Positions 1 through 64,000 of a stretch of 64,000 nt of DNA are shown here, piece after piece (the stretch's first letter is position 1; the number at the start of each line of letters is the position of its first letter). This DNA is from Corythoichthys intestinalis (lineage: Eukaryota). The stretch is from assembly GCF_030265065.1 (NCBI RefSeq), contig NC_080408.1, positions 22,919,480 to 22,983,479 on the forward strand, given 5' to 3'. The notes under the pieces were generated by a model, which did not search any database, was not told the DNA's origin, and worked only from the letters and a program-made list of their open reading frames with translations. The position numbers were made by a program, and so were the translations under genes.

Positions 1-373
1 GTTTACATTCAGTAGGGTTCTGTAAAAGATACCATAAATGTTGTTGGATACCATTAACTTTAGACTTTGATTGGTAAATGTTTGTAGGTCCCAAAAGGTA
101 AAAAAGTCCAGCCCGACGCTCTCCCCGCTTCGTCTCCCTCATGCACACTGGACAGCGGCCAAAAAATTTCTTTTAAGCTGCTCGTTCTGAGTTCGTTCGT
201 TTAATCCAACAAAAAAGTAATCCACAGCTTGACATCCAAATTCAAACAAAAGAGCAACTGAGATCGATAGAGAGAAATAGAGAGATATTAATCCAGAGAG
301 GGAGAGGTCGGAAAACTGTCTGGCTCTCTCTGGCTTATGCGTAGCGCGACTGCCCACATACAGCCACTTCCGC

Positions 374-397
374 TATATATATCGTACGTCGTGACGT
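374..397 (+). promoter_or_regulatory. TATA-like (ctatatatat) followed by a CRE-like tgacgtca, ~350 bp upstream of the APOL-like exon; possible promoter
   Basis: Motifs seen directly. No phase-compatible first exon could be built between here and 748, so linkage to the gene is unproven. Confidence 0.2.
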
Positions 398-747
398 CAC
401 AAACTAGTTCCACGAAATCAAATAAACAACTCACAACATGTTTTATAGAACCAAAATAAATTATTCACAACTAACATTAATAAATAACCAAACCGTTATT
501 TAGGCTCCTACAATGTTATTGTTCAACGTTGGTCAATCAGTGGGGGAACTCCATCGGTGCATTTGTGAGAAAATGTTACTGAAGGTAACACTAAACTTTC
601 ATTAGCAGCATCAGTACATTGTCAGTCAATTAGTTACTTAGTGGGCAAGTTAATTAGTTTGACTACGCTAAACTAGGTTTGGTTGGATTAATTTATTGTT
701 CCAGTTACCTTTGCCAGTAAAAAGCAACTACTGTTTCTTTTGGTCAG

Positions 748-1708
748 GGCGTTTGCGGTGACTGCAGAAAAAGTCCAAAAGGGTATCCGGGTGTTCAACA
801 AGTTGTTCTCGGAACGCGCAGAGAGCATGTGGCAGCACGTCATCGACCTGAACGGCATTGCCGACGGCCTAGACAAGTTCAACAAGAAGACAAAGATCGC
901 CCAAATCACTGGCGGCTCCACCAGCGCCATCGGCGGCGTAGCCACCATCGCCGGGCTGGCCCTGGCGCCTGTCACCCTTGGGACCTCTCTAATCGTGACG
1001 GCCGTCGGGCTGGGCGTGGCCACGGCTGGCGGCCTCACCTCGGCCGGCGCCGGAATCTCCAACCAGGTCAACAACACCTTGGATCGCAAGAAGGTGGAAA
1101 AAATCGTAGAGGACTACCAGGAAAAGATGGCGGACCTCAACAAGTGCCTCAAATTCATCAAGCAGGGAATCGAGAACCTGCGGCGCTTCGACCTCATCAA
1201 GATGAAGAACAACGCGTACAACCGAGACTTCCCCGTGCTTAGCTCCAGCTTCTACGAGGACGGCGCCATGGCCGGCAAGGCCATCCTCATCAATGCTAAC
1301 GAGATCATGCGCGTGGTGCAGATCGCCAACGTGGCGGGCAGCACGGCGGCACGTGCCGTGCAGATCGCCAGCATGGCCACTGGTGTCCTCACGGGACTCT
1401 TCGTGGGCATGGACATCTACTTCGTGGCCAAGGACTCCAAAGAGCTTAAGAAGGGCGCGAAGTCGGAGTTTGCCGCCAAGATCCGCGAGGTGGCTACTCA
1501 GCTTCACGACGGCCTGGTGGAGCTCAACACTATACGTGAGGAATTGCAGGGCACCACCAAACAAGAAGAAGACGACCAAAATGGTGGCGACGTCTCAGAT
1601 GAGAAGAAGGAAAAGAAGGGTTACGAGTACGACAGCTCCGAAGAAGATGAGATCGACCGCATCAAGAAAGCCATCAAGAAAGACCTAGACAACAGACAAT
1701 ACGTGTGA
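748..1708 (+). CDS. Apolipoprotein L (APOL)-like protein, main or terminal coding exon (stop at 1706-1708)
   Basis: ORF 740-1708. Acceptor ttttggtcag|G at 746-747. Translation matches APOL family core: ...IADGLDKFNKKTKIAQITGGSTSAIGGVATIAGLALAPVTLGTSLIVTAVGLGVATAGGL..., amphipathic helices, ...GLFVGMDIYFVAKDSKELKKGAKSEFAAKIRE..LHDGLVELN. Exon enters in phase 2, so an upstream coding exon is expected. Confidence 0.8.
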
Positions 1709-2364
1709 CAGACGAGCTCGTCTTGGATTTGTTTCTGATCCAGTTGAGGGATCTATAATGTGTTGCCACTTGTTTAGATCGAAGATAAGTAGGAAACAAA
1801 AAGATCTTCCAAATGCTGTTGTGTTGTTGTGCAATATCACAATTTATTGTTTCATAACCAGAACAAAAATTTAGCTTACATACCAGCTGGGGTCTTGAAT
1901 TTTCAGAAAGATTAGCCCTTCCACTGTTTTAAGGTGACGTAAGAGTGAGGGAAAGCAGGTTTCAGGAATGCTCATGCTAATCACAAGTTTCTGTTTGGAA
2001 CCTAATGCCTCACTTTTTTTCCTCAGAGGTCAGAATATTGTACTAATCACATTTCTCCTTTACAAGTAATGTTTTAGTAATTCTTTTAGACTACTGTCTT
2101 AATTATATTTTGTGCCAAAACTCACAGGACATTGTGTAATGTAGAAACGTTTCATGTTTTTGGAACAATATTTTTCATATTTGTGCACTAGATTGACTCT
2201 AGCAGCATTACTTAGCTTTTTGCTGGATGAATCATCTCTACTTTTTTTTTTTTTTAAATGAACTTGGTATTTATTGTGAATTGTATTATATTGTGGGGGT
2301 AGTTTTTATGTGCAATACAAACAATGTGTAATCATACAAACATGACGGTACACTGTGCAATAGC

Positions 2365-2370
2365 AATAAA
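2365..2370 (+). promoter_or_regulatory. AATAAA polyadenylation signal, candidate 3' end of APOL-like gene 1
   Basis: aataaa about 660 nt downstream of the stop, in AT-rich 3' UTR-like sequence. Confidence 0.35.
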
Positions 2371-3364
2371 GATTCTAATGGTGATAATGCCCTGATTATT
2401 ATTTGTTGTGTCTGTGTTTGGCAGACAGCACTCATATGTTTTTCTGTTTAACAACAATACATTGGATTTTTTTCCTATTTTTGGGCCCTCTTCCCTCAGA
2501 TTTAAGGTGGAAACTGATGTGTCAACCCTGTCAAGAGGTCAAAACGCAGGTGTGTTAGGCCCCTCCCTTTTCACCTTTTCTTCCTCCCTAGGCTCCTCCT
2601 CCTCAGGTGAGTCACACAAAAGAAAACAAAGGGTTTCGGCGACATCATCGAAAGGTAAGATGCTCGAATTTGTCATCTGAGGCCTGATGATGATGATTAC
2701 TGGGTGTGTTCTGTGTAGGCTTTCTTCAAGTACTCCAGTTTCCTCAAAGATCTAAAAAACATCCATGTCACCTTCATTGTCATGACTGTATTCGCACAAT
2801 GACCCACAGTGAGAATGCTTGTCAAAATGTGCTCTGTGTTGGCTGGTATTGAGGTCAATGTGTATGTTCAGCTTGAATGAGGATAAACATTTTAGAAAAT
2901 GGATTACTGTAGTGTTTGCTCATTACATTACTATTGGTACACTAGATCATATCAAGCAAGAGATCTCAATGCAATAGAAGATCTCTGGGGATTGCCAGAA
3001 GACCCGACAAGCAGCAACATGCTCAACATTAGAGTATGCAAAGTATTATATTTAGAAACTCGGTCTACATATTAGCAGCATGACGACACATTGCCTAGGA
3101 CAAGACAATGGATAAATTGTGCCAATAATTACAACAGATAGATGGAAAAGATTTTGGGGGGGATGAATTTAAAAGTAAATATAGTCAAAATACATAGAAT
3201 TAATGCAAATAATTAAAAAAATTTTTTCGAGTGAAATGTGATTTTAGATTTTTTTAAAATTTCTATTATAATACATTTTGTTATTTTAGAATTTTTTACC
3301 CTTTAGTTTTTCACAATTATATGATACACAGTAAAAGCGGTGTATATACATAAACACTGTATGA

Positions 3365-3414
<50 letters not shown>

Positions 3415-3532
3415 AAGTTCTGTCAAGCGTTTAGAATTTTTAATTGCATGTATATATATTTTTTTTAATTAAAAAAAAATGAATTCCTTGATTTTTGTCC
3501 TATTATTTTAGCACATTTTAATACCTGTATAT

Positions 3533-3880
3533 ATGTGGCGGAAAACACAGACAAGACCTAAAAGCAGTTTAGGCTCTTGCATTCCTCTTTAAAATAAACT
3601 GCTGTATTTTAAGCCAAAAGAACTGCTGTGTTTGAAAGAACAATATGTCTATATGCTGCCATAGCAGATTCACGGCACATTAAGCCCCCGAACTATTTTT
3701 AATTTGTCCGTTTTACCCTGGAAACCCCCGTCGCGCAACCACTTTTATTTCAACCCAGCCATAAAAAGAAGGGAAGTAATTATATTTATTATTCAACATG
3801 TCTGTCATTTTTAGCTTAGAATCATTAATTGATGTGTAATATTTCGTTTAAAACAAAAACAAAAACGACTTAAAAAAAAT
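3533..3880 (-). mobile_element. Partial copy (one end) of ~1-kb element with CATATGGCGGAAAACAC-type TIR
   Basis: atatgtggcggaaaacacagacaagac... is the reverse complement of the right end of the copies at 8286-9274 and 41317-42292. Confidence 0.5.
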
Positions 3881-4372
3881 ATTCACTTGCATAATGCCTG
3901 CAATATGAAGCAATTGTCAGAGAATCACAAAATTTGAAAAATAAGGTCTTACCGTAACCTTTTTTTCAAATTTGTAAAAAAGAAAAAAAATAATATGTGT
4001 AATAAGCGCTCTAATATCTATAACCCTTGCTAAATCATTTTTTTCCCCTCATGGAACCTGCAGATGCATAAGTTGACTTGCATCCATTATTATTATTATT
4101 ATTTTTTTTTTTTGAGGAAAGATATTTCAAAATTCTGAATTAGTCTCAAAATCATGAAATTCTAAATGTATCAAAAGTGATACATTTGGCAAGAAGGAGT
4201 TAAACCATGTTTCACCTATAAAATCCACAATACATCCGGCTGTGGCTAGAGATGGGCGATACCAGTGATTTTGGATTCGATCCGATACCAAGTAATACCA
4301 AGGCCAAATATTGTGATCCCAATCCGATATCGATACCGGAAGTTCATATTCTATATATATATATGTGTATAT

Positions 4373-5030
4373 TAGGGCTGTAAAAATTGTCTCGTTAACG
4401 GGCGGTAATTATTTTTTTAAATTAATCACGTTAAAATATTTGACGCAATTAACGCACATGTCCCGCTCAGACAGATTTAAATGACAGTAGAGGGAAATGC
4501 CCACTTGTTCATTGTGTTTTATGTAGTTTTGCCACCCTCTGCTGGCGCTTGGGTGCGACTGATTTTATAAGCTTCAGTACCCATGAGCATTGTGTAAGTA
4601 ATTATTGACATCAACAATGGCGGGCTACTAGTTTATTTTTTTGATTGAAAATTTTACAAATTTTATCAAAACGAAAACATTAAGAGGGGTTTTAATATAA
4701 AATTTCTATAACTTGTACTAACATTTATCTTTTAAGAACTACAAGTCTTTCTATCCATGGATTGCTTTAACAAAATGTTAATGATGTTAATGCCATCTTG
4801 TTGATTTATTGTTATAATAAACAAATACAGTCCTTATGTACCGTATGTTGAATGTATATATCCATCTTGTGTCTTATCTTTCCATTCCAACAATTTATTT
4901 TACAGAATATATATACAATTTACAGAAAAATATGGCATATTTTATAGATGGTTTGAATTGCGATTAATTACGATTAATTAATTTTTAAGCTGTAATTAAC
5001 TTGATTAAAAAAATTAATCGTTTGACAGCC

Positions 5031-5033
<3 letters not shown>
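4373..5033 (-). mobile_element. hAT-type MITE family 1 (TIR TAGGGCTGTCAAA / TTTGACAGCCCTA)
   Basis: Terminal tagggctg...cagcccta. Same family as 17304-18141, 28048-28855 and 58071-58678, which have perfect 8-bp TSDs. Right end abuts a (TA)n tract. Confidence 0.65.

Positions 5034-5100
<67 letters not shown>
5034..5100. repeat. (TA)n microsatellite
   Basis: Uninterrupted tatata run. Confidence 0.95.
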
Positions 5101-5101
<1 letters not shown>

Positions 5102-5559
5102 CAACCCTGCAGTGTTTTCGGCCATCCTGATAATATCTAATGTACAACTACATCAAGCACTGAAAAACTATTAAGTCTTTTTGTGTCAAATATGCTTTGC
5201 AATGGAAAACTGCTGCTTTTAATAACGAGCAAAGCAGTTTCCCTCAAACTCACAAACCAATCCATCAACAACAAACTCTGACTAGTCAGTCTCACTCTTT
5301 AACCATGACCCTTAAATTCATATGCACAGAACATTTCCCTGATACACGTTGTATTTGATCAAATTTTAATCTACCTAAATTAAATATTTTTGATCTAATT
5401 AAAGAACGAATTAATAGTAGCATGTTACCGCCCTCAAATGGTAGATCACTAAAAACAAATCCATTAATCAATAGTCACTTGCCGTTTTTGAATTTTATTT
5501 TACTAACACAATTTTCAAACAGATTTTAAATGCCCTCCTGTTAAAAATTTTTCTCCCCC

Positions 5560-5692
5560 CAGAAAATTGAGATTTTAAGCTTTCCAATGATGTATCACAC
5601 GCGCATATCGGACAATTTTGAAATTTGTCCAAATTTGTAGTCTCAGAGCAGAACTTCAAGTCACCTGAGTGTTTTCTGCCATATATATTCTT
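5560..5692 (-). mobile_element. Fragment (left end) of the CATATGGCGGAAAACAC-TIR element family
   Basis: ...cacctgagtgttttctgccatatat matches the terminus of the 8286 and 41317 copies. Confidence 0.45.
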
Positions 5693-5939
5693 TTTAATCA
5701 AACATTTGAATTGGCACACTTTTCTTAATTTGAAATTTAAATGACTTGATTTTGATTTACTTGCAAGTAATTGCTTTTCTAAGCATTTAATTACAAAACG
5801 GCCTCGTTGGACCCCAAAAGTGTTATTATTCTTACTAGCAACACAAAAATGATTTAGTAATGACTCAAGGTGAAACGACTCTGCTGGCGTTTTGACCGAT
5901 AGGGAAATTTGTGAGGGGGAAATTCTGTTGTCGTGTAGC

Positions 5940-6116
5940 GACCTCATGATTTGTGAGGATTCTTGCATTTCGGAGCTTCTTTGGGAGCCTTGAACGCCTC
6001 CGCGGCTGCAGATGCGTCGCGGGGTGTGGTGAAAACTTGGGGAAAACTTCACCACAGGCGCTCATAATCTTTGTGCGCTCGTGTTTGGATCCCAGTGACG
6101 GAAGAGTAACAGCCAG
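5940..6116 (+). other. Candidate non-coding first exon (5' UTR) of the large repeat-module gene
   Basis: CpG-rich stretch ending in cagccag|gtgagc donor at 6116/6117. Next acceptor with start codon is at 6918/6919. TSS position unknown. Confidence 0.25.
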
Positions 6117-6918
6117 GTGAGCCGCGAATAACAATTAATTACCATTTAAGGTGGATTTAAAGTGTTCGGAAAAGGTTGTATTTGAGCGGCTGCTGTCCTT
6201 CTGATGCGTTTAAATCCACCGCTTTTCTCCGGACTCTGCAGTATAAGGACTGAAGCGTTCTTTTGAAAGTACGAATGGCATTTTTTGTTGTTGTTGTTAT
6301 TTTGTCCACCCGCGTCCCACAGGAAGCACGTGATAATTGAGGAAATGTGTGTTTTCACTATCAACTAGCCAGGAAATGTGTCTTCACAATTTAGTTGTCA
6401 TTAAGATGCAACTTCCGGGTGCCAAAATTATCCAGAAATTAGGTTTAGAACTGCAACGAGTGTGAAGACCTCTCACTCTGTTTATCATTCCCATTATTTT
6501 AAATAAGACTTTAAAAAAATGTTATTTTGTTTTCCTGAAATCCAGAAGAGTACAATGATACCTCGATATACAAGTTGTACAAGATATGATTCAAAGCTGT
6601 GTTGTCATTTCTTGTTGAAAATGACTAAGAATAAAACTAGCAGTGTTACTGTGCAAATTTTAATCATTAAAACATGTAACCTTTTTTGTCTTCATGTTTT
6701 TTAAACTGAATAACAGTTAAAATGTATGTAGGAACAGTTTGTCATTTCGTTTCCATGGGGAAATTAAGCTTGATTAAACTAATCAAGGCATTAGTGCCTT
6801 GATAGTGCCTGATTTGAATGATTAAAATGTGCTCATTAAGTCTAACTTACACCTTTTTGCATACATGGAAGTGGACTGGCGATGGCATTTCTGAATGCAA
6901 CCTTTTGTCTTTTTTTAG

Positions 6919-6975
6919 GGAAGCGGGATGGAGTCGTGCATGACAAAGCCTGAAGCCAAGAAGAAAACCAGACCT
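6919..6975 (+). CDS. Repeat-module gene exon 2 (start codon at 6928): MESCMTKPEAKKKTRP
   Basis: ttttttag|GG acceptor, ATG at 6928, cct|gtgag donor, phase 0. Confidence 0.45.
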
Positions 6976-7063
6976 GTGAGATGAGATGACACTGTAACAG
7001 ATAGGGAAATAACTATTATATTCCTCTCAATTATATTAGTAATTTTCTGTGTTGTTATTTCAG

Positions 7064-7090
7064 ACCAAACTGCCTCCGTGGCCTCCTGAG
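7064..7090 (+). CDS. Repeat-module gene exon 3: TKLPPWPPE
   Basis: tatttcag| acceptor, gag|gtacct donor, 27 nt, phase 0. Confidence 0.4.
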
Positions 7091-7158
7091 GTACCTAATC
7101 TGCCTGGCAACTGAGTGTCCAGTAATGTTGTTTTGTAATATGACAATTTTGCTTGCAG

Positions 7159-7227
7159 CCACAAAAAAACAATGCAGAATCATCAGACAAGCCTGTCCCC
7201 ATTCTGCCTCCACGACCACAGGACAAT
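7159..7227 (+). CDS. Repeat-module gene exon 4: PQKNNAESSDKPVPILPPRPQDN
   Basis: gcttgcag| acceptor, aat|gtacgt donor, 69 nt, phase 0. Confidence 0.45.
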
Positions 7228-7682
7228 GTACGTGCAAAGGAATATTTTTCTAACAAAAAAAAAGTTAAAATAGCGTGTAGAGGCCTTTGTTTTTTTTTTA
7301 AATGTCATACTAAAATTGTTTTAAGATGGATTTTACACGCAGTTAGGGCTGCAGCTATCAATTATTATTTAAGTAATCGATTAAGCTATCCATTAGTTAC
7401 TTCCTAATAATCAAGTAATTGGATTAGGAACATTTAATGCATTGCAGAATCAATTTCAGGAGATGTAAAACAAAGTGTTGCAGTTTCAAAAGGGCATTAC
7501 CATAAACGCAAATACAAAATAATATTCCTGAGTGTTTTTTCGAACTATGCAGAATGGTGCAAGCAACACGTCACTTTTGCCCGTTAAGATTTATGACGTT
7601 AGCAATTGTTGCTAGGCGTTTGTCCCTAACAGTAAATGAATGGAAATAGTGTACGAATGAGATGTTTACTGAGTTTAACCTA

Positions 7683-7842
7683 CCAACTTTGTCCGAAAAT
7701 GATGTCCCCGGTGCCAAATTCAATGGTAAAGATGTGGAAGAACATACAAATGTTCAGTTAAAGAGATGGCTTGAGTGTCGAGGGCTGAAAAAGACGGGGA
7801 AAAAAGCCGACCTGATCCAGAGTTAGCTTTTTTATCAACACC
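7683..7842 (+). other. Intronic ORF with SAP-like motif (…VQLKRWLECRGLKKTGKKADLIQR|gt), probably transposon-derived
   Basis: ATG-initiated frame MFTEFNLPTLSENDVPGAKFNGKDVEEHTNVQLKRWLECRGLKKTGKKADLIQR ending at a gt donor. The L-x2-L-x3-GL-x3-G-x-K-x2-L pattern resembles a SAP DNA-binding motif. Confidence 0.25.
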
Positions 7843-8285
7843 TTTTTCTTGTGTGCCTTGCCTTACGCCACTGACAATGACATTCTCATGTTTCAACAAT
7901 CTATCCTTTACCACCATATGCCCTGCTTTTCTCATATAGTATATCCTTTGGTTGTCTTACTCCTCAGAGCGTTCTGGGGGGCAATTTACATAGCAATTTT
8001 TGTGTAGCGATCGCAAATGCTACTCAGTGACAGCCAACGAACACTTTAAATTTTTTCATGAGTAACAAATATTAATTCTACAATTTCTTTACACTTCCCC
8101 CTTACTAAAGTTGTTCAGAAAAGGTAAAAGTGGCAGTCAGATACCATTTTAATTTCTTTCAGGTCAATCATTGTCAGACAGAAGCAGCGCAGCAAAACGC
8201 TACGCTAAAAAAATAAGTAAAAATATCAAAATGGCTTACCTCTTCGTCCTCGGTAGGACCATGGCTCCCAACAAAATGTTTACTG

Positions 8286-9274
8286 CATATGGCGGAAAAC
8301 ACTCAGGTGGCTTGACGTTCCGCTCTGAGACCCCCAATTTGGCCTAATTTCAAAATTGTCCGATATGCATTTGTGATACATCATTGGAAAGCTTAAAATC
8401 TCAATTTTATGGGGAAAGAAAAATTTTGAACAGGAGGGCTTTTTTTTTTTAAAAATGTTTTTTAAACAGCAAAACCCTACTTGGAGGTGTGAGCACAGAG
8501 AGCAGAATTATAGACGCCATGACTTTAACAAGATATTATCACGTACTCACCTTGTTTTGATCCAAAAACTCCATGTAACATATATAGCTGAGTGTCAAGA
8601 CACAGCTGTGAATGGCCACAGCTGGATTTTGGGGGGATTTTATGGGTGAAAAATGGTAATATAACAAGGTTCGCGATGCAGAAATAGCAGACATCAAGGA
8701 GTGGAGATGTTCTTTTTCATATATTTACCTTTTAAGCGTTTTTTTTTTTTTTCTCAATTTTTCTTCGCTTGGATCGATTATTTATCATCTAAAATATGGG
8801 AGAAAATTAGACACTAACAAAAAAATACAATTAAGCGATAGTTATGAGGTAGATATCAGTGACTTTTTTACAGACGCTATTTTTTTCATTGTGACCTCAT
8901 TTGTTTAAAATATGTGAGTGAATAATCTTTTAAAGTCGTTTTTTTTTTTTCAATACGAAATATCAGTCATCAATTAATGATTGTAAGCTAAAAATGACAG
9001 ACATCTTGAATAATAAATATAATACCTTCATTTTATGGCTGGGTTGAAATAAAAGTGGTTGTGCGACGTCTGTAAACGGGGGTTTCCAGGGTAAAACGGA
9101 CAAATTAAAAATAGTTTTGGGGCTTAATGCATCATGAATCTGCTATGGCAGCATATAGACATTGTTCTATCAAACACAACAGTTGTTTTGGCTTAAAATA
9201 GAGCAGTTTCTTTTCAAGAGGAGTGCAAGAGCAGAAACTGCTTTTTCAGTCTTGTCTGTGTTTTCCACCATATG
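8286..9274 (+). mobile_element. Non-autonomous ~1-kb element with 17-bp TIR CATATGGCGGAAAACAC, copy A
   Basis: catatggcggaaaacac...gtgttttccaccatatg termini. 85-90% identical full-length copy at 41317-42292. Confidence 0.6.
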
Positions 9275-9559
9275 AAATGTGAATGGCTTCACTTTGCTGC
9301 CGTTAAACTGGTCTTTTGGACATCTGGGCAAGTTGATCCATTCATCCATCACATTTTTTCCTCAGAGTTTTTGGTTTCGGGAAACGTATGAACAAAACAT
9401 CCTTCCTATGTCATAATGTCTGGAGTCGTTTCCACAAGTTCCATGGCAGCAGTGTTTGATCGGCTTGTTCTTTTTTGAAACATTACCAAAGAAAAAATAG
9501 CAGAAATAACATGGATTGTATGTGAGGGCGTGTCCATAATGTCCCACTTCCGCATTACG

Positions 9560-10100
9560 ATGGCGACGTCACGGTCTAAAAATAGCATTCAAACTGTACG
9601 CTATTGCACTTTCATTTTACAAGAGCAATAAATACATTTAACAACAAATTAAAAATACCTGAGCTTAAAAAAATAATAAATGGAGATTGAAGTACAACAA
9701 AAGAACAATTGGCTTACTTAACACTTGCTTAAATGCTATAAAATGCAAACTTTTATTTTAAATGCTCTTAACAAATCATCCAAACTCATATTCCCACAAA
9801 AAAACTGCTAAATATACCTCTAAACTAAATTACGAATGCATAAACAATCATATTAGCTCAAACAAAAAACGTATACCCTTATGTTGGTCTTAACAGGGAG
9901 CAGCTGTATCCATCCATGTTAGATGTTATGTCATATTCACTGTTGCCACTAGAGGGTAGTGTTTCCGCCCAAATCAATGCAACGCCGCTCTAATTAAACG
10001 ATTCCTCGACACAGCAATATTTGATTCAAAGCTTTTTTTCTAATCGAATTACTCGAGTTAATCGATTAATCGTTGCAGCACTAAACGCAATGTTAGTGTC
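9560..10100 (+). mobile_element. Unclassified interspersed repeat (family X). Related copies at 7320-7600 and 13376-13844 + 14565-14645.
   Basis: Shared blocks, e.g. ...aaatgcataaacaaNcatattagctNcaacaaaaa...cttatgttggt and aatacctgagcttaNNNNaaa. Confidence 0.35.
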
Positions 10101-10259
10101 AAACTCAGAGTTAACTCTGACGTTAATAGCGTTTGCTTTCCGTACCTTTTTTTTCACGTAAGCTCTCATTAACTAATTGACTGTAACATGGTAATTGCCT
10201 GTCATCCCTGCATTTTGACAATTGATTGTCATATTTAAAGCACTGTCTTGTTCTTGCAG

Positions 10260-10310
10260 GAACCGAGCCAAACCCAATATCGTCTAAAAAGATCAGTGTT
10301 TGATAGCGAG
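10260..10310 (+). CDS. Repeat-module gene exon 5: EPSQTQYRLKRSVFDSE
   Basis: ttcttgcag| acceptor, gag|gtgaaa donor, 51 nt, phase 0. Confidence 0.4.
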
Positions 10311-10397
10311 GTGAAAACAATCAGTTATTATTATTTCCTCTGAAAATTCATTCAAACTATTGTCATTGTTATTAAAAAATGTACATTTATTTTTCAG

Positions 10398-10478
10398 GCC
10401 AAACAAAATGTGACGCAAAGCAAGACGAAGGAGAAAAATGCAGAACCTCCAGTGCCAGCACCTCGACGAGCTGAACAG
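10398..10478 (+). CDS. Repeat-module gene exon 6: AKQNVTQSKTKEKNAEPPVPAPRRAEQ
   Basis: tttttcag| acceptor, cag|gttcgg donor, 81 nt, phase 0. Confidence 0.45.
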
Positions 10479-10557
10479 GTTCGGTACTGGTACTTCCCGG
10501 TGACTTGGCTGCACAAAATCATGTTTGAGTTCATTTTTTTTCTCTTTCTAATGACAG

Positions 10558-10608
10558 GAGAAGAACCAGCCAACGAGACATAACCGGCACGAAGGCGAAG
10601 GCAAGAAG
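10558..10608 (+). CDS. Repeat-module gene exon 7: EKNQPTRHNRHEGEGKK
   Basis: atgacag| acceptor, aag|gtacgc donor, 51 nt, phase 0. Confidence 0.45.
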
Positions 10609-10669
10609 GTACGCCAGCTTGTGATGCCGTTCTTATTGTTGCTGTGCTAAACATGTGGTCATCTTCAAG

Positions 10670-10717
10670 ATTTCCGCGGGAAGCGTCCCATCGGAAGTGG
10701 CTACTGACATCAAGCAG
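10670..10717 (+). CDS. Repeat-module gene exon 8: ISAGSVPSEVATDIKQ
   Basis: catcttcaag| acceptor (weaker), cag|gtttgt donor, 48 nt, phase 0. Confidence 0.3.
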
Positions 10718-10800
10718 GTTTGTTACTGGAGTCTTGGGTTCACATTTTTCTCATTTACTTATTTTTTTTGTAAAACACCATTCATACCCCTCGCGTGCAG

Positions 10801-10866
10801 ATGCGCCCGCCCGTTGTGATGACCAAGTCACAAAAAAGCCAGAAAAACAAACGGCCGTCATTCATC
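10801..10866 (+). CDS. Repeat-module gene exon 9: MRPPVVMTKSQKSQKNKRPSFI
   Basis: cgcgtgcag| acceptor, atc|gtaagc donor, 66 nt, phase 0. Confidence 0.4.
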
Positions 10867-11260
10867 GTAAGCAACAGGGTTGCTAATGCTAACAATGCTA
10901 ATCAAACCTTATTTGATTTTTTTTTTCATTTTAAATACACAAGATGGCCGCTGTAGTTCAGGTTATTGTCCAAACAATTTCATAACTTAACTCATTGACA
11001 ACCAATGAGAAAAACATTATTTTTCGACTACACTTGACTAGTCAAACCAAATACGAGCGGCGGCCATGTTGTACAATGGATACAGATGACTTATGTCACA
11101 AGCTGAGCCAAAAGGGATTGTTCAATTGGAATCTGTGGCTAAACGGGTTTTCTGGGAGCGTGTGGGCGTGGTCCAATGTGCAACACACACTTGCAAACAA
11201 ACAAAAAAATGTCCAAACCAGTTTTTTGACTATGACTCACACTAATTGTGTTTGCTTCAG

Positions 11261-11329
11261 AGTCATGTGACTAACATCGAGGCCGGAGGTGACGACGCTG
11301 CAGACAAACGGGCCATCGCTAGCAAACCT
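11261..11329 (+). CDS. Repeat-module gene exon 10: SHVTNIEAGGDDAADKRAIASKP
   Basis: tttgcttcag| acceptor, cct|gtacgt donor, 69 nt, phase 0. Confidence 0.45.
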
Positions 11330-11406
11330 GTACGTACCTGTCTAATATTTTGCGTGTATTATTGCAAGTGCATGGGATGTGACAGTGTGTAACTTGTTCT
11401 TGACAG

Positions 11407-11451
11407 AGGGCCCTGAAGGGCGTTATGAAGCACCTCAAGCCAACACCTAAG
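11407..11451 (+). CDS. Repeat-module gene exon 11 (divergent basic module): RALKGVMKHLKPTPK
   Basis: cttgacag| acceptor, aag|gtatgg donor, 45 nt, phase 0. Confidence 0.45.
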
Positions 11452-11519
11452 GTATGGACCACTGGTGTTGTTGATGTTGTCATCACGTGCGCAGACGTTA
11501 AAGTTTGACTTCCTCCAAG

Positions 11520-11636
11520 GGCGGCGGCGGGGGAGGAGAGGCACTCCCGGATCCCGACAAGGACGAGGGCGCTTCGGAAAAGGAACGAACCGCCGGCGAC
11601 AAAAGCAAACGAGATAAAAGTGGAGAACCCAAACAA
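11520..11636 (+). CDS. Repeat-module gene exon 12: GGGGGGEALPDPDKDEGASEKERTAGDKSKRDKSGEPKQ
   Basis: cttcctccaag| acceptor, caa|gtaaac donor, 117 nt, phase 0. Confidence 0.45.
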
Positions 11637-11684
11637 GTAAACCAACATCAAATGCATTTGTTCTTTTGATTTATTCATGTATAT

Positions 11685-12676
11685 TAGGGTTGTTCCGATC
11701 CTGTTTTTTTGCTCCTGATCCGATCCCGATCGTTTTAGCTTGAGTATCTGCCGATCCCGATATTTCCCGATCCGATTGCTTTTTTTGCTCCCGATTCAAT
11801 TCCAATCATTCCCGATAATTTTTCCCGATCATATACATTTTGGCAATGCATTAAGAAAAAAATGAATAAAACTCGGACGAACATATACATTCAACATACA
11901 GTACATAAGTACTGTATTTGTTTATTATGACAATAAATCCTCAAGATGGCATTTACATTATTAACATTCTTTCTGTGAGAGGGATCCACGGATAGAAAGA
12001 CTTTGGACTTTGTATATTGTGATTAAATATTGCCATCTAGTGTATTTGTTGAGCTTTCAGTAAATGACACTGTAGCCATGCCTAATTGCATGATGGGAAG
12101 CGGAACCATGACTGTGCGTAGTGCTACCAATTGATATATCTTCTCTGCGTTAGGAAATAACATAAGGTGTTAAGTAAAAGATCAATTGCTACCTTGCATC
12201 CCCACATTGATTTCCATGATATTACTAATCGTGGGAAGAGGGATTGTAAGGCTTTAGCCAATTAAAAAAAGGCTCCAAAGGCTGCCAAAATTCACTCTAC
12301 TCATTTTACGCTGCCTTTTATCTCTCTATATAGGTAAAATGGCGCCATTACAGATTGAGCGCGACAGTGCGTGAGTGGGTCGTGCAGTGCATGCATGAAC
12401 TGCGTTAAATATTTTAACGTGATACATTTTTTTAAAAATTAATTACCGCCGTTATCGGGATAAATTTGATAACCCTACCTTAAGTCTAAACTAAAGACTC
12501 TGGATGAGTGTAACATATTATGTCTGTAACGTTAAATACAATTAGAAAACGATTTAATTAATAAAAAAATATATACAGTATATTAAAAAAAGGCATGGCC
12601 GATATTTTTTTGCCGATTCCGATACTTTGAAAATGACGTAATCGGGGTCCGATGCCGATCGATCGGGACATCTCTA
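11685..12676 (+). mobile_element. hAT-type MITE family 2 (TIR TAGGGTTGTTCCGATC / GATCGGGACATCTCTA), intronic
   Basis: Perfect 8-bp TSD ATGTATAT at 11677-11684 and 12677-12684. Second copy at 59842-60823 with TSD CTTCAAAT. Confidence 0.75.
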
Positions 12677-12739
12677 ATGTATATCTTTATTTTTTGGGGG
12701 AGAACAAAAGTGAATTTAATTGAATCAGTTTTGTCCAAA

Positions 12740-13375
12740 TACCATCATCATTAACCTAACCCTTATTGGCACCCCTGGTTAAGATGTATTTTTTAGCTTC
12801 TAATAATTTTTTAAAAATTCAAATAATATGGGACCTTAATGGAAAAAAACAGGTTCAGTGGTCAGTGATGCTGTGGGGCTGTTTCGCTTCCTAAGGCCCT
12901 GGGAACCTTGTTAGGGTGCATGGCATCATGAATGCTTTGAATTACCAGGACATTTTAAATCAAAATCTATTGCCCTCTGCCCGAAAGCTGAAGATGGGTC
13001 GTCACTGGGTCTTTCAGCAAGACAATGACCCTAAACATATGGCCAAATCTACACAGAAATGGTTCGCCAGATACAAAATCAAGCTTGTGAAACATTATAG
13101 GAGAAGATTACGTGTTGTTTTGTTGGCAAAAGGGGGTTGTACAAAGTATTAACACCAGGGGTGCTAATAATTGTGACACACATTATTTGATGTCAAATAA
13201 TTATTTCTTTATGTGGGATTTTTTTCCCCCACTGAATAAATGCACTTGTATTGAAGGTTGGATTCTTCTCTTTTTTTTCAATTAAGGTCCAATATTATTT
13301 GAATTAAATAAAAAATATTAGAAGCTAAAAAAGACATCTTAACCAGGGGTGCCAATAATTATGGAGGGCACTGTA
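12740..13375 (+). mobile_element. Tc1-like element, 5'-truncated deletion derivative (3' transposase fragment + right TIR)
   Basis: Encodes ...[56 protein letters not shown]... (Tc1/mariner DDE C-terminal region). Ends ...ccaataattatggagggcactgta, the TIR terminus shared with 38867-40249. Confidence 0.7.
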
Positions 13376-13844
13376 GGTAATCGATTAATCTATCGATTAG
13401 TACATTCGAATAATCGATTAATCGGATTACAAATAGTTAATGCGTTGCAGAATAAATTTTAGGATATCTAAAACACATCAAGTGTCAATGCTTGAAATAA
13501 TATTTATTTTGGCTTGCTAATATTACACTTCAAAAAGAGCATTACATAGGAATACAAAATAAAATTCCTGAGTGTTTCTTCAAACTTTGCAGAATTGCAC
13601 TTTCATTTCACAAACCCTAACCTAAATGCAGTTAAAAAGAAAATTAAAATACCTGAGCTTAGCCTCAAACAACATCAAAAGAATATATATATGAGGATCT
13701 AAGTTCAATAAAAGAACAATTGCCTATCTCGCATACCAAAAGTCCGCTAGCTTAAACGCTAAAAAATGCAATTTTTTTTACAATGCTCTTAACAAATAAT
13801 AAAAACACGTATTCCCACAAAAAATGGTAAATATACTTCTAAAC

Positions 13845-14564
13845 CAGACATGTCCAAAGTCCGGCCCGGGGGCCAAATGCGGCCCGTGGTAAAATTTTAT
13901 CCTGCCCCCAGCCTCTGTCATAAAATCAATAACGTCTGGCACACAGACTTCATAAATTGGTCAGCAGTACTGCTACCAGCTTACACACTAAATGCTGCTC
14001 CTCAGTTACCCACTAAAAGTCGGCAGCACTCTCAGCAACATTACCCGGTGTGACCCTTTATTCCCAATATTCTAAGATGGCGACAATCAACAAAAAAAAA
14101 AAGAAAGTTGACTGCGACAGCCGACGCTTCAAGGATAGGTGGAAAATGGACTATTTCTTCACTAAAATACGCAACAACTGTGTCTGCTTCATTTGCAAAG
14201 AGACAGTCGGTGTTTTTAAAGAGTTCAATTTGAGGCGATATTACCAAACAAGACACGCTGACATGTACGAGATTACAGGGAAGATACGCAGCGAGAAATT
14301 GAAGCAACTTGAAGCTAGTTTAATTTTACAGCAGCAATATTTCACAAGAGCCCAAGAGTCGAAAGAGAACGCCACAAAGGTTAGTTGCGATATTGTTGAA
14401 ATTATTAATTTAAAAAAATAATAAAGCAAATGTGACACACAGAATGGCTTGCTAAAATTTGCCTAAATATATTGTTCTACGTAAAGGACGTTACCTAAGG
14501 TCGGCCCCCCACATTTTTACCACACCAAATCTGGCCCCTTATGCAAAAAGTTTGGACACCCCTG
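13845..14564 (+). mobile_element. hAT-like non-autonomous element carrying a transposase N-terminal (BED/Charlie-like) ORF fragment
   Basis: TIRs cagacatgtccaaagtccggccc... / ...ggccccttatgcaaaaagtttggacacccctg. Perfect 8-bp TSD TTCTAAAC (13837-13844 and 14565-14572). Internal ORF 14050-14421 with ...CDSRRFKDRWKMDYFFTKIRNNCVCFICKETVGVFKEFNLRRYYQTRHADMYE..., which has the pattern of domesticated hAT/Charlie N-termini. Confidence 0.7.
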
Positions 14565-14645
14565 TTCTAAACTTAATAACAAATGCATAAACAACCATAT
14601 TAGCTTCAACAAAAACTTACCTTATGTTGGTTTTTCTTTTTTCAG

Positions 14646-14696
14646 GACTTTGGCGGTAGACTTGCCGAAATGTTCCGGAAACCTGCTGTGGTGACG
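14646..14696 (+). CDS. Repeat-module gene exon 13 (basic module variant): DFGGRLAEMFRKPAVVT
   Basis: cttttttcag| acceptor, acg|gtaaca donor, 51 nt, phase 0. Confidence 0.5.
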
Positions 14697-14786
14697 GTAA
14701 CACGTTTCGACTTTTGCTTTGTTAATCATGTTTTTTTTTCCAGGCAATTCCATTCATCATAATTTGTTTTTGCATTTTGTTGTCAG

Positions 14787-14912
14787 ATGGGAAAATCAGA
14801 CAGTGATTTGGAGGAGAATGAAGACGACCAGAAAACGTCAGAACGATCGAAAGCTGGAAAAAATTTAAACCGGAAGTTCAAGAAGAAAGCTGCTGAAGCT
14901 AAGTCGGACCAG
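14787..14912 (+). CDS. Repeat-module gene exon 14: MGKSDSDLEENEDDQKTSERSKAGKNLNRKFKKKAAEAKSDQ
   Basis: gttgtcag| acceptor directly before ATG, cag|gtcaaa donor, 126 nt, phase 0. Could also serve as an alternative start exon. Confidence 0.45.
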
Positions 14913-15022
14913 GTCAAAATTCTTCTCTCTAATCGCTTGATAAAGTGCATGCATTCCGTTTTGTATTGTATTATGAATTCAGTTTTAGAATAATGATGTC
15001 AAGCTTTTCTTTCATCTTCCAG

Positions 15023-15070
15023 GAGCTGTCGGACAGTGGCGACGATCTGTCTGCGAAGCCCTCCTCAGAG
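15023..15070 (+). CDS. Repeat-module gene exon 15 (acidic linker): ELSDSGDDLSAKPSSE
   Basis: catcttccag| acceptor, gag|gtcaat donor, 48 nt, phase 0. Confidence 0.5.
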
Positions 15071-15149
15071 GTCAATGGGGCGCTTTTAGAACATTATCAT
15101 CATATTCATCGATGATGTCACCAACAACCATCCGGTTTTTACTTTGCAG

Positions 15150-15221
15150 GAAAAAGGAGGATTTTTCAGCGGCATCCTCCGCAAACCTCCCAAGATTCGT
15201 AAAGAGGCGTCACCCGAGCAG
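15150..15221 (+). CDS. Repeat-module gene exon 16 (basic module): EKGGFFSGILRKPPKIRKEASPEQ
   Basis: actttgcag| acceptor, cag|gtaaaa donor, 72 nt, phase 0. Confidence 0.6.
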
Positions 15222-15286
15222 GTAAAACACGGATTGTCTTGTACGATTTATTTGGGGCACTTGGTATTCCGTTTTTTTCCTGGTAG

Positions 15287-15346
15287 GATTCCGACGAGCT
15301 TCCCAGCGACCTTTCCGGCAATGAGGACAACCAGTTGGACAAAAAG
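15287..15346 (+). CDS. Repeat-module gene exon 17 (acidic linker): DSDELPSDLSGNEDNQLDKK
   Basis: tttttttcctggtag| acceptor, aag|gtcagg donor, 60 nt, phase 0. Confidence 0.55.
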
Positions 15347-16102
15347 GTCAGGCTTTCATTTACCATACGTCTTTTCTCAAGCCTTTATTGGGGGTATGAC
15401 AAAACAGTGGTACCTCGACATACTATCTTTTCGACATCCAAAGTAAAATTTGACTCGCCATTTGTTTCTACATCCGACGACATGCTCGAAATACGACCAC
15501 ATGACAGCGCCGCAGACGGACGCACGGCGGATTTTCTTATGAGAGAAATCAACACAGGTTTAAAAAATGTTGGTACAGGTGGTGAATCAAGGAAAAAAGT
15601 GACACTTACCATTGAAATGAAGATGCAAATGATAGAAAATATGAGTGTGTGGTGCACATCCGTGAACTGGCTCAACAATACAGCCGTAGAATGTCTACGA
15701 TTTCCACGGTCCTCCTCCGACCTCCGTTCGCAGGTCTTTAGTCTTAAGTCAAGGTGACAAATATTATTGTGGCAACATCGCCAAAGAAATCGCCGGCTTC
15801 GTAGGGTTTTTATCATTTATTTCCGAACTTGTCCAACACAACAGGCCTACTGTCCACTGCAGTTGACGGTTTTCTTAACAAAACATTAAAAGTGATCAGG
15901 TACAGCTCGTAAAACACGTCCGCCACATTAGAATCCGATTCGTTACATTATTACTGGAATTATTGTTATTTTATTATTCCGTTTTTTATTAACAATTTAT
16001 TTGTTTTGCTGTGTGTAATTGCCATTAGTAATAGTACCAGCAGTATTTATTAGGATTTCGTGTAGATTTTTGGACTGTGGAACGAATTAATGGAATTATA
16101 AT

Positions 16103-16250
16103 TAGGGCTGTCAAACGATTAAAATTTTTAATCTAGTTAATCATAGCAGAAGAATGAATTAATTGCAATTCAAACCATCTCTAAATCATGCCATATTTTT
16201 CTGCAAATTGTTGTTGGAATGGAAAGATAAGTAAAGTACTGATTGAACAA
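16103..16250 (+). mobile_element. Truncated fragment of hAT MITE family 1
   Basis: agggctgtcaaacgattaaaatttttaatc...caattcaaaccatct...gttggaatggaaagataag. Confidence 0.5.
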
Positions 16251-16419
16251 GGTGTCAATGGCGAGTTTCAAATTAATCAGAGATCTAGCCAAGGCAAAGT
16301 CTGAGTAAGTTTTATGTGTATTTTGTATAGCTATTTTGATTGGGAATGCCAGTTCTCTTTGCATTGAGCGCTTTTCTTTTTGTGAACATAATTTTTTTTA
16401 GAGATAGGAATATTATTTT

Positions 16420-16790
16420 TGATACTGTAGCAACTTAACTGTTCTGCCCAAATGCATGAGGGTAAGTTGGGCAGCCATGACTGTCAGTTGTGGCTGCAAA
16501 TGGTATACAGTATGTTCTTCGTTGTGTTCAATTAAGCGTGTTAAGAAAAAGATCATATTCCACTCTTCCCAAATGCATGATGGGAAGATGTGCAACCATG
16601 ACTGTCAGTAGTGGCTGTGAATGGTATACAGTATGATCTGCGTTGTGTTCAATTAAGCTGTTAAGAAACAGATCGTCTCCTGCTCTGCCCAAATGCATGA
16701 TGGGAAGACGTGTAACCATGACTGTCAGTAGTGGCTGCAAATGCCATACAATATATTCTGCATTGCAATTTAAATTTACTCCAGCGTCTA
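16420..16790. repeat. Minisatellite, ~120-bp unit x3, derived from internal sequence of hAT MITE family 2
   Basis: Three tandem units containing ...cccaaatgcatgatgggaag..g.aaccatgactgtcagtagtggctg.aaatg.tatacagtat... Unit resembles 12060-12170 inside the MITE at 11685-12676. Confidence 0.7.
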
Positions 16791-17303
16791 ACTTCTTTTT
16801 AGAGCCTGATTTGTTAGCGATCTGTTGACTTGTGAACCCCAACACACACCGAAGACAAAATATGTGCCTTATTGGCACTTTGCACTTGCACTTGATCCCC
16901 CCCAAAAAACTTAAGCTTGCAATATTTTGATTTCAAGAATGAATATAGTAGTAAAATGTAGGCACTTTTTCCCATAACTTAAGTTGAAGTTGTTCTCTTA
17001 CTTTTCACAGAATGTTTGTTTTATTTGGAAAACGTTGTTGTTACATGATTGAATCATCCAGTGGGGCATCACAATACAATTAGCCATAATATGTTAAGTC
17101 TATGACCGCTTATATCGCTATCGGTTTGATATCGTATTTTTGGAGATGGACAATATCGGGATATCGGTTCCTGATTAAAAAGTTATTATCGGACAACTCT
17201 TGGACTTACTATTTTATTTATTTTAATTAACTTTCTCAACTTGATTTAGTATCTTTTTCAAAGCAAGAACTGAAGTAAAAATAATAACATCTTGATTAAA
17301 AAT

Positions 17304-18141
17304 TAGGGCTGTCAAACGATTACGATTTTTAATCGAGTTAATTACAGCTTAAAAATTAATTAATCATAATTAATCGCAATTAATCGCAATTCAAACCATC
17401 TATAAAATATGCCATATTTTTCTGTAAATTATATATATATTCTGTAAAATAAATTGTTGGAATGGAAAGATAAGACACAACATGGATATATACATTCAAC
17501 ATACGGTACATAAGGACTGTAGTGGGCATTTCACTCTACTGTCATTTAAATCTGTCTATGCTGTCCTCACTCCGAAGCGTCTACTTTTTCCAAAGCTAGA
17601 CAGCTAGAGAACGACGCCTTAATAATCAGACTTCTTCCTTTTTCATCTGATTTATTAATAAAATAGCCTCAAAACATTGTCCTCTTTAGACCGTAGTAAA
17701 ACTACACAAAAAAAGTACACAAGCATTGCATCAGCAACAACGTTAGCTTAGCACGCTATACAGGTTCACTAAACATAAACAAAAAGCGTCTCATACAAAA
17801 AATATAACATTTCGTTTACTAACATAATATGTACATTCTTTACAACAACCATACTTACGGACAAATCTTGTCCAAGGATCATATAAGCACAACATTACAA
17901 CGTAGGCGTCAACCCGAGACGTCGTGCAGCCATATTGAACTGGCAAGAAAGCAATAAACCATGTTGCAAAGCGACCACAAGAGTTCGCTGTTAGACAGCA
18001 CAAAAAACCTTGCTGTAAAACATACCAAAAGGCAGAATACTGTCTGAGCGGGACATGTGCGTTAATTGCGTCAAATATTTTAACGTGATTAATTTAAAAA
18101 ATGAATTACCGCGCATTAACGCGATAATTTTGACAGCCCTA
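17304..18141 (+). mobile_element. hAT-type MITE family 1, full copy
   Basis: tagggctgtcaaacg...ttttgacagcccta with perfect 8-bp TSD TTAAAAAT (17296-17303 and 18142-18149). Confidence 0.8.
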
Positions 18142-18162
18142 TTAAAAATATCTAAAAATAAT

Positions 18163-18500
18163 TCATTCATTCATTCATTTTCCGAGACGCTTATCCTCAC
18201 GAGGGTCGCGGGGGTGCTGGAGCCAATCCCAGATATCTATGGGCAGTAGGCGGGGTACACCCTAAATCGATTGCCAGCTAATCGCACGGCACAAGGAGAC
18301 GAACAACCATTCGCGCACACACTCATACCTAGGGACAATTTAGAGTGTTCGATCATCCTACCATGCATGTTTTTGGGATGTGGGAGGAAACCGGAGTACC
18401 TGGAGAAAACCCACGCAGGAGCGCAGAGAACATGCAAACTCCACATAGGAAGGCCGGAGCCCGGGATTGAACCCTTGATCTCAGAACTTTGAGGAGGACG
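18163..18500 (+). mobile_element. SINE-like interspersed repeat common in teleost genomes (…gcttatcctcacgagggtcgcgggggtgctggagcc…tttttgggatgtgggaggaaaccggagtacctggagaaaacccacgcagg…gattgaacccttgatctcagaac)
   Basis: Recognised as a very frequent percomorph repeat consensus. Starts after (cattcatt)n. Family name not asserted. Confidence 0.5.
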
Positions 18501-18758
18501 TGCTCACCATGATAAATAAAATCCATAACAATTACAATTGACACCGCATATGTATACTAAATGCTATAGTGGCCTACATGACCCACGTTAGGGAACGACA
18601 GAAATTTGTGGGGTTAGGTTAATTTTTTTTTTTTTTAATTGCCAAAAATATGGTTAAATATTTTTTGTTTTATTTGCTGTATTTAGTTCATAAACTAAAC
18701 TGAATATATCAGTATTCAGTAATGTGCACCATGAAGTCAATCCATCATCATTCTGTAC

Positions 18759-19868
18759 TAGGCATGTGCCGGTTACCGGTTTCACGGTTTACCGTGGTGT
18801 GAAAACGTTGCGGTTTCAAAACCACTAAAATTTTCCGTCAGACCGTAGTACGGTATTCGCTTTTTTTCATGTGTCAAAAATGCAGCCGGAAGTGGCAGAA
18901 AAGGCGTTCTTTTCTTAAATTTATTGAGCTCTCAAATCCTGGTAGGTGGAATATACAAAATTAATACATTTAAAACGTTGTACAATTGTATTTTTCCATG
19001 TGTGAGCAGCTTCAACAGATTAGCACCATGAAAAAGTTCGCCAAAAACAACACACACATTTTTCTTTCAAATTCGATATACAAACTAACTGAAAGCTTAC
19101 AAAGACGAATGTTAGCCTAGACTTAGCTGGGAGAGCAACTTCGTCGAGTGTTACAGCCGCAGAGTGAGAAAACAAGCTTGATTCACTTGAATGAAGGGAA
19201 AAAACGGATATCGTCAAAGATCGTTAATTGCGAAAGATGATCTTGCCCTAAGCACAAATCCACGTTCGCTGGATCAAGGAGAGGCCGCACTCCCAATTTT
19301 TTTTTTTTTTAGATGAAACCTTTCCACAACAATATGTACATTATAACTAACTTTTACATTTTTAACTAACTTATTAACTTATGAATTATTCATGTTCTTT
19401 TTAACACAAAGGCATGACATCATGTAGACTAGAGTTGACACAGTGGCTGAAAATGGCGAAACTTCACTTGAGCTTTTCCACCCTCAAAAAAAAGTCATGC
19501 AGTATAAATTTTTTAAAAATTTATTCAGAAGTGTTTTTACTTTTTTATAGAAATTATTTTGTTCTTCCTCTAATCTTGAGCAACTTGAGCTGTGGCTGTG
19601 GGTATAGTCTATAAGTTATATTTTAATTTTATTTAAAATATGCTTTTTTAATTGATTATTTATTTATTTTAACAATATATTCATGTTCCAATTTGCAACT
19701 ATGTTCTGGAAAAAAAAAAAAAATCCTGTTCAATGGAAAAAAGTTATTTTTTTAACCCATAAATCTCAAAATAACACATTTTGGAGCTATAATTGCAATA
19801 CCGTGAAACCTCGGTATTTTTGCTCACGGTTTATCGTACCTTCAAAATCTCATACCGGCACATGCCTA
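18759..19868 (+). mobile_element. hAT-type non-autonomous element (TIR TAGGCATGTGCCGGT)
   Basis: taggcatgtgccggttaccgg...ataccggcacatgccta with perfect 8-bp TSD TTCTGTAC (18751-18758 and 19869-19876). Confidence 0.75.
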
Positions 19869-20205
19869 TTCTGTACACTGTTATAGTTACATATAGCAAC
19901 TTCTAAACAGGCTAAAAACAGGTGCAGCAGTCATTCACAGTATCGTTCACTGAATGTGATATTGAAAGATTCTGTAAATGGAAACGAGAAGCGTGTTTGT
20001 TTGAAACTTCCAATCCGACACGTTTGTTTTGACAGTTCCTTAATCTTGACAATGACAACTGATAACATTGAGGGCAAGTTTGACATTGAGATTCTTTGAG
20101 GATGCAAGAGTGTTTTCTTTCAGATTCTGTCTATGGATATTAAGCAGATAGACACGTTGTACTTTCTCTCATTCGTGACCCATGTCCTACATGTTGTTTA
20201 TCCAG

Positions 20206-20262
20206 GAGAAAGGTGGTTTGTTTAGCGGATTACTCAAGAAGACGCCCAAAGCTGGCGCTGAG
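20206..20262 (+). CDS. Repeat-module gene exon 18 (basic module): EKGGLFSGLLKKTPKAGAE
   Basis: tgtttatccag| acceptor, gag|gtacaa donor, 57 nt, phase 0. Confidence 0.6.
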
Positions 20263-21206
20263 GTACAACTTGCTTTTCCTCTCTATATCATTTAGGACGA
20301 TTGTATCATTAGTGATTGTGTTCTTTTTGATCAAGTGCATACCAGCAGAAAGAATTTTGTTTAAGAGTTCACATAGTTTTTTCTGCTGTTTAATACTTGA
20401 AAAACGCTTCAATAAGGCCAATTTTTAATGCTAGCGGTAATTTAGCCAATCAGATGAAAGTATTTCAGATATTCCGCCATTGCTCGTGATGTCAGATACA
20501 CCCAAAAATTCATGTGCTATTGCGACGGCAATGTTTACATGCAAGTCATCACTTCTATACTCACATATATATACACCAATTTTGCTCGAACAAAAACAAT
20601 ATATGACAAGGAGAATGTTGTGTATTTTGTCCTAATCATGTCACTGTAGGTGAGACTTCTTGCCAAAATTTCATTTGGTGTGGCGATCTTACTCCTTTGT
20701 AGCAATGATACAGTCATTTCATACACAGATTTTACTCGGAAAAATGGCATAAAGAAAATCTATTCTATTCTCTCTATTCTATTAATTCTATCTTGATCGC
20801 TTACGCAGATTCTTTCTTCAATGAAGACACTAAAACCAATGTTGGCTCGGCTTGGCTAGGCTCAAAACTGGCTGCAGCCGCTCCCGCATCCAATACATAA
20901 TTTTAGAAAAGATGAACCACTGAACTTCAATCGCTATTTTAATTTGCCTCGCGGCCCAAATAATCTTGGCCCTAATTTGCTTGCGGCAAAAGAGAATTCG
21001 GGTGTATCTGACGTCACATTTGTTCCAAAATTTTAACAGCTAAGGTTTCCATTTTGATAGTTAAAACAATATTTTTTCTCATTATCATGGTTCTAAAAAA
21101 TTCATAATTTGCATATTTAGATTCTTTGAGCAACCATCTTTGACATGGTCATTTGTACTAAAAGATTACTATTGCTTTATGCACTGAATCCAAAGTTTGA
21201 TTTCAG

Positions 21207-21275
21207 GAGAACTTGAGCGCGCAAAAAGAGTTGTCAGCGAGCAACGACAGTCTGTCCGATGTCACGAAAACTAAA
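21207..21275 (+). CDS. Repeat-module gene exon 19 (acidic linker): ENLSAQKELSASNDSLSDVTKTK
   Basis: tttgatttcag| acceptor, aaa|gtgagt donor, 69 nt, phase 0. Confidence 0.55.
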
Positions 21276-21790
21276 GTGAGTTCACCCCCATTTTTTGTGT
21301 TACATTTTGTCTTGTAACTTGTGCGTTCATTTGGGCTACATTTGACAAAATTTGGCAGGTTTGGAAGGAACCGTTATGATTCGTTCTAACAGTCCAACTA
21401 GCATTTTAGCACTTCTCAATGCCTGAGCTGTGAACTGCATATCATTTTGGAATTGTAGGGACAAAGACAAAAAAAAATAAATAAATAAAAAAAAATCCTA
21501 AAATGACATAACATTAAAATACGTTAGATGCACTGCATTTTTTTTTACTTTGCCAAGAATGCACTTAAGAATCAGTTCTAGAAAATAATGTCAAAGTTGT
21601 ACTTAAACAGTGACATTGATTATGTTCTAAATATTTTTGTCATTTAATAGCGTGTAAAAATATGGTTAGTTACCAATTAGTTTGTTTATTGAAACAAAAG
21701 ATAGCTTTCACCTTTTCAAGAAGAACTACTACCATGATGCTTATTAGCGAAACTGCAGTGTGACCAACACTGTTGACTTATTTTTTTCTA

Positions 21791-22610
21791 CCGTAATTTT
21801 TGGACTGTAAGCAGCTAATTTTTTCCATCATTTGCGGCTTATTTGTTAATTTATTTGAGTTAATAGGGAACACTTTACTTTACAGCAGCGTCATAAGACT
21901 GATATAAGACTGTCATAATTATGACATGACAGTATCATGAGCATTAATGAATGCTTATGATAGATGTCATTAAGTGTCATCTGGCAAATTATGTCACTAA
22001 CTCCATTTTGGTCCAGCTCAGATCTTTTGCATCCATTCAAAAGGGAGATGATTTCCCAGATGACACAAAATGACATCTGTAATAAGCATTCATTAACGCT
22101 CATGGCAGTGTCATTTCATAATTATGATGATCTTATGACAGTCTTATGGCGCCACTGTCAAATAAAGTGTTACCAAATTCCATAACTAGCAACTAATGAA
22201 ACAACTAGAACAGTAACTAAAGAAATAATTATGACAGAACATGAATTTTGATTTGTTATTTACATCTATCGTGCTGCAATGCATGCTAGGAAGCATGTTG
22301 GACGGCAACATTGTTGACAGCAGGTGGCAGCAGAGGTTGACCGTCTCCCTCAAGGGAGCAGTGATGGCCAAATGAAGCTTCTTGAATCACTGAAGCTTTG
22401 CAGCCAATTGGTTCAAAGATTCGTGGTGGTTCATTTGGGCTTATGAGAGTCTTATAATGCCGCTGTCAAATAATGTGTTACCAGCTGATATCGTGTGGTG
22501 TAAATATCTCAAAATACAGTGGGGACAGCTGCCGCTCATAGTCCCGGCTTAATCTATGAAAAAATGCTGTTTCCGTGTCAGATTTGGTGGGTGGCAGTTT
22601 ATAGACCCTA
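21791..22610 (+). mobile_element. TA-target non-autonomous element related to the TACCGTA(A)TTTTYGGACTATAAG-TIR family (one end truncated). Homologous copy at 49330-49905.
   Basis: Starts taccgtaatttttggactgtaagcagc. Long internal similarity to 49360-49900 (cattcattaatgctcatggcagtgtcatttcataattatg...gttggatgacaac...ggtggcagcagaggttga...). Confidence 0.5.
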
Positions 22611-22737
22611 CTCACGTGACGTCACTGCCACGCCCCCGCGCCATGTTGTCCGTATACTCGTCATGTTAATGCATTAGCGCTTCGTAAAATCCTCCTATTA
22701 TGGCGTGTTTTTCTGCTCGTTAACATTAATAATCAAA

Positions 22738-22918
22738 ATGGTGATGTCGTGTGTGGCGGTCGGTTGCAAAAACAGAGAAGATAGACGGAGAGACTTGAAG
22801 TTTTACCGTATTCCGAGAGACCTGGAGAGGAGACCGAGATTGACTGCTGCAGTTCGACGAGAAAACTGGGCTCCAAACGACTACCACAGATTATGTAGTA
22901 GTCATTTTATATCTGGTA
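22738..22918 (+). CDS. THAP-type zinc-finger domain exon (C2CH), transposon-derived or nested gene, within an intron of the repeat-module gene
   Basis: MVMSCVAVGCKNREDRRRDLKFYRIPRDLERRPRLTAAVRRENWAPNDYHRLCSSHFISG|gtaag. C-x2-C ... W ... LCSxHF matches the THAP signature. Ends at a GT donor. GC-box/CRE-like sequence lies just upstream (22600-22660). Confidence 0.55.
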
Positions 22919-24454
22919 AGATGCATTTAATATATATTTAGAGGGTTTTGGGCTGACAACCACAATTAAGATCATTGCTAGGCTAATCGCCGACAACACT
23001 CAGACGTTGTGAATGAACTACCTGAAAATATATAATTATAAGGGCATAATCAGACAGTTGTCATACACTTAATTTACAATTTCACTATTGAGGTCAAAAG
23101 CCAAAAAATAAATTCAACTAGGGACAATCTGGAGTAGTGCTATCGCACTTCATATTTATTACATATTATATTTGTATGTAGTGAGAGTGCTATCGCTAAA
23201 CCATATAAATATTAAAAGCCCTAGCTCCATTGACAAATGACATGAAATACATTAGGCTTGACAGTGGATGTTAGCAAGAACAAAAGATTTTGAATTGAAA
23301 ATTTTGTAACTCACCTTCCGAGCACAAGATTCCTGCCGAATTTTCGTGTACGAGAGGACCTGTTTCACCCAACCAGCAACGTAGCATTTATAAGCCTCCA
23401 AGCTCTTAAAGTTTTTCAAACTTTCGTGAGAATAGGCTGATTTTGTGTGGACAAGATAGTTGTAAATATCAGGGTCAGGCAGAGACGGCGAAGGCAGCGG
23501 GTTGAAAAAAATCGATTTAGGCATCAAATACGGATCTGGTGAACGGATAAACTGAAGCTTTTCCACGTAATGCCTTTTATGCAACGCATCCAATGAGTTT
23601 ACAGCGTCAGATAACACCGGGGCTTCCATGAATTGCTCTATAACTTGCACGACTAATTGAAAACAATGAGAATAGGTCTAAAAAATAGGTACAATATGGC
23701 GGCCGGATACAGCGACACGTCATTTAGTGACGTAGGTGAGTCGGGTCTATAGCCAGGTGTTCCTTATAGTGCTAAAACTAGGGTAGTTATAAAGCAAAAA
23801 TATGTATGGGATGAAAGGGAAACATCTTATCTTGAACGGGAGGTTGGAATTTGGGCTGTTTGGGTTTTTATTGAACTGGGTAGATTTTGCTGTGATTAGG
23901 CGGGGTACTGTGTGGGTATCAGCTTTCAACACTGTTATTGTAAACTGTTGGAGAAATTTTACAACATGCTAACTCATGATATTCCTTCCTTATGTTATTC
24001 TGATTTGATGTTGCCTTATGCATTAATGTTACATAAAACAGTTCCAATGATGTTTGTATGTGGCACAGTTCTTGTACCTTTGAACTGACTGTGTGGGACC
24101 ACTCTGTGATTAGTGTGATTGGAAGTCTGAGTGGATGAATCAATGATTATATCAATCAAGAACTGAGGGTAGCTCAGTGTACTGTAAACATGTACAGTAT
24201 GAGTGAGTATTCTGTAGACCTGCTCAGTTACAAGTGGCTGTATTGTATGTTAATTTCCTCCTGCCCCTTGTCAAATAATGGAGTAGTGGCGAGTGGCGGT
24301 GTTCAGAGCAAGCTGATCAAGCATTTTGAGCTGAACCCTGCTGCCAGCTTCTCTCTAGAAAGTCCAAACCTACCTCCCTGTCTGTGTTTCTTGCCAAAGT
24401 TGGGTGAAATAAATCTAATTTAAACTAACACCATATTTTGGGTCCCTGTTTCAG

Positions 24455-24526
24455 GAGAAGGGAAGCGCATTCAGTGGAATGTTCAAGAAGTCACCCAAAA
24501 CAAGCGACGCATCCAACACAGAAGAA
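24455..24526 (+). CDS. Repeat-module gene exon 20 (basic module): EKGSAFSGMFKKSPKTSDASNTEE
   Basis: ctgtttcag| acceptor, gaa|gtaaga donor, 72 nt, phase 0. Confidence 0.6.
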
Positions 24527-25848
24527 GTAAGAAGCTTCTCATCTCATATGTAATTATCAATGATAAAACACAATGTGACAAGACGAGATGAAAAAATATG
24601 AGGCGATGAAATTTTAAGGCCGTTTCACACTAACGGTAGCAGAGTGTTAAAAGCAGCCAGCTGCAAGCACAAAACGGGAGGAGCCACGTGGGCTGACATA
24701 GATGTTGTCTGGAAGGGAAAAGCGGGTAGACTCTAGAAAGCATATCTATTCTTATATATAAATGGAACTTTGTCTGTCTATGTGTGTGGGGGGTGCATGT
24801 GTGTTTTCGTTCCCTATGTACTCTGAAACGGCTGGGCTGATTTTGACGAAATTTTACACAGTTGTGCTTTATGTGTCTGGGAGTGTTCTTAGATGGGATT
24901 GATCCCTGTAGGCCTCCATTTGGTGCGGAAAATGAATTAAAAATGCCAAAAATTAGCATAGTTAATCCAACCTGATTGTGGAGGCGACAGCGTCGTTTTT
25001 TAGGCAAAAGACACGTCTCTTGCAGTTGCAATGTCGAAGTTAGCTTTCAAATTTTACGGTTTCATGTACACATTTAAATGTGCTGTACGTTGTGGTTTTG
25101 CCAATTTTCAGTTTTTTCAAGAACTGCTCAATAAATCCATCCAGCATACATTAAAAAAAATTCATTGGGAAGCTCTGATTTCGAGGTTTCTTATGCATCA
25201 ATTTAACAAACCTTGGCCCCAACAACCCAGTACAAGTAGTATGGCCCTCCTAGCCGGGCCATACAGTTAGTTTACGATAGTCCAAAGCACCAATGCACAA
25301 GAAAACAGCGACTTTTCCAATTTCAAGGAGAAGGGTAGATTACAATAGCCGTGTAAAGAGTTTTACTGGTTTCATTGAGAAGGTGAAGTATTTTTTTTAT
25401 TTGTTTTCGTGAACTACATTGCTACACAAATGCACATCAAGATATCATTTAGCTTAGGAGGAAGAGTGACAGCCATTTTTCGAGTGTCCCAGAGCTCGCC
25501 AAACTTAAAGCGCATTTATCAAGGTTTCCTCGGCCGTAATTTGTGCGCATTCGTCTGCGAAAACAGCCTGATAGCACAGATATCAGTACGGCTGTCTCTC
25601 TGCTATTGGATATGTTGTTGATGTCAATGTGGCAACACTGTTAAAATAGAGTTTCTATTTTGGGCCCCGCCACTCGGCGAAAATTCACTCAAGACTTGCC
25701 GATCCGTTGAAAGCAGCCTCCACTGCTAAGTTCGCTGAGAAGTTACCTCCAACATACACAATGAATGGGTTGCCGCGAGTCCATTCACGCAGGGCTGCCG
25801 CTAGTGTGAAATGGCCTTCATAAGTGATAGTGTTGCTGTTTTGTCCAG

Positions 25849-25917
25849 GTGAGCAAACAGCCACAAGACGACGAGCGGTCAGTGGGCAGCGACGGACCTT
25901 CGGAGGAAAATTACAAG
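25849..25917 (+). CDS. Repeat-module gene exon 21: VSKQPQDDERSVGSDGPSEENYK
   Basis: ttttgtccag| acceptor, aag|gtgact donor, 69 nt, phase 0. Confidence 0.45.
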
Positions 25918-25989
25918 GTGACTTTTTTTCCCTCATCTTTGATGAAGGAAATCCATTGGTAGGAAAGTGATGATAAAAATCTGTTTTAG

Positions 25990-26052
25990 GAAAAGGGAGG
26001 AATATTTGGTGGATTCTTCAAGAAAGCTGCTAAAGCGCTTCAGCCTGAACAA
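25990..26052 (+). CDS. Repeat-module gene exon 22 (basic module): EKGGIFGGFFKKAAKALQPEQ
   Basis: ctgttttag| acceptor, caa|gtaaat donor, 63 nt, phase 0. Confidence 0.6.
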
Positions 26053-27421
26053 GTAAATAAATACACCTTTGACATACAGTATTACTGAATATTACTTTAG
26101 ATTTTCATTTAATGAAATATATTTAATCTCTTTAACTGTCACTGACGATGATGATAGACACCCAATCATGTGGTTCTTTTCATCCTTCTGGACGTCTATT
26201 GCCATCAATGGCAGCCAATAGGTTAACAATCGTGTTTAAATCCACGGATAGAAAGACTTGTAGTTCTTAAAAGATAAACGTTATTATGACTTAAATAACT
26301 TGATATTGAAAGCCCTCTTGATATTTTCCTTTTAATACAACTTGTAAAATTAGTTTAACTAGTAGGTCGCCATTGTTGTTGATGTCGCAGGGTGGTGATG
26401 TCACTGGGTTACGCTGCCGGGCTTCCAGAGTATGACTCTAGCGACATAAACATGTCATCTGTTCAACCCTTTCAATTTGAACCCGAGAGGAACATTAATG
26501 AGCATGGCAACACTGTCGATATTTGACAAAACGAGCAGCAAAAGCAAAATGAACAGGAAAGACAGGATCAGACGAGACGAGAGTATGACAAAACCGATGT
26601 TCTGCCAAAATGTGCTACATCGGTGAAACGTCCTACAAGAGGCGAATTTGACACCCAGAGTACTACCGTGTGCTTTCAGCTTGTTTTACTTATTTGCATA
26701 CAGACAGAACATACTAAAGATGCTTTAAGAAAATACTTAAATGTAGTAACATCAAATAATGGTAGTTTAAATGCGCTTCGTGACTAATGTGGTCAACAGA
26801 TCAACAATCTGCTTTAAATCTACCACAAGAAAACACAATGCTTAAAAGAGAGGGAAACACATCCAAAAAGTATTTTGAGGCTATGAAAAGGTAATAAAAG
26901 ACTCAATAAAAACACAAATAGTATGTACTCGCCGCTTTTAACCGATGTGCGCATTTGTTGGACGTCTCGCCGCGTAGAAGCAATTGCAGAACACCGCTAG
27001 TGTTAGTCAATTGACTGTGACAAACTACTTAATCACCCCGAGCGTACATTGCGCGCATAAAACATGGCGCCCTCCGTAGGTCAAAACATGAACTAAATAT
27101 TATAGATTTTTAAAATAAAGGGCAATGTTTTATGTGTTTCTAATAACATATTTTAGTAAAAGAGCACAATTGCCACAATTGTTGCTGTATTAGAGCCTAT
27201 AAGTCTTTAAGTATTTAAAGTGTTTCTTTTTAATTTAGTTGACTTTGATAATATTTTTTTTGTTTGCCTATTTTTAATTTAAAAAAAATATATGGAATTT
27301 TTCACATCTCATGAAAATAAAATTAAACCTTACTTTTTCCCTTCTTCATGTTTAATTAGACATTTTTGTGTTTAAGTATTTTAAAAAACATATGTTCTTA
27401 TTGTTGCTTCTTTTTTTGCAG

Positions 27422-27481
27422 GATGAGAACTTGGATAAGAAGTTGTCAGCCAGCAGTGAGAATTTATCTGAGGGAAAAGCG
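27422..27481 (+). CDS. Repeat-module gene exon 23 (acidic linker): DENLDKKLSASSENLSEGKA
   Basis: ctttttttgcag| acceptor, gcg|gtacat donor, 60 nt, phase 0. Confidence 0.55.
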
Positions 27482-27583
27482 GTACATTATTGAACATTTT
27501 ATATTTCTGTATCAAATTCTATATTGTGTTTGGATATTGCCAACGTGATTTTTGTTGTTGTTGTTGTTGTTGTTTGGGATCAG

Positions 27584-27652
27584 GAGAAAGAGCGAGGGCT
27601 GTTTGGTGTTTTCTTGAAGAAGACTCCCAAAGGAGAGCGGGCTGATTCATCA
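27584..27652 (+). CDS. Repeat-module gene exon 24 (basic module): EKERGLFGVFLKKTPKGERADSS
   Basis: tgtttgggatcag| acceptor, tca|gtgagt donor, 69 nt, phase 0. Confidence 0.6.
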
Positions 27653-27723
27653 GTGAGTTATTTCCTTTGTAATTTTGTTTTCTTATTCTTCCCCATTCTA
27701 ATGGAGCGATGTCCTGATTTGAG

Positions 27724-27804
27724 GATGACGAAGAAGACAAGGAGAGGGCGGCCACAACTGCAGCAGCGGTCGGCGACGACGCCACTGAGAAGCACGTGAC
27801 CAAG
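27724..27804 (+). CDS. Repeat-module gene exon 25: DDEEDKERAATTAAAVGDDATEKHVTK
   Basis: cctgatttgag| acceptor, aag|gtaacc donor, 81 nt, phase 0. Confidence 0.45.
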
Positions 27805-27956
27805 GTAACCCAAAACGGCTGATGTCATCCCAAGGAGGAGTTTGCTACAGAAAACACTAAATTAGTTATTAATTTAACATTAATGTACCGTATTTGTCAG
27901 ACTATAAGTCGCAGTTTTTTTTCATAGTTTGGCTGGGGTGCGACATACTCTGGAGT

Positions 27957-29741
27957 AGGCCTGAACGATATTGGAAAAAACTATTGCTGCGATTTTTTTG
28001 GGGTTTGCGATATATTGCGATATTATATTGCGATATTAAAAAAATATTAGGGTAATTAATTTTTTAAATTAATCACGTTAAAATATTTGACGCAATTAAC
28101 GCACGTCCCGCTCAGACAGTATTCTGCCTTTTGGTATGTTTTACAGCAAGGTTTTTTGTGCTGTCTAACAGCGAACTCTTGTGGTCGCTTTGCGACATGG
28201 TTTATTGCTTTCTTGCCAGTTCAATATGGCTGCACGACGTCTCGGGCTGACGCCTACGTTGTAATGTTGTGCTTATATGATCCTTGGACAAGATTTGTCC
28301 GTAAGTATGGTTGTTGTAAAGAATGTACATATTATGTTAGTAAGCGAAATGTTATATTTTTTGTATGAGACGCTTTTTGTTTATGTTTAGTGAACCTGTA
28401 TAGCGTGCTAAGCTAATGTTGTTGCTAATGCAATGCTTGTGTACTTTTTTTGTGTAGTTTTACTACGGTCTAAAGAGGACAATGTTTTGAGGCCATTTTA
28501 TTAATAAATCAGATGAAAAAGGAAGAAGTCTGATGATTAAGGCGTCGTTCACTAGCTGTCTAGCTTTGGAAAAAGTAGACGCTTCGGAGTGAGGACAGCA
28601 TAGACAGATTTAAATGACAGTAGAGTGAAATGCCCACTACAGTCCTTATGTACCGTATGTTGAATGTATATATCCATCTTGTGTCTTATCTTTCCATTCC
28701 AACAATTTATTTTACAGAATATATATATAATTTACAGAAAAATATGGCATATTTTATAGATGGTTTGAATTGCGATTAATTGCGATTAATTACGATTAAT
28801 TAATTTTTAAGCTGTAATTAACTCGATTAAAAAATTTTATCGTTTGACAGCCCTAAAAAATATATATATATATATTTTAAAAGACATTTTTACTAGATGA
28901 CTTGAATGGCTCTTTGGAAAGACTTTGGATGACTCATCATGACCACAGTGTACAGTATTCCATCGTTTTTCGCGGTTAATAGGGACCAGAACCCGCCGCG
29001 ATAAGTGAAAAACCGCGAAGTAGCCCCCCCCCCCATTTTTGTTGTGTGTGTGTGTGCTCAATGTATTTATTCAGATCTAGCACTGGAAAGAGATACATAT
29101 AAGACATGTTTTTTCTTCACTTTTTCCCCCCAAAGTATGATTTAAAAAAAAAAAAATATATATATATATATATATATTTTTTTTTTTACTAATAAATGCT
29201 TTTTAAGCACTTTAAATGTAATAATTATGATCAGTTTTAAACATGACTGTCCTACTGAATCATTTTTAAACAAGAATAAAGTACTGTAGTAGAAAAATGC
29301 TTGGCTTTATTAAATGCTTTTGTTTACCTAACATGGCTGTGACTCTTAGAGTGACATGTTGAAATTACAAACTCCTCATAATCACTTCTGGCGTTTATTT
29401 TATATGTCTCGAACGTCTCCACATTCTCCCCCCACAGACACACACATTCATTCCAGCCAGCGCTCCTTTGCAGAAACTGTTTAACAAGTTAAACAGTTTG
29501 ATTGACAGATTGCTGCCAGGCTTCTTTGACCAGATCAAAGCCATCGTTAACTTTAATAAGCAAGTGCTGCAGTGACTGAGAGCTGGGAAAGGGGGTGAGA
29601 GAGGCTGTGCGAGCGAATGAAGCAGATCAAGCGATGGGGATCAGAAAAAAAAACAAAAAAACTATCGCACGTCCTTGCGATGGGACTATCGCGCATGCGC
29701 ACATCGCGATGGCGATGTTTAAACGATATATCGTTCAGGCT
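27957..29741 (+). mobile_element. Nested element with TIR AGGCCTGAACGATAT / ATATCGTTCAGGCT and ~10-bp TSD (TACTCTGGAG). It carries the hAT MITE 28048-28855 and other fragments.
   Basis: Termini and flanking duplication (27946-27955 and 29742-29751) seen directly. 9-10-bp TSD is compatible with a Mutator-like element, but superfamily unproven. Confidence 0.5.
28048..28855 (-). mobile_element. hAT-type MITE family 1 copy (with a small 5' internal deletion)
   Basis: tagggtaattaatt...cgtttgacagcccta, perfect 8-bp TSD AAAAATAT (28040-28047 and 28856-28863). Confidence 0.75.
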
Positions 29742-30217
29742 TACTCTGGAGCAACTTATGTGTGAAATTATTAACACATTATAATATTTCACATGTTATT
29801 TTGGTGTTTCAGAGTGACACTGATGATTTAGTAAACTTGTTAGCAGGTTCTTTATGCCATAGTTATCTGAATAACTCTTAATAGCTATGTTACCGGCCAC
29901 GTTCGCATTTCATTGTTCATGCATCATGTAACATTATCAAACTGTACACTTATTCAGCATGTTGTTCTCTATTGCATTTTTATTTTAAATTGCCTTTCAA
30001 GATGACATATCTGTTCTATGTGTTGGATTTTATCAAGTAAATTTCCCCCAAAAATGCGACTTATACTCTGGTGCGACTTATATGTTTTTTTTTTTTCTTC
30101 ATTGCACATTTTTGGGCTGGTGTGACTTTTACTCAGGTGCGACTTATAGTCCGAAAAATATGGTAGGTAGTTGATATATATAATATAGGTAGTTGATATA
30201 TATACTGTATATATATA

Positions 30218-30590
30218 TTAGGGCTGTCAAACGATTAAAATTTTTAATCGAGTTAATTACAGCTTAAAAATTAATTAATCGTAATTAATCGCAATTAATC
30301 GCAATTCAAACCATCTATAAAATATGCCATATTTTTCTGTAAATTATTGTTGGAATGGAAAGATAAGACAAGATGGATATATACATTCAACATACGGTAC
30401 ATAAGGACTGTATTTGTTTATTATAACAATAAATCAACAAGATGGCATTAACATTATTAACATTCTGTTAAAGTGATCCATGGATAAAGTGTTATATTAA
30501 AACGCCTCTTAATGTTTTCGTTTTAATGAAATTTGTAAAATTTTCAATCAAAAAATAAACTAGTAGCCCTATTCTGTCCTCAATGTGTGT
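30218..30590 (+). mobile_element. hAT MITE family 1, truncated copy
   Basis: attagggctgtcaaacgattaaaatttttaatcgagttaattacagc... continuing ~370 bp, then diverges. Confidence 0.55.
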
Positions 30591-30989
30591 GAGTACACAA
30601 ATTGACAGATAGCGAACATAAGTTCCAAAAAGAAATCAGACGGTGTGGCAAAGTTGCATGGGCTTTACTGAAGTCATCTCTTTTTGACAGGAGCACGTTT
30701 CTTGTATTTTTGTAAAACTTAAAATAACAAGGCAATGTGTCAATAACTTGCATAAATCACAAAATAACATAAAATGTACACACACGTGTCCATTTGAGCA
30801 GTAGCACTAGCCAATTAGCTCGCAAGCATCTAACAATGTAACTGCATTTCACCATATATGTGAACAAATTCAAATACACATCATCAATAACTATCTAATG
30901 CTCATGAATATAAACAAAGGAGGAATATAACTCACAAGCGATGCATGTATTAGACACAAACAGTGTGATGGGGCTATGAGAACTGCCAC

Positions 30990-31742
30990 TGAATACTGGA
31001 TGCGGACGTTAGCTGGTCTGAATAGCACTGTCTATTAGTGTGAGTTCACGTCGACATATAATCACGTCAGAAAAGCGCGCCGAAACCCAAATAATCCGCT
31101 GCACTGAATCGCCAGCAGAGGGCGACATTACGCCACATAACATATGCAAGTCACACCCAAGCGCCAGCAGAGGGCGGAAAAACTCCATAAAACACAATTA
31201 ACAAGTTGGCCTTTCACTGTACTGACATTTAAATCTGTCTGAGCGGGCATAGTTTTGGAGCTTTTTGGAGTTTTGTTGCCCTCTGCTGGCACTTGGGTGC
31301 GACTGATTTTATGGGCTTAAGCACCCATGAGCATTGTGTAATTATTGACGTCAACAATGGGGGGCTACTAGTTTATTTTGTGATTGAAAATGTTACAAAT
31401 TTTATTAAAACGAAAACATTAAGAGGGGTTTTAATATAAAATTTCTATAACTTGTACTAACATTTATCTTTTAAGAACTACAAGTCTTTCTATCCATGGA
31501 TCGCTTTAACAGAATGTTAATAATGTTAATGCCATCTTGTTGATTTATTGTTATAATAAACAAATACAGTATTTATGTACCGTATGTTGAATGTATATAT
31601 CCATCTTGTGTCTTATCTTTCCATTCCAACAATAATTTACAGAAATATATGGCATATTTTATAGATGGTTTAAATTGGGATTAATTACGATTAATTAATT
31701 TCTAAACTGTAATTAACTAAAAATTTTAATCGTTTGACAGCC

Positions 31743-31745
<3 letters not shown>
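30990..31745. mobile_element. Rearranged hAT MITE family 1 copy with inverted duplication at its 5' side, followed by (TA)n
   Basis: ccagcagagggcg... at 31100-31190 is the reverse complement of ccctctgctggc... at 31260-31290. catttaaatctgtctgagcggg is inverted relative to family consensus. Right end cgtttgacagcccta at 31745, then (TA)n. Confidence 0.5.
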
Positions 31746-31780
<35 letters not shown>

Positions 31781-32289
31781 TAAAATATCAGTGGACTATT
31801 TGTGTTGTATTAGTTGTTTTTAAAATTGGCTTATTCCAACCTTTCATGGGTTATTAGCTGTATCTTTGAATAATTGTAATTGGAAAAAAAATGAAGGGAT
31901 TTTACATTTTTTTGTTGTTGTTTTTTTTAAATTCAATTATTAGTGTTTTTGGATTTTGGGATTCATTTTAATGCTACTTAATACTAATATTTATTAATAA
32001 CTTTTTAAATTAATTTAAATATATTTTATTTAATCTGTTGTACATTTGTGCATGTTTTTATCCAATTACCAGTTTGATTACATATCAATATGATTAAAAT
32101 CTTAAATAAATAATAAATGGAATTGTGGGTAGCTTTGCATGCAATACTTTTACTTTTGGAATTATTTTGACAAAAAATTTGCAGTCTCAGTTAATGCCAA
32201 ACACTGCCAAAGACATCAATGTCAAAGATGGCCACCTACGTCAATGCACTGTACAATAAGTGTGTTTTCTTAAACGACAAATACGTGGA

Positions 32290-32640
32290 CTTACTTCTAC
32301 TCAACTACAATTACTTATACTGTTAGTATTGTACTTATGTGTACTGGTATTGGAGGCATGTGTACTTAAGTGTACTTGTACTATACTTGCGTGTACTTGT
32401 ACTACAGGTACGTGTACTTGCGTGTGCTTGTACCACAAGTACGTGTACTTGCATGTACTTGTACTAAAGGTGCGTCTACTTGCGTGTCCTTGTACTATAC
32501 TTACATGTACTTGCGTGTACTTGCACTACATGTGAAAAATTCCTTTTTTTACTTTCCCATACCAGTAAAAAACATAGGTGTACTTCTGTTTACTTCTACT
32601 ACAAGTAGGTGTACATGCGTGTACTAGGAGTTTACCGACC
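32290..32640. repeat. Minisatellite, ~30-bp unit (GTACTTGCGTGTACTTGTACTACAGGTAC-like) x ~10
   Basis: Visible tandem periodicity of gtacttg / gtgtacttg blocks. Confidence 0.8.
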
Positions 32641-32901
32641 AGCGCTACCGATGCAGTTTCTCCAGAAATTGATTTTTTAGTTCAATTTAATGTTTTCTTT
32701 TGCCTCCCTCAATGAATAGTAGTGAACTTGTAGCATTATTATTATTATTATTTTTTTTAATCATATTCTAATTGAAATACATATGAAAAAGTAACCTCTC
32801 CCCATTTTTTTTTTCAATTGCATTTGTGTCAATTTAAATCCACACCAAGCACAGTACGTATTAGTTGTTGTGTTAACGTTCATTTTTGTCTCCCCCTGCA
32901 G

Positions 32902-32952
32902 GACAAAAACATTTTCAGCAACATGTTCAAGAAGCCTACAGAGGGCGACAAG
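32902..32952 (+). CDS. Repeat-module gene exon 26 (basic module, truncated): DKNIFSNMFKKPTEGDK
   Basis: tccccctgcag| acceptor, aag|gtgcct donor, 51 nt, phase 0. Confidence 0.55.
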
Positions 32953-33115
32953 GTGCCTTCATTGCTTCATTGCTGCTAAGTGATGGTTTTATTAGCTTTT
33001 ATAGTTCCATTGACGTCGATAGACATCCAATTATGAGGCCTTGAATTTAAATTAGTTTGTCACTAGTAGACAACATTGGCAACCAATGACTTAACGATTC
33101 TGATTGATTGTTCAG

Positions 33116-33184
33116 GATGGGGAAGCAAAAAGTGAAGCAGCGGCATTCGGGAGTTCGGAGAATTTGTCCGAAAACGTCCCTAAG
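33116..33184 (+). CDS. Repeat-module gene exon 27 (acidic linker): DGEAKSEAAAFGSSENLSENVPK
   Basis: ttgattgttcag| acceptor, aag|gtatta donor, 69 nt, phase 0. Confidence 0.55.
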
Positions 33185-33257
33185 GTATTAAAAACCATCT
33201 TCATTTTGCATGTCTTTGATTTTTCTTTGGTTTTTGAGCCAAATAGTGTACTTTTAG

Positions 33258-33323
33258 GGCAAAAAAGGAGGTCTGGCCGGCATCTTCAAAAGATCTTACA
33301 GTAACGACAACGAGGTGGATGAG
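33258..33323 (+). CDS. Repeat-module gene exon 28 (basic module variant): GKKGGLAGIFKRSYSNDNEVDE
   Basis: tacttttag| acceptor, gag|gtcagt donor, 66 nt, phase 0. Confidence 0.55.
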
Positions 33324-33402
33324 GTCAGTCTCACTTTTTGTACAATGTGAGCCTTCCGTGTCTGGCCACGCTTTTGTGATCCTAACATATTTTTCCATAT
33401 AG

Positions 33403-33474
33403 GAGAAAGGTGGACTCTTCAGCGGCCTGAAGAAAACCACAACGAAAGCATCTGCAGATGACGAAGCTACAGGG
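33403..33474 (+). CDS. Repeat-module gene exon 29 (basic module): EKGGLFSGLKKTTTKASADDEATG
   Basis: ttttccatatag| acceptor, ggg|gtgaga donor, 72 nt, phase 0. Confidence 0.6.
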
Positions 33475-33562
33475 GTGAGATAGCGGTCATGGCACTCCAA
33501 GTTAAACACATCTTGGCACCTAAATATGACAGGACAGAAAACATCTGTTTTTGTAATCACAG

Positions 33563-33610
33563 GACAAGGAGAAGTCCTCGAGTAACGACAATCTGTCGGA
33601 AAAGCCCAAG
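33563..33610 (+). CDS. Repeat-module gene exon 30 (acidic linker): DKEKSSSNDNLSEKPK
   Basis: tgtaatcacag| acceptor, aag|gtaagg donor, 48 nt, phase 0. Confidence 0.55.
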
Positions 33611-34366
33611 GTAAGGCAAAAGGGAACGCAAAGAGAGAATCAAATATCCGCATCAGAGATGATCATTCTCCCTTAACTTTTTTTTGTTATTTAAAGTATT
33701 TTACAATTTCATTTTACTTTTAATTTGCTTAAAAAAGATTACCATATTTTTGGCACTAAAAATTGCAGTTTTTTTTTTCATAGTTTGACCGTGGGTGCGA
33801 TTTATACTCTGGAGCGATTTATGTGTGAAATTATTCACACATTATTACAGTGATCCCTTGTTTTTCCTGGTTAATGGGGACGAGAACCCGCTGCAATAAG
33901 TGAAAAACCACAAAATAGCTGTTTTTTAAAGTGCCTGTGACACGAAAAAGCATGTTTATTTCATAATACACACGGTATTTTATGCCCCTGAATGATATGG
34001 GCCGCTTGGATGTGTGTGGAAGCGATCGCTATTTTTATTTAGTTTTTTGAATCCCGCGCCATGAAAATGAGTGACTTCCGGCTTCGGTCTTGCATTGAGG
34101 AGGAGGGCGCTGTGACGTGTGCGGTAGAAGACGTCCTCTTCACGCTACAGTGTACTGTTGTGTATGAGAACGAAGGATTCAGCTGATTTTGCGGATTAAT
34201 ACGTTTATTTTTCGCATCACGCCAGCCAAACGGCTGCAGAAAAATCATTCTGTATGAGGGAGAGGCGTATGCGCCTTTTTGGAATTTCAAAAGGTTCCCA
34301 TTCACCGTGGATATTTACTGTGGGACCATTGGACTTACGAGGAATTGAGTAAACATCTTGTTTTGT

Positions 34367-35370
34367 ATTACCGTATTTTTCGGACTATAAGTCGCGGTTT
34401 TTTTCATATTTTGGCTGGGGGTGCGACTTATACTCAGGAGCGACTTATGTGTGGAATTATTAACACATTATGATATAATTTCACATATTATTTTGGTGTT
34501 TTGCAGTGTCACTAATGGTTTTGTAAAGTTGTTAGCATGTTCTTATGCTATAGTTATCTGAATAACTCTTTATAGCTATGGCCACGTTCGCGTTCTGCCT
34601 TTGGCAGTGTATGTTCAATTGTATTATTGACTTTTTTATCTTGAAATGGATGCATTTAGTTTGTGGCGCTTTCACGCCCACGTAAGGGCGCCCTCGCACT
34701 TGTTTATGTGACACGCCAGAAGAAGACGGACAGCTACGTAGCTCTGAGTGAGTGAGGGGCGAGTTAGCGAGAGAGAATAGACGGCTGCGAACCTACTTTC
34801 ATTGTTTATGCTTTTAAATCATCTCTACAGAGGCAACGCCTGCGTGTATCATCTTTTCTGTTGTTGTTGTGTGTTTTCCACCTGCGATCGGACACTTAGA
34901 GCCAGTTGTGTGGTTGTTTGAACGATGTGCTAATGATAGCGAACGCATGCTAACCTGTTACTTATTACTAATAGTACCTAATTATCATTTATTTACGTTG
35001 ATGCGAACCTGTTTTCTATCGAGGACCAAATTGATTCAGCAAATTATACGGACGTCCAGCATTGTCTTTTGGGAGTTCGCTGTATAGCCAGGACAGGCCG
35101 TAGCGTAGGACAGTATATTCACATTTCGTTGTTCATGCACTGTACACTGCACATTTATTTAGCATGTTGTTCTCTATTGTATTTTTATATTAAATTGCCT
35201 TTCAAGATGACATGTCTGTTCTATGTGTTGGATTTTATCAAGTAAATCTCCCCCAAAAATTCGACTTATACTCCGGTGCGACTTGTATATGTTTTTTTTC
35301 TCTTCGTTGGGCATTTTATGGCTGGATCGACTTATACTCAGGAGCGACTTGTAGTCCGAAAAATACGGTA
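34367..35370 (+). mobile_element. TA-target MITE (~1 kb), intact reference copy; TIR TACCGTATTTTTCGGACTATAAGTCGC
   Basis: taccgtatttttcggactataagtcgc...gcgacttgtagtccgaaaaatacggta flanked by TA. Other copies at 27886-30165 (split) and 55632-58792 (with two nested insertions). Partial at 33735-33845. Confidence 0.7.
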
Positions 35371-36913
35371 TGTCAAATACGAATACAGCGATTACAAAGT
35401 AGACACTACAAACTTCCTTTAAATGAAGGACTACTTACGTTTGATCATTGATAGTCATGTAAAAAGCTCTCCTAATGCTCATTAGCAGCAGCATGTTAGC
35501 TGGACAACAACTCCAGCCACCCTCCTCCGGGGAACGAACTGTAAATTGCTCTCCGCCGGGCGGTTTGCCGATCCGCGAAGACAATCGACAACCGGGTCGT
35601 CATGTCAAATAATCCAGGATAGTTATGTGTGATTTTCTGCTTCGAAGACTTTGAAACATCACTCGGTTCGGGTTAGCATGTCGGCTAGCTGTTACGCCTT
35701 CTGGTTTGTTTACATTCTCCGAAGCCGGGGAAGGAAAATGACATATGTCCGATTTAGGTGTCATAAAATATCGTTCAGGAGGTGCGACAGTAAAGGTGAA
35801 GTCGACAGTTTTGACCATTATGGAGTAATTTTGCCATGTCGTCCTGAATAAATGCATTTTTATTATTTCATATTCCATTCATATTCCATGTTATTTGTCA
35901 TGACCATGCCATTTATTTAGCAATTGGGGAAAATACTTGGATAAAAAGAATATCCTGTAAAAATATTGAAGTAAAGAGACAGAAACAATGACATTTTGCC
36001 GCTCTCTTCGTCGCGTTTTCCTCGTTGTGAATAGTTCCCCCTCGACGGGCTAACTGGTCCTTCTCAAGCCATTTATATAGCTATTGGGGAAAAATACTTG
36101 GATAAAAAGAATATCCTGTAAAAATATTGGAGTAGAGAGACTGAAACAATGACATTTTCCGGCTCTCTTCCTCGCGTTTTCCTCGTTCTGAATAATTCCC
36201 CCTCAATGGGCTGAATAGTAAAACCGATGAACCCAGTCTACCGCTGACGTCATCCACCTGTTGGGGACGCTAAAGCCCTATAATGGTTGGCGTGGCTAAC
36301 CGGCAGATTAAAAGACTAATTTCTCGTCATCTGTGCTTTGCTAAATTGTTGTATATAGTCGAATCGTCTCAAAATATGATTCTAATTCACATAATAATGC
36401 CATTTAAGACTTTTTTTCTCGTGTCGTATGCTCTTTAAGCACTTTAAATGTACACCTGTTTGTTTCTGGTGCGCACCAGATGGTTTAAATTTATTTTATT
36501 TCTGTACAATATTTATTTGGGTGCAAAGTTTTTTGTGACATATTTAGTTTAAAATATTTTGTTTTAAATTTATATTTAGAACAAATATTTTCTTTTTATT
36601 ATTTATTCTTTTTACTCGTAAACATTTTAAAATGAACTCTTAGTTTTAACTTGTTTTTCAACATTTTTATTCATAATTTGTAAATATCTTTTAATTAAAT
36701 GAACTTCAAGATGTTTTGTAAAATATTCAGATTTTTGTTACCTTTTCCGTTTCAAATTATAAGGAAAAAAAATCAAGATTTTTTTTTTTTTGCAACAATT
36801 TAAAAATATTACATGTAGACATATTTTTTCAGTATTTTAATGTTTTAACTGCACTGAAAATTTGATTTTTTTTTTTTAAATACTGTTTTTAAAAAAAAAT
36901 CTTTTCCCTCAAG

Positions 36914-36982
36914 GAAAAAAGCATTTTCAGTGGAATGTTCAAGAAAGCACCGAAAGCAGCAGATGAGGCCGCAGTTGATGAG
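36914..36982 (+). CDS. Repeat-module gene exon 31 (basic module): EKSIFSGMFKKAPKAADEAAVDE
   Basis: cttttccctcaag| acceptor, gag|gtaggt donor, 69 nt, phase 0. Confidence 0.6.
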
Positions 36983-37093
36983 GTAGGTGACCGACTACCC
37001 AAGAGAGAATTTTTTAAAAATCAAATTATTATTAGTAGTATTAGTAGTGGTAGCATCCATGCCGTTTCACTGTAATTATTTTTTTCTGAGCAG

Positions 37094-37168
37094 GAGTCCA
37101 ACAGCGGACAGGACAAGAACTTATTATCTGCAAGCAATGAAAACCTGACCGAAGAAAACGCTCCAAAA
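37094..37168 (+). CDS. Repeat-module gene exon 32 (acidic linker): ESNSGQDKNLLSASNENLTEENAPK
   Basis: tttttctgagcag| acceptor, aaa|gtacaa donor, 75 nt, phase 0. Confidence 0.55.
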
Positions 37169-37237
37169 GTACAAATGTAGTTGACAGATGTTGCTAGGAT
37201 TATTTTCCACTTTTCTAACACAATATTTTGTTACCAG

Positions 37238-37309
37238 GAAAAGACTGGAGGTCTGGCAGGAATGTTCAAAAAGTCACCCAAACCGGCGCCACGCTCCGTC
37301 GTCAACAAG
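37238..37309 (+). CDS. Repeat-module gene exon 33 (basic module): EKTGGLAGMFKKSPKPAPRSVVNK
   Basis: ttttgttaccag| acceptor, aag|gtgact donor, 72 nt, phase 0. Confidence 0.6.
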
Positions 37310-37402
37310 GTGACTTTGACGCCCAGTGTTCTCATTCTTTCTTTTTTTTTTTTTTTTTTTTAATGAGAAAATGGTGGAAACTGACATCAACTTTGTTTTT
37401 AG

Positions 37403-37441
37403 GATCCTCTCAGTGATGCCAAGGATGCAGAAAGTGACAAG
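37403..37441 (+). CDS. Repeat-module gene exon 34: DPLSDAKDAESDK
   Basis: ctttgtttttag| acceptor, aag|gtaaat donor, 39 nt, phase 0. Confidence 0.45.
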
Positions 37442-37663
37442 GTAAATTACCGGAGTAGAGGCGATAGGAGGAAAATCTACAATCGTCAACAAATACAACA
37501 ATAGCCATTTACTGTATTATTTTTGTATTTCACAATAGCCTTTGTCAATTTTTGTCATTTTAAGCAAACTTCCCTTTTTATTTTAAATAACATTTGGAAC
37601 AATTATTCTCTTTGGGTTTCATTAAGTCTTTATTATTGGTCTTTTTTATTTTTTTTCCCTAAG

Positions 37664-37726
37664 GACGACTTGTCAGGTGACGAACTATCAGGTGATGCTG
37701 TCATTCTTGAAGCTGCCACTGCAAAA
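37664..37726 (+). CDS. Repeat-module gene exon 35: DDLSGDELSGDAVILEAATAK
   Basis: ttttttccctaag| acceptor, aaa|gtgagt donor, 63 nt, phase 0. Confidence 0.5.
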
Positions 37727-37857
37727 GTGAGTACACGATACACTATGTACATACATATACTAGTACAGTATGTCTTAAGTATGCCTTTCAGCGTCAGGAA
37801 AAAAAACAAAATGTCAGAACATACTGAACCGCATTACTGCATGTTCATGTTGAGCAG

Positions 37858-37917
37858 GAGAAAAAGGGAGGCTTCGCCGGAATGTTCAAGAGGACGCCCA
37901 AAACCGCTGACAAACAG
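37858..37917 (+). CDS. Repeat-module gene exon 36 (basic module): EKKGGFAGMFKRTPKTADKQ
   Basis: catgttgagcag| acceptor, cag|gttagg donor, 60 nt, phase 0. Confidence 0.6.
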
Positions 37918-38866
37918 GTTAGGATACTTTTCGACTCACGAGGAAAGACTAGCCAACATGTGCTAATCAGGGCTGAAAGTGGCTAGAATTTCTTTCCGGA
38001 GCTCCCTGGCATAAAGGTTGCCACGGAGCCAGAATTTTGTTGTTGTTTTGTGTTCTAACTAAAACCATCGAAATGCAGCACACAAAAAAACACAACAGGT
38101 TTTGCGCATGCATTCGGCTACTGCTATAAACTTTCTGTAATTTTATGTAAAACCTAAAAAAAAAAAAGATTGTTTTTATTGAGTCATTTATTACCTTTTC
38201 ATTGCCTCAAAATACTCTTTGCGTGTGTTTCCATCTCGTACTTTTAAGCATTGTGTTTTCTTGTGGTAGCTTTAAAGCAGAGTGTTGATCTGTGGCCCAC
38301 ATTAGTCACATAGCATGTTTAAAGCACCTATACTTGATAATACAGTGATCCTTATTTTTCGCGGGACCAGAACCCGCTGCGATAAGTGATAAACCGCAGA
38401 GTAGTGCAAACCCCCCCCCCCCCCGGTCTTTTTTTTTTTTTTTTTTTTGCTGTATAATCAATGTATTCAGATTTAGCATTGGGAAGATATACAGTACATA
38501 TAAGACATGTTTTTTCACTTTTTCCCCCCAAAAGTATAATTTTAAAAAAACTTATGTACATATTTTAATAAATGTTTTTTAACTCATTCACTTCCAGCCA
38601 TTTTTAACGGTGCAACCCCATTCGCTCCCGGCCGTTTTACTGGATTTTGACTGATTTTGCAAGGCCCCCAGAAAATTCTGTTCTATTGCTATATAAACAT
38701 AGAACCCACCAAAAGAAAGATTACACTCTGTTCTTTCAGCAGGAAAAAAAAGTTAGTTCATATCTTTTTCCATTCTTTAGAAATCAGCATTAGAAAATAG
38801 CTTAGTTTGAGCAATTTTCCAATTTCTGATGAAAAAAACAGAGAAATTTAGCTTTTTGTGAAAACA

Positions 38867-40249
38867 TACAGTGCCCTCCCGTAATTATTGGATTTATAAT
38901 AATTATGAGTTTTTTAGCTTCTAATAATTTTTTTTTCTAAATAATATGGGATCTTAATGGAAAAAAGAGAAAAATCCAACCTTCAATACAAGTGCATTTA
39001 TTCAGTGGGGAAAAAAATCCCACATAAAGAAATAATTATTTGACATCAAATAATGTGTATCACAATTATTAGCACCCCTGGTGTTAATACTTTGTACAAC
39101 CCCCTTGTCCCAACAAAACAGCACCTAATCTTCTCCTATATTGTCTTGCTGAAAGACCCAGTGACGACCCATCTTCATCTTTCGGGCAGAGGGCAACAGA
39201 TTTTGATTTAAAATGTCCTGGTATTTCAAAGCATTCATGATGCCATGCACCCTAACAAGGTTCCCAGGGCCTTTGGAAGTGAAACAGCCCCACAGCATCA
39301 CTGACCCACCCCCATACTTCACAGTGGGTATGAGGTGCTTTTCAGCATGCGCATCTTTCGTGGCACGCCAGACCCACTTAGAGTGTTTGTTGCCAAAAAG
39401 CTCAATCTTGGTCTCATCTGACCAAAGCACACGGTCCCAGTTGAAGCCCCAATACCGCTTGGCGATTTCCAGACGTTCGCGTTTATGATTGTGAGTGAGG
39501 AAAGGTTTTCTCCGTGCATGCCTCCCAAACAGCTTGTTGGCGTGTAGACAGCACCTCATACCCACTGGGAAGTATGGGGGTGGGTCAGTGATGCTGTGGG
39601 GCTGTTTCGCTTCCAAAGGCCCTTGTTAGGGTGCATGGCATCATGAATGCTTTGAAATACCAGGACATTTTAAATCAAAATCTGTTGCCCTCTGCCCGAA
39701 AGCTGAAGATGGGTCGTCACTGGGTCTTTCAGCAAGACAATGACCCTAAACATATGGCCAAATCTACACAGAAATGGTTCACCAGACACAAAATCAAGCT
39801 CCTCCCATGGCCATCTCAGTTCCCAAACCTCAACCCCATTGAAAACCTGTGGGGTGAGGGAAGAGGAGAGTACAGAGAGAGGACCCAGGTCTCTGGATGA
39901 TTTAGAGATATTCTGCAAAGAGGAATGGCTGAAGATCCCTCTTTCTGTCTTTTCCCATCTTGTGAAACATTATAGGAGAAGATTAGGTGCTGTTTTGTTG
40001 GCAAAAGGGGGTAGTACAAAGTATTAACACCAGGGGTGCTAATAATTGTGACACACATTATTTGATGTCAAATAATTATTTCTTTATGTGGGATTTTTTT
40101 CCCTACTGAATAAATGCACTTGTATTGAAGGTTGGATTTTTCTCTTTTTCTCCATTAAGGTCCCATATTATTTAGAACAAGAAAAAAAAATAGTAGAAGC
40201 TAAAAAACACATAATTATTATAAATCCAATAATTATGGAGGGCACTGTA
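38867..40249 (+). mobile_element. Tc1-like DNA transposon (TIR TACAGTGCCCTCC…ATAATTATTGG), internally palindromic and non-functional
   Basis: ~190-bp TIRs at both ends ending cactgta. Interior holds two head-to-head transposase C-terminal fragments, - strand 39125-39616 and + strand 39631-39900 ([49 protein letters not shown]...). 39061-39337 is the reverse complement of 39553-39830. No intact ORF. Confidence 0.75.
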
Positions 40250-40858
40250 ACTTTGACTTTAACACAGCTATTTTATGCTTTAGTTACTTACATCCTAAAC
40301 ATCTGAATAATGTTTTCCTTTTATAAAATAACATAAACAACAAGACAAATAGTGCTTTTGATAGCAAAGTAACTATTTGTTTACACATAACTGAGGGATG
40401 ACGCTGTTGTGGCCGCGATAGCCGGGGTAAACTTTTCCCTCATCGCCGCCTGTCTCTGCTCGGCGAGCAGCACGGACTCAACGGCATCGTCCGCTGCACT
40501 GGTGGTCCGGTTCGTTCCGCTCGGTTGTCTGCCGCCTGGCATCCTGGACGTCCATTCGGTCATCTTCCGCGGGCGCCCCGGCCGTGCGGCCAGCCGTTCG
40601 TCCTGTTGAATCGGATTGCAGGTCTTACCAAATGCGCTACTGCCCTTCAGTGGCCAGTTTTATTGCTTTAAAATGGATTTCCAGCATTGTGCTTTGGAGC
40701 TAAGTTGAATCAGAACCCAGAGATGTCTCTTGTAGCACATCTCGCCGGTGTAGGACATTTTGTCAGAACACTCGCCCCGAATCTTATGCCGGAACGACGT
40801 ACCAGACCGTTCTGCACCACTTTCACCCCTAGTGCTAATACACTCCTGATACTTCCAG

Positions 40859-40942
40859 GACAAGGACGACGACAAGGATGACATGGCGCCACCTAAGGGC
40901 GGAGGGCTGAGACGCAGGAAGACCATCAAAAAGAAAAGACGA
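40859..40942 (+). CDS. Repeat-module gene exon 37 (acidic then polybasic): DKDDDKDDMAPPKGGGLRRRKTIKKKRR
   Basis: atacttccag| acceptor, cga|gtcagc donor, 84 nt, phase 0. Confidence 0.5.
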
Positions 40943-41014
40943 GTCAGCACTTTGTTTTGTTAATTACCGATCTGCATAATGTCTGAGTGTCATTTAACTT
41001 TGATCCTTCTCCAG

Positions 41015-41071
41015 ATCGTGTCCTTCAGAATCAAGACGACTCTTCCCAAAATGCCAAAGCTAAACGCGCAG
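41015..41071 (+). CDS. Repeat-module gene exon 38: IVSFRIKTTLPKMPKLNAQ (with the preceding exon gives KKKRRIVSFRI, an RVxF-like motif)
   Basis: ccttctccag| acceptor, cag|gtaaac donor, 57 nt, phase 0. Confidence 0.5.
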
Positions 41072-41316
41072 GTAAACCTCGAGCAAGTTCCACTTAGCCA
41101 CATGCAATTTACTTAGACTTAGCTTGTCTATCAAAAGTAGATCCACAAAAAAAACAAAAAAAAAAAAATCTCAAGTAGCCGTCTTGAAAAAGTTTAGAAG
41201 TCTGTTTCCTCAAGTCTTTCAAAAATGAGCTCAAATTATTACGTCAGTTGGGTAATTTAAAATAACTGATGTCCACATACAGTATGTGGATGCCATGTCT
41301 CAATTATATATATACA

Positions 41317-42292
41317 GTATATGGCAGAAAACACTCAGGTGACTTGACGTTCCTCTCTGAAACCCCCAATTTGGCCAAATTTCAAAATTGTCCCGTATGC
41401 ATGTGAGATACATCTTTGGAAAGCTTAAAATATCAATTCTCTGGGGAAAGAAAATTTTTGAACAGGAGGGCATTAAAAAAAAAAATAATTAAAACCTAAC
41501 TCGAGGTGAGAGCATGAGAGAGCATAATTAAAGACCATGATTATAACGAGATATTATTGCGTACTTACCTTGTTTCGATCAAAAAAACTCTGTGTAGCAT
41601 GTATCACCGAGTGCTAAGACACTGCTGTGAATAGCCACAGCCAGACTTTTTGGGTATTTTGTGGGTGAAACGCGGTAATATAACAAGGGTCGGAATGCAG
41701 AAATCGCAGACATCAAGGAATGGTTAAGATTTTCTTTTTCAAATATTTACAGTTTTAAATGTTTTTTTTTTTCCTTGTTTGGATCGATTATCATCTAAAA
41801 TATCAGGGGAAATGCAATAGTAACAGTACAATTAAGCAATAGTTATGAGGTAGATATCCGTGACTTTTTTAGAGATGCCATTTTTTCATTGGGACATAAT
41901 TTGTTTAAAAGTTTAAAATATGTGAGTAAATAATTTTATAAAGTTTTTTTTTGTTTTTTGTTTTTAAACTAAATATTAGACATCAATTAATGATTCTAAG
42001 CTAAAAACGATAGTCATTTCAAATAATGAATATAATTACTTACCTTCTTTTTATGGCTAGGTTGAAACAAAAGCGTTTGCGCGGTTTCTGTAAACGGGGT
42101 CTCCAGGGTAAAACGGGCAAATTAAAAATAGTTCAGGGGCTTAATGCGCCATGAAACTGCTATGGCAGCATATCGACATATTGTTCTATCAAACACAGCA
42201 GTTCTTTTGGCTTAAAATACAGCAGTTTATTTTAAAGAGGGGTGCAAGAGCAGAAACTGCTTTTTCAGCCTTGTCTGTGTTTTCCGCTATAT
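41317..42292 (+). mobile_element. Non-autonomous ~1-kb element with CATATGGCGGAAAACAC-type TIR, copy B
   Basis: tatatggcagaaaacactcaggtgacttgacg...cagccttgtctgtgttttccgctatat. Collinear with 8286-9274 over the full length. Confidence 0.6.
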
Positions 42293-43003
42293 ATATATAT
42301 AAAATTATTATGAATCGTTATTTATATATGTATTATGACTAAATAAAATTATAAACTAATAAAATGTTAATAAAAACAAAAAATGAATCGAAACAAAAAT
42401 ATACCCTGGTTATGACACCCAACAACACTTAAGTCGATAAATTATGAATCCTATTATTCAATGACATTTTTTTTAAATTCCCTTTTTTGTTTTTAATAAA
42501 CAATTAAAATAAATAGAAATTTTAAATGAGTAAAGAGAATAATTTTATTTTTTTATTAGTTATTTTAAAATTAAAAAATAGAATTGAGAGTAGGGTTTTA
42601 TTCCCCACTTTTTCTTTAAATAAATATAAAAATAAAACTAAGTTTAATCGTTTTCAAAATAACAAAATAAGAGAATATTTACTATTAACTCACTGCCCGC
42701 CATTGACAACAATAGACATCCAATTTATTTGAACTGGAAGGACTGACTGTAAATGCTTACCTTAATTGTGATTAACGGCGCTAGACGTCCAATTTATTTT
42801 GATTGGGTGGGGCAAATGAATGAATGTTAATTCGCCCCCTCCCAGTTAAAATAAATTGGCCGTCTAGTGCCGTCGATGGCAGCCAACATTGCTCTATAAG
42901 GGTTTGAAGACAGACTTCTATAGATTTTGTCTGATTTCTATCAAATTTGAGCAATAAAAAGTACAATTCTTGAGTGATACTTGATCCCTTTTTGCTCGCC
43001 CAG

Positions 43004-43066
43004 GCCCGAGAAAAGATGCCCCTCATTGAAGAGAGTGTGGAGATGCAGGAGATAACCCCGCCACAG
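43004..43066 (+). CDS. Repeat-module gene exon 39: AREKMPLIEESVEMQEITPPQ
   Basis: ttttgctcgcccag| acceptor, cag|gtatgt donor, 63 nt, phase 0. Confidence 0.5.
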
Positions 43067-43197
43067 GTATGTTTTTCTTAATCCTCATCAATCCTTCCAT
43101 CTTGCTAAAGTTAGGTTTCATACGATGTAGGTTAGGAGGGTGTGTGATGTTTCCAAGCTCAGTGATGTTATCACTTTCATGTTGTGATTTGTTTCAG

Positions 43198-43272
43198 GAG
43201 AGCACTGTGGAGATCCTGCCGGTTGAGATGGCAGCATACCCATCCAGTGGAAACCCCCTGGAATCAGAGGAG
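43198..43272 (+). CDS. Repeat-module gene exon 40: ESTVEILPVEMAAYPSSGNPLESEE
   Basis: gtgatttgtttcag| acceptor, gag|gtgtgt donor, 75 nt, phase 0. Confidence 0.5.
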
Positions 43273-43539
43273 GTGTGTGTCCATATGCAATATCATATCA
43301 TAAGTAGAGGTCGACTTGTATGGGACAAAGGTTGATGTCGATTAAAAAAAAAAAAAAAATCAGCCGAATGCCGATGTATAAAGTAAAAATTTCGTAAGCA
43401 AATATTTGAGTCCGATAGACTTTTATAAAGCACATTGATTATGAAAGACAATTGAAGCACTCGTTATATAAATGTATATATTGGAAGTATTTTTTTTCTT
43501 CTGTTGCTTGCTTTTGTAATACTGGCCTCTAGGTGGTGC

Positions 43540-43860
43540 AAAATCACAATTAACAAGGATCATCATTAAAACAGTGAATATAAGTTATCCTATAATATCG
43601 GCTTATATTGGCCGATCTTCAAAAAGTCCATATAACTGCCTGTTATATCAACTGGCCAATATATCTGGCAACCTTCATTAGAAAGATCATCACCCAAACA
43701 GTGGATATCAGTTATCTTATTATATTGGCTGATATCGACCGATCTCCTACAAAGACCATATACCGGCCCGATATATCGGTCGACTTAATAGGAAAAATCA
43801 TCACCATAACAGTGAACAAAGTTATCCTATTATATTTGCCGATCTTGAAAAAGTCCATGT
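43540..43860. repeat. Tandem repeat, ~95-bp unit x ~3.3
   Basis: Reiterated atcatcacc.aaacagtg.ata..agttatcctattatat.ggc.gatct.caaaaagtccatata.c blocks. Confidence 0.7.
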
Positions 43861-44269
43861 AGCTTTCTTTCTTTTCGTTCATATATCTTTCGAAACTCTA
43901 GTTTGAAAAAAGACTTTTTGAACACCAAATTAATTTTTATACCGAAAATAATTACAGTACATCCGAAACAAAAGATTATAACAATATATTTGAGAGAAAA
44001 GTATGTTATTTTGCCTCATTCAAATCATAATATCTGAACATTTAAATATGTAAACTTAAGTGCAATCACATTCGTAAATGAATGGCTTCTGGTTTTTGAA
44101 ATGTAAATAAACCAATCTATTGTGATAAAACAACAAAATTGCTATAACTGCATTAACCATCAAAGTGAAGTCTAACTGTAACTGTAGTCTTGAAACAAAT
44201 CTGAATAAGGAAAAACATTGCAATAAAATAATGCAAACTGGTTAAACTTGAGAGTAGCTGAGATCTGTC

Positions 44270-44400
44270 ATGACAGAACATCGCTTCAGTGATATCTGGC
44301 AACATCTAGCGGAGTGAATGGGAGAGTAGCTGAGATCTGTCATGACAGAACATCACTTCAATGATATCTGGCGCCATCTAGCGTCGTGAATGGGTATAAT
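44270..44400. repeat. Tandem duplication, ~58-bp unit x2 (gagagtagctgagatctgtcatgacagaacatc.cttcaatgatatctggc..catctagcg..gtgaatgg)
   Basis: Two near-identical adjacent units seen directly. Confidence 0.7.
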
Positions 44401-45128
44401 GTCTAGACCGCAAATATAAGACAACCTCCTCTTTTTCAGTCTTATTTCAATGCAAAAAACACCGTCTCATATTCGGGCCAATACGGTAATACGGCAGATA
44501 TCCAGTGGTACCTCTAGATACGAAAAATTTATTTTACGAAGTTTTTTTTTTTTTGCTTCATTTTAAGAAAATTTATTCATCATACAAAAGATAACACATA
44601 CTATGTTATAGATAATTCCTGCTCGCAGCAATGTAATATTTTAACTACGTTAGACTGTAAATGTAAACGAAATATACATACCACAATGTGCTACACAATG
44701 CTCATGTACAGTATCTGAAACACAAGAAGAATATAACTTATAACTTTAGCAAGGCACATTCAGCGAGATGAAATGCCAAGCAATGGCTGCCGAAGTTGGC
44801 TTGTCTTTTAGTATTTGCCGAAGTTAGCTTGTCTTTTAGCTCTCTCTATTTGCTACGAGCTCAAGTAGTCATGTAAAAACATCTGTAGAATGAGCTGGAA
44901 CGTAACAAACTAGTTACACTTAAACGCCACTAGGGGCGAAAAAGCATCACAAATAAAGACTGTGGTGTTCTGAGCTTGGAAAAAATTGGACGATTGACAT
45001 CGCGAAAAAAATCCTGATATGAAAGCCACTCCGGAACAAATTAATTTTGTATCTTGAAGGTACCACTGTATTGGTTGACCTTTAATCATAAGGTCAAAGA
45101 TGAGTGTCATGTATTTTTTTCCTTGAAG

Positions 45129-45168
45129 GAAAATGACGGCCTATTGGAATGGTGGAATAATGTCGAAG
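45129..45168 (+). CDS. Repeat-module gene exon 41: ENDGLLEWWNNVE (ends in phase 1)
   Basis: tttttttccttgaag| acceptor, gaag|gtgagt donor, 40 nt. Confidence 0.5.
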
Positions 45169-45257
45169 GTGAGTGTAATGTCTAGACATTTTAATTTTTT
45201 TTTTGTTTCCTCATGCAAATGTCTGATGTGGTTGGTCTTCACGTCCTGTTTCTGTAG

Positions 45258-45410
45258 GCTGGGCTGAATGGAACGAGACAGCCAATTTTCAAGAAGATGA
45301 GGAGGGAATGTACGCGCATGCTTTATTTATTTTCTTTGTTATGGATTGTGACATCTTGATAAATAAATGCTTGCTTGTAAGAAGGAAAGATGAATGGATG
45401 AGTGATAGCT
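45258..45410 (+). CDS. Repeat-module gene candidate terminal exon: (G)WAEWNETANFQEDEEGM... Reading ends at TGA ~45408-45410, but an AATAAA lies at 45362 inside this frame, so the true coding end or a further splice (possible donor AAT|gtacgc at 45315/45316) is unresolved.
   Basis: tgtttctgtag| acceptor. Phase-1 continuation gives GWAEWNETANFQEDEEGM, then low-complexity AT-rich codons. aataaa at 45362-45367. Confidence 0.35.
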
Positions 45411-46250
45411 GATGATAGATGGATGTTGATTGCAGATACAGATAGGCGGTGAGTGTTTGATGGATGGTAGGAGAGATGAATGGGAGTATGAACACTACAT
45501 GGACGGTTAAATTATATTGTAAAGCTGATGACGAGTGACAGGCGGCTAATGAGATAGATAAGATGTATGGTTAATAGATGATGATGGACAATAGCTTGTA
45601 GGATGATAGACTCCTCCATAAAGGAAAGTGTTAGATGGATGGTTGGATGGCTTTAAGCATGATGGTGTAGATCAAACAAGTTCAAAATGAACAACCACCA
45701 TTCAGCTTGCTCCCTAAACGTCTCATCAGCATGCCCTCTACTGGCTAACTGGGGGACCTACCGGCAACAATAAGTCTGTAATTAATTAGTGCAATTATCA
45801 GCTGTAATATTAAACCAGCTCTGAAAATCGATGCGTTTGCATCGCTGCAATATATATACCAAATTTAATTGTGAAAGGAGTACCCATTTTTGTTTGTGTC
45901 CTTCGCAAGAAGAACAAGACCTAAGGAAGTAAATGTTTAAGCCCTTTCTCCAGGTGGTCTAAAAACAGATGAGAAGTGGATACACAAATATTTTATTCGA
46001 TTGACAGATTAATAAAAGGTTGTTGAAATGATTGGGTAGGAAAAAAGATGGGTGAAGTGATACATGGCTGACGGATGGACAGTTAAACACCAAATAGATA
46101 TGTGATTAATGGATGGACTGATAAAAAGATAAGACTGATGGTGATGAATGGGTGGACAGATTGATGGTTGAAGTGGTACATTAATAGAGTGTTAGATGGA
46201 TGACTGTAGGACTCAACAGATACAGATTTACAGATTTGTAAATGTACAGA
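45300..46250. repeat. Degenerate purine-rich (GGATGG / GATGA / GATAGA)n low-complexity tract ~0.9 kb immediately upstream of APOL-like gene 2
   Basis: Dense recurrence of gatgg, gatga, gataga words on the + strand; almost no C. Confidence 0.6.
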
Positions 46251-46333
46251 AGTCATCGAGAATCTGTTGAATGCATTGCATGCATATCTAATGAAGTGTC
46301 CAGCAAACATCTGTAATATTTGCATCTGCAGGG

Positions 46334-48297
46334 CAATGGAGGAGGCAGCCGACCGTGTTTACATGGCTGCACGACTGTTTGTGCACCTCTTCAACCAGCG
46401 GGGGGCGTCCTTGCAACAGTGTATCCTGGAGCTGCTGGCCATCGCCGATGCCGCTGACCAGTTCCACAAGAAGACTGTATCAGCGGCCGTGGGTGGTGGC
46501 GTGGCGAGCGTGGCCGGCAGCCTGACCACCATCACGGGGCTCATCCTGGCACCGTTCACCTTCGGCGCCTCCATCATTGTCACAGCGGTGGGCATCGGCG
46601 TGGCCACAGCGGGAAGCATCACCTCGGCCACCGCCAACATCACTGACACTGTCCATTCTAACATGGACCGCAAGAAAGTGGAGAAGATGATCCAAGACTA
46701 TCAGGAGAGGATCAAAGATATCCGGGACTGCATGGATTTTGTGCAGGAGGGTATAGATACCCTACAGGAATGGGACTTTGAGAAATACTCGCAGAGTGCC
46801 GCGAAGAAGGCCCTGAATCACAACATCAAGCACGTGGTAAAGGAAGGCGGCCGGGCAGGGAAAGCCCTCATGATAAACACTGACAAGCTCATCAGCACCG
46901 TCCAAGTTCTGGGTGCGGGAGCTGGAGCAGCCAAAGCCGCCCAGGCCATAAGTGTCACCACAGGTGTCATGTCGGCGCTCTTCCTTGCTCTCGATGTCTT
47001 CTTCCTCGCCAAAGACTCCCACGAGTTGCGCAAAGGTGCCAAGACCAAGTTCGCCTCCAAGATAAGGGACGTGTGCAAAGATCTGCAGGATGGTCTTCTG
47101 GAGCTCAACAAGGTCAAGACCCAACTACAGAAAACCATGGACGGCATTGAAGTGGAAGAGTATGAGGAGATCGAGGAAGTGGAGGTGGAAGTGGATGACG
47201 ACCTGGAGTCTGATCCCAAGAAGCTGGCTGAGCTAGAGCAAGAGCTGGACCTCATGGAAGAGAAATTAGACAAGAGGATTGAGGATGGCAAAAATGCAGA
47301 AAAGGAAAGCGAATCCAAGGAGAAGAAGGAAGGGACAAGGAAGAAAGACAAACTGGACAAGGAAACAGAGAACCAGATCACAGCCTGGAAGGGAAAAAAG
47401 GAAAAAGAGGAAACATCTTCACTTAAAAAAGAGAAGGAGAAACCCAAAGAGAAGGACAATGTTGGGAAGGATCCAAATGAAAGAACAGTAGAATCCAGAA
47501 AGAAGTCAGAATATGAGAAAACTACCGAAGACAGATTGAAAGAAGCACCTACCAAAACACAAGACTCCCTTAGGATGCCAGAACATGACCGACGCGACAG
47601 AGAAAGTGAAGGGACGGAACTACGTAGAGATACAGGGGATTCTAAAAGGAAGCCAGGACATGAGAGAAGCCACCAAGAAGAAAGAATGACGACTGGGAAT
47701 CCTGATGGAAGAGCTAATATTGGTGAGCGGGCCAATCATGAGAGAGGAAGCAATAGATACGCCAAAAATAAAAGCAGCCTGACAGACAAGATTCGAGCAA
47801 AAGACTCGAGGACAGAAACGGGAAGTAGAGAAGAACAAGATTGGGAGAGGTCAATGATGAGGGACTCTCACGAAAGAAGTGACGACTGGAGGGGTTCGCA
47901 TCGGAGTCACAAATCGAGCCGAAGGAACTATTCAGATGATAAGATAGCCAGCCAGAAGAGTTACCACAGGAGGTCGACGGGAGAGGTGGAAGCAGAAGTG
48001 CGTGGCGAGGACAAACGAGTGAGCCGAATCGAGAGCGCCCGAAAGAAGTTTGAAAGAGATTTTGAGGACGTGGAGGAGCATCGAGGGAGCACGGAGCATC
48101 ATAGGAGAGATAGTGACAGAGTCAAGACAGGAGGCGATCGGGAGAGGAGAGGAAGTGATCGGGAAAGGCGAGAAAGTCACAGAGACACGACAATAAGTGA
48201 TCGGGAGAGGAGAGAAAGTGACAGAGAGCGGAAACATAGTCGTGGAAGTTCTCGCCATCATTCCAGCATCCTCATGGATGACGGACTCTACATTTAG
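46334..48297 (+). CDS. Apolipoprotein L (APOL)-like protein with long charged C-terminal extension, main or terminal coding exon (stop 48295-48297)
   Basis: ORF 46267-48297. Acceptor tgcatctgcag|G (46332/46333), phase-2 entry identical to gene 1. Strong-Kozak ATG at 46336 (gcaATGG). N-terminal ~270 aa align with gene 1 and the APOL core (…LAIADAADQFHKKTVSAAVGGGVASVAGSLTTITGLILAPFTFGASIIVTAVGIGVATAGS…LALDVFFLAKDSHELRKGAKTKFASKIRDV…LQDGLLELN). Followed by ~370 aa E/K/R/D/S-rich low complexity with RD/RE/RS repeats (…DRERRGSDRERRESHRDTTISDRERRESDRERKHSRGSS…). Confidence 0.8.
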
Positions 48298-49329
48298 ATT
48301 TGTTATTCTTTGGTCTTTTAGACACTCATTTGATATAGTTTGTCTCATATTTGATGAGTTGTAAATGCTGCTTCTCTTATTTTTAGGATTTAGTCAGATT
48401 CTGGATAACAGAATCCACTGTAGTTTGTTGTAAGCTAACAATTCTTGGGGAAAAGTCAGGTCTACATTTCTGTCTCAACTTATAGGAATTCTTCTAAAGA
48501 AGTCCTGATCCAGACATTGGTGTTTGATCCTAATGCTTTGGCCAAAAACCCCAAACGTACGCATGTCTTCCTGAGAAAGTTTATAACCAGATCTACTATT
48601 TATCTTCGGTTTCAGGTGTTTTAGCTTAACTCCTAGCCAGAACAAGATGTTGTGGTCCTAGTTTTTTTTGGGAAAAGTCCAATGCTAGACTAGGATCTTG
48701 GGGTTTCTGATTGAATTCAACTGACTCGATGTCTTTAGGTCCCAGGTCAAAAGCAAGGCATTGGTTGTTGTATTCTGGTCAACTCTTCAGCAAAATCAAT
48801 GTCTTATTTTTTAACCAGTCCAAGGTTTTGGAGTCTAAGGCCATAGCAAACTCTTGGCGCTTTGGTCCAAGTGTTTTAGCCAAATTTGTAAGTTAAAAAT
48901 GTTCGTGTATTTGGGATTTACATTATTATAAAGATTATATTAATCCTATTGTTATTCAATTAAACTATTTTGGCTCGTAACAGATGATTACAGCTGACGT
49001 TTTTATGCAAGTCAATGTACTTTTTACTGGTGATGGTTTTTATGTTGAACAAATAAATTATTTTTTTAATACTGATAAATATTTTGTTTTGGGTAGTTTT
49101 TTTGTATAAGGTTAAACAAACGTAAGTAAATACAATTTAACACTACCATACTCAAAATTATATTGCTCTAGTCAACAACCAGGTTTAGGGTTTCGATTAG
49201 GGTTTTAATCTTGGGTTCGGGTCCGAAGTAGTGTTTCTAACAAGAGTTAAGTTGTCAACGTAGGGTTTAAAACCAGGGCTAGGGTTTCAAACCTGGGTTA
49301 AGGTTTAAATAAGTTGCTGCTTTGATTAA

Positions 49330-49905
49330 CACATCATTACTTCTTATTCACCTTCACATTTCATAAGCATTCATTAATGCTCATGGCAGTGTCATTTCAT
49401 AATTATGGTCTTGGACAGTAGCGCCATAAAACTGTCATATAAAGTGTTACCAAATACCATAACTACCAATTAATGAAACAACTGGAACAGTAACTGAAGA
49501 AATAACATGAAGTTTGATTGTTATTTACATTTGTAGCACGACAATGCATGCTAGGAGGCATGTTGGATGACAACAGTGTTGACAGCAGGTGGCAGCAGAG
49601 GTTGATTGTCTCCCCCAAGGGACTGGCCAAATGAAGCTTCTTGAAGCAATAAAGCTTTGCAGCCAATTGGTTCAAAGCTTCATGGTGGTTCATTTGGTCT
49701 TATGACAGTCCTATGATGCCGGTGTCAAATAAAGTGTTACCGGTTAATATCTTTTGGTGTAAATATCCCATAATACAGTGAGGACAGCTGGGGCTTATTG
49801 TCCAGTTCGGCTTATCTATGAACAAACGCCAGTTTTCGTGTCAAATTTGGTGGGTGGCAGCTTATAGACAAGTGTGCCTTATAGTCCGGAAATTATGGTA
49901 CATAG
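49330..49905 (-). mobile_element. Copy of the TA-target element family related to 21791-22610; terminus …ccttatagtccggaaattatggta
   Basis: Long collinear similarity with 22090-22640. Ends with the TACCATAATTTCCGGACTATAAGG-type TIR in reverse orientation. Confidence 0.5.
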
Positions 49906-50041
49906 TATAGGATTTTATGCACATAAAACGACTAGAACAACATTCCCTATTATACAACATAACAGTCTTTCAACAGTATGAATGCACATAACACCACATC
50001 TTGACAACTTCACAACATACAGTAAAGGTACACAACATGAA

Positions 50042-50710
50042 TACAGTGATCCCTTGCTACTTTGCGCTTGAAACTTGGAACCCTCAGTCCATCGCGGATT
50101 TTTTTTCCAATTAAAAAATACAGATGAGCTGTCCCCATCCGATCAGGTAGTCTCACTCTCCCTCCTGCTCCTTTTCTTGGTCAGGCAGTGCACTGGAGTT
50201 GCTTATTAAAGTTAACGATGATTGACAGACTTTAAGGTTTGATCTTGCCAGATGATGCCTGGAAACCAAAACTTCAAAGCTCCGCATGCGTCAATCATCG
50301 TTTAACTTGTTAAACAGTCACTGTGGCAACTCTTTGTGTGTAAGTGAGCAGCATGAATGGATTTGAGTTGACTCATTCAATGAAGCATTTAATCGGGACT
50401 TGCATTTTTTTTTTTTACTTCATTCTTGTTTGAAAATAATTCGGTTGGACAGTAACATGTTTAAAACATAATTATTACATTTGAAGTGCTTAAAAACCAT
50501 TTATTAAAATATATAATACATTTTTTAATTTAAATAATTAGTTTTTGTTCATTAAACGTGCATCTCTAGCCAATGCTGAATCTGAATAAATACATTGAAC
50601 ACACACACAAACACACACAAAAAATTGTGGGTGTGGGGGCGTTACTTCGCGTTTTTTTACTTATCGCAGCGGGTTCTGGTCCCCATTAACCGTGAAAAAC
50701 GAGGGATCAA
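50042..50710 (+). mobile_element. Tc1/mariner-like MITE (TIR TACAGTGATCCCTYG…GTTAATGGGGACCAGAACCCGCTGCGATAAGT)
   Basis: Left tacagtgatcccttgc...; right ...acttatcgcagcgggttctggtccccattaaccgtgaaaaacgagggatca. Short fragments of the same TIR at 28958-29035, 33838-33915 and 38344-38420. Confidence 0.55.
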
Positions 50711-52254
50711 TGTTATATTTATTTGTGTGTATCATTCATCTTCCAAGCTGCTTATGCATCCTGACACGTGACTACACACAAAATGACTACACGTAACAAA
50801 GAATAAAAAATGGGCAAACTACATCATTAATGTATTTTTTAAGTAAATGAAATTGCAGACAGGTAATACAAACCCAGTTTAATTCATATATTCATTGTTT
50901 AAAACCTGTACATATACTGTACTTGCAGTGATAGAAAACTGAAGCTAGCACAAGTTCGGTCAAGACTAACGATATCAAAACTATTTAGCTGTACAAAATA
51001 TTGAAATTCTTTTGTAAATGTATGAGCTCACCAAAAATCAGTGCATGCACATCCAGGGTTTTCCCATAAGCGGAGTTTAAGGGGTGGGGGGGGCAAGGGG
51101 GCCAGGCCCCCTGGTGGCCGAAAAATGTCATTGCATGTAATTGACTTTCCTATACTGTGTATGATTTTAAAATTTAGAATTTTCTGGTAAAATGTTGTCT
51201 ATAAAACTTGTAAAACAGTAAAACAAACAACAAAAATGAATGAAATGAAGAAAAAAAAGCACCTTAGACGGTGATTTGCTTTGCTTAGCCAAAACCACCT
51301 GAGGACCAAAGAGGCAAGATGGATATACGGAATTTTTTAAAACCTAAACTTTCAAAAGCGACAACAACTACTGAGCAAGAACCAAGGATTGAAAATGTGG
51401 ACCATCAAACGCTAGGGACCACCATCGAAATGGTGAGCGGACTTTCAATTTGCCCCACTAAAGACGCTAATTTTACAACAGAGCCACCACCAGTGACTTG
51501 CCAATGTAGTTACCCCCGTCAAAAATTCTGTCCCCTGTCCGCCGGAGCGCACACACATATTAGTTATGAGTTATGTCGACTTAAAAAAGTCATTTGAAGC
51601 CAGAAAAGAACCACAGTTATAAATTTTGGACATCAACGTTTATTAAACTGGAGAAACTCCATACAGGACTTGAATTACAGTAATAACAGTTATAGGTCAC
51701 TCTACGAGTAAAAGAGTGAAACTTTGCCTTTTTTTACGTTCAGTACGTATGTTACGTTATACGACAGATGGATGGGCCATGTTTTAAAACCTCGTAGATA
51801 ACTACATCATCAAAACATGGAAATCAAGCAAATCAGTGCTGCACAGCGGGTCCGCCCAGGGCATACAATATTTGACGAGGGTAACTACATTGGCACGACA
51901 CTGGCGGGCGTACCATATTCAATGGATGATGATCTTGGCGAAAAGTATAGCTGTCCTAGGCAGCCTGATTTAAAATTCCCCTCAAGAATGATGGTAAACA
52001 TAATCAATAATAAAATAATCTTATTATTATAAATATTCTTGTTAGTTAATTTTATTGTTGACACTGCGTTTTGGGGTCATCAACATGTTGTGCCCCTCCT
52101 GTCTCAAAAGTCAAACTCCGCCTATGGGTATTCCATAGAAATACACTGCACAGAATGATTCCAATATAGATGCTCGAAGGTGTAAGTTTAAGATATATTT
52201 AACATGTACTGGAAAAGTACATATCCTGTTTGAATTATGATTGGGATTTCATGT

Positions 52255-52260
52255 TTTATT
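52255..52260 (-). promoter_or_regulatory. AATAAA polyadenylation signal (minus strand) ~190 nt downstream of the Glu-rich repeat ORF stop
   Basis: + strand tttatt at 52255-52260 is AATAAA on the - strand. Confidence 0.4.
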
Positions 52261-52451
52261 CCCAGCATGAGGTTTGTGTAAAACTGTACTCGGGCTGAAT
52301 TTTGCCATTTAGCTCTGTGTTAGAGAACAGTATAAAGAATAGTTAGAATGGGCATTCAAAAACGTTGTACAAAGTGCATGATTTGTCCATCCTAAAATTC
52401 ACTCGAAACGCCAATATCCAAAACTTTTGTGAATAATGCAACTTTGAAATG

Positions 52452-54810
52452 TCATTGGAATTCAACCCCCTTGTCCCGTTGCCGTTCCCGCTCGCTTTCA
52501 CGCTCCTTTTCTCGCCTCAAAGTAGCTATAGCGACAGCCTCGTCGAAGCACATGCTGAGCGGGCTGTTTCGGGGCGAGTCCTTGCCGCAGGTGGCACCGA
52601 CATCATCTGGCGTGTCGGCATCCCTCCTCTCTCGCTGTTGTTGCTGTTGTCGAAGACTCCGGGCAACCAATTTACAGTGTTGGGGCTTGGGTGGGACAAT
52701 TGGTACCGCTTTCACTTGGTAAACGTTGGGCAATTTTGAGATAACCAGCTTCCTTCCTACTCCTCGATCCTCAAACCTCATACCTTCTCTGTACTCCAGA
52801 ATATCAGATCTGACATCTTTCTGGGGTGTATCTCGAAGACTTGGTGTCACTATCACTTCTTCACAATTGGGTTTGTTCTCGATGGGTACCAACTTTTCGC
52901 TTAGGGTACATTCTTCTTTGGGTAACTTTAGTCCTTGCTCTTCAAACTTTACATTTTCTTGGGACTCCGCAACATATTTAAGGGGTGTGTCTCCACGACT
53001 TGGTGTCACTGTCACTTCCTCACAAATGAGTTTGTTTTCTTCACGTACCAACTTTTCCTCAACAGTAAATTCTGGTTCACACCACTTTGGTTCTTGCTCC
53101 TCAGTCCTTGCAGCTTCTTCAAACTTGGGAAAATCCTCTTTCAGGGGTTCATCGCCAATACTTAGTGACACTGTCAGTTCCCCACAAATGGGTTTGTCAT
53201 TTTCAGTCTCCAAATTCTCCTGAAGAGTAACTTCCGGGTCACACCTCTCTGATCCTTGCTCCTCAACCTTCACAGCAAATCCGGACCGCGCAACATCAGA
53301 ACTGACAACTTTCAGGGTTGCATCTCTAAAACTCGGTGTAACTGTCACTTCCTCACAAATGGGCTTTTCTTCTTCACGCACAAACGTTTTCTTAATAATA
53401 AAATCTGATTCACACTTCTCTGGTCCTTGCTCCTCAATGCTCATGGCTTCTCCAATCTCTGGAACTTCCGCCCTGACCTCTTTCAGGGGTATATCTCTAA
53501 GACTTGGCGTCACTATCACTTCCTCACAAATTGGTTTGTCTTCTTCAGGCACCAAATTTTCCTTGACAGGAACATCTTGTTCACATCTGTCTGGAACTTG
53601 TTCATCAAGCTTCCTGTCTTCTCCGGACAGTGGGATGTCAGACCTGATCTCTCTCAGTGGTATATCTCTAAGGCTTGACTTTGCTGTCACTTCTTCACCA
53701 ACAGGTTTTTCATCTTCAGTCAACAAATTCTCCTGAACAGTAGCTTCTGGTTCGCACTTCTCTGGTCCTTGCTCCTCAAACGTCACAGCTTCTCCAGCCC
53801 CCGAAACAATAGGCCTGAGAAGTTTCAGGGGTGTATCTATAAGACTTGGTGTCACTGTCAGTTCCTCACTAATAGGTTTCACTTCTATAGACACAAATCT
53901 TTCCTTAACAGTAACATCTAGTTCACACCTTTCTAGTTCTTGCTCCTCAACCCTCATGGCTTCTCCAGAATCTTGAATGTCAGACCTGACCTCTTTCAGG
54001 GATCTATCTCGAAGAGTTGGTGTCACGGACATTTCCTTGCGAAAGGGTTTGTCTTCTTCAGGCACAAGCTTTTCCCGAACAGTACCTTCTTGTTCACATC
54101 TCTCTGGACCTTTCTCGTCAAGACTCACACCTTCTCTAGACTCTGATTCGTCAGACCTGACCTTTTTCAGAGGTGTATCTTCAAGACTTGGGGTCACTTC
54201 CACTTCCACACAAGTTGGTGCTTCGGGCACCAACATTTTTACAACCTCAGCTACTTGGTCAAATCTCTCTGTAGAGTTCATCTCCTTCACCTCAGTCTTC
54301 TGTCCTGGAATTGTCTCTATCTTGTTGGTCTCTTCGCTGTATTCACCCTCCACTGTCTTTCTTTCTTCTTCCTCAATCAGTTCACAAACGACCTCCTCAA
54401 GCTCCTTCCAGACTATCATGAAGTCTTCCTCCTGCGTCTTTCCTGATCTCAGTTCCTTGTTCTCTTCTTTTGAGAGATTTTTAGGCAAATTTCCTATAGT
54501 TTCAGGATTCATATCCTCTGTGTTTTTGCCATCTTCTCCCTCATCCGTGTCCTGTTTAACAGATGCTGTCACCTCTTCAGAAACATCTAGGAGCTCCTCT
54601 GCTTCGGATGTTTCTTTCTGAGCACAACCAGAAACAGAGTAGTGAAGGACCTCTTCTTCCTGTCTTACGTTACTAACTGCTACATCATCAGTGGTGTCAA
54701 CACTTGATTCATCTGTGTGCTCTTGCATTGCTAAGTCTAGACATTGGTTTGATGGCATTTCTAAGGAGAAAGGTTCAGGCCCAGCTTCCTTCATTATGAG
54801 ATCTTCATTC
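52452..54810 (-). CDS. Glu-rich protein with nine tandem ~57-aa repeats (consensus VTPSLRDTPLKEVRSDI..SGEAM.VEEQGPEKCEPE.TV.ENLVPEEDKPICEEV); large coding exon, stop at 52452-52454
   Basis: 780-codon ORF on the - strand. Upstream acceptor (- strand ttttctgtgcag|G at 54811/54810), so ATG 54794 may be the start (with spliced 5' UTR) or internal. Repeat period 171 nt. Two conserved Cys per repeat (RCE… and KPICEEV). The + strand ORFs over the same region (52726-53223, 53359-53736, 53977-54621) are shadow frames. Confidence 0.65.
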
Positions 54811-56036
54811 CTGCACAGAAAAGAAACAATTACAGTTTGTATTCAGGTTCTACAGGTTCTATAACAAGTGGTTTGTAGAAATTTAGCCATCCATTTTAGA
54901 AAACATGGGCAGCTCAGTGTCTGTTTTCGATTTCTTATATTTCCCATTTCTGCACAGAATTTTGGAATGCTGGAGACATGCGTACCAACAAATGAGTTTT
55001 GTTCCCTCATCTGTGGTCAGTACAAGCCAAGGCTAGATTCTCATGAGCGATTATTGTTTGGTGTGGGTAGTTTATTGTTCTCCCTGATCTTCTCAGAAAA
55101 CAGACAGGTCCAACAATATTGAATGTGTTCATTTATAGTCGCTCAATTAGGAAGTTCACTGAAGCTAGCTATTCCTGGACACAAACAAAGGAGTAACTAG
55201 TTGTGTAGAGTGTTTGTGCCACATGTCTAACAAATCATTCACCAAAATAAAATTTTGAGAAGAATTTGCAATCACAATTTAGTTACTACACAAATTAAGT
55301 GTTAGCCTTCCATTTCTTATTCTGCTACATACTCAATCTTCTACTTTGTGATTTCTGGCAGTGTTTAAGCCCTACGGCACCATGCTGCCTTTCACAGGTA
55401 AGTTACGGTACTATGATACCATTACATGGTACTATTCGACATCAATTTAGGTGTAGTGTGCTTGCTGTTAGTCATTTCAAGTACACTTCGTGTGAGAGGA
55501 GATTGCAAAGTGATTTTTTTGGGGGGTCACGTGAGGTCGTACATTTAAAAAATCTTAAGATATTAAGCCACTGTGCCAAACACACTTAACTAATATGCAG
55601 AAAATGTCAACAACCTGGTGCGGATGTTGAGTACCGTATTTTTCGGACTACAAGTCGCACCTGAGTATAAGTCGCACAAGCCATAAAATGCCCAACGAAG
55701 AGGAAAAAAAAAACATGTACAAGTCGCACCTGAGTATAAGTCGCATTTTTGGGGGAAATTTGCTTGATAAAATCCAACACATAGAACAGACATGTCATCT
55801 TGAAAGGCACTTTAATATAAAAATACAATAGAGAACAACATTCGGAATAAGTGCACAGTGTACAGTGCATGAACAACGAAATGCGAATATACTGTCTCAC
55901 CAGGACGCTACGGCTCGGTCCTGGCTATTCAGCGGGCTAAACTCCCAAATGACGATGCTGAACGTCCATATAATTTGCTGAATCAATTTCGTCCTCGATA
56001 CCAAACAGGTTCGCATCGACGTAAATAAATGATAAT

Positions 56037-57519
56037 TAGTAGTGGTGTCAACAATAATCGATGCGGCGATGCATCCCGATGCGGGGCATGGACGATTCGA
56101 GTCGATGCGGGCAACAAGCCGAATCGATTCAGCGCATTTTAAAATATATAAGTACGTTCAAAAATCTTCCCTGCGCAATTCCGGTGATGCAACGGATTTG
56201 GTTTACCCATTTGTATTATTATTGTCATGTTTCATTTTTTACACACGCATAACTCTGGTCAAGTTTCCCACCAACCTCTTAGAAGCCAAAATGTCTCCAG
56301 ATGTCTACTTTCAATGTCTTAGGTGCATCAATAATCTTTCTCACTCCCTCTTTCTCCGCTTTAGCCATTGTTATGTTATGTCCTATCTCGTAGAGGTTAG
56401 ATGGTCGGGCCCAAAATGTTAAGCATTCACGTTCGGGACAGGTCGGGCCGCCGCGCCGACTAATAAATTATAAAAAAAATAAATAAAAAAAAGGGATAAA
56501 ACCGAGAGCAGGCTCTCTGTATTGTGCAATTGCTTGTGCAAGCACATGAATGCCATGGCGCCGCTCGCTTTTCTTCTTCTCCTCCCACTGTGGCGCTTGC
56601 GATTCGTTACGAAAGACACTTTTATTCATGCACACAAAGGCAAGACAAATGTGATCCTTTTGAATCTTCTCCTCTGTGTGTTTTTTTTTTATATTAAACT
56701 TTCCTGCCGTTATTTCGTTGTGTAAATGCTTTTATAATGCTCATAAAAATATGTAGACTATTTAAACATTAAGAAAACTTGAGAATTCGTTACGAAGGAC
56801 ACCTTTATTTATGCAGACAAAGGCAACAGAAATGTTATCCTTTTGAATCTTCTCCTGTTTTTTAAAAAAAATTTATATTAAACTTTGGCTGGATTTTTTA
56901 GGCCCGATCTAACCTCTATTGCACATATATAGTGGGCTGGGCCTACATTTTACTTTTGTTCTACATTGCAATTTAGTTGATGTTTTGTTTGCAACTGAAC
57001 TGATCCCTGGATTGATATTGCGATAAAGATGCTGCTGCACTTCAATATTTTCTTTGTCGTTTTCTTTAATATTTACTTGAATATTTTTATTGATGGGTCG
57101 TTGTGACTAAAATACAGTGACTGTTATTACTGATTTTGCACAGGAGTTCAGATGTTGTCCTGTGTGAAAGGCTGCTACTGTGTGTAAGAAAAAGAAAAAG
57201 GCCCTGGTCTCATTCAAAGCACTAATTAAATGCTGTGATGTTTTATATATATATATATATAATATATATATATGAAAGCATTTTCATTTGACTTCAACCA
57301 GGAGTGACACAAGAGCCAATAAAAAGTTGTTTAATGTTTGACCGCTTGTGTTCTCTAATGTTTCACGAAAAATATGCTTTGCTTTCGAATTTTAATGCAT
57401 CCCAGGCTTTAATGCATCGCGATGCATTGCCGAATCGAACCGAATCGTGACCCTCTGAATCGAATCGAATCGAATTGTGGCCCTCATAATCGTAATCGAA
57501 TCGAATCGTGAGGGCAGTG
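56037..57519 (+). mobile_element. Nested hAT-like element (TIR TAGTGGTGTCAACA / …GTTGATGCACACCTCTA) with internal (cgaatcgaat)n and a ~100-bp x2 duplication
   Basis: 8-bp TSD ATAATTAG on both sides (56029-56036 and 57520-57527). The site is single-copy in the intact host element at ~34990. Confidence 0.55.
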
Positions 57520-58070
57520 TTGATGCACACCTCTAATAATTAGGTGCTTTTACAGCAATGACATGACACAAACGGTTAGCATGCGTTCGCTAGCATTAGC
57601 GCATCGTTCAAACAACCACACAACTGGCTCTAAATGTCCGATCGCGGGTGGAAAACACACAACAACAACAGAAAAGATGACACACACAGGCGTTGCCTCG
57701 GTAGAGATATTTTATAAGCATAAACAATGAACGTAGGTTCGCAGCCGTGTTTCTCTCTCGCTAACTCGCCCACTCACTCAGAGCTACGTAGCTGTCGGTC
57801 TTCTTCTGGCGTGTGAGCGCTCTTCTTCACGTAAACAAGTGCAAGTGCGCCCCCATGTGGGCATGAAAGCGCCACAAACTAAAAGCATGCATTTCAATAT
57901 AAAAAAGTCAATAATACAATTGAACACTCATTGCCAAAGGCAGAACGCGAACGTGGCCATAGCTACTAAGTTATTCAGATAACTATAGCATAAAGAACAT
58001 GCTAACAAGTTTACCAAACCATCAGTGTCACTCCAAAACAACAAAATAACATGTGAAATGATATCATGAT

Positions 58071-58678
58071 TAGGGCTGTCAAAATTATCGCATTAACGGG
58101 CGGTAATTCATTTTTTTAATTAATCACTTTAAAATATTTGACGCAATTAACGCACATGCCCCGCTCAAACATATTAAAATGACAGCACAATGTCATGCCC
58201 ACTTGTTACCTGTGTTTTTTACCTCCCTCTGCTGGCGCTTTGGTGCGACTGAATTTATGGGTTTAAGCACCATGAACATTGTGTAATTATTGACATCAAC
58301 AATGGCGAGTTATTAGTTTATTTTTTGATTGAAAATTTTACAAATTTTATTAAAACGAAAATGTTAAGAGGGTTTTTGATATAAAACTTCTATAACTTTT
58401 ACTAACATTTATCTTTTAAGAACTACAAGTATCAATGGATCGCTTTAACAGAATGTTAATATTAATGCCATCTTGTTGATTTATTGTTATAATAAACAAA
58501 TACAGTACTTATGTACAGTATGTTGAATCTATATAGCCGTCTTGCGTCTTATCTTTCCATTCCAATAATAGTCTACAGAAAAATATGGCATATTTTATCG
58601 ATGGTTTGAATTGCGATTAATTACGATTAATTAATTTTTAAGCTGTGATTAACTTGATTAAAAATTTTAATCGTTTGA
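58071..58678 (-). mobile_element. hAT-type MITE family 1 copy nested in the TA-target MITE
   Basis: tagggctgtcaaaattatcg...cgtttgacagcccta. 8-bp TSD ATCATGAT / ATCATAAT (one mismatch). Confidence 0.7.
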
Positions 58679-58938
58679 CAGCCCTAATCATAATGTGTTA
58701 ATAATTTCACACATAAGTCGCTCCTGAGTATAAGTCGCACCCCCAGCCAAAGTATGAAAAAAACTGCGACTTATAATCCGAAAAATACGGTAATGTGCTA
58801 ATGTGTTTCTAGTTCTGGAAATATTGTCCGCCCTCTGCTGGGTGCTCTTTCAGAGAGCTAAGTTATTGTTTTTTTCTTTCTTAATCATTATTTCCTTCAT
58901 GTCATTTAAGGCATTTTATATTTTCAAGCAAGTGCTTT

Positions 58939-59538
58939 TCACCTTAGACTCTTGTCCTCTTGGTCCTTAAGTCTTTCTTCGTTTTGTGGTATTGTGTTTT
59001 CGCCTACGTCTGCGTCATCCTGGCTCTTATCGCTATTATTTTGTTGTTTGGCCGTACAGCATTCAGGGTTAAATTCCATTTCTTCAGATGACTCGTCCAC
59101 GGAAACGTTTTCAGCAGTACTAGCTGGAACATTGTCCGGCTCAAGATCACTTGGGCTGCTTAGAAAGAAGTCCGCAGGAAGGCTTGTAGCAAGCAAGCTG
59201 CTTTCTTCATCACTGCTATAGTAGTGGACAGCATCGTCATCTTCCGTGTTATCTCCGTCATCAGTGCAACACTCCCCTGGTTCACAAACAGGTGAGGTCA
59301 TGTAAGGCAAGCTTAGGGATTTTCCATGCCGTTCATTCGCATCAACACTGGGCGGCCGGTGGGACTTGAGCTTGTTTTGATCGTTTGTGCTGGGGCTGGT
59401 GCTCAGGCTCGTGTTGGGCCCCTCGGTGTAAGGCAATGGTTGCTCCATGAGTTCGTACTCGTCGTCGGAATAACCGGGAGGTTCAACAGAGAACTCGTTC
59501 ATTTGAGAAGAAGAATCCGGCAAGAAGTGGACAGGGAT
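58939..59538 (-). CDS. Terminal coding exon of an unidentified - strand gene: acidic/Ser-rich C-terminal region with PPGY motif, stop at 58939-58941
   Basis: - strand acceptor tttgtctttttag|ATCCCTG (59540/59538). Frame IPVHFLPDSSSQMNEFSVEPPGYSDDEYELMEQPLPYTEGPNTS…SDEESSLLATSLPADFF…EERLKDQEDKSLR*. Upstream exons would lie beyond the palindromic Tc1-like element or outside the window. Confidence 0.45.
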   Translation of the reverse strand: MPVHFLPDSSSQMNEFSVEPPGYSDDEYELMEQPLPYTEGPNTSLSTSPSTNDQNKLKSHRPPSVDANERHGKSLSLPYMTSPVCEPGECCTDDGDNTEDDDAVHYYSSDEESSLLATSLPADFFLSSPSDLEPDNVPASTAENVSVDESSEEMEFNPECCTAKQQNNSDKSQDDADVGENTIPQNEERLKDQEDKSLR

Positions 59539-59584
59539 CTAAAAAGACAAATTTTGATACTGTTGACATTTTGTGAACCCACAA

Positions 59585-62205
59585 TACAGTTCCTGACAAA
59601 ATATTCATTTTGTAGAAACAATTGCTAATAACCTGACTTTTAATTATTCAATTGGTTTCAGAAATGGCTCATATGAAAGCTAAGACCCTCCCAAATGATG
59701 TTGAATGTACAAAAATATATTTGTTTCACTGAAAAAAGATTTATCATTTAATGAAGACATAAAGGTCAAATTTTGGCAAGACAAAAGTTTTGTCGCCTAC
59801 AGAAAGTAGTGTGAAAATTGAATAAAAAATGTACTTCAAATTGGGGTTGTTCCGATCATGTTTTTTTGCTCCCGATCCGATCCCGATCGTTTTAGTTTGA
59901 GTATCTGCCGATCCTGATATTTCCCGATCCGATTGCTTTTTTTTGCTCCCGATTCAATTCCAATCATTCCCGATACTTTTTCCCGATCATATACATTTTG
60001 GCAATGCATTTAAAAAAAAAAAAGAATACAACTCGGACGAATATATACATTCAACATACAGTACATAAGTACTGTATTTGTTTATTATGACAATAAATCC
60101 TCAAGATGGCATTTACATTATTAACATTCTTTCTGTGAGAGGGATCCACGGATAGAAAGACTTGTAATTCTTAAAGGATAAATGTGACTTTGTATATAGT
60201 GACTAGCTATTGCCATCTAGTGTATTTGTTGAGCTTTCAGTAAATGAAGTGCAACCATGACTGTGCGTAGGGGCACCAATTGATATATCTTCTCTGCTTT
60301 GGGAAATAACACATGGTGTTAAGAAAAAGATCAACTACTACCTTACTTCCCCACATTGCTTTCCATGATATTTCTAATTGTGGAGAGAGGGATTTTAAAG
60401 CTTTAGCCAATTATAAAAAGGCTCCAAAGACTGCCTAAATTCACTCTACTCATTTTACGTTATCTTTTAGCTCGATATGCAAGTAAAACGGCACCATTAT
60501 AGATTGAACACGACAATGCGTGAGTGGGTCGTGCAGCGCATGCGTTAATGCCGTTAAATAATTTTACGTGATTAATTCAAAAAAGATTAATTACCGCCGT
60601 TAACGCGATAAATTTGATAGCCTTACTCTGAGCTAAAACTAAAGACTCTGGATGAGTGTAATACATTTTGTCTGTAACGTTAAATACAAATAGAAAACAA
60701 TTTCATTAAAAAATATAAATATATTAAAAGGCATGTCCGATATTTTTTTGCCGATTCCGATTCTTTGAAAATGACGTGATCGGACCCGATCGATCGGCAT
60801 CCTGATCGATCAGGACATCTTTACTTCAAATACAAAAATATGTTACATAACATAAGCGAATTAAGTAGTGGTGCTGTGAGATCCAAATGTAATATTTTGT
60901 ATGCTTCCATGGGCTTGAAGGACTGCATCCATGCGGTTCGGCAAGGATTCATACAATTTATTGATGAAGTCATCAGGAACATCAAAAAGAGCAGTCTTGC
61001 ATGCCTCCAATAGTTCATCAACATTCTTGGCTTTCGTCTTCCATGCTTCCTCTTTCATCCTACTCCACACATGCTCCATGATGTTCATGTCTGGTGACTG
61101 GGCTGGCCAGTCCTGGAGGTACATGATTGAAGTATGCGATGGAGCACCATCCTGCTGCAGAATTTGTCCCTTTTTATGGTTAGGAATGTGAGAAGCAGCT
61201 AATAACACCATTTACCATTAACACCATTTGTTGATATTTCAGACTATTTATGTTGCCTTCCTACCTGCAGATCTCTCGCACACCCCCATACTGGATGTAA
61301 CCTCAGACCATGATTTTGCCACCACCAAACTTCACTGTTTTCTGAGTGAATCTCGGATCCATGCGGGCTCCAGTAGGTCCCCTGCAATATTTGCGGGGAC
61401 TGTGGTGTAATTCAATGGAAGATTCATCTGAAAAATCCCCCTTTTGCCGCAAAAACAGTGAAGTTTGGTGGTGGCAAAATCATGGTCTGAGGTTACATCA
61501 ACTATGAGTGTGTGCGAGAGATCGGCAGGGTGGAAGGCAACATAAATAGTCTGAAATATCAACAAATATTAGCTGCCTCTTACATTCCTAACCATAAAAA
61601 GGGACAAATTCTGCAGCAGGGTGGTGCTCCATCGCATACTTCAATCAAGATCCTCCAGGACTGGCCAGCCCATTCACCAGACATGAACATCATTGAGCAT
61701 GTCTGGGGTAGGATGAAAGAGGAAGCATGGAAGACGAAAGCCAAGAATGTTGATGAACTCTGGGAGGCATGCAAGACTGCTTTCTTTGATGTTCCTGATG
61801 ACTTCATCCATAAATTGTAAGAATCCTTGCCGAACCGCATGGATGCAGTCCTTCAAGCCAATGGAAGTCATACAAAATATTACATTTGGATCTCACAGCA
61901 CCACTACTTAATTCGCTTATGGTATACATATTTTTGTATTTGAAGTATATTTTTTGTTCAACTCTCACACTACTTTCTGTAGGCGACAAAACTTCTGTCT
62001 TGCCAAAATTTGACCTTTATGTCTTCATTAAATGATAAATCTTTTTTCAGTGAAACAAATATATTTTTGTACATTCAACATTATTTGGGAAGCTCTTAGC
62101 TTTCATATAAGCCATTTCTGAAACCAATTGAATAATTAAAAGTCAGGTTATTAGCAATTGTTTCTACAAAACGGATAAGCGACAAGACTTTTGTCAGGGA
62201 CTGTA
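59585..62205. mobile_element. Tc1-like palindromic element (~2.6 kb) with nested hAT MITE. Two inverted 3' halves of a Tc1 transposase gene joined head-to-head.
   Basis: Ends TACAGTTCCTGACAAAA… / …TTTTGTCAGGGACTGTA with TA flanks. 59590-59830 is the reverse complement of 61930-62170. Transposase C-terminal fragments on - (60861-61211) and + (61512-61820: …IPNHKKGQILQQGGAPSHTSIKILQDWPAHSPDMNIIEHVWGRMKEEAWKTKAKNVDEL…). Symmetry centre ~61400. Confidence 0.7.
59842..60823 (+). mobile_element. hAT-type MITE family 2, second copy, inserted in the left arm of the palindromic Tc1-like element
   Basis: tggggttgttccgatc...gatcaggacatcttta with 8-bp TSD CTTCAAAT (59834-59841 and 60824-60831). ~90% identical to 11685-12676. 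Confidence 0.75.
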
Positions 62206-62839
62206 TATTCCAGGCACTGTACACCTTGAACTATATGACATATAATCATAAGCAAGCTAACATTTAAATTTTAAGTCTAACTTAAGGTCAGATATTAAGC
62301 AAGCTAAGGTATTTTAGGCTAAGATTAACTCTTTGGGTCACTGGTAACTTAAAGGAACCCACTGTCCAAGGTATCAACAACTCTTAGACAGGACCTTTAT
62401 TTATTATTTAAAAAATCCTTCTATATTGGGCAAAGACAGGCCAAGGTCTTAGGGTGAGGAAAAGATTATTTGTCCCACGTCTTAAATAAAATCTATTACT
62501 ACTTGGTACTCCAATCTAAGTCCATATTTCTTGATTTAAGTACTTGGCAAGACCTCGATCTTCTGATCTAAATCTTGGCAGTCCTTGATCTTCTTGTATT
62601 TACTTTTCTTGTATTGGTCTTTCTTATTTTGTTCAAAGATACACCTAGGACTTTAAGGATTTGGACATTTGGCTCAATCAGTCTATGTTTGTCAAATAGA
62701 TAGCACATGACAAGCTAAAACCGTTTGTCTTAAGCCTAAGGTCTTTAAACGGTTTCAAACAAGGCCCATGTTGTTATGGTTGTCTGGTTACACAAGAACT
62801 ATCTTCAGACAACATTTTCCGTTAAAAATAATATTTACA

Positions 62840-62935
62840 GCTAGGGGTGTAACGGTACACAAAAATCTCGGTTCGGTACATACCTCGGTTTTGAGGTCAC
62901 GGTTCGGTTCATTTTCGGTACAGTAAGAAAACAAA
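62840..62935 (+). mobile_element. Fragment resembling the terminus of the hAT element family at 18759 (taggggtgtaacggtac…cggttcggt…)
   Basis: Similarity of taggggtgtaacggtacac...cggttcggtac to taggcatgtgccggttaccggtttcacggtttaccg. Confidence 0.3.
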
Positions 62936-64000
62936 ATGCAAAATATAAATGTGCTATTTGTTTATTACACACTTTTGTGCTTTCAACAATAGGAACATTA
63001 GCCTATACAAAGCTAGAATCCTGCTCAAAAAGTAGCGGGTATTTAAAAATAATAATCCAACAACAATTTGCCTTTCAGACCTCGCGTATTGTTCAGCTTT
63101 CTTTCTGAAAGAAGGAAGAAAAAAGATGTCCTCTGCAATCCCAATGACAAAGATTTTAACATGTATTTTACAAATGAAATGCCTCAATTAATCTTTTTTT
63201 TTCTCATGAATGGTTTTCAAAAGCTTTATTGGTGGATTTTCTCAAGTCAAACCACCACACAGAAATTAATAAATTTAATTGTGTAAGCAGGATCTGTGTA
63301 TTATTCTTATTATTTAATTACAGGTGTTTTAGCTTATTTCAATTTATTTTATTTAAATGGGCTATTATTTATTTTATTATGTGTTTATATTTTACAAATG
63401 TTATGTAGTATTCATTTATATTGTATAGTTTATGTTGTATAACTTTAGTTCCTATGTGAATATTAGTTCCTACTTGTTTTGTTGTGGTTGGAGGGTTTTG
63501 TATTGAACACGGGGCCATGTGGGTTATTATTAGAGCAGAGAAGACAGCAGTAAATCAGCAAAGCAATGTCAACTGTGCCCTGATCTACCACTCAAGAAAT
63601 CTGATGGACTCAAAAAGTGGGTTACGATTGCATATTAGTTTGAAAATTGACCGGATCCACTGTATTTTTACACGAGTCTGCCCGATCCTAGCTAGTAGTA
63701 TTGACGCAGGAGGGCCGCGTCTCACGTCAAATTATAAACTCTGCCGTTCTTTTTACGTGCGTTGCGTTGAGCCGCTTCTGGGACGCGTCTACATGCGGCT
63801 GCACTGCGACTGGTGTGCATTGGCTGATTGACTTCAACGCTTTAAACGCTTTAACGTTTCACTGCGTTCTCGCGGCAGCAACGTTGTCGCGCCGTTGACG
63901 TTTCTGGGTTATATAGTGTCCAAGTTGGTCCTCATTATAGTAAAGAAGATGGGGTAAATATAATCTACACAAAGAAACTGTAACCCGATCGACTCACAGT

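Follow-up and report, generated by a model that had tools for sequence, protein, structure and literature searches.

The window, a 64,000-nucleotide stretch of Corythoichthys intestinalis DNA, contains a long chain of small exons on the + strand. An uninterrupted reading frame of 4.46 kb was rebuilt from an ATG at 6928 to a stop at 48295-48297, comprising 40 coding exons that are all bounded by AG/GT. It is quite probable (roughly 0.85) that 6928-48297 is a single protein-coding gene for a product of ~1487 aa, the orthologue of teleost 'apold1a', for which we infer a sticker/tether mechanism. The exon chaining in C. intestinalis is predicted from homology, frame, and splice signals. What the tiny exons encode is the long disordered N-terminal half of a fish membrane protein of the apolipoprotein-L family. 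The gene itself is ordinary and annotated, and databases already predict this unstudied protein in many fish; its repeat architecture is previously undescribed.

Exons 1-37 (6928-43272) are all phase 0-0, 27-126 nt long, and edged by AG/GT, and together they encode ~800 aa of hydrophilic sequence with no stop. The original prediction had described such symmetric exons between 6.9 and 43.3 kb, and 37 of them lie in one stop-free frame. The small symmetric exons are real, but the earlier count of ~41 becomes 37 symmetric and two non-symmetric exons. Exon 1 (6928-6975; MESCMTKPEAKKKTRP) carries the ATG at 6928, and the exon itself probably extends from the acceptor at 6919. It encodes Cys4 and then a polybasic stretch, a possible palmitoylation and membrane anchor. 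It is 80% identical to the N-terminus of Syngnathoides P0001, and the pattern MES/ACM...KKK is kept in orthologues. Two PxxPxR-type proline motifs, both conserved, lie near the N-terminus ahead of the module array: PILPPRP in exon 3 (7159-7227, 69 nt), which matches the SH3-ligand pattern, and PPVPAPRR in exon 5 (10398-10478, 81 nt). Around them are exon 2 (7064-7090, 27 nt, phase 0-0; TKLPPWPPE) and exon 4 (10260-10310, 51 nt; EPSQTQYRLKR...). Exon 6 (10558-10608, 51 nt; EKNQPTRHNRHEGEGKK) is the least certain exon: its match to Syngnathoides P0001 is weak, and the locus comparison revealed no Syngnathoides counterpart for it. It is followed by the basic exon 7 (10801-10866, 66 nt; MRPPVVMTKSQKSQKNKRPSFI), exon 8 (11261-11329, 69 nt), exon 9 (11407-11451, 45 nt; RALKGVMKHLKPTPK), and the mixed-charge exon 10 (11520-11636, 117 nt), whose acceptor at 11520 was picked by frame and is less certain.

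Twelve basic-aromatic modules with the consensus KEKGGxFSGMFKKSPK, built from 469 distinct units across teleosts, mostly alternate with acidic Ser-rich exons (consensus ELSASSDSLSE). The first lies in exon 11 (14646-14696, 51 nt; DFGGRLAEMFRKPAVVT), where donors at 14696 and 14690 are both in phase 0; the former was favoured because orthologues read ...KPPVVT up to the junction and V after it. Exon 12 (14787-14912, 126 nt), the largest small exon, is acidic and then basic, and exon 13 (15023-15070, 48 nt; ELSDSGDDLSAKPSSE) is acidic and Ser-rich. Modules are then found in exon 14 (15150-15221, 72 nt; EKGGFFSGILRKPPK...), exon 16 (20206-20262, 57 nt; EKGGLFSGLLKKTPK...; 91% nucleotide identity with Syngnathoides), exon 18 (24455-24526, 72 nt; EKGSAFSGMFKKSPK...), exon 20 (25990-26052, 63 nt; EKGGIFGGFFKKAAK...), and exon 22 (27584-27652, 69 nt; EKERGLFGVFLKKTPK...). 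The acidic exons between them are exon 15 (15287-15346, 60 nt), exon 17 (21207-21275, 69 nt; ...ELSASNDSLSD...), exon 19 (25849-25917, 69 nt), and exon 21 (27422-27481, 60 nt; ...KLSASSENLSEGKA). Exon 23 (32902-32952, 51 nt; DKNIFSNMFKKPTEGDK; 97% nucleotide identity with Syngnathoides) carries another module, followed by acidic exon 24 (33116-33184, 69 nt; ...FGSSENLSENVPK). Next come two consecutive modules in exon 25 (33258-33323, 66 nt; GKKGGLAGIFKRSYS...) and exon 26 (33403-33474, 72 nt; EKGGLFSGLKKTTTK...). The locus comparison gave no intact Syngnathoides counterpart for exon 26, which is present in Dunckerocampus and Dissostichus. Acidic exon 27 (33563-33610, 48 nt; DKEKSSSNDNLSEKPK) precedes the modules of exon 28 (36914-36982, 69 nt; EKSIFSGMFKKAPK...) and exon 30 (37238-37309, 72 nt; EKTGGLAGMFKKSPKPAPRS...). 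Between these two lies acidic exon 29 (37091-37168, 78 nt; ...LLSASNENLTEENAPK), the acceptor of which is less certain, with alternatives at 37094 and 37097. Acidic exons 31 (37403-37441, 39 nt) and 32 (37664-37726, 63 nt; DDLSGDELSGD...) lead to the last module in exon 33 (37858-37917, 60 nt; EKKGGFAGMFKRTPK...).

The basic-aromatic module is a genuine, conserved repeat. The 12 near-identical peptides quoted in the original prediction all lie on the + strand within 14646-37902, and each starts directly after a polypyrimidine tract and AG and ends at GT. Matches to a module regular expression were confined to annotated exons on the + strand. Similarity among the module exons is limited to their coding part, so the duplications are old.

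After the array, exon 34 (40859-40942, 84 nt) encodes an acidic run and then polybasic GGGLRRRKTIKKKRR, followed by exon 35 (41015-41071, 57 nt; IVSFRIKTTLPKMPKLNAQ), exon 36 (43004-43066, 63 nt; AREKMPLIEESVEMQEITPPQ), and the last phase 0-0 exon, exon 37 (43198-43272, 75 nt; ESTVEILPVEMAAYPSSGNPLESEE). The chain then passes through two small non-symmetric exons, exon 38 (45129-45168, 40 nt, phase 0 to 1; ENDGLLEWWNNVE) and exon 39 (45258-45309, 52 nt, phase 1 to 2; GWAEWNETANFQEDEEG; 90% nucleotide identity with Syngnathoides), and is spliced at 45309 into the 1966-nt exon 40 (46332-48297, phase 2 to stop). A self-contained 39-kb gene ending at 45410 had been proposed, but that end comes from reading on past the exon-39 donor as far as an in-frame stop. 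The folded, helical part starts in exon 38, for which AlphaFold predicted a helix in an orthologue. From exons 38-40 come a helical linker (LLEWWNNVEGWAEWNE), the C-terminal ApoL domain, which has the glycine-rich hydrophobic hairpin of the family, and a charged tail. The exon 40 product matched ApoL in a Pfam search (PF05461, E 1.3e-32); beyond the hairpin it continues with an acidic coiled segment and then a K/E/R/S-rich tail of ~390 aa, which ends in ...SSILMDDGLYI.

The gene could not be assigned to a family in the original prediction, which called for a homology search. The conceptual protein matched teleost APOL-family proteins down to E = 1e-146, and its ApoL domain and teleost 'apold1a' orthologues place the gene in the apolipoprotein-L (APOL/APOLD1) family. 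Within the pipefish/seahorse family, this gene is the orthologue of teleost 'apold1a', which in zebrafish is si:rp71-1g18.13 (LOC560271). When 5.8 billion proteins were searched with the disordered part, every hit was a teleost APOL-family protein or a fragment of one. The disordered part had 102 homologues, most of them ~1000 aa long with a Pfam ApoL domain. Orthologues are annotated as 'apold1a', 'si:rp71-1g18.13', or 'apolipoprotein L...' in many teleosts, and the gene model aligned end to end with RefSeq XP_054624444.1 (1467 aa) from the pipefish Dunckerocampus.

Charge and structure prediction agree with the earlier description of a modular disordered polypeptide. Charged residues make up 37% of the disordered region, and its mean hydropathy falls below the Uversky boundary. 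AlphaFold2 gave residues 1-710 of orthologue P0019 no secondary structure (pLDDT 33-51), with helices only from the LMEWW segment onward. Reading the modules as amphipathic helices is weak: these short, Gly-rich segments have a helical hydrophobic moment only in the top ~20% relative to the background of the region itself, and no helix was predicted in the module region of the orthologue. The modest moment, the shortness and Gly content of the modules, and the lack of a predicted helix also speak against lipid binding by the modules.

The literature regards the APOL hairpin as the family's membrane-inserting, membrane-remodelling element (PMC11726835). We infer that, with the ApoL hairpin seated in the membrane, the cytosolic tail would act as a multivalent, electrostatically switchable tether. 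The 12 modules are candidate stickers for acidic lipid surfaces, by analogy with the MARCKS effector domain, an unstructured basic-hydrophobic segment that binds such surfaces; in addition to lipid, or in place of it, they may bind a trafficking partner. Binding would be tuned by phosphorylation of the acidic Ser-rich spacers. Each module is a phase-0 cassette, so skipping, gaining, or losing exons would alter how many stickers there are while keeping the frame intact. Among Parambassis isoforms X1-X7, the differences are whole segments that match exons 2, 7, and 9 of the window, with the exon-2 equivalent skipped in X4, the exon-7 equivalent in X7, and the exon-9 equivalent in X5-X7. Sixteen isoforms of the orthologous gene are predicted in zebrafish.

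Another possible explanation, which we hold more tentatively, is that protein partners, rather than lipids, bind the modules, which would be short linear motifs. The tail would then be a multivalent adaptor recruiting endocytic, trafficking, or cytoskeletal machinery (EH-domain, AP-2/clathrin, or SH3 proteins) to the patch of membrane that contains the ApoL hairpin. The conserved N-terminal PxxPxR motifs and the full disorder of the region, typical of motif arrays, are consistent with this. Related arrays in paralogues contain NPF or DxF motifs. The paralogue apold1b has 4-5 copies of NPGMFKGMIQKVNPFKSS, a sequence similar to the present module but with an NPF motif, the classical ligand of EH domains. 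A tandem apol1-type paralogue combines GGMFSGMFKK modules with NPF segments, and the paralogue si:cabz01007807.1 carries, ahead of its ApoL domain, dozens of motifs of the types D[IL]F, DPF, or NPF. In the equivalent region of the paralogues, these motifs point to protein partners rather than lipids. However, NPF has been lost from the modules of this gene (FKKSPK in place of KVNPFK), and GGxFSGMFKK matches no known ligand motif. Partner and lipid binding are also not mutually exclusive.

A stand-alone gene for the ~800-aa disordered protein, separate from a downstream ApoL gene, is very unlikely. Annotation in Syngnathoides does give a 729-aa model (P0001) without ApoL and, 235 bp later, a 711-aa ApoL model, and the disordered part is also modelled as a separate protein in Anableps (P0002) and Hippocampus (P0003/P0004). 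However, the end of P0001, ...KEVRVRFI, is a read-through of the exon-33 donor, and exons 34-40 are collinear in Syngnathoides DNA directly after it. The small-exon chain itself has no terminal exon or in-frame stop. In Stigmatopora P0015/P0018 and Dunckerocampus P0219, the small exons run on into the ApoL exon, and full-length joined models exist in these two, Oryzias, Perca, Dissostichus, Parambassis, and others. An isoform of the single gene without the ApoL domain is possible.

Membership in, or kinship with, either MARCKS or BCAS1, two families of membrane-binding proteins of the basic-aromatic kind, is very improbable. The resemblance noted originally stands as one of composition, with short Phe/Lys-rich segments in an acidic disordered protein, but no homology was detected. 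The disordered part matched no Pfam family at E <= 1, MARCKS included, and the protein search described above recovered only APOL-family sequences. In addition, the protein begins with MESC, not MG, and therefore lacks the N-myristoylation glycine, and its C-terminus is an ApoL domain.

The small-exon chain is far beyond chance, as had been claimed: hydrophilic phase-0 AG..GT candidates between 6.9 and 43.3 kb numbered 25 on the + strand, 3 on the - strand, and 0.65 on average in shuffles (n=20). The gene exons are collinear with the Syngnathoides locus, where 85% of exon bases aligned compared to 4% of intron bases, and splice dinucleotides are kept at most orthologous exon edges. High dN/dS at an orthologous fish locus would have spoken against the frames; it was 0.23 over 720 codons against Syngnathoides. 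Chance or decayed pseudo-exons, suggested by nothing but the AT-rich, repeat-rich context, are thus refuted by this dN/dS and by conservation confined to exons, besides the strand bias, the unbroken frame, and the orthologue matches. The introns contain long terminal-inverted-repeat pairs and transposase remnants, which support the earlier remark that they are packed with DNA transposons.

The tiny exons are real. The 12 basic peptides quoted in the original prediction were all (12/12) found on the + strand at 14646-37902, each with a polypyrimidine tract and AG directly before it and a GT a few codons after it. A crude scan for splice sites and composition returned 28 hydrophilic phase-0 AG..GT segments on the + strand of the predicted interval. 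In the chance control at 6.9-43.3 kb, the + strand gave 25 distinct candidates and the - strand gave 3, whereas 20 shuffled sequences averaged 0.65. Exons of the basic EKGGxFSGMFKKxPK type are for the most part interleaved with acidic xLSxSxxNLSE ones, and a permissive regular expression built on the module matched nothing on the + strand outside the gene's own exons. Once splice sites were assigned, 40 coding exons could be read in a single frame without an internal stop, starting with the ATG at 6928 and terminating at 48295-48297. As had been claimed, exons 1-37 are symmetric, every one being phase 0-0 and 27-126 nt long; exon 38 runs from phase 0 to 1, exon 39 from 1 to 2, and exon 40 from phase 2 to the stop. 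With the exon 11 (14646-14696) donor at 14696, which is supported by orthologues, the coding length is 4464 nt (1487 aa). Exon 6 (10558-10608) is the least certain exon of the model, and its counterpart was sought in the Syngnathoides biaculeatus locus and not found.

These exons had been described as a stand-alone gene at 6919-45410. The description of the exons held, but the gene assignment did not, since the chain continues to an apolipoprotein L (ApoL) exon at 46332-48297, and 45410 is the stop met when the exon-39 donor is read through. In two Stigmatopora proteins, the last modules run directly into the ApoL domain via ...GGGLRRRKTIKKKKRVVSFRIKTT...ENDGLLEWWKNVESWADWNE..., and tblastn placed pieces of this path at 40859-43272, 45129-45168, 45258-45309, and from 46332 onward. 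The small exons are joined to the ApoL exon in orthologue proteins of more than 10 species, and the frame and splice phases of the gene model fit. Judged by these orthologues and phases, a single transcript appears to carry all 40 exons.

A search with the draft exon concatenation against 5.8 billion proteins gave 102 matches, all teleost (best E = 1e-146). Most of these homologues are ~1000 aa long with a C-terminal Pfam ApoL domain (PF05461), and their names include 'apolipoprotein L1 isoform X..', 'Apolipoprotein L, 1', 'apold1a' and 'si:rp71-1g18.13'. Two ORFs with ApoL domains were found within the window, at 740-1708 (E 6e-36) and 46267-48297 (E 1.3e-32). The second scored 113.9 bits against PF05461 (cut-off 25.9) over profile positions 46-297 of 298, and the gene is a member of the apolipoprotein L family. 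The C-terminal region was then compared with its best 120 matches, all teleost, complemented by HMMER on 50% clusters and by cluster look-ups. Among the matches listed, the top ones were apold1a or si:rp71-1g18.13 proteins at 70-93% identity, with apold1b-type proteins at 63-72% and apol1-type proteins at about 45%. These identities place the gene in the teleost apold1a / si:rp71-1g18.13 orthologue group, to which the linker motifs appear to be common. The nearest proteins of gar are either short or without modules, and the best of them is 50% identical. No protein identical to the gene product was present in the protein databases; its best identities were with Stigmatopora, Dunckerocampus, and Syngnathoides proteins, which assigns the window to a syngnathid. 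No papers naming the gene or describing its repeat architecture were found in the literature searched. The tiny exons are the N-terminal half, joined to the ApoL part, of an already annotated but uncharacterised teleost APOL-family gene, and an apparent orphan 'exon-confetti' gene is now placed in the APOL family. The discovery is modest because dozens of fish already have a predicted orthologue.

When the ApoL region was searched with HMMER against 1.84 billion cluster representatives, the best match was P0219 (XP_054624444.1, Dunckerocampus dactyliophorus), a protein of 1467 aa with ApoL at 833-1139. Its alignment with the gene model begins at Met1, ends with the C-terminal ...DDGLYI, and shows an identity of 57% overall and 93% within the ApoL region; the gaps were entire modules. 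The Syngnathoides locus (L001 10001-25002, CM034216.1) has the same gene order as the window: an apol1-type ApoL gene, a disordered 'gene', an ApoL 'gene', and a RhoGAP gene on the opposite strand. There, the gene is annotated as a 729-aa 'nucleolar protein dao-5-like' model (P0001) and a 711-aa ApoL model with 235 bp between them. The end of P0001 is a read-through of the donor of exon 33 (37858-37917, the last module) into the intron, and exons 34-40 lie collinear just downstream. Such split models are common: several fish annotations, Syngnathoides included, present it as two genes, one for a disordered protein and one for ApoL. Models of the disordered part only, in several other species, carry the misleading names titin homolog, starmaker-like, and dentin sialophosphoprotein-like.

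The original prediction depended on the reading frames being conserved in orthologous fish loci, and they are. Between the window and the Syngnathoides locus, 85% of exon bases aligned versus 4% of intron bases, AG/GT was kept at most orthologous exon edges, and 720 aligned codons of exons 1-37 gave dN = 0.154 and dS = 0.679 (dN/dS = 0.23). Exon 26 (33403-33474) is without an intact counterpart in Syngnathoides and is present in other species. The introns of the gene are far longer in the window, where the part with the disordered region spans ~31 kb versus 11.7 kb in Syngnathoides.

Direct reading of the orthologues showed a conserved MES/ACM start followed by a polybasic stretch, as well as two conserved N-terminal proline motifs of the PxxPxR type. 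The module consensus, drawn from 469 units, is K-E-K-G-G-x-F-S-G-M-F-K-K-S-P-K. The gene has 12 copies (for example, EKGGLFSGMFKKSPK) with a net charge of +1 to +5 per exon, and the consensus of the acidic spacers is (E)LSASSDSLSE. Since the module exons are alike only within the coding sequence, their duplications are old. A polybasic segment, RRRKTIKKKRR-xVSFR, is also among the conserved elements. The C-terminal part consists, in order, of the ApoL domain, which contains a putative glycine-rich hydrophobic hairpin (its sequence, GGGVASVAGSLTTITGLILAPFTFGASIIVTAVGIGVATAGSITSA, is nearly invariant among homologues), an acidic coiled segment, and a K/E/R/S-rich tail of ~390 aa. Part of the sequence that codes for this tail, 48103-48221, is a 21/63-nt tandem repeat ('RERRESDRE...'); short tandem duplications are thus enlarging the charged tail, whose length varies among syngnathids.

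Residues 1-~800 contain 15% K, 10% E, and 10% S, with 37% charged residues and a net charge of about zero, and their Uversky hydropathy of 0.363 falls below the boundary of 0.417. AlphaFold2 was run on the Oryzias javanicus orthologue (P0019) with a 47-sequence alignment. It predicted no helix or strand in residues 1-710 (pLDDT 33-51) and helices from the LMEWW segment onward through the ApoL domain. In that domain, the flanking helices had a pLDDT of 70-87 and the hairpin residues 801-855 were of low confidence (pLDDT <50). Because the orthologue lacks predicted secondary structure at 1-710 and has low pLDDT there, the N-terminal region is considered disordered and its modules are not predicted to be helices. 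By composition and by this structural model, it is an intrinsically disordered region. The modules had originally been called amphipathic. Their mean helical hydrophobic moment of 0.38, versus a background of 0.26, is exceeded by 20% of background windows and is therefore unremarkable, and this, together with the lack of predicted helices in the orthologue, argues against amphipathic helices. A PDB sequence search with the ApoL region (46332-47250) returned only two matches, both weak (E 0.002) and over the hairpin region. They are components of ClyA-family alpha-pore-forming toxins, Bacillus NheL1 (6tao) and Vibrio MakE (6w08), and could be due to chance or to a distant pore-toxin-like fold.

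The teleost apold1a proteins available for comparison, that of Dunckerocampus among them, are computed gene models only. They share with the gene the MES/ACM-polybasic start, proline motifs, module array, RRRKTIKKKRR-VSFR linker, LEWW helix, ApoL domain, and charged tail. The zebrafish orthologue, si:rp71-1g18.13 (LOC560271, NP_001025308.2, 669 aa, 16 predicted isoforms), is 70% identical in the ApoL region but has about 2-3 degenerate modules in contrast to the 12 found here. Across homologues, the module regular expression matched 0-14 times. In Parambassis, the RefSeq isoforms of the orthologue are set apart by entire segments that match window exons 2, 7, and 9, which is cassette behaviour of the kind allowed by phase-0 symmetry.

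A tandem apol1-type ('apolipoprotein L, 1') paralogue has its last exon in the ORF at 740-1708 (+), which is 89% identical to the Syngnathoides protein P0063; the remainder of that gene is upstream of the window. Percomorph apol1-type paralogues are ~1000 aa long and have their own GGMFSGMFKK modules plus NPF segments. Zebrafish apol1 (NP_001025309.1), the APOL1 nephropathy model, matches this neighbour and not the gene under study. Its accession is adjacent to that of si:rp71-1g18.13 (NP_001025308.2), which suggests that the two zebrafish genes are the same tandem pair. The apold1b paralogues P0127, P0194, P0152, and P0159 carry an array of 4-5 copies of NPGMFKGMIQKVNPFKSS before the ApoL domain, and the si:cabz01007807.1 paralogues P0300, P0326, and P0318 carry dozens of KPDIFQA, D[IL]F, DPF, or NPF motifs in that position. 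Motifs of these types are classical ligands of EH domains, AP-2, or clathrin. By protein searches, teleosts have at least four groups of ApoL-domain paralogues with long motif-array tails, whereas papers on the zebrafish APOL1 model state that there is a single zebrafish ApoL gene (PMC4854397, PMC4492502), and the nephropathy work assumes a single fish gene (PMC4854397).

Mammalian APOLD1 (VERGE) and APOL1-6 have in common with the gene the Pfam ApoL domain, whose glycine-rich hydrophobic hairpin and flanking helices are putative in the gene product. They are 250-450 aa long, and APOL1 has a signal peptide. The gene product differs from them by its MESC start, its disordered N-terminal array of 800 aa, and its charged tail of 390 aa. 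Its putative orthology to tetrapod APOLD1 comes from database names. For mammalian APOLD1 and APOL1-6, the APOL literature examined mentions no long extension at the N-terminus (PMC8557400, PMC11726835). An APOLD1-like gene has been proposed as the ancestor of the family (PMC8557400). The family has been implicated in membrane insertion, fusion, and fission, with the hairpin as its membrane-inserting and membrane-remodelling element (PMC11726835), and APOLD1 is reported in the literature to act at endothelial junctions and Weibel-Palade bodies.

We propose that the ApoL hairpin would anchor the protein in the membrane and that the cytosolic tail would act as a multivalent tether. We favour the reading in which the Lys/Phe modules, as stickers, would bind acidic lipid reversibly, and both exon choice and phosphorylation of the acidic, Ser-rich spacers would adjust this binding. 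Like the MARCKS effector domain, other unstructured basic-hydrophobic segments, and BCAS1, the gene has short Lys/Phe-rich stretches within an acidic, disordered, Ser-rich protein. By analogy with MARCKS-type segments, a phosphorylation-tunable electrostatic membrane switch is plausible. The main rival explanation is that the stickers bind protein partners; it is supported by the SH3-type motifs and by the paralogues, whose arrays consist of NPF and DxF. The tails of the endocytic adaptors epsin, Eps15, and AP180 are likewise long and disordered and repeat a short hydrophobic motif many times, and the paralogues have exactly these NPF and DxF motifs at the equivalent position. Unlike those adaptors, the gene product lacks ENTH, ANTH, and EH domains, its folded part is ApoL, and its own motif is not a recognised ligand motif. 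Lipid binding and partner binding are compatible with each other, and both are putative.

No Pfam family, MARCKS included, matched the disordered part at E <= 1, and PF26369, which is listed for the protein P0012, was not recovered either. There were no MARCKS proteins among the 102 matches from the 5.8 billion proteins searched, and BCAS1 was not among these matches at E <= 1e-3, in a search that depends on shared 5-residue words. The gene product begins with MESC, without a myristoylation glycine, and has 12 weakly basic modules fused to an ApoL domain, in contrast to the one strongly basic segment of MARCKS. The MARCKS resemblance that had been noted is compositional only, and the one to BCAS1 appears to be so as well. 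A PP1-regulator reading was given no weight, as neither the RVxF-like 'RIVSF' nor RRRKTIKKKRR is shared by the zebrafish orthologue or apold1b, and the spacing and context of the module give no support to WH2 (LKKT) or nucleoporin GLFG readings.

The module array is conserved and under purifying selection, its function is undescribed, and it offers a tractable handle on intracellular APOL/APOLD1 hairpin proteins. More generally, teleost APOL/APOLD1-family proteins might combine a membrane hairpin with arrays of short motifs whose copy number is tuned by splicing, KEKGGxFSGMFKKSPK here and NPF/DxF in the paralogues. We regard this as a tentative reading with a probability of about 0.3. If true, KEKGGxFSGMFKKSPK would be an undescribed membrane- or partner-binding motif with its valency set by phase-0 cassette exons. 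The ancestral role of the ApoL hairpin would then be in vesicle trafficking or membrane remodelling, controlled by motif-array tails, and this tail-controlled context would have been lost in the short mammalian APOLs.

The introns do contain transposons, as originally described. Intron 33 holds a Tc1-type transposase HTH remnant (39125-39616) surrounded by nested long inverted repeats (38879-40238), and one long inverted-repeat pair, 38962-39144 with 39967-40149, is 183 nt long and 97% complementary. Intron 22 has a nest of inverted repeats of 39-140 nt (28602-31787), and a Spin-doc zinc-finger ORF lies in intron 10 (14050-14421). Downstream of the gene, there is a DDE_3 transposase fragment at 60861-61211. 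Two ORFs were also found on the - strand, a 780-aa ORF at 52452-54794 with ~7 copies of a 57-aa (171-nt) repeat, VTPSLRDTPLKEVRSD...EEQGPE(K/R)CE, and a second, acidic ORF at 58939-59523. Pfam gave no match for either. Since the minus strand of Syngnathoides carries a RhoGAP gene of 1358 aa at the corresponding position, these two ORFs are probably large exons of the RhoGAP gene.

Follow-up and report, generated by a model that had tools for sequence, protein, structure and literature searches.

The window, i.e. the complete stretch of 64,000 nucleotides analyzed here, contains a gene of 42 exons on the plus strand (6928-48297), with one intact ORF of 1,529 codons and a predicted protein of 1,529 aa. 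Coding exons 1 to 39 are consecutive, all in phase 0 and flanked by canonical AG/GT borders, and exons 40 to 42 complete the ORF. Exons 12 to 35, 24 small exons on the plus strand, form a repeat array at 14646-37917, in which each exon is phase 0-0 with canonical AG/GT borders. The introns are far longer and transposon-filled in this species, the gene spanning ~41 kb compared to 21 kb in Dunckerocampus.

All exons described in the following are located on the plus strand. Exon 1 (6928..6975) carries the start codon, encodes MESCMTKPEAKKKTRP and ends in phase 0; this N-terminus is kept in orthologues. A proline-rich PPWPPE / PPRP segment (exons 2-3, 7064-7090 and 7159-7227) is followed by the non-repeat N-terminal region of exons 4-7 (10260-10310, 10398-10478, 10558-10608 and 10670-10717) and exons 8-11 (10801-10866, 11261-11329, 11407-11451 and 11520-11636), all of them phase 0-0. 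Downstream of the array, exons 36-37 (40859-40942 and 41015-41071) encode a polybasic RRRKTIKKKRR stretch and IVSFRIK and show the highest basic-hydrophobic peak, and exons 38-39 (43004-43066 and 43198-43272) encode a conserved acidic pre-ApoL segment; these four exons are phase 0-0 as well. The first departures from phase 0 within the gene are found in exon 40 (45129-45168, phase-1 end) and exon 41 (45258-45309, phase-2 end), which together encode the segment LLEWWNNVEGWAEWNE. Exon 42 (46332..48297) encodes the ApoL domain (Pfam PF05461, E=1.3e-32, 113.9 bits vs a cutoff of 25.9), followed by a K/E/R/S-rich tail of ~370 aa and the stop codon.

Two types of array exons

Each micro-exon of the array carries one motif. 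The basic type follows the consensus EKGG[LIF]F[SG]G[LM]FKKxPK, or in a wider form [KE]KGG-phi-F-S/G-G-phi-F-K-K-x-P-K, and the Ser-rich acidic type the consensus LSASN[DE][SN]L[ST][DE]. The alternation is near-strict, with exons 27/28 (basic-basic) and 33/34 (acidic-acidic) as the only exceptions, and the net charge flips its sign from exon to exon.

The array starts with the degenerate basic exon 12 (14646..14696, DFGGRLAEMFRKPAVVT). In exon 13 (14787..14912) an acidic part (DSDLEENEDD) is fused to a degenerate basic part (AGKNLNRKFKKK), for which the orthologue in Syngnathoides still has AGGIFNGIFKKK. Acidic and basic exons then alternate: exon 14 (15023..15070, acidic, ELSDSGDDLSAKPSSE), exon 15 (15150..15221, basic, EKGGFFSGILRKPPKIRKEASPEQ), exon 16 (15287..15346, acidic, DSDELPSDLSGNEDNQLDKK), exon 17 (20206..20262, basic, EKGGLFSGLLKKTPKAGAE), exon 18 (21207..21275, acidic, ENLSAQKELSASNDSLSDVTKTK) and exon 19 (24455..24526, basic, EKGSAFSGMFKKSPKTSDASNTEE). 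Exon 20 (25849..25917, VSKQPQDDERSVGSDGPSEENYK) is acidic without the LSASN motif and precedes the basic exon 21 (25990..26052, EKGGIFGGFFKKAAKALQPEQ), the acidic exon 22 (27422..27481, DENLDKKLSASSENLSEGKA), the basic exon 23 (27584..27652, EKERGLFGVFLKKTPKGERADSS) and the acidic/Ala-rich exon 24 (27724..27804, DDEEDKERAATTAAAVGDDATEKHVTK). Next to these are exon 25 (32902..32952, basic, DKNIFSNMFKKPTEGDK), exon 26 (33116..33184, acidic, DGEAKSEAAAFGSSENLSENVPK) and the two successive basic exons 27 (33258..33323, GKKGGLAGIFKRSYSNDNEVDE) and 28 (33403..33474, EKGGLFSGLKKTTTKASADDEATG). The Syngnathoides protein model lacks exon 28, which has positional counterparts in Dunckerocampus, Solea and Scomber. 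The array is completed by exon 29 (33563..33610, acidic, DKEKSSSNDNLSEKPK), exon 30 (36914..36982, basic, EKSIFSGMFKKAPKAADEAAVDE), exon 31 (37094..37168, acidic, ESNSGQDKNLLSASNENLTEENAPK), exon 32 (37238..37309, basic, EKTGGLAGMFKKSPKPAPRSVVNK), the short acidic exon 33 (37403..37441, DPLSDAKDAESDK), the acidic exon 34 (37664..37726, DDLSGDELSGDAVILEAATAK) and the final basic module in exon 35 (37858..37917, EKKGGFAGMFKRTPKTADKQ).

The first-pass annotation had listed 14 exons of two alternating types, all in phase 0. All 14 exon starts proved valid on the plus strand, and each of these exons had a polypyrimidine tract and AG upstream, a GT downstream and a length divisible by 3. The two types as well as the common phase were thereby confirmed, the latter extending to the first 39 coding exons. 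The list itself was incomplete: the array is larger, and ten further exons (starts at 14646, 14787, 25849, 25990, 27724, 32902, 33403, 37403, 37664 and 37858) had been overlooked.

A regex scan covered roughly 3,700-3,900 candidate phase-0 segments (AG/open/GT) on each strand. On the plus strand it returned 24 basic and 51 acidic candidates, which were nested variants of ~9 loci per type, compared to 0 basic and 0 acidic candidates on the minus strand.

Orthologues and extent of the gene

The predicted protein was aligned end to end with those of Dunckerocampus (1,467 aa, 59% identity), Solea (48%) and Osmerus, Sardina and Takifugu (41-44%). As judged from sequence, the comparison shows the gene to be the syngnathid orthologue of a teleost long ApoL-domain protein, named apold1a in some pipelines. 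The long apold1a entries, e.g. of Sardina pilchardus (XP_062386586.1), Osmerus eperlanus (XP_062338498.1) and Dunckerocampus dactyliophorus (XP_054624444.1), have the same N-terminus, module array, pre-ApoL segment, ApoL domain and charged tail, and are most likely orthologues of the window gene within the same gene family. They are automatic predictions, in none of which the module is described, and no description of it was found in the searchable literature. Their names tell little or mislead ('titin homolog', 'nucleolar protein dao-5-like', 'claspin-like', 'dentin matrix acidic phosphoprotein 1-like').

Homology searches matched teleost proteins only. Several of these join modules to an ApoL domain, and several such proteins bear the name 'apolipoprotein L domain containing 1a'. 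A profile search run exhaustively over 1.84e9 representative proteins gave 102 matches, which form two groups of paralogues, each with ApoL domains; a tandem paralogue bears the same modules. The 41 matches checked by name were teleost, with the exception of nematode and ankyrin proteins matching the basic half only, and among them the two-part module was found in no other named family. The module matched no Pfam family apart from a faint SPAR_C match in one Albula protein.

When the window was compared by BLASTN with the loci of Dunckerocampus and Syngnathoides, the conserved blocks were collinear. Within the interval of 6.9-48.3 kb only three of them (two in L002 and one in L003) did not overlap predicted exons, and the introns were not conserved. 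Most exons were collinear 1:1 with those of other syngnathids (pipefish) and partly with those of Solea and Scomber. In comparison to Syngnathoides, 458 array codons gave a dN/dS of 0.22 (dS 0.66). Among 33-35 units from 19 proteins, the acidic motif was invariant at S9, S11 and L15 and the Gly preceding the second hydrophobic pair of the basic motif was conserved to more than 90%. In deep lineages positional orthology fades and the sequence style is retained. Lineages also differ in how many units they have, and as many as 17-18 stretches were matched in a single protein.

The Logan contig SRR28040489_39012 (1,747 nt) contains seven units in a single uninterrupted ORF and therefore represents a spliced transcript of the paralogue, which shows that such arrays are expressed. 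This bears on the reading of the motif-bearing segments as chance open frames or decayed, unexpressed pseudo-exons. In its favor, the basic motif of exon 13 is degenerate and exon 28 is absent from one orthologue model. However, ~18 plus-strand loci stand against none on the minus strand, splice sites are canonical and frames intact in every exon, conservation is exon-specific with the low dN/dS given above, and the paralogue is transcribed and spliced. This extremely improbable reading is effectively refuted already.

The extent of the gene could be disputed as well. Array and ApoL exon might be two genes, the array being a stand-alone disordered protein of roughly 750 aa and the fused models elsewhere the result of annotation read-through. 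The annotation of Syngnathoides biaculeatus indeed has separate proteins for the repeats (729 aa) and for the ApoL domain (711 aa), the Hippocampus zosterae models (559-582 aa) stop before the ApoL exon, and short ApoL-only entries are numerous in databases. Yet the split models finish by running into an intron (...KEVRVRFI, ...EEVCVRRHHPH), exons 36-41 form a conserved, in-frame and phase-matched link, and array and ApoL domain occur together in more than 30 proteins, of which at least 13 come from named teleost species. We consider two genes quite improbable; a short ApoL isoform from an internal promoter is possible. As part of a single gene, the mini-exon array encodes the long and very probably disordered N-terminal arm of an ApoL-domain (apold1a-like) protein.

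Duplication and splicing of exon units

Amplification by tandem duplication of an exon pair had been proposed at the outset, and residual similarity of the flanking introns as a check. In a self-BLASTN of the window no such similarity was detected between units, and the only match was one of 33 nt between exons. The duplications within the window are thus old, and an old duplication cannot be refuted by absent intron similarity. The mechanism is seen directly in the orthologous locus of Albula glossodonta (L001), since blocks of 1.1-1.6 kb containing both exon types together with introns are repeated there at 93-95% identity. The proposed origin was therefore supported, with the qualification that the duplications in the window are ancient. 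It is well supported, as we infer, that successive tandem duplications of an acidic plus basic exon pair, introns included, enlarged the array, which has since been retained under purifying selection. The duplications would predate the split of the a and b paralogues and mostly also the divergence of percomorphs.

Because exons 1-39 are all phase 0-0, the gain, loss or skipping of any one of them leaves the reading frame intact. The suggested use of the units as cassettes is plausible, as the isoforms modelled computationally by RefSeq for other fish are set apart by complete units. For Osmerus eperlanus apold1a the difference between models amounts to exactly one acidic plus basic unit (45 aa) or to 2-3 units, one model of the Pseudoliparis paralogue is without one acidic exon, and Hippocampus zosterae models have the counterpart of exon 8 as a cassette.

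Putative role of the arm and known systems

The array encodes roughly 530 residues of low complexity, with a charged fraction of 0.38 and a net charge per residue of -0.03 (net about 0). The charge changes its sign block by block, with a period of ~45 aa. AlphaFold2 predicted no fold and no helix in the basic modules (mean pLDDT 62). Each basic exon forms a local basic-hydrophobic peak of 0.35-0.66, near or under the usual threshold of 0.6, and a single basic module has just 3-4 basic residues. Membrane binding by the modules, as initially suggested, is thus only borderline in terms of these scores. The hydrophobic core, 8-9 residues long between Gly-Gly and Pro and with no helix predicted there, makes an amphipathic helix of the calmodulin type unlikely. 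The supposed clusters of CK2-type phosphosites were not enriched (17 observed vs 16.8 expected from shuffles).

Overall, we think it likely that the window harbors a 42-exon apold1a-type gene with a pair-duplicated array encoding a multivalent, splice-tunable sticker-spacer arm, the role of the arm being our best guess and the weaker part of the proposal. The basic motifs would be numerous weak 'stickers' that attach to acidic membranes or to a partner with a hydrophobic groove, and the acidic motifs would serve as spacers or intramolecular counter-charges, tunable by phosphorylation. The number of stickers would be set through exon inclusion and lineage-specific duplication, and the C-terminal ApoL domain would tether the arm to the membrane.

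It is also possible that the modules, as short linear motifs, bind a specific protein partner and not membranes. The array would then be a multivalent adaptor, with the acidic S-x-S-x-x-S-L-S as a site of docking or regulation that depends on phosphorylation. The basic core F-x-x-[LM]-F presumably resembles the groove-binding FxxLF motif. S9, S11, L15 and the Gly are conserved far beyond composition, the dN/dS of 0.22 fits as well, and a core between Gly-Gly and Pro with no predicted stable structure is typical of short linear motifs. On the other hand, no known motif family was matched (no Pfam family and the faint SPAR_C match only).

An unlikely alternative is a blocky polyampholyte, in which charge patterning and aromatic stickers outweigh single motifs and which would drive condensation or act as an entropic/elastic tether, an intracellular analogue of the tropoelastin 'sequence style'. 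The sign-alternating charge blocks, the nearly neutral composition, the lineage-variable unit number and a style outlasting positional orthology in deep lineages are in agreement with it, as is the same gene logic in tropoelastin (PMC12554196). Within percomorphs, however, individual exons are conserved position by position, which points to motif-level as well as collective constraint.

The sticker-spacer arm proposed here can be compared with other known systems. Mammalian APOLD1 / VERGE shares the ApoL-type membrane-inserting domain, and the teleost genes are named after APOLD1. Human APOLD1 is short, with two exons and ~279 aa, and has no repeat arm. The putative tie of the fish gene to mammalian APOLD1 is one of name and ApoL domain. 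APOLD1 is an endothelial protein of cell contacts and Weibel-Palade bodies (PMC9973481).

MARCKS-type basic effector domains and other basic-hydrophobic sites likewise mix Lys/Arg with Phe/Leu in a disordered context, with phosphorylatable Ser adjoining, and are matched here by the local peak of each basic exon. MARCKS has about 13 basic residues, in contrast to 3-4 per fish module with its borderline scores, and the fish protein gave no Pfam MARCKS match.

The tropoelastin gene, too, has two alternating exon classes and one phase at all exon borders. Its array arose as exon pairs were replicated, in some lineages with further pairs added recently, and its cassette-like splicing keeps the frame (PMC12554196). 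The phase is 1-1 in tropoelastin and 0-0 in the fish array, and the sequences are unrelated. Tropoelastin is a secreted matrix protein of hydrophobic and Lys cross-linking domains, whereas the fish array forms the cytoplasmic arm of a membrane protein and combines basic-aromatic with acidic-Ser motifs. The fish ApoL array would accordingly be an uncharacterized case of a known gene architecture.

Exon alternation and structure of the gene

A six-frame motif search of the window located both the basic motif (G-G-phi-F-S/G-G-phi-F/L-K-K) and the acidic motif (S-A/S-S-N/S-E/D-N/S-L-S/T-E/D) on the plus strand only. Every open phase-0 segment of 30-180 nt between an AG and a GT was then enumerated as a candidate exon on both strands, which gave approximately 3,700-3,900 segments on each. 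The plus strand candidates included 24 segments of the basic type and 51 of the acidic type, being nested variants of about nine loci per type. Among all enumerated phase-0 segments of the minus strand of the window neither type occurred.

Each exon start of the first-pass annotation was located directly 3' of a polypyrimidine tract and an AG, and the frames were open to a GT with lengths divisible by three. Ten further exons of the array were absent from that list, starting at positions 14646, 14787, 25849, 25990, 27724, 32902, 33403, 37403, 37664 and 37858, respectively. With these the array (14646-37917) comprises exons 12-35, and the proposed alternation of two exon types was found with two exceptions. 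The order of basic (B) and acidic (A) exons is B, (A+B fused), A, B, A, B, A, B, A, B, A, B, A, B, A, B, B, A, B, A, B, A, A, B. The net charge of each exon flips its sign along with the type. The alternating exon pairs are confirmed as real.

The limits of the gene were extended by TBLASTN of the retrieved teleost proteins against the window. This placed the upstream end at an ATG at position 6928 and the downstream end in a large ORF at 46332-48297 (plus strand), and 42 coding exons were defined in total. Exons 1-39 are 27-126 nt in size with canonical borders and are consistently in phase 0-0, so that phase 0 applies throughout the array as claimed initially; exons 40 and 41 end in phases 1 and 2, respectively. 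The frame-neutral design of the array is thereby supported. Due to the single intron phase the number of motifs can be changed by exon-pair duplication and by splicing with the frame kept. After splicing the ORF is intact and encodes a predicted protein of 1,529 aa.

Exon 42 encodes an ApoL domain (PF05461) followed by a K/E/R/S-rich tail. The Pfam match of its translation (E=1.3e-32, 113.9 bits vs a cutoff of 25.9) is above the gathering threshold and spans profile positions 46-297 of 298. Within the tail a 63-nt tandem repeat is present (48103-48221, plus strand; 1.9 copies, 82% matches), encoding Arg/Glu/Ser units of the DRERRES type. Exons 36-37 (40859-41071, plus strand) carry a polybasic RRRKTIKKKRR and then R-IVSF-R across the splice junction, and this stretch is conserved as KKKRRVVSFRVK in Hippocampus. 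R-IVSF-R presumably fits the RVxF-type PP1-docking consensus. RRRKTIKKKRR resembles a nuclear localisation signal.

A second ApoL-domain gene is located upstream, and its last exon lies at 740-1708 on the plus strand (Pfam E=6e-36). The ApoL domains of this tandem paralogue and of exon 42 share 41% identity. In other fish the paralogue (group 'b') starts with MDRYDNLDLDLECE, and the module array belonging to it is situated 5' of the window. The region 740-1708 shares 87% DNA identity with positions 4069-5065 of the Syngnathoides biaculeatus locus (L003). Synteny matches this species in the upstream ApoL paralogue, the gene itself and a downstream RhoGAP gene on the minus strand. The latter is represented by large coding exons at 52452-54794 and 58939-59523 (minus strand), which are syntenic with the RhoGAP-domain gene at L003 27502-31669. 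A 780-aa ORF of this neighbour contains about ten diverged copies of a ~60-aa unit (VTPSLRDxPLKEVRSD...), visible as off-diagonal BLASTN matches, and had no Pfam match.

Orthologues, conservation and breadth of the family

The concatenated array exons retrieved a protein of Syngnathoides biaculeatus with 57% identity and a query coverage of 100%, as well as teleost proteins from eels to percomorphs. In several of these, which go under the name 'apolipoprotein L domain containing 1a', the modules are fused to an ApoL domain. BLASTP aligned the 1,529-aa protein over its whole length with six complete teleost proteins, at identities of 41-59%, namely 59% for Dunckerocampus, 48% for Solea and 41-44% for Osmerus, Sardina and Takifugu. 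The long forms share a collinear order of an N-terminal ME.C..KPE.KKK, the module array, a WW segment preceding the ApoL domain, the ApoL domain and a charged tail. Homology assigns the gene both to the ApoL-domain family and to the apold1a group predicted in teleosts. Its putative orthology to the vertebrate APOLD1 (VERGE) group is suggested by database names ('apold1a'), and among the best 120 matches listed by the ApoL-domain search only teleosts and no tetrapod sequence were found.

BLASTN comparison with the loci of Dunckerocampus (L002) and Syngnathoides revealed collinear conserved blocks. Those within 6.9-48.3 kb overlapped predicted exons with the exception of three (two in L002 and one in L003), and no intron conservation was detected against either locus. 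For the array, 458 codons aligned with Syngnathoides gave a dS of 0.66, a dN of 0.14 and a dN/dS of 0.22 (Nei-Gojobori), with dN biased somewhat downward by the local alignment. The flanking parts and the comparison with Dunckerocampus gave values similar to this. Furthermore, the 1,747-nt Logan contig SRR28040489_39012 contains seven consecutive paralogue units in one ORF free of introns and is therefore a spliced transcript of the paralogue.

The breadth of the family was assessed with a 42-column profile built from 33 units from outside the window. With HMMER it was compared exhaustively with a set of 1.84 billion representative proteins (E<=0.001). A word-indexed search with the unit alignment gave no matches, the units being too short for its index. 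In total, 102 proteins matched, and names were examined for 41. Among these 41 all full-unit matches were from teleosts, comprising Anguilliformes, Notacanthiformes, Clupeiformes, Siluriformes, Osmeriformes, Gadiformes and many percomorphs. The profile matches fall into two groups, with the N-terminus ME.C..KPE.KKK of the gene and MDRYDNLDLDLECE of the tandem paralogue, respectively, and more than 30 matches carry an ApoL domain together with the N-terminal part.

Among the named matches, those outside fish were giant repeat proteins of nematodes and a 4,917-aa ankyrin protein, restricted to the 'GLFKKSP' half. In Caenorhabditis nigoni (P0081, P0133), Bursaphelenchus xylophilus (P0090) and the ankyrin protein (P0082) the motif is located inside ~90-aa repeats, with 18-24 copies of 'ITGLFKKSPSH' or 'IVGMFKRTPAH'. 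As the match is confined to the basic half and lies within unrelated repeats, these proteins were rejected as members of the family. The likeness between the invertebrate and the fish basic motif may reflect convergence.

Pfam assigned no family to the 427-aa concatenated array at E<=0.01, nor to the orthologues at E<=1 apart from a faint composite SPAR_C match in the Albula protein. A literature search by gene name and motif strings found no paper describing apold1a or the module, and the long forms of fish are not mentioned in a study of APOL evolution (PMC8557400). The repeat module is thus undescribed in Pfam and in the literature searched, and the gene has been predicted but mislabelled by annotation pipelines.

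Origin of the units and splicing

Tandem duplication of the exon pair had been proposed as the origin of the array, with similarity between flanking introns expected to persist. As a mechanism this is in agreement with the locus of Albula glossodonta (L001). Here, both exon types are repeated together with their introns in 1.1-1.6 kb blocks sharing 93-95% identity, with offsets of 1,355, 2,031 and 3,412 bp, which identifies tandem exon-pair duplication as the mechanism. An older layer of duplication shows ~78-80% identity. In the tandem paralogues of Albula the units are 91-94% identical to each other, introns included. An intron of the orthologue is filled by a 54-bp satellite (L001 13623-18696; 94 copies, 92% matches), which lies directly 5' of the recently duplicated exon-pair block.

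Within the window self-BLASTN found no residual similarity between the flanking introns of the units, a result that dates the events rather than refuting duplication. The 86 repeat pairs at 6-49 kb were wholly intronic in all but one case and resembled dispersed transposon copies. The sole exon-exon match at the DNA level was 33 nt long, between exons 19 and 30, and the satellites found by TRF were all intronic, without any tandem structure that includes exons. On these three results, a recent origin of the units of the window by tandem duplication is rejected. Since no intron sequence is common to any two units, the units of the window are old. This age fits their correspondence to other genomes: they match exons of other syngnathids one-to-one, show partial collinearity with Solea and Scomber, and correspond more weakly in Osmerus, Sardina and a moray eel.

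The gene spans 41 kb in the window vs ~21 kb in Dunckerocampus. An 808-bp element is present in opposite orientation in intron 16 (17303-18110) and intron 24 (28051-28856), and the two copies are recent insertions given their 98% identity. Many further dispersed repeats are found in the long introns. Additionally, ORF remnants were detected with a Spin-doc zinc finger just upstream of exon 12 (14050-14421, plus strand; E=2e-8), with a THAP domain in intron 18 (22705-22941, plus strand; E=7e-11) and with Tc1/mariner HTH and DDE_3 fragments (39125-39616 and 60861-61211, minus strand).

Isoforms differing in units are found among the computational models of RefSeq. In Osmerus eperlanus, apold1a X1 (1,533 aa) and X3 (1,488 aa) differ by one A+B unit of 45 aa, and X5-X7 carry two to three units fewer. 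One acidic exon is skipped in a model of the Pseudoliparis paralogue. In models of Hippocampus zosterae the orthologue of exon 8 is skipped and duplicated N-terminal exons are swapped. Judged from such models, cassette-type splicing of the units is plausible. Alignment of the Hippocampus zosterae forms X1-X11 indicated an apparently duplicated N-terminal exon block (SKLPPWPPE.../SILPRWHPE...); the models mix both copies and lack orthologues of exons 12-21 of the window.

Putative function and comparison with known systems

Charged residues account for 38% of the array with a net charge near zero, and blocks of positive and negative charge alternate every ~45 residues. The array might thus be read as acting through collective polyampholyte behaviour. 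AlphaFold2 on the unit alignment gave a mean pLDDT of 62 with the basic motif lacking secondary structure, which is consistent with disorder of the array. The serines S9 and S11 and the leucine L15 of the acidic motif are invariant across 33-35 units. As another alternative, the motifs could be sites for one specific partner.

The core of the basic motif is 8-9 residues long, with 2-4 Lys/Arg and with Gly-Gly and Pro on either side. Basic-hydrophobic scores were computed on a scale reconstructed after Brzeska et al. 2010, with a usual threshold of 0.6. On this scale the local peak of each basic exon was 0.35-0.66, around the threshold, and RRRKTIKKKRR-IVSF of exons 36-37 scored 1.28, the highest value in the protein. 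The basic amphipathic helix of calmodulin-binding type suggested by the first-pass annotation is not supported, given the short core, the AlphaFold2 model without helix and these scores. A MARCKS-like effector domain (~20-25 aa, highly basic) was rejected for the size of the core and the lack of a Pfam match; FG-nucleoporin repeats and WH2, considered for the GLFG-like and LKKT-like strings, were likewise rejected as Pfam matched neither in the array or its orthologues. Clustering of CK2-type phosphosites, also suggested initially, did not exceed expectation: 17 [ST]-x-x-[DE] sites were observed vs 16.8 +/- 3.4 in 2,000 shuffles, and 6 vs 3.4 for the strict form (P=0.13).

We would rather read the array as a multivalent sticker-spacer arm, in which the basic-aromatic motifs would be weak stickers for acidic membranes or for a partner with a groove, and the acidic Ser-rich segments would serve as spacers or counter-charges. 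The ApoL membrane domain would anchor the arm, whose valency would follow from the number of exons. The most far-reaching proposal, which we consider rather unlikely in its entirety, is that this conserved, splice-tunable arm of teleost ApoL proteins is a multivalent electrostatic switch, with membrane tethering or condensates set by unit number and phosphorylation, and forms an intracellular counterpart of tropoelastin and an undescribed repeat family. The arm of alternating micro-exons has so far been seen in teleosts only.

The finding settles no long-standing question. It uncovers a teleost-wide gene that automatic annotation has obscured under misleading labels ('titin homolog', 'dao-5-like', 'claspin-like', 'DMP1-like'). 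It bears on the annotation of fish genomes, where one ApoL-domain gene is often annotated as two gene models. Because the fish proteins have ~850 extra N-terminal residues, it is also relevant for the use of zebrafish apold1a/b as a model of human APOLD1. To our knowledge, mammalian APOLD1 is short and without any such repeat arm. The mammalian protein is endothelial and found at cell contacts and Weibel-Palade bodies (PMC9973481).

The closest known architecture is that of tropoelastin, a likeness of kind and not of homology. The sequence of the array is unrelated and its setting cytoplasmic, unlike tropoelastin. In tropoelastin, cross-linking and hydrophobic exons alternate with borders all in phase 1-1, the 'replicated region' arose from replication of exon pairs, with certain lineages showing further recent rounds, and exons are frequently spliced in a cassette-like manner (PMC12554196). 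The array likewise consists of two alternating exon classes with each domain on its own exon and has one intron phase throughout, 0-0 vs 1-1. Replication of the exon pair together with its intron is shared as well and is visible in progress in the orthologous locus of Albula, not in the window. The array represents a clean second case, beyond the genes of the extracellular matrix, in which a disordered region is made up of exons of two alternating types.

Follow-up and report, generated by a model that had tools for sequence, protein, structure and literature searches.

Palindromic 3'-half derivatives of two Tc1/mariner families in a 64,000-nt stretch of the Corythoichthys intestinalis genome

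Mu killer of maize, a member of the Mutator superfamily, is a naturally occurring inverted duplication of a MuDR element that has lost part of its sequence; a kilobase-scale hairpin RNA can be made from it by read-through from a flanking gene (PMC3440606). It doubles the 5' (TIRA/mudrA) side of the element, and its silencing activity and siRNAs have been demonstrated. The composite insertions of the maize hAT elements Ac/Ds arise by alternative (sister-chromatid) transposition and include flanking host DNA as well as re-replication products; they are transcribed into dsRNA and siRNAs (bioRxiv 10.1101/2020.01.07.897926). Non-autonomous Tc1/mariner derivatives of the internal-deletion/MITE type (Aedes Stowaway-like MITEs, Hsmar1/MADE1) keep both termini, including a genuine 5' end, and their junctions show a few nucleotides of microhomology (PMC3814204, PMC5224488). 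Fold-back inversions at double-strand breaks (PMC10622511) are chromosomal in scale and reach into flanking DNA. Canonical DD35E/Traveler elements are ~1.5 kb long with terminal repeats of 13-68 bp and CAGTC or CAGCC ends (PMC7093834), and DD34E (Sleeping Beauty-like) elements have terminal repeats of ~200 bp; across both groups the length is ~1.5-1.6 kb and the full gene is present, intact or degraded.

Here we describe two elements, E1 and E2, from a window of 64,000 nt, which is the whole stretch of DNA that was analysed (Corythoichthys intestinalis, assembly GCF_030265065.1, NC_080408.1, positions 22,919,480-22,983,479 of the forward strand). In both, the 3' part of a Tc1/mariner element is present twice, in inverted orientation, and both are dead, non-autonomous derivatives, belonging to two different Tc1/mariner families of this teleost genome. 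Relatives from other fish served for comparison, L001 and L002 for the E1 family and L003, L004 and L006 for the E2 family. The parts of E1 are as follows.

38867-40249, no strand assigned: E1, a palindromic non-autonomous DD34E Tc1-like derivative of the long inverted-repeat type, flanking TA included
38869-39339, minus strand: E1 left arm, a reversed copy of the 3' end (arm alignment, translation, tblastn)
39340-39549, minus strand: E1 spacer, 210 nt (translation; contiguous with L001 629-841, minus strand)
39550-40247, plus strand: E1 right arm (translation; DDE_3 E = 1.3e-7; L001 mapping)

E1 runs from TA(38867-68)|CAGTG to CACTG|TA(40248-49). Its left arm is of the 3'-end type, since it carries C-terminal codons and a stop codon: the 3' inverted repeat is followed by the codons YRRRLGAVLL..TKY-stop and then by FQQDN back to HLIPTVKYGGG. 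The spacer is a unique extension of this longer minus-strand transposase fragment (LHANKLFGRHARRKPFLT...DETKIELFG...AEK) and holds the first catalytic D. The right arm reads from HLIPTGKYGGG past the second D and a frameshifted E as far as the stop codon and the 3' inverted repeat. A count by eye in its translation puts 34 residues between that D and the E. Inverted-repeat blocks pair 38879-38935 with 40182-40238, 38962-39144 with 39967-40149, 39140-39260 with 39621-39741 and 39266-39339 with 39550-39623, at 90-99% complementarity across all four. The arms are 97.2% identical over 464 aligned nt with five indel events, one of which is an internal deletion of 230 nt in the left arm relative to the right arm. 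On L001 the element maps to 629-1039 plus 1271-1548 of the minus strand and to 842-1548 of the plus strand.

E2 is larger because it includes a nested transposon.

59585-62205, no strand assigned: E2, a palindromic non-autonomous DD35E/Traveler-like Tc1/mariner derivative, flanking TA included
59587-59841, minus strand: E2 left arm, outer part, of the 3'-end type beyond the shared 27-nt terminal repeat (canonical-end matches)
59842-60823, no strand assigned: nested hAT-like non-autonomous element, ~982 bp, with the 8-bp target duplication CTTCAAAT
60832-61343, minus strand: E2 left arm, inner part, a C-terminal transposase remnant (translation, arm alignments)
61344-61451, minus strand: E2 spacer, ~110 nt (translation; contiguous with L004 3058-3160, minus strand)
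61452-62203, plus strand: E2 right arm, from KTVKFGGG to the C-terminus and the 3' end (translation, DDE_3 scan, L004 mapping)

The ends of E2 are TA(59585-86)|CAGTT and GACTG|TA(62204-05), so that the terminus is CAGTC on the right and CAGTT on the left. Over its left 257 nt E2 is 88% identical to the canonical 3' end, whereas the canonical 5' end is matched over 29 nt only. The inner part of the left arm has a stop codon, a 22-nt insertion and an 11-aa deletion, the last common to the right arm. As in E1, the spacer extends the longer minus-strand transposase fragment (QKGDFSDESSIELHH...DPRFTQ) and includes the first catalytic D. Blocks 59602-59841/61938-62177, 60847-60903/61869-61925, 60904-61204/61567-61867 and 61226-61341/61452-61567 show 94-98% complementarity, and with the nested ~982-bp insertion taken out of the left arm the two arms are 95.0% identical over 742 aligned nt. 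E2 maps to L004 as 3058-3944 on the minus strand and 3165-3944 on the plus strand.

Each element can be written as rc(P[a..end]) + P[b..end], where P is a single parent element, and the inner breakpoints a and b are offset by 213 nt in E1 and ~107 nt in E2; this close offset is what leaves a short unique spacer. The transposase fragments are head-to-head with their C-termini directed outward. The canonical order of 5' repeat, HTH DNA-binding domain, DDE domain and 3' repeat is absent from both, in that the 5' repeat, the 5' UTR and the DNA-binding (HTH) domain are missing, and coverage by tblastn begins at about aa 84-103 of the transposase in E1 and at aa 141 in E2. Neither is able to code for a transposase. 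The two fragments of each element align with fish Tc1-like transposases (66-88% identity for E1, 70-89% for E2), and among the four conceptual translations of the arms, three score above the Pfam threshold for DDE_3. A TA target duplication and CAGT-type termini are present in both; the palindromes end exactly at the transposon termini, and the flanks beyond TA are not palindromic.

The sequence-only reading had described inverted 3'-half copies joined near the middle of the transposase gene, with a minus-strand C-terminal fragment opposed to a plus-strand one. The inverted-repeat scan, the arm alignments and the canonical relatives agree on the join, and the opposed fragments are seen in the arm translations. 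The arms are inverted rather than direct, as it held, for the scan yields collinear complementary blocks in both elements, and the stretches it had compared by eye (39281-39337 with 39553-39610, 59590-59830 with 61930-62170) fall within them. Its view of E1 and E2 as two independent instances is also borne out: the families differ, the elements have no DNA similarity to each other and their junctions differ.

In relatives from other fish the end repeats are ~140-220 bp in the E1 family (DD34E) and 27-29 bp in the E2 family (DD35E/Traveler-like). Because these canonical relatives repeat only short stretches at their ends, the palindromes through the coding region of E1 and E2 are derived. For the E1 family, positions 1-143 of L001 pair with 1332-1471 at 94%, cut by the contig end, and 5808-6024 of L002 pair with 7406-7190; these are the long (~200 bp) terminal inverted repeats of canonical DD34E copies. 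The E2-family relatives L003, L004 and L006 are 1.6-1.7 kb long, end in CAGTC and have the short end repeats, in keeping with the short repeats, CAGTC ends and ~1.5-kb length of Traveler. Between the second D and the E there are 35 residues in the nearest full-length relatives of E2 (P0131, P0132, P0123), and 24 in E2 itself because of the 11-aa deletion in both arms. All four E2-family loci found in another fish are canonical and non-palindromic, a sample too small for a frequency estimate, so palindrome formation is not obviously frequent. Within the window, a third copy of the E1 family provided an outgroup.

12765-13375, plus strand: C3, an ordinary internal-deletion derivative of the E1 family (same-genome outgroup)

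C3 consists of a truncated left repeat, GSVMLW..HKIK, LVKHYRRR..stop and the right repeat, and is thus of the ordinary deletion type, unlike E1 and E2. Exact-protein look-up of the junction-crossing open reading frame in collections without the source species gave no match, and junction-crossing protein queries gave no match covering the antisense-derived residues. No relatives came up when JGI metagenome contigs were scanned with a profile, and the exact junction 24-mers were absent from metagenome contigs and prokaryotic genome contigs, neither set covering the source species.

Measured against the described systems, E1 and E2 are close to Mu killer in that each is a partial inverted duplication of a transposase gene in which one terminal repeat occurs twice. 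They differ in superfamily and host (Tc1/mariner in a fish rather than Mutator in a plant) and in duplicating the 3' rather than the 5' side. Like the Ac/Ds composite insertions, they are inverted duplications of fractured transposon fragments that would stem from the element's own aberrant activity, but E1 and E2 are compact and end at transposon termini. They share with the deletion/MITE derivatives the retention of both termini without autonomy; the difference is that an inverted second 3' half replaces the 5' half. TA duplication, termini of the CAGTC/CAGTG kind and a DDE_3 transposase are common to E1, E2 and the canonical DD35E and DD34E elements (PMC7093834), whereas the whole 5' third is absent from E1 and E2 and their arms measure 470-750 bp. 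Neither MITEs, with their short non-coding body, nor Foldback elements, with arms made of tandem sub-repeats, both of them types of high copy number, are a match for E1 and E2, as the arms are transposase-coding remnants without tandem sub-repeats. Fold-back inversions resemble them in the inverted duplication, the short unique spacer and the minimal junction homology (PMC10622511), although in E1 and E2 the duplication is confined to the mobile element.

Hundreds of base pairs at 95-97% identity mean that, on the sequence, a chance origin of the arms is impossible. Palindromic chimeras are a recognised artefact in long reads, and since they do occur in such data we considered an assembly or sequencing artefact such as a fold-back chimeric read. 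This is hardly credible here, because the arms are 3-5% apart with arm-specific indels, because a nested transposon with its own target duplication lies in one arm only, and because both palindromes end exactly at transposon termini.

The sequences suggest that both arms of each element come from the 3' end of one parent. A derived subterminal block is common to both E1 arms and is not found in C3, L001 or L002. For E2, a 33-nt deletion that is not found in five relatives, together with 34 substitutions that differ from three outgroups, is common to both arms. E1 arm-to-arm mismatch is 2.8% (K2P 0.029), and either arm differs from C3 by 6-10%. Private changes number 15 vs 9 in the E1 arms (binomial p = 0.31) and 16 vs 19 in the E2 arms; the raw E1 count was 18 vs 4, and becomes 15 vs 9 when the junction bases and a terminal stretch shifted by an indel are left out. 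On these counts we rejected the idea that one arm was made by error-prone synthesis. After formation the arms decayed symmetrically and apparently neutrally, and the symmetry was broken later by the 230-nt deletion in E1 and the hAT-like insertion in E2. That the hAT-like element is in the left arm only indicates that it arrived after the palindrome had formed.

The E1 junction with the spacer (39549/39550) lies inside a 3-nt AGC microhomology and the E2 junction (~61448-61451) has ~3 nt (GCA) of filler or ambiguous origin, calls that rest on proxies because the parent sequences are known from other species only. The inner breakpoint is not at TA in either element. Spacers this small in both elements would be expected with p ~0.03-0.04 if the breakpoints were independent. 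This bears on the possibility that two copies of the same family landed head-to-head, by local hopping or nesting, and that a later deletion took away both 5' halves with any sequence in between and so fused two 3' halves. The copies concerned often carry deletions (230 nt in the left arm of E1, 33 nt in E2, two deletions in C3), the junctions of E1 and E2 resemble end joining, and TA flanks are predicted equally. However, the breakpoints would have to nearly coincide in two independent elements, and with neither a TA at an inner breakpoint nor a remnant of a 5' terminus, nesting alone is insufficient for E1 and E2. Moreover, the private derived characters common to both arms mean that the head-to-head copies would need the same recent source. 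We regard such a fusion as unlikely.

Aberrant repair of a break or gap with a switch of strand or template, probably followed by mobilisation as a unit, is the origin that we favour, with some reserve as to mechanism. The small spacers, the microhomology or filler at the junctions, the inner breakpoints away from TA and the palindromes flush with the termini are the cues for it. At a parent copy, DNA synthesis copying inward from a 3' end would repair a double-strand break or an excision gap, and would then switch strand or template. The nascent strand might fold back ~100-200 nt behind its tip; alternatively, both break ends might engage 3' ends, which could happen because the left and right terminal repeats are near-identical. 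The two tracts would then be sealed through microhomology or end joining (AGC in E1, ~3 nt of filler in E2). Template switching with microhomology has precedent in DNA-transposon gap repair (PMC8277862, PMC3814204), as does fold-back priming at double-strand breaks (PMC10622511). With two perfect transposase-binding termini, the product could be excised and reinserted as a unit by transposase supplied in trans, which would account for the exact TA|CAGT ends of E1 and E2 on either side. In Sleeping Beauty-type elements with long inverted repeats, the left repeat has an enhancer motif (PMC5224488), and E1, with two right ends, may therefore transpose poorly.

The sequence-only reading had proposed hairpin formation or abortive gap repair after excision. 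Gap repair or fold-back is plausible; a hairpin intermediate made by transposase is not known as a step of Tc1/mariner transposition. Autointegration (PMC3952818) was rejected because intramolecular integration rearranges one copy and has no way to duplicate a 3' half.

Replication-coupled aberrant transposition, as in maize Ac, could give a similar product if transposase engaged the two 3' ends of a partly replicated element, one on each sister chromatid, or if a fork stalled within the element switched from the leading to the lagging nascent strand; the inverted duplication would then have a spacer that mirrors the single-stranded gap at the fork. Spacers of ~110 and ~210 nt would be within the range of lagging-strand gaps, the palindromes end exactly at transposase cleavage sites, and the Ac composite insertions (bioRxiv 10.1101/2020.01.07.897926) and the FoSTeST model (PMC8277862) are precedents. 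On the other hand, a reaction of this kind is undescribed for Tc1/mariner, and its products are inseparable by sequence from those of strand switching during repair synthesis. We consider it quite unlikely.

The inner breakpoints of E1 and E2 and the C3 deletion are within ~12 codons of each other. A breakpoint hot-spot beside the GGG motif was not significant in a Monte Carlo test with four breakpoints per element (p ~0.1-0.2), and a G-quadruplex at the breakpoints was dropped because the G-runs are not common to E1, E2 and the outgroups. It is very improbable that 3'-3' palindromisation is, in this lineage, a systematic and position-biased outcome of Tc1/mariner break repair near the conserved KxGGG motif, with intronic hairpins then initiating small-RNA silencing for each invading family; if it were, the hairpins would amount to an animal equivalent of Mu killer with a separate origin in every family.

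Both elements had been placed in introns of host genes, which is supported for E2.

58939-59538, minus strand: host coding exon with a polypyrimidine tract and AG acceptor at 59540-59539 (conserved exon)

The end of E2 sits 46 nt upstream of this acceptor, and the exon matches unnamed proteins at 46-55% identity. An intronic position of E1 is not supported, as no surrounding exon could be placed; the nearest clear coding sequence is an ApoL-domain open reading frame 6 kb downstream. Host read-through RNA, which is likely for E2 because it is intronic, would be expected to fold into a long imperfect duplex of ~0.5-0.75 kb; in this potential for a read-through hairpin the elements again resemble Mu killer. 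The predicted minimum free energy of E1 is -918 kcal/mol, and that of the inner 1.1 kb of E2 is -888 kcal/mol. Pathways that use dsRNA in general (ADAR editing, Dicer-derived endo-siRNA, inverted-repeat-triggered excision) would be able to act on such a predicted duplex. Rfam and tRNA scans of the window returned no known structured RNAs, and the sequence gave no sign of selection for any dsRNA role of E1 or E2.

The palindromes might have been kept as silencers like Mu killer, with read-through hairpin RNA diced into small RNAs that repress the cognate Tc1 families. The long predicted duplexes and the position of E2 within a transcribed intron are consistent with this, yet the arms have decayed equally and apparently neutrally, one arm of each element carries a large disruption, and the cognate families appear dead in this window. 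We find this reading most improbable. If palindromic derivatives proved to be widespread and transcribed, they would reveal the way in which a vertebrate genome first detects a newly invading cut-and-paste transposon, by a dsRNA trigger made through the transposon's own faulty repair. In maize such a trigger has been demonstrated for Mutator and for Ac; for Tc1/mariner in animals it has not.

At present E1 and E2 are two decayed single loci known from sequence, and our conclusion is that they are real but ordinary, probably by-products of repair; they exemplify a kind of rearrangement already known and do not make up a new system. As such they would be clean natural records of strand-switching repair at transposon breaks and relevant to the safety of Sleeping Beauty-type vectors.

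The nested hAT-like element of E2, the deletion in the E1 left arm and the third Tc1-like copy at ~12765-13375 are additions to the features first noted in this DNA. A second copy of the hAT-like element is located at 11683-12676, with its own 8-bp duplication, ATGTATAT.

E1 and E2, the two palindromic Tc1/mariner derivatives, were each bounded by TA dinucleotides, beyond which the flanking DNA was non-palindromic in both cases.

38867-40249: E1, TA/CAGTGCCCTCC...GGAGGGCACTG/TA
59585-62205: E2, TA/CAGTTCCTGAC...GTCAGGGACTG/TA

An inverted-repeat scan resolved both palindromes into series of collinear arm blocks. Global alignment of the reverse-complemented left arm (the minus-strand fragment) with the right arm (the plus-strand fragment) gave 97.2% identity over 464 aligned nt for E1 (K2P 0.029) and 95.0% over 742 aligned nt for E2 (K2P 0.052), in agreement with the sequence-only reading that the arms are inverted. 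Private indels distinguished the arms within each element: 230 nt kept in the right arm of E1 (39742-39966) were absent from its left arm, and an element of ~982 bp (59842-60823), flanked by an 8-bp target duplication of its own (CTTCAAAT), was nested in the left arm of E2. Given such asymmetries and a substitution divergence of 3-5%, a read or assembly chimera is scarcely credible.

The nested element was one of two ~1-kb copies of a non-autonomous element in the window.

59842-60823 and 11683-12676: hAT-like non-autonomous element, ~1 kb, with imperfect termini TAGGGTTGTTCCGATC...GATCGGGACATCTCTA
4721-4861, 30377-30486, 31460-31600 and 58405-58541: fragments of the hAT-like element

The imperfect termini and the 8-bp target duplications (CTTCAAAT and ATGTATAT) point to a hAT-like family. 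Because only the left arm of E2 contains a copy, that copy arrived after the palindrome had formed.

On conceptual translation, transposase remnants were read from the minus strand in each left half and from the plus strand in each right half. Three of the four arm translations passed the Pfam DDE_3 threshold, and database searches returned fish Tc1-like transposases. When seven reference transposases were compared with the whole window by tblastn, only three Tc1-like loci were found (E1, E2 and a third copy, C3), and HTH/DNA-binding coding sequence was detected in none of them. C3 was absent from the sequence-only reading.

12765-13375 (approximate): C3, E1 family, of the ordinary internal-deletion type: two deletions, left terminus ~17 nt short, ancestral subterminal sequence

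The second D and the E of the transposase were separated by 34 residues in E1, whose termini were CAGTG. The full-length relatives of E2 had 35 residues in this interval, short terminal repeats and CAGTC termini, all hallmarks of DD35E Traveler elements (PMC7093834). Since these family traits differ and the two elements had no DNA similarity to each other, E1 and E2 are independent instances, as had been proposed.

Contigs with close relatives from other fishes (L001 and L002 for the E1 family, L003-L006 for the E2 family) were used for comparison. Self-complementarity in L001 was limited to the outer 143+ nt, stopping just past the stop codon. Canonical E2-family copies were 1.6-1.7 kb long and their ends had only 27-29 nt in common (CAGTCCCTGACAAAAGTCTTGTCGCTT); further in, the 5' sequence (GGGTACAAATTGACC...) was unrelated to the 3' sequence (ATCCATTTTGTAGAAAC...). 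As the canonical relatives repeat only their outer ends, the coding-region palindromes of E1 and E2 are derived and not unusually long terminal repeats. E1 mapped onto L001 at 629-1039 and 1271-1548 in reverse and then at 842-1548 forward; thus E1 = rc(P[a..end]) + P[b..end], where P is the parent element, a and b are its inner breakpoints and b - a = 213. The 210-nt 'loop' of E1 (39340-39549) is the unpaired portion of the longer minus-strand fragment. The left end of E2 (...TATTCATTTTGTAGAAAC...) was of the 3' type, with 88% identity to the canonical 3' end over 257 nt, and E2 mapped onto L004 at 3058-3944 in reverse and 3165-3944 forward, an offset of ~107 nt. The mappings and translations bear out the earlier description of two inverted 3' copies joined in the middle of the transposase gene. 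Four E2-family loci from another fish were all canonical, none being palindromic. Searches for further copies carrying either junction, including look-ups of exact junction 24-mers in metagenome and prokaryotic genome contigs, gave no match.

Both arms of E1 carried a derived subterminal block, CATAATTATTATAAATCC, where C3, L001 and L002 had the ancestral CATCTTAACCAGGGGTGCC. Similarly, both arms of E2 had lost the same 33 nt (11 aa) from the D-to-E spacer, a deletion that five relatives lacked, and the E2 arms had 34 substitutions in common relative to three outgroups. On the available evidence, the two arms of each element appear to derive from one parent end. Private substitutions numbered 15 and 9 in the arms of E1 (p = 0.31) and 16 and 19 in those of E2, a pattern that fits arms identical at first, followed by neutral decay. 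The E1 block is a small inverted copy of the adjoining CCAATAATTAT, so that a mini-palindrome, ATAATTATT-ATAAAT-CCAATAATTAT, replaces the ancestral sequence in both arms (38884-38909 and 40207-40232); the replacement resembles the product of a small fold-back template switch that took place earlier in the parent's 3' end.

With canonical relatives as proxies for the parents, the E1 junction (GTGTAGAC/AGCACC) showed a 3-nt micro-homology, AGC occurring both in the reverse-complemented a-region and in the b-region. At the E2 junction (CCTTTTGCC-GCA-AAAACAGTG), ~3 nt matched neither side. Neither element had a TA at the b breakpoint or any trace of a 5' terminus, so nested self-insertion alone cannot explain the structures. 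Autointegration (PMC3952818) was ruled out because it cannot duplicate sequence. Three independent rearrangement breakpoints, at 39550 (E1), 61452 (E2) and 12860 (C3), correspond to residues 172, 176 and 184 of P0131, a full-length E2-family relative, and lie within ~12 codons adjoining the conserved KxGGG of the transposase; this clustering was not significant in a Monte Carlo analysis allowing four breakpoints per element (p ~0.1-0.2).

From the junctions and termini we infer, with moderate confidence, that repair of a break or gap with a strand or template switch is the most likely origin of E1 and E2. The sequence-only reading, which invoked hairpin formation or abortive gap repair, was correct as to structure and plausible as to mechanism. 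Once a parent copy had been broken or had left an excision gap, repair synthesis would copy inward from a 3' end and then switch strand or template. The nascent strand might fold back 100-200 nt behind its tip or, given the near-identity of the left and right terminal repeats, both ends could engage 3' ends; in E1, AGC would then provide the exact 3-nt overlap for annealing of two nascent 3' tips. The tracts would be sealed via micro-homology or end joining. A product with two good termini would be a potential substrate for transposase in trans, and such mobilisation would explain why the palindromes end precisely at TA/CAGT. Template switching with micro-homology during transposon gap filling is documented, as is fold-back priming at double-strand breaks (PMC8277862, PMC3814204, PMC10622511). 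Insertion of two head-to-head copies followed by deletion between them is unlikely, as spacers this small in both elements would be expected with p ~0.03-0.04 if breakpoints were independent. We give still less weight to alternative transposition coupled to replication, for which maize Ac provides a precedent (bioRxiv 10.1101/2020.01.07.897926). E1 and E2, which come from two Tc1/mariner families of fish, are new examples of inverted-duplication derivatives, a class already known as a product of aberrant transposon repair or transposition.

RNA from E1 was predicted to form an almost uninterrupted hairpin (minimum free energy -918 kcal/mol), as was the inner 1.1 kb of E2 (-888 kcal/mol). The window contained no Rfam matches. 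By analogy, possible fates of such hairpins are siRNA production, as from Mu killer (PMC3440606) and Ac composite insertions, A-to-I editing, as of repeat-derived dsRNA (PMC9989829), and the inverted-repeat-triggered 'SOS splicing' recently reported for Tc1 in C. elegans as well as in human cells (PMC12779559). That the palindromes are selected silencer loci is very improbable.

The sequence-only reading had placed both elements in introns, which holds for one of the two. A minus-strand exon has its polypyrimidine-AG acceptor at 59540-59539, and one end of E2 lay 46 nt upstream of this acceptor. The protein sequence of the exon was conserved in seven database ORFs from SSQMNEF onward, and E2 is therefore judged to be intronic. 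No flanking exon was identified for E1; its nearest coding sequence was the second of two ApoL-domain ORFs.

740-1708, plus strand: ApoL-domain ORF 1 (Pfam PF05461, E = 6e-36)
46267-48297, plus strand: ApoL-domain ORF 2 (Pfam PF05461, E = 1e-32; match from profile position 46)
52452-54794, minus strand: 780-aa open reading frame with ~7 diverged 171-nt (57-aa) tandem units

The E2 terminus, with just 46 nt (59539-59584) between it and the exon, falls within the expected branch-point region of the intron, so the insertion may affect splicing of the adjoining exon. The starting position of the profile match in ORF 2 implies exons somewhere upstream; past the ApoL domain this ORF has a long charged low-complexity tail with a 63-nt tandem repeat inside. 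The 780-aa frame had no Pfam match and probably belongs, as a large exon, to the minus-strand gene that includes the exon at 58939-59538.

DNA divergence between the E2 arms and L003-L006 (ENA sample ERZ26222911, another fish assembly) was only 8-9%. A database search with the neighbouring host exon returned only relatives at ~50% amino-acid identity. These figures would fit the recent horizontal spread that has been reported for DD35E/Traveler (PMC7093834).

Follow-up and report, generated by a model that had tools for sequence, protein, structure and literature searches.

The long, charged tail that follows the ApoL core in this stretch of Corythoichthys intestinalis DNA (64,000 nucleotides, hereafter the window) is, on comparative sequence evidence, real protein-coding sequence and a normal, conserved part of the teleost apold1a ortholog group. 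The explanation that we favor for the whole, with a probability of roughly 0.85, is that the tail constitutes the 3' two-thirds of the apold1a terminal exon, a genuine and largely disordered extension that would act as a cytoplasmic tether bearing short motifs. The locus is thus a further ortholog of an already annotated teleost gene, and only its tail is undescribed in the searchable literature, where we found no paper mentioning apold1a or its tail architecture.

Gene identity and exon structure

The features of the window that bear on gene identity are as follows.

740..1708, + strand: teleost apol1 (apolipoprotein L, 1), main coding exon; the "paralog 1" of a preliminary description, a 322-aa ORF (Pfam ApoL, E=6e-36)
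7156..45310, + strand: upstream small exons of apold1a (approximate tblastn mapping)
46330-46331, + strand: splice acceptor AG of the terminal exon (sequence)
46332..48297, + strand: terminal exon of apold1a, comprising core, whole tail and stop (sequence, ORF, tblastn)
46366..47109, + strand: ApoL domain, Pfam PF05461 (E=4.8e-32, 112 bits)

The open-reading-frame list contains an ORF at 46267..48297 (+), and the exon product is 653 aa long, terminating in a TAG at 48295-48297; syngnathid apold1a proteins align to 46333..48294 in one piece by tblastn. The preliminary description, made from the sequence alone, took this to be an APOL-like protein, and the Pfam scan agrees, with the ApoL profile matched at aa 11-258 (profile positions 49-297 of 298) far above the cut-off of 25.9 bits. 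Hydrophobic hairpin segment(s) with membrane-insertion potential are a major characteristic of APOLs (PMC11726835). Here, too, hydrophobic segments with predicted membrane insertion are seen, and only at aa ~48-100 and ~201-227 (Kyte-Doolittle, 19-aa windows, ≥1.4).

The top matches to the exon product are syngnathid apold1a models (66-72% identity over 99-100% of the exon, 844-870 bits), after which come hundreds of teleost apold1a/b matches, those to apold1b scoring lower, with 75-78% identity in the core; overall, the core alone is 75-80% identical to apold1b and to cypriniform apold1a. The name apold1a denotes apolipoprotein L domain containing 1a, and si:rp71-1g18.13 is an earlier zebrafish clone name for it. 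An N-terminal extension in which GGxFxGMFKKxPK motifs recur is encoded by the upstream exons. By tblastn, these exons are collinear with Dunckerocampus apold1a (1467 aa), the 5'-most matches being weak (E 0.003-0.1), while core and tail share one exon at the Syngnathoides and two Stigmatopora loci as well.

The short neighbor, which the preliminary description correctly called a 322-aa paralog, is 44% identical to the apold1a core. It is also 91% identical to Stigmatopora argus apol1, which lies on the same contig as S. argus apold1a. In the window, apol1 sits upstream of apold1a on the same strand, and apol1/apold1a locus tags are adjacent in Albula, Etheostoma, Cyprinus, Leuciscus and Triplophysa; by this gene order, apol1 is a conserved tandem neighbor of apold1a. 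Assignment of the present gene draws on similarity, gene structure, synteny and terminal motif: its closest similarity, its exon structure, its apol1 synteny and its long tail ending in [DE]GLxI all mark it as what, by sequence, is the syngnathid ortholog of teleost apold1a.

Coding status and anatomy of the tail

The string ...LQDGLLELNK ends at 47112, and 394 further codons stay open before the TAG. That the tail continues in the same exon, with neither stop nor splice, had been recognized in the preliminary description, as had its great length, although the estimate of ~370 aa falls slightly short of the 394 aa measured from LLELNK. The tail is rich in E/R/K/S/D, and the strings quoted in that description (EEYEEIEEVEVEVDDD, a K/E-rich block, and DRERRGSDRERRESHRD...SDRERRESDRERKHSRGSSRHHSS) are present in frame.

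The same description allowed that the tail might be a mere run-on, in which case this purine-rich, low-complexity DNA, or a stop-free 3' UTR, would go untranslated and the protein would end, or be spliced, near the core. The base composition of the tail (A.394, C.164, G.313, T.129) does lend itself to such a proposal, because 71% A+G and 13% T make for fewer stop codons, and a 305-aa ORF runs antisense. Even so, ~20 stops are expected from this composition, and the calculated probability that 394 codons remain open is ~1e-9, so that the open frame exceeds what chance would provide; there are 0 stops in frame, as opposed to 11 and 35 in the other two + frames. The frame and an identical DDGLYI-stop end are kept, with the tail open in the same exon, in four syngnathid genomes (the window, Syngnathoides and two Stigmatopora species) despite 27 gap runs, all 27 of which are multiples of 3 in an independent nucleotide alignment.

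Codon-level comparison of syngnathid pairs gives dN/dS of 0.004-0.06 for the ApoL core, 0.008-0.055 for the proximal tail (first 55 codons) and 0.26-0.42 for the distal tail, values of 0.3-0.4 being also compatible with weak constraint on composition alone; the distal ratio is <1 in all 2000 bootstraps for each pair. From Osmerus and Lota through percomorphs, the protein keeps its C-terminal motif. Among the annotated isoforms of the 7 species examined, 39 of 40 differ only N-terminally and keep the entire tail, and none is a short-tail form. The orthologs, which keep a conserved tail in the same terminal exon, and the dN/dS comparison of tail with core thus favor a real tail and refute the run-on; the comparative data, 3n indels included, effectively dispose of the untranslated reading, to which we would assign a very small probability.

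The antisense ORF, at 46818..47735 (-) and S/L/F-rich, was also weighed but set aside as an incidental result of the sense strand being poor in T, since the minus frames each contain 8-11 stops across the tail and all comparative signal lies in the sense frame.

The coding tail can be divided as follows.

47113..47214, + strand: proximal tail VKTQLQKTMDGIEVEEYEEIEEVEVEVDDDLES, acidic and highly conserved (alignments; dN/dS as above)
47215..47316, + strand: conserved amphipathic helix DPKKLAELEQELDLMEEKLDKRIEDG..., aa 294-327 (AF2 and invariant columns)
47317..47535, + strand: K/E-rich block, aa 328-400, with no predicted secondary structure (alignment, AF2, composition)
47536..48267, + strand: R/S/D/E/H-rich block, aa 401-644, predicted disordered (orthologs, AF2 pLDDT <50 nearly throughout, dN/dS 0.26-0.42)
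48013-48057, + strand: conserved island KRVSRIESARKKFER within the R/S/D/E/H-rich block (conservation against non-syngnathid orthologs)
48103..48221, + strand: in-frame tandem repeat, 21 bp x about 4 (63 bp x 1.9), of DRERR(G/E)S units (Tandem Repeats Finder)
48268..48297, + strand: conserved C-terminus ILMDDGLYI, then TAG (identical DDGLYI-stop in four syngnathid loci)

The proximal tail is common to apold1b and cypriniform apold1a, and the conserved helix (DPKKLAELEQELDLMEEKLDK), in which L297 and L300 are invariant across 39 sequences, is also the endpoint of apold1b. AF2, run on the 39-sequence alignment, predicts this helix (294-327) as the only one in the tail and as the most confident part of the model (10-residue block mean pLDDT 57-84), followed by no secondary structure over 328-653, with pLDDT <50 nearly throughout. 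Because the model is poor even in the core (mean pLDDT 46.5, pTM 0.30), only its pattern of secondary structure and confidence was used, and the assignment of disorder rests on low confidence together with composition; on that basis, the tail beyond the helix is probably disordered.

The ~325 aa distal to the helix are fast-evolving, indel-prone and of mixed charge, K/E-rich first and then R/S/D/E-rich. Repeat number in the K/E-rich block varies among syngnathids, with KEKREKEETSSLQ units expanded in Stigmatopora. Over the tail as a whole, charged residues make up a fraction of 0.51, there is no hydrophobic segment, and nine [RK][RK]x[ST] sites occur. Short conserved islands are found as well, among them KRGSRIESARRKFER and ERRGSDRE; most teleosts have a single copy of the latter motif, Syngnathoides has two or three and the present gene about four, and the DRERRES repeats are, as these alignments have it, a local in-frame 21-bp amplification of the conserved ERRGSDRE island.

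Likeness to RS and RD domains

The arginine-rich dipeptides had been likened in the preliminary description to the RS or RD domains of splicing and nuclear-speckle proteins, and hence the gene to a novel fusion of such a domain with an APOL core. A working criterion for an RS domain is about 40% RS/SR over about 50 aa or more. In the tail, RS/SR dipeptide residues amount to 6% overall and to no more than 24% in any 50-aa window. The Pfam scan of the exon product returns no RRM or other RNA-binding domain, and a phmmer search with the tail alone against 1.84 billion representatives yields no splicing or speckle protein among its matches. Lacking RS/SR density, an RRM and homology to splicing factors, the tail, judged by sequence, is not an RS domain, and its low RS content and absent homology led us to reject a role in the nucleus or in splicing.

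What recommends a functional RS/RD-type domain, by which the protein or a released C-terminal fragment would act in speckles, splicing or RNA binding, is the stretch at aa 590-640, where 52% of residues fall in R[DE]/[DE]R dipeptides. It is reminiscent of the RD/RE stretches found in U1-70K or NELF-E and of arginine-enriched mixed-charge domains. The stretch, however, is a recent 21-bp expansion, not conserved beyond close relatives and absent in Stigmatopora and most teleosts, and it belongs to a protein with hydrophobic membrane segments. In view of these points and of the low RS content, the missing RNA-binding domains and the absent splicing homologs, we regard such a function as highly improbable.

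The observation that drew attention to this locus is confirmed, while its interpretation mostly fails: the gene is neither a new pore-forming/RS fusion nor an annotation run-on, and a false lead is removed.

Distribution, proposed role and known systems

Long tails of 300-550 aa, encoded in the same terminal exon, are present in apold1a models across a range that runs from smelt, salmonids and relatives of cod up to percomorphs. Of 86 long-tail models, 73 end in hydrophobic-x-Ile, and 58 of those in [DE]GLxI. On the other hand, apold1b ends about 37-40 aa past the core, at ...KKLxELEE, and cypriniform apold1a 55-90 aa past it; cypriniform apold1a and all apold1b are without the long tail, the R-rich region and the DGLxI terminus, so these lineages and paralogs manage without any function that the tail may have. 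The extension had been suggested to be lineage-specific, which holds in that it is confined to the teleost apold1a lineage; within that lineage, it is old and widespread, and what is local is confined to the 21-bp DRERRES repeat expansion. Nor is the architecture a new one, as had been supposed, since dozens of teleost genomes have it under the annotation apold1a, although we found no paper devoted to it.

The tail-only phmmer search gave 29 matches (clusters), each starting from tail residue 1 beside an ApoL core and mostly confined to the first ~115-150 tail residues. Fifteen of the 29 name their source, and all 15 are teleost. No non-apold1 protein matches the tail among the 1.84 billion representatives, and no match in this search can be named as non-teleost, the match lists being saturated with teleosts. 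A foreign source for the tail, for instance an exon captured from some other family, was discarded, as all 29 tail matches directly follow an ApoL core. In a separate search, a profile of the last 190 aa, built from 15 orthologs and run against a 5.8-billion-protein set, gave one marginal 154-aa match and failed to recover its own members; low-complexity word selection or bias correction is suspected, and the search is uninformative.

It might be argued that the tail, though translated, is distal to the helix no more than a functionless compositional spacer that lengthens and shortens by replication slippage and whose islands have no partners. Its length is indeed variable (about 260-555 aa), repeat expansion is frequent, dN/dS reaches 0.4, cypriniform apold1a and apold1b do without it, and a tail query finds only those 29 clusters, mostly via its beginning. 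Against this, [DE]GLxI, ERRGSDRE and ESARRKFER persist across long-diverged orders while the intervening sequence is unalignable, a pattern typical of short linear motifs under selection, and we consider the spacer proposal unlikely. In the syngnathid sequences, several islands that percomorphs conserve, RGVRDWRAEM among them, are degenerate.

Returning to the reading of a motif-bearing tether, the tail is most likely cytoplasmic, given a core with the only two hydrophobic segments and a half-charged tail that has none. It would most likely serve as a flexible tether on which short linear motifs are displayed, namely putative [RK][RK]xS sites of the basophilic-kinase type and a hydrophobic-x-hydrophobic C-terminus like that of class II PDZ ligands; through these motifs, the ApoL core in the membrane would be linked to scaffolds in the cytoplasm. 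The C-terminal L-Y-I-COOH has the class II PDZ-type pattern, making PDZ binding a putative property.

A more specific and distinctly tentative version would have the DGL-x-Ile terminus dock the ApoL hairpin on PDZ scaffolds at junctions or granules, with the [RK][RK]xS sites under a basophilic kinase of PKA/PKG/Akt type, and teleost apold1a, at 1,100-1,600 aa, would then be a much larger relative of mammalian APOLD1. Were this so, the tail in fish would show in cis which partners the short mammalian protein has to recruit in trans, and the origin of APOLD1-type genes would move well before the amniotes, to which an evolutionary study traces APOLD1 (PMC8557400), and no further. For APOL/APOLD1 specialists, the gene offers very large, apparently disordered N- and C-terminal extensions with a conserved terminal motif, and the conserved tail motifs give inexpensive, testable points of entry into the cell biology of APOLD1, which is poorly understood.

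Among known systems, the RS domains of SR proteins and the RD/RE domains of U1-70K and NELF-E offer compositional likeness only, in a ~50-aa stretch of R alternating with D/E/S; the apold1a tail has far too low an RS content, no RRM and no detectable sequence relationship to them, and its R-rich stretch, unlike theirs, is a recent repeat expansion on a membrane protein. Mammalian APOLD1 (VERGE, an endothelial early-response gene), from which the fish genes take their names, likewise has an ApoL core with hydrophobic hairpin segments. The human protein, at 279 aa, is not known to carry an N-terminal repeat region (~860 aa in fish) or a disordered C-terminal extension (~330 aa). One study places mammalian APOLD1 at contacts between endothelial cells and at Weibel-Palade bodies, with effects on cytoskeletal architecture (PMC9973481; for localization, see also the review PMC11726835), which the proposed cytoplasmic tether would fit.

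Closer still, teleost apold1b and cypriniform apold1a have in common with the present gene the core, the acidic stretch and the beginning of the DPKKLAELEE helix. The closest counterpart is long-tailed teleost apold1a itself (RefSeq/Ensembl; Stigmatopora nigra, Syngnathoides biaculeatus, Dunckerocampus dactyliophorus, Osmerus eperlanus), which has core and tail in the same exon and shares the islands, the DGLYI C-terminus, the multi-exon N-terminal repeat region and the apol1 neighbor. The differences are only in lineage-level details: the KEKREKEETSSLQ expansion of Stigmatopora is absent from the window, which carries about four DRERRxS units against one in most species.

The apold1a gene and its surroundings

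Beyond …LQDGLLELNK (ending at 47112), the ApoL core of apold1a is followed in the same exon by 394 open codons that run to a TAG at 48295-48297. The preliminary description had likened part of this C-terminal tail to RS or RD domains, and had suggested that it could be a lineage-specific exon extension or a run-on into low-complexity DNA. The features concerned are as follows.

740..1708, + strand: apol1 ("apolipoprotein L, 1"), 322-aa ORF that matches the ApoL domain (E=6e-36), on the strand of apold1a and upstream of it
~7156..45310, + strand: ~20 small upstream exons of apold1a coding for an ~860-aa N-terminal extension (tblastn, collinear with a 1,467-aa Dunckerocampus protein)
46267..48297, + strand: ORF of 676 codons (ORF scan)
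46330-46331, + strand: AG of the splice acceptor …tgcatctgcAG/G, which sets the true exon start at 46332
46332..48297, + strand: apold1a terminal exon

The terminal exon codes for 653 aa, reading from 46336 (residue numbers refer to this product), and a Pfam scan places ApoL (PF05461) at aa 11-258 (E=4.8e-32, 112 bits against a cut-off of 25.9). The tail proceeds from acidic through K/E-rich to R-rich strings, exactly as first quoted, with a composition of E 16.5%, R 13.5%, K 11.4%, S 10.2% and D 9.9%; half of its residues are charged, and its net charge is -6. By hydropathy scan, the only hydrophobic segments of the exon product lie at aa ~48-100 and ~201-227, the highest 19-residue window in the tail being -0.47.

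A search with the exon product returned 475 proteins at E<=1e-5, the best three from syngnathid fishes: Stigmatopora argus (66% identity, 99% coverage), S. nigra (annotated "apold1a", 72% identity) and Syngnathoides biaculeatus (71% identity, 100% coverage). Next come teleost proteins named apold1a, si:rp71-1g18.13 or apold1b, with others under such misleading automatic names as "myosin-1", "myb-like protein X" and "neurofilament medium polypeptide"; nearly all teleost matches below the top three are 550-1,130 aa long. The architecture, which had been thought undescribed, is already in public annotation for many teleosts.

In tblastn, the Dunckerocampus dactyliophorus protein follows the small exons collinearly and then the terminal exon (46333..48294), from which we take the gene to span ~41 kb, the matches farthest upstream being weak (E 0.003-0.1). 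The N-terminal extension is built of repeated KEKxGxFxGMFKKxPK-type and GGxFxGMFKKxPK-type motifs, and inclusion of its small exons varies between annotated apold1a isoforms of other fish. The predicted product is thus ordered as long N-terminal repeat region, ApoL core and tail. The locus passed each test that was run of membership in the ApoL family and the teleost apold1a group, whether by profile match, closest similarity, exon layout, synteny or terminal motif. The upstream gene, 44% identical to apold1a in the core and 91% identical to S. argus apol1, is by similarity the ortholog of teleost apol1. In S. argus apol1 and apold1a share one contig, and their locus tags are adjacent in Albula, Etheostoma, Cyprinus, Leuciscus and Triplophysa, which indicates a tandem pair kept across teleosts.

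Three further ORFs lie on the minus strand.

39125..39616, - strand: 163-aa ORF with a weak Tc3-type transposase HTH match (PF01498, E=1.8e-6, under the Pfam cut-off), probably a decayed Tc1/mariner element within an apold1a intron
52452..54794, - strand: 780-aa ORF of ~ten degenerate ~70-aa repeats (…VTPSLRDTPLKEVRSD…EEQGPEKCE…), no Pfam match
58939..59523, - strand: 194-aa acidic, serine-rich ORF, no Pfam match

Because the gene downstream of apold1a in Syngnathoides, on the opposite strand, encodes a 1,358-aa RhoGAP-domain protein, the second of these may be a large exon of a RhoGAP-type neighbor, and the third may be a further exon of that same gene.

Coding evidence for the tail and selection on it

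Over the length of the tail, stops interrupt the remaining forward frames 11 and 35 times and the three reverse frames 8-11 times; base composition predicts ~20, and the calculated probability of a chance open frame is near 1e-9. The long open tail is thereby confirmed as first observed. In the retrieved genomic loci of the three syngnathid orthologs, core and tail again form one open exon, each ending …SS[IV]L[MR]DDGLYI-stop, so that none of these relatives has a stop directly after LLELNK. When the four syngnathid tails were aligned independently as nucleotides with MAFFT, 27 gap runs (3-189 nt) appeared, all of them divisible by three in length. Nei-Gojobori dN/dS separates the tail into two parts.

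ApoL core: 0.004-0.06
First 55 tail codons (VKTQLQ…EEKLDKR): 0.008-0.055
Remaining ~300 tail codons: 0.26-0.42

For the distal part, bootstrap 95% intervals lie inside 0.17-0.63 and none of 2,000 replicates per pair reached 1. These values and the gap lengths refute a run-on into low-complexity DNA. Among annotated isoforms from seven other teleosts, 39 of 40 vary solely in the N-terminal part, with identical tail length. Such sequence comparisons show the tail to be coding sequence under purifying selection. That selection bears very strongly on the acidic stretch and helix at the proximal end and weakly, though genuinely, on the remainder, which has short conserved islands and a conserved free C-terminus.

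Conserved islands and expanding repeats

The segment VKTQLQKTMDGIEVEEYEE…ESDPKKLAELEQELDLLEEKLDKK is almost invariant across 39 aligned sequences, L297 and L300 being invariant. It is inside this segment, ~37-40 aa past the core at …KKLxELEE, that apold1b ends; cypriniform apold1a ends 55-90 aa past the core, whereas percomorph, gadiform (Lota, Merluccius), osmerid, salmonid and galaxiid apold1a run on for ~260-555 aa. Most of this long part is unalignable between orders, the islands kept being KKDKEtEN, (R)DWRAE, SHRS, EKRGSRxESARRxFERAGGEE, ERRGSDRE…HS..GSR and the terminus L..DGLxI. The ending [DE]GLxI is present in 58 of 86 long-tail models, and 15 more, mostly salmonid (QFYI), Albula (PLSI) and Aplochiton (LSII), have a different hydrophobic-x-I; among the other 13, several are labelled partial. 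AlphaFold2 applied to the alignment produced a model of low confidence (mean pLDDT 46.5). Its firmest feature is a helix spanning aa 294-327 (10-residue block means 57-84), and aa 328-653 have no secondary structure, with pLDDT <50 nearly throughout.

Tandem Repeats Finder reports two repeats in the R-rich part.

48103-48221: 63-bp unit, 1.9 copies
48136-48221: 21-bp unit, 4.1 copies, nested in the former

The 21-bp unit encodes an in-frame DRERR(G/E)S heptad. In the alignments the ERRGSDRE unit is single in Stigmatopora and in most teleosts; Syngnathoides has two or three and the window ~four. The repeat is therefore one of the conserved islands, recently expanded in slippage-type fashion. 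The K/E-rich part in Stigmatopora (S. argus terminal exon ~aa 330-440) has its own lineage-specific tandem expansion, of KEKREKE(E/K)T(S/P)SLQ, with ~7 units in S. argus, ~3 in S. nigra and one in the window; separate parts of the tail thus expand independently by lineage.

The likeness to RS domains did not survive analysis. RS/SR dipeptides make up 6% of tail residues and peak at 24% in a 50-aa window; those of the R[DE]/[DE]R kind reach 52% at aa 590-640. The Pfam scan found no RRM in the exon product. Run in full over 1.84 billion cluster representatives, a phmmer search with the 395-aa tail matched only 29 at E<=1e-3, all of these matches beginning at tail residue 1, directly after an ApoL core; the newly found matches bearing a source name are all teleost (15/15). 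The locus failed the tests of RS-domain membership, and capture of a foreign domain is likewise unsupported, every phmmer match adjoining an ApoL core. The interpretation in the preliminary description is partly supported: a real tail sharing its exon with an ApoL core stands, and RS likeness, a new architecture and a run-on do not.

A possible role, and APOLD1 in other vertebrates

Because the core has two hydrophobic hairpin-type segments and the termini are extremely hydrophilic, it is probable that both terminal extensions lie on the cytoplasmic side. If so, the distal tail could act as a flexible mixed-charge tether whose length drifts as repeats come and go but whose short linear motifs are kept. 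Its islands contain [RK][RK]xS patterns (KRVS, RRGS and RRES twice) that would fit basophilic kinases, and the L-x-I-COOH end matches the class II PDZ ligand pattern. Mammalian APOLD1 has been placed at endothelial cell contacts and in Weibel-Palade bodies, and losing it affects junctions and cytoskeletal architecture (PMC9973481; PMC11726835); this would make scaffold docking a reasonable function for the tail. A strong functional claim is countered by cypriniform apold1a and by apold1b, which do without the long tail, and by distal dN/dS of up to 0.4. We would give about one chance in five to the proposal that the tail serves as a cytoplasmic tether, regulated by phosphorylation and docking on PDZ domains, that could reveal APOLD1's partners.

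A full-text literature search for "apold1a" found no paper, and the searchable papers yielded no treatment of the orthology of teleost apold1a and apold1b to tetrapod APOLD1. As a 2021 evolutionary study also traced APOLD1 only to the amniote ancestor ~300 Ma ago (PMC8557400), the fish apold1a extensions, annotated as they are, have apparently gone undescribed, and this is the small residual interest of the locus. In contrast to that dating, teleost genomes carry both apold1a and apold1b, with ApoL cores that are 75-90% conserved.

Follow-up and report, generated by a model that had tools for sequence, protein, structure and literature searches.

The DNA analysed here is a stretch of 64,000 nucleotides from Corythoichthys intestinalis (the window), whose minus strand carries an ORF of 780 codons (52452..54794) with a 171-nt periodicity. 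Both the ORF and its period, reported in a first-pass annotation of the sequence, were confirmed by an ORF scan and by Tandem Repeats Finder. The same annotation had described the product as unannotatable and of unrecognised family. This did not prove to be the case. In BLASTP comparisons the ORF was identical, over 780 of 780 residues, to the C-terminal part (residues 734-1513) of the RefSeq model "rho GTPase-activating protein 30 isoform X2" of C. intestinalis, and was therefore already annotated. A polypyrimidine tract and an AG acceptor (ttctgtgcag/G at 54811/54810) lie ahead of the ORF, whose frame is open from position 54810 onwards. With the acceptor lying right before that position, the interval singled out in the first pass, 52452..54810 on the minus strand, is exactly the coding part, stop codon included, of the terminal exon of arhgap30. 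This exon (2.36 kb) encodes residues 729-1513 of isoform X2. Gene identity and exon structure are established, and the region, to judge from its match with the model, holds the last (3') coding exon of a gene that had been annotated before.

The penultimate coding exon (IPVHFLPDSSSQMNEF…DQEDKSL-R) was located by tblastn at 58942..59538 on the same strand, where canonical splice sites (AG acceptor, GT donor) flank it; it shows 98% identity to residues 525-728 of the C. intestinalis isoform X2. Given where the two exons end, and a protein model that is contiguous across them, the last intron would occupy 54811..58941 (minus strand, ~4.1 kb); the RefSeq protein reads ...KSLR/NEDLIMKEAG across the junction. 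The splice junction between the two exons, like the poly(A) site of the gene, is a prediction drawn from the RefSeq model and from canonical signals. Two AATAAA hexamers on the minus strand, 192 nt (52255..52260) and 396 nt (52051-52056) 3' of the stop codon, are candidate polyadenylation signals and bear out the earlier report of a downstream AATAAA. RefSeq residues 1 to ~529, RhoGAP domain included, have no match in the window, and the exons encoding this domain lie outside the 64,000 nt. ApoL genes are found as neighbours within the window, and no tie to the human 1q23 neighbourhood was recognised.

The RhoGAP domain (Pfam PF00620) was detected in a full-length ortholog with an E value of 4e-44 and is also precomputed for the C. 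intestinalis RefSeq protein. The latter carries the sequences GIYRLSG (…VDGIYRLSGVSSNIQKL…) and …NLAIVWAPNLL…, which we take to be the catalytic motifs of the domain, namely the arginine finger (G-x-x-R-x-S-G) and the segment with the conserved Asn. The full-length RefSeq protein begins MRRVWRKGASKDKVFGCDLLEHL / MRRVWRKGASKDKVFGCDLLEHLN and proceeds directly to the RhoGAP domain; inspection of its N-terminus revealed no hydrophobic signal sequence. A RhoGAP that lacks a signal peptide should be cytoplasmic, and the idea of a secreted egg-envelope, otolith-matrix or mucin-like protein has to be abandoned. The other early suggestion, an E-rich cytoskeletal linker, was loosely near the mark, inasmuch as ARHGAP30 co-immunoprecipitates with RhoU, remodels actin and regulates actin dynamics (PMC6959303).

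The layout of the protein is that of ARHGAP30 (zebrafish si:dkeyp-68b7.12), with an N-terminal RhoGAP domain, a long disordered tail encoded mostly by a big terminal exon, and a conserved C-terminal segment. The ORF found no match in Pfam or among PDB sequences, as expected for a disordered tail. When the whole ORF was used in a homology search, the matches listed, drawn from 8000 candidates filled by acidic low-complexity sequences, were two pipefish proteins named arhgap30, both with related repeats; the 104-aa C-terminal tail used as query returned one 141-aa fragment. Orthologs were gathered with one full-length ortholog as query, giving a set of 120 teleost sequences against which the window ORF was compared by BLASTP. 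Most are named ARHGAP30, a few '31' or '31-like', and many si:dkeyp-68b7.12. The assignment to ARHGAP30, as opposed to ARHGAP31, thus rests on NCBI/UniProt pipeline names that are not unanimous.

Anatomy of the array and its flanks

The tandem array occupies 52767..54197 (minus strand) and is made of units of 171 nt, or 57 aa, as delineated with Tandem Repeats Finder, by cuts at VTPS anchors, by alignment and with an HMM. Tandem Repeats Finder placed the 171-nt period at 52977-54213, with 69% matches over 7.3 copies and a score of 925; a second row, which overlaps the first, carries the repeat on to 52823. Cutting at the VTPS anchors yields eight full units of 57, 57, 57, 57, 57, 57, 54 and 53 aa; the corresponding lengths, 171 nt for six units, then 162 and 159 nt, are all multiples of 3. 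The first pass had counted nine tandem repeats of 57 aa. The 57-aa period holds, but the full units number eight: the ninth stops after ~28 aa and continues into a conserved non-repeat tail, and a degenerate half-unit (…STERFDQVAEVVKMLVPEAPTCVEVE), equivalent to about unit positions 30-57, is present 5' of the array at 54198..54281 (minus strand). The equivalent of this upstream half-unit was matched by the HMM in orthologs, for example at residue 980 of the Syngnathoides protein (LPERCGQDGEVIETLVSKEDEPILEEVT).

Identity between units is ~72% at the nucleotide level and ~48% at the amino acid level. Nucleotide identity reaches 0.756 at a lag of three units versus ~0.71 at other lags. Lag-identity scans revealed a 171-aa period in C. 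intestinalis and Hippocampus comes, and a 112-aa period, with 79% identity, in the Vanacampus array. Later copy gains came as multi-unit blocks.

The chain is highly acidic, as the first pass had noted. Glu accounts for 18.3% of ORF residues. The ORF as a whole carries a net charge of -86, the array one of -56 and each full unit one of -4 to -10. The plus strand of the exon also contains ORFs of 125-214 aa; we regard these as antisense artefacts of the GAA/GAG-rich codon usage. The antisense frames carry 3-29 stops in the array.

Conservation was assessed on a 24-species alignment of the exon, and the same alignment was fed to AlphaFold2. Invariant columns are confined to a motif at ORF residues 129-144 and to tail residues 681-763, the tail holding 27 of the 30; the array has none. 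The first of these elements belongs to a predicted helix 5' of the array (ORF residues 120-151; 54342..54437, minus strand), identified from the alignment and AlphaFold2 (pLDDT 77-90). Its motif is W-KELEEVVCELIEEEERK (W-ELEEVVCELIE-EERK), with E133, C137 and E144 invariant and W129, I140 and E141 nearly so. The second is the C-terminal tail (ORF residues 677-780; 52455..52766, minus strand; GRKLVISKLPNVYQVKAVPIVPPKPQHC…SPLSMCFDEAVAIATLRREKERE), whose residues 681-763 read RKLVISK-P-VYQVKAVP-VPPKPQHC … S-SPLSMCFDEAVA … and which is also conserved in non-syngnathid teleosts. Two helices are predicted in the tail, at residues 705-726 and 748-778, with pLDDT values up to 90.

These three helices are the only confident elements of the AlphaFold2 model, and their positions coincide with the conserved motifs. 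Mean pLDDT is 43. Over array residues 200-676 it stays at 33-48 per 10-residue block, with isolated single residues at or above 50, and the model contains no helix or strand in this interval. A charge-hydropathy measure classes every segment of the ORF, array included, as disordered. The array is thus predicted to be intrinsically disordered, and the description of a disordered chain given in the first pass is upheld by both methods.

Distribution of the repeat among fishes

The local repeat HMM was built from complete units only and the tail residues (GRKLVISK) were left out, so that single matches in outgroups come from the unit itself. A protein search with such a profile, proposed as a check in the first pass, brought out related repeats in all of the Syngnathinae orthologs scanned: arrays are found in identical frame and position in 14 of 14 models from 12 species. 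The HMM counted 12 units in Vanacampus and in Festucalex, nine in Corythoichthys (window), eight in Phycodurus, H. comes and Stigmatopora argus, six in Syngnathoides, Phyllopteryx and H. zosterae, 5-6 in S. nigra (five aligned, six HMM hits) and 3-5 in Syngnathus spp. Dependent as they are on gene predictions and on the assembly of repeats, these figures are good to about one unit. In Syngnathidae as a whole the number of copies runs from 1 to 12, and in Syngnathinae from about 4 to 12.

Outside this group the picture is different. Nerophis, Entelurus and Dunckerocampus gave one match each, to profile positions 1-30, immediately 5' of GGVGRKLVISK; in Doryrhamphus and several other percomorphs (among them Perca, Sander, Etheostoma and Pampus) a single partial match, shorter or weaker, occurs at the same place. 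Clades were assigned after Stiller et al. 2022 (PMC8962102), as NCBI taxonomy does not separate Nerophinae. In that study Nerophis, Entelurus and the flagtail pipefishes are placed in Nerophinae, the split between Nerophinae and Syngnathinae is dated at ~58 Ma, and Corythoichthys is sister to Stigmatopora (PMC8962102). On this basis the multi-copy array is restricted to the Syngnathinae orthologs, whereas the four Nerophinae and the other teleosts sampled have one half-unit, a comparison drawn within teleosts. The repeat is therefore lineage-specific, as had been surmised. A search of 1.84 billion representative proteins with the unit profile matched no cluster beyond H. zosterae arhgap30.

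The single half-unit of Nerophinae and other teleosts identifies the array as an amplified ancestral tail segment, of which the truncated last unit is the ancestral copy. By parsimony, the array would have arisen on the Syngnathinae stem from this single-copy segment. Comparisons of individual units between genera indicate that much of it is old. Unit 3 of the window is 67% identical to unit 3 of S. argus and 54% identical to its best match inside its own array, in agreement with the sister relation of Corythoichthys and Stigmatopora; last units are 65-69% identical to the last units of other species. Units are thus in part positionally orthologous between genera, and much of the array has not been homogenised. 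A search of the accessible literature found no paper mentioning arhgap30 in syngnathids, and the evolutionary pattern of the array appears to be undescribed, though of an ordinary kind.

Origin and significance of the array

The interpretation that we favour, and hold to be probable, is that of a coding minisatellite, specific to the Syngnathinae, forming a near-neutral acidic spacer in the disordered tail of arhgap30. Under this interpretation, the ancestral single-copy segment just 5' of the conserved C-terminal helices would have been the template for the unit, and its amplification, by unequal recombination or replication slippage, might have taken place on the stem of the Syngnathinae, the tail-brooding subfamily. 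Copy number would then have drifted between ~4 and 12, partly through duplication of multi-unit blocks. The frame was presumably held open, with unit lengths in multiples of 3 and no stops, because any frameshift or stop codon within it would cost the protein its conserved C-terminal helices. One could envision the array as a negatively charged, flexible spacer between the W-ELEEVVCELIE-EERK helix and the C-terminal regulatory helices; of the roles considered for it, that of a spacer is the most likely. The cysteines would simply have been inherited from the amplified template and would not form a disulfide or a metal site.

The amino acid sequence of the units is under weak constraint at most, and evolves in a near-neutral manner. 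A Nei-Gojobori comparison of the six 57-aa units gave a dN/dS of 0.78-0.80 (bootstrap 95% interval 0.52-1.23), a simple count on non-independent paralogous units in which a value of 0.8 is compatible with constraint on a few positions. Differences are distributed over the three codon positions in the proportions 254:200:267. Several unit columns are well kept across species, for example E54 (93%) and S20 (85%), together with the VTPSL..LKEVRSD stretch. These well-kept columns, and the conservation in other percomorphs of one copy of the unit's first half, raise the prospect that the units carry a functional short motif and are not pure spacer. In such a scenario, the array would be a multivalent platform: each unit would repeat an ancestral short linear motif (VTPSLRD-PLKEVRSDV-ES-EG), bound by a partner or phosphorylated, and amplification in the Syngnathinae would have altered valency and, through it, the regulation or localisation of ARHGAP30. 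That unit positions 1-30 are kept beside the C-terminal helices in Nerophinae and several other percomorphs speaks for it, as does the fact that many of the best-kept columns across Syngnathinae fall at positions 1-20 and that every Syngnathinae species sampled retains at least 3-4 copies ~58 My after the split from Nerophinae. However, dN/dS at positions 1-17, the ancestral-motif part, is 0.73 (bootstrap 0.38-1.50), which is indistinguishable from the 0.83 of the rest of the unit, and no significant extra purifying selection is detected there; the array has no invariant column; copy number varies three- to four-fold, with units often truncated or degenerate (Syngnathus, S. nigra); and the motif has no known partner. 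On balance we regard a functional platform as unlikely, albeit the most serious of the alternatives. It is tempting to speculate further that the acquisition of 4-12 motif copies on the Syngnathinae stem created a docking or phospho-regulatory platform that changed the control of an actin and adhesion regulator, a lineage-specific innovation as opposed to neutral drift; this stronger version seems to us more doubtful still.

The first-pass annotation drew attention to a pair of cysteines retained in nearly all repeats and saw in them a structural constraint, such as a disulfide or a metal site, which would turn the array into Cys-stabilised domains repeated within a secreted or structural protein. 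Within C. intestinalis the observation is partly correct. The first Cys is in register in seven of eight units (in the eighth it lies 4 residues off), but the second is present in only five, units 1-3 having R, S and G (codons CGC, AGT and GGT), and both are in register in just four. Across species the pair dissolves. Eleven other Syngnathinae orthologs supplied 78 units. In these, Cys occupies column 34 in 60% of cases (else S, Y, R, T, H, W or F) and column 53 in 39% (else L, S, Y, G and others); for conservation, the two columns rank 42nd and 56th among the 57. Where both columns are present (55 units), both cysteines occur in six units, the first only in 26, the second only in 15 and neither in eight. 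Most of the replacements (S, Y, R, L, G, H, W, F) can be reached from the Cys codon by a single nucleotide change. In Festucalex and Vanacampus, two unit subtypes alternate, each with one Cys or the other. Judging from these alignments, the cysteines are clearly not conserved across species. Poor conservation of the columns, predicted disorder of the array and the cytoplasmic nature of a RhoGAP together exclude, to the extent that sequence can, any conserved disulfide or metal site, and a Cys-stabilised domain is very improbable. The likeness of the C. intestinalis units in this respect is due to the common descent of the copies. It illustrates how residues alike among the tandem units of one species may mirror shared copy ancestry and not structural constraint.

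As for a non-coding minisatellite open by chance, through which the gene model wrongly reads, the antisense ORFs described above and a dN/dS close to 1 could be cited in its favour, but its probability is negligible in the face of an array frame with 0 stops in 489 codons (the two remaining sense frames contain 39 and 48, a disparity that excludes chance and vindicates the argument from strict frame made in the first pass), of unit lengths that are all multiples of 3, of a frame that continues into a C-terminal tail strongly conserved across teleosts, and of arrays that keep this frame and this place in each of the 14 Syngnathinae models.

The interpretation as an in-frame spacer inspires analogies with the paralogous RhoGAP CdGAP (ARHGAP31). 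By its layout, arhgap30 encodes a cytoplasmic RhoGAP of the CdGAP/ARHGAP31 subfamily, a label that some fish orthologs bear in the form '31-like', and CdGAP has the same arrangement, with a terminal exon encoding a long tail. To our knowledge, no equivalent repeat exists in CdGAP. By contacting the GAP domain and by binding 14-3-3, the C-terminal region of the CdGAP tail keeps GAP activity in check, and truncations are gain-of-function mutations that cause Adams-Oliver syndrome (PMC5837747). By analogy, the C-terminal module of ARHGAP30 might exert a regulation of the CdGAP type, which would provide a rationale for the maintenance of an open frame through the arhgap30 array.

In other respects the array resembles coding minisatellites of disordered regions, with its unit length in multiples of 3, its variable copy number and block duplications, and its low-complexity, acidic, near-neutral sequence. 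It differs from a recent, homogenised minisatellite in that its units are old and divergent, some being positionally orthologous between genera. The array could serve as a clade marker for the Syngnathinae; its significance beyond annotation is otherwise small. The case does illustrate how a large acidic repeat ORF with the looks of an orphan may prove to be the last exon of a known signalling gene. Unrelated repeats are found in the tail of other orthologs, namely eight copies of 17 aa in Entelurus, ~11 copies of 14 aa in pink salmon and three copies of 38 aa in smelt. Their occurrence in several lineages fits a tail that tolerates repeats, and the arhgap30 tail may be viewed as a hot-spot in which unrelated coding tandem repeats recur among teleosts (Syngnathinae, Entelurus, salmon, smelt). 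Such repeats also account for the odd names given to some of these proteins by annotation pipelines, among them 'kinX', 'titin-like', 'nestin-like', 'midasin' and 'ATRX'.

Alternating unit subtypes and other acidic repeats

In the arhgap30 orthologs of Festucalex and Vanacampus (P0007 and P0009), two subtypes of the repeat unit take turns along the arrays. In one subtype (…PERCEQE…KPILEKVT), Cys occupies the first cysteine site and Leu the second; in the other (…PERSKQE…PICEEVT), the first site is Ser and the second is Cys. As a result of this alternation, the arrays form a two-unit higher-order repeat, which in Vanacampus shows a period of 112 aa and an identity of 79%.

Acidic tandem repeats also occur in the arhgap30 tail of Entelurus (ortholog P0018, residues 996-1165, eight copies of 17 aa), Oncorhynchus gorbuscha (P0111, residues 1192-1359, about 11 copies of 14 aa) and Osmerus (P0114, residues 982-1171, three copies of 38 aa). 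These three occupy the same tail and are unrelated repeats. They are probably responsible for misleading automatic names (for example kinX, titin-like, nestin-like) borne by arhgap30 orthologs.

ORFs antisense to the terminal exon

Inside the arhgap30 terminal exon, the + strand holds ORFs of 165 aa (52726-53223), 125 aa (53359-53736) and 214 aa (53977-54621). We rejected them as genes: they are the Ser/Leu/Phe-rich mirror of GAA/GAG-rich sense codons.

Neighboring features of the window

Two apolipoprotein L ORFs lie on the + strand, at 740-1708 (PF05461, E 6e-36) and at 46267-48297 (676 aa; PF05461, E 1e-32). In the latter, the PF05461 domain is followed by a K/E/R/S-rich tail of about 390 aa that includes a 63-nt, RERRESDRE-like tandem repeat (48103-48221). 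This repeat-bearing tail explains why the sequence at 46-48 kb is GC-rich and strongly AT-skewed.

Three Tc1/mariner-type transposase remnants (jointly, HTH_Tnp_Tc3_2/DDE_3) were found at 39125-39616 (-), 60861-61211 (-) and 61512-61820 (+). The last two are near-duplicates in mutually inverted orientation, and the pair sits within the intron that precedes the penultimate exon of arhgap30.

Further tandem repeats, apparently non-coding, have periods of 120 nt (16439-16765), 161 nt (35908-36212) and 72 nt (44250-44394), with matches of 84-91%.
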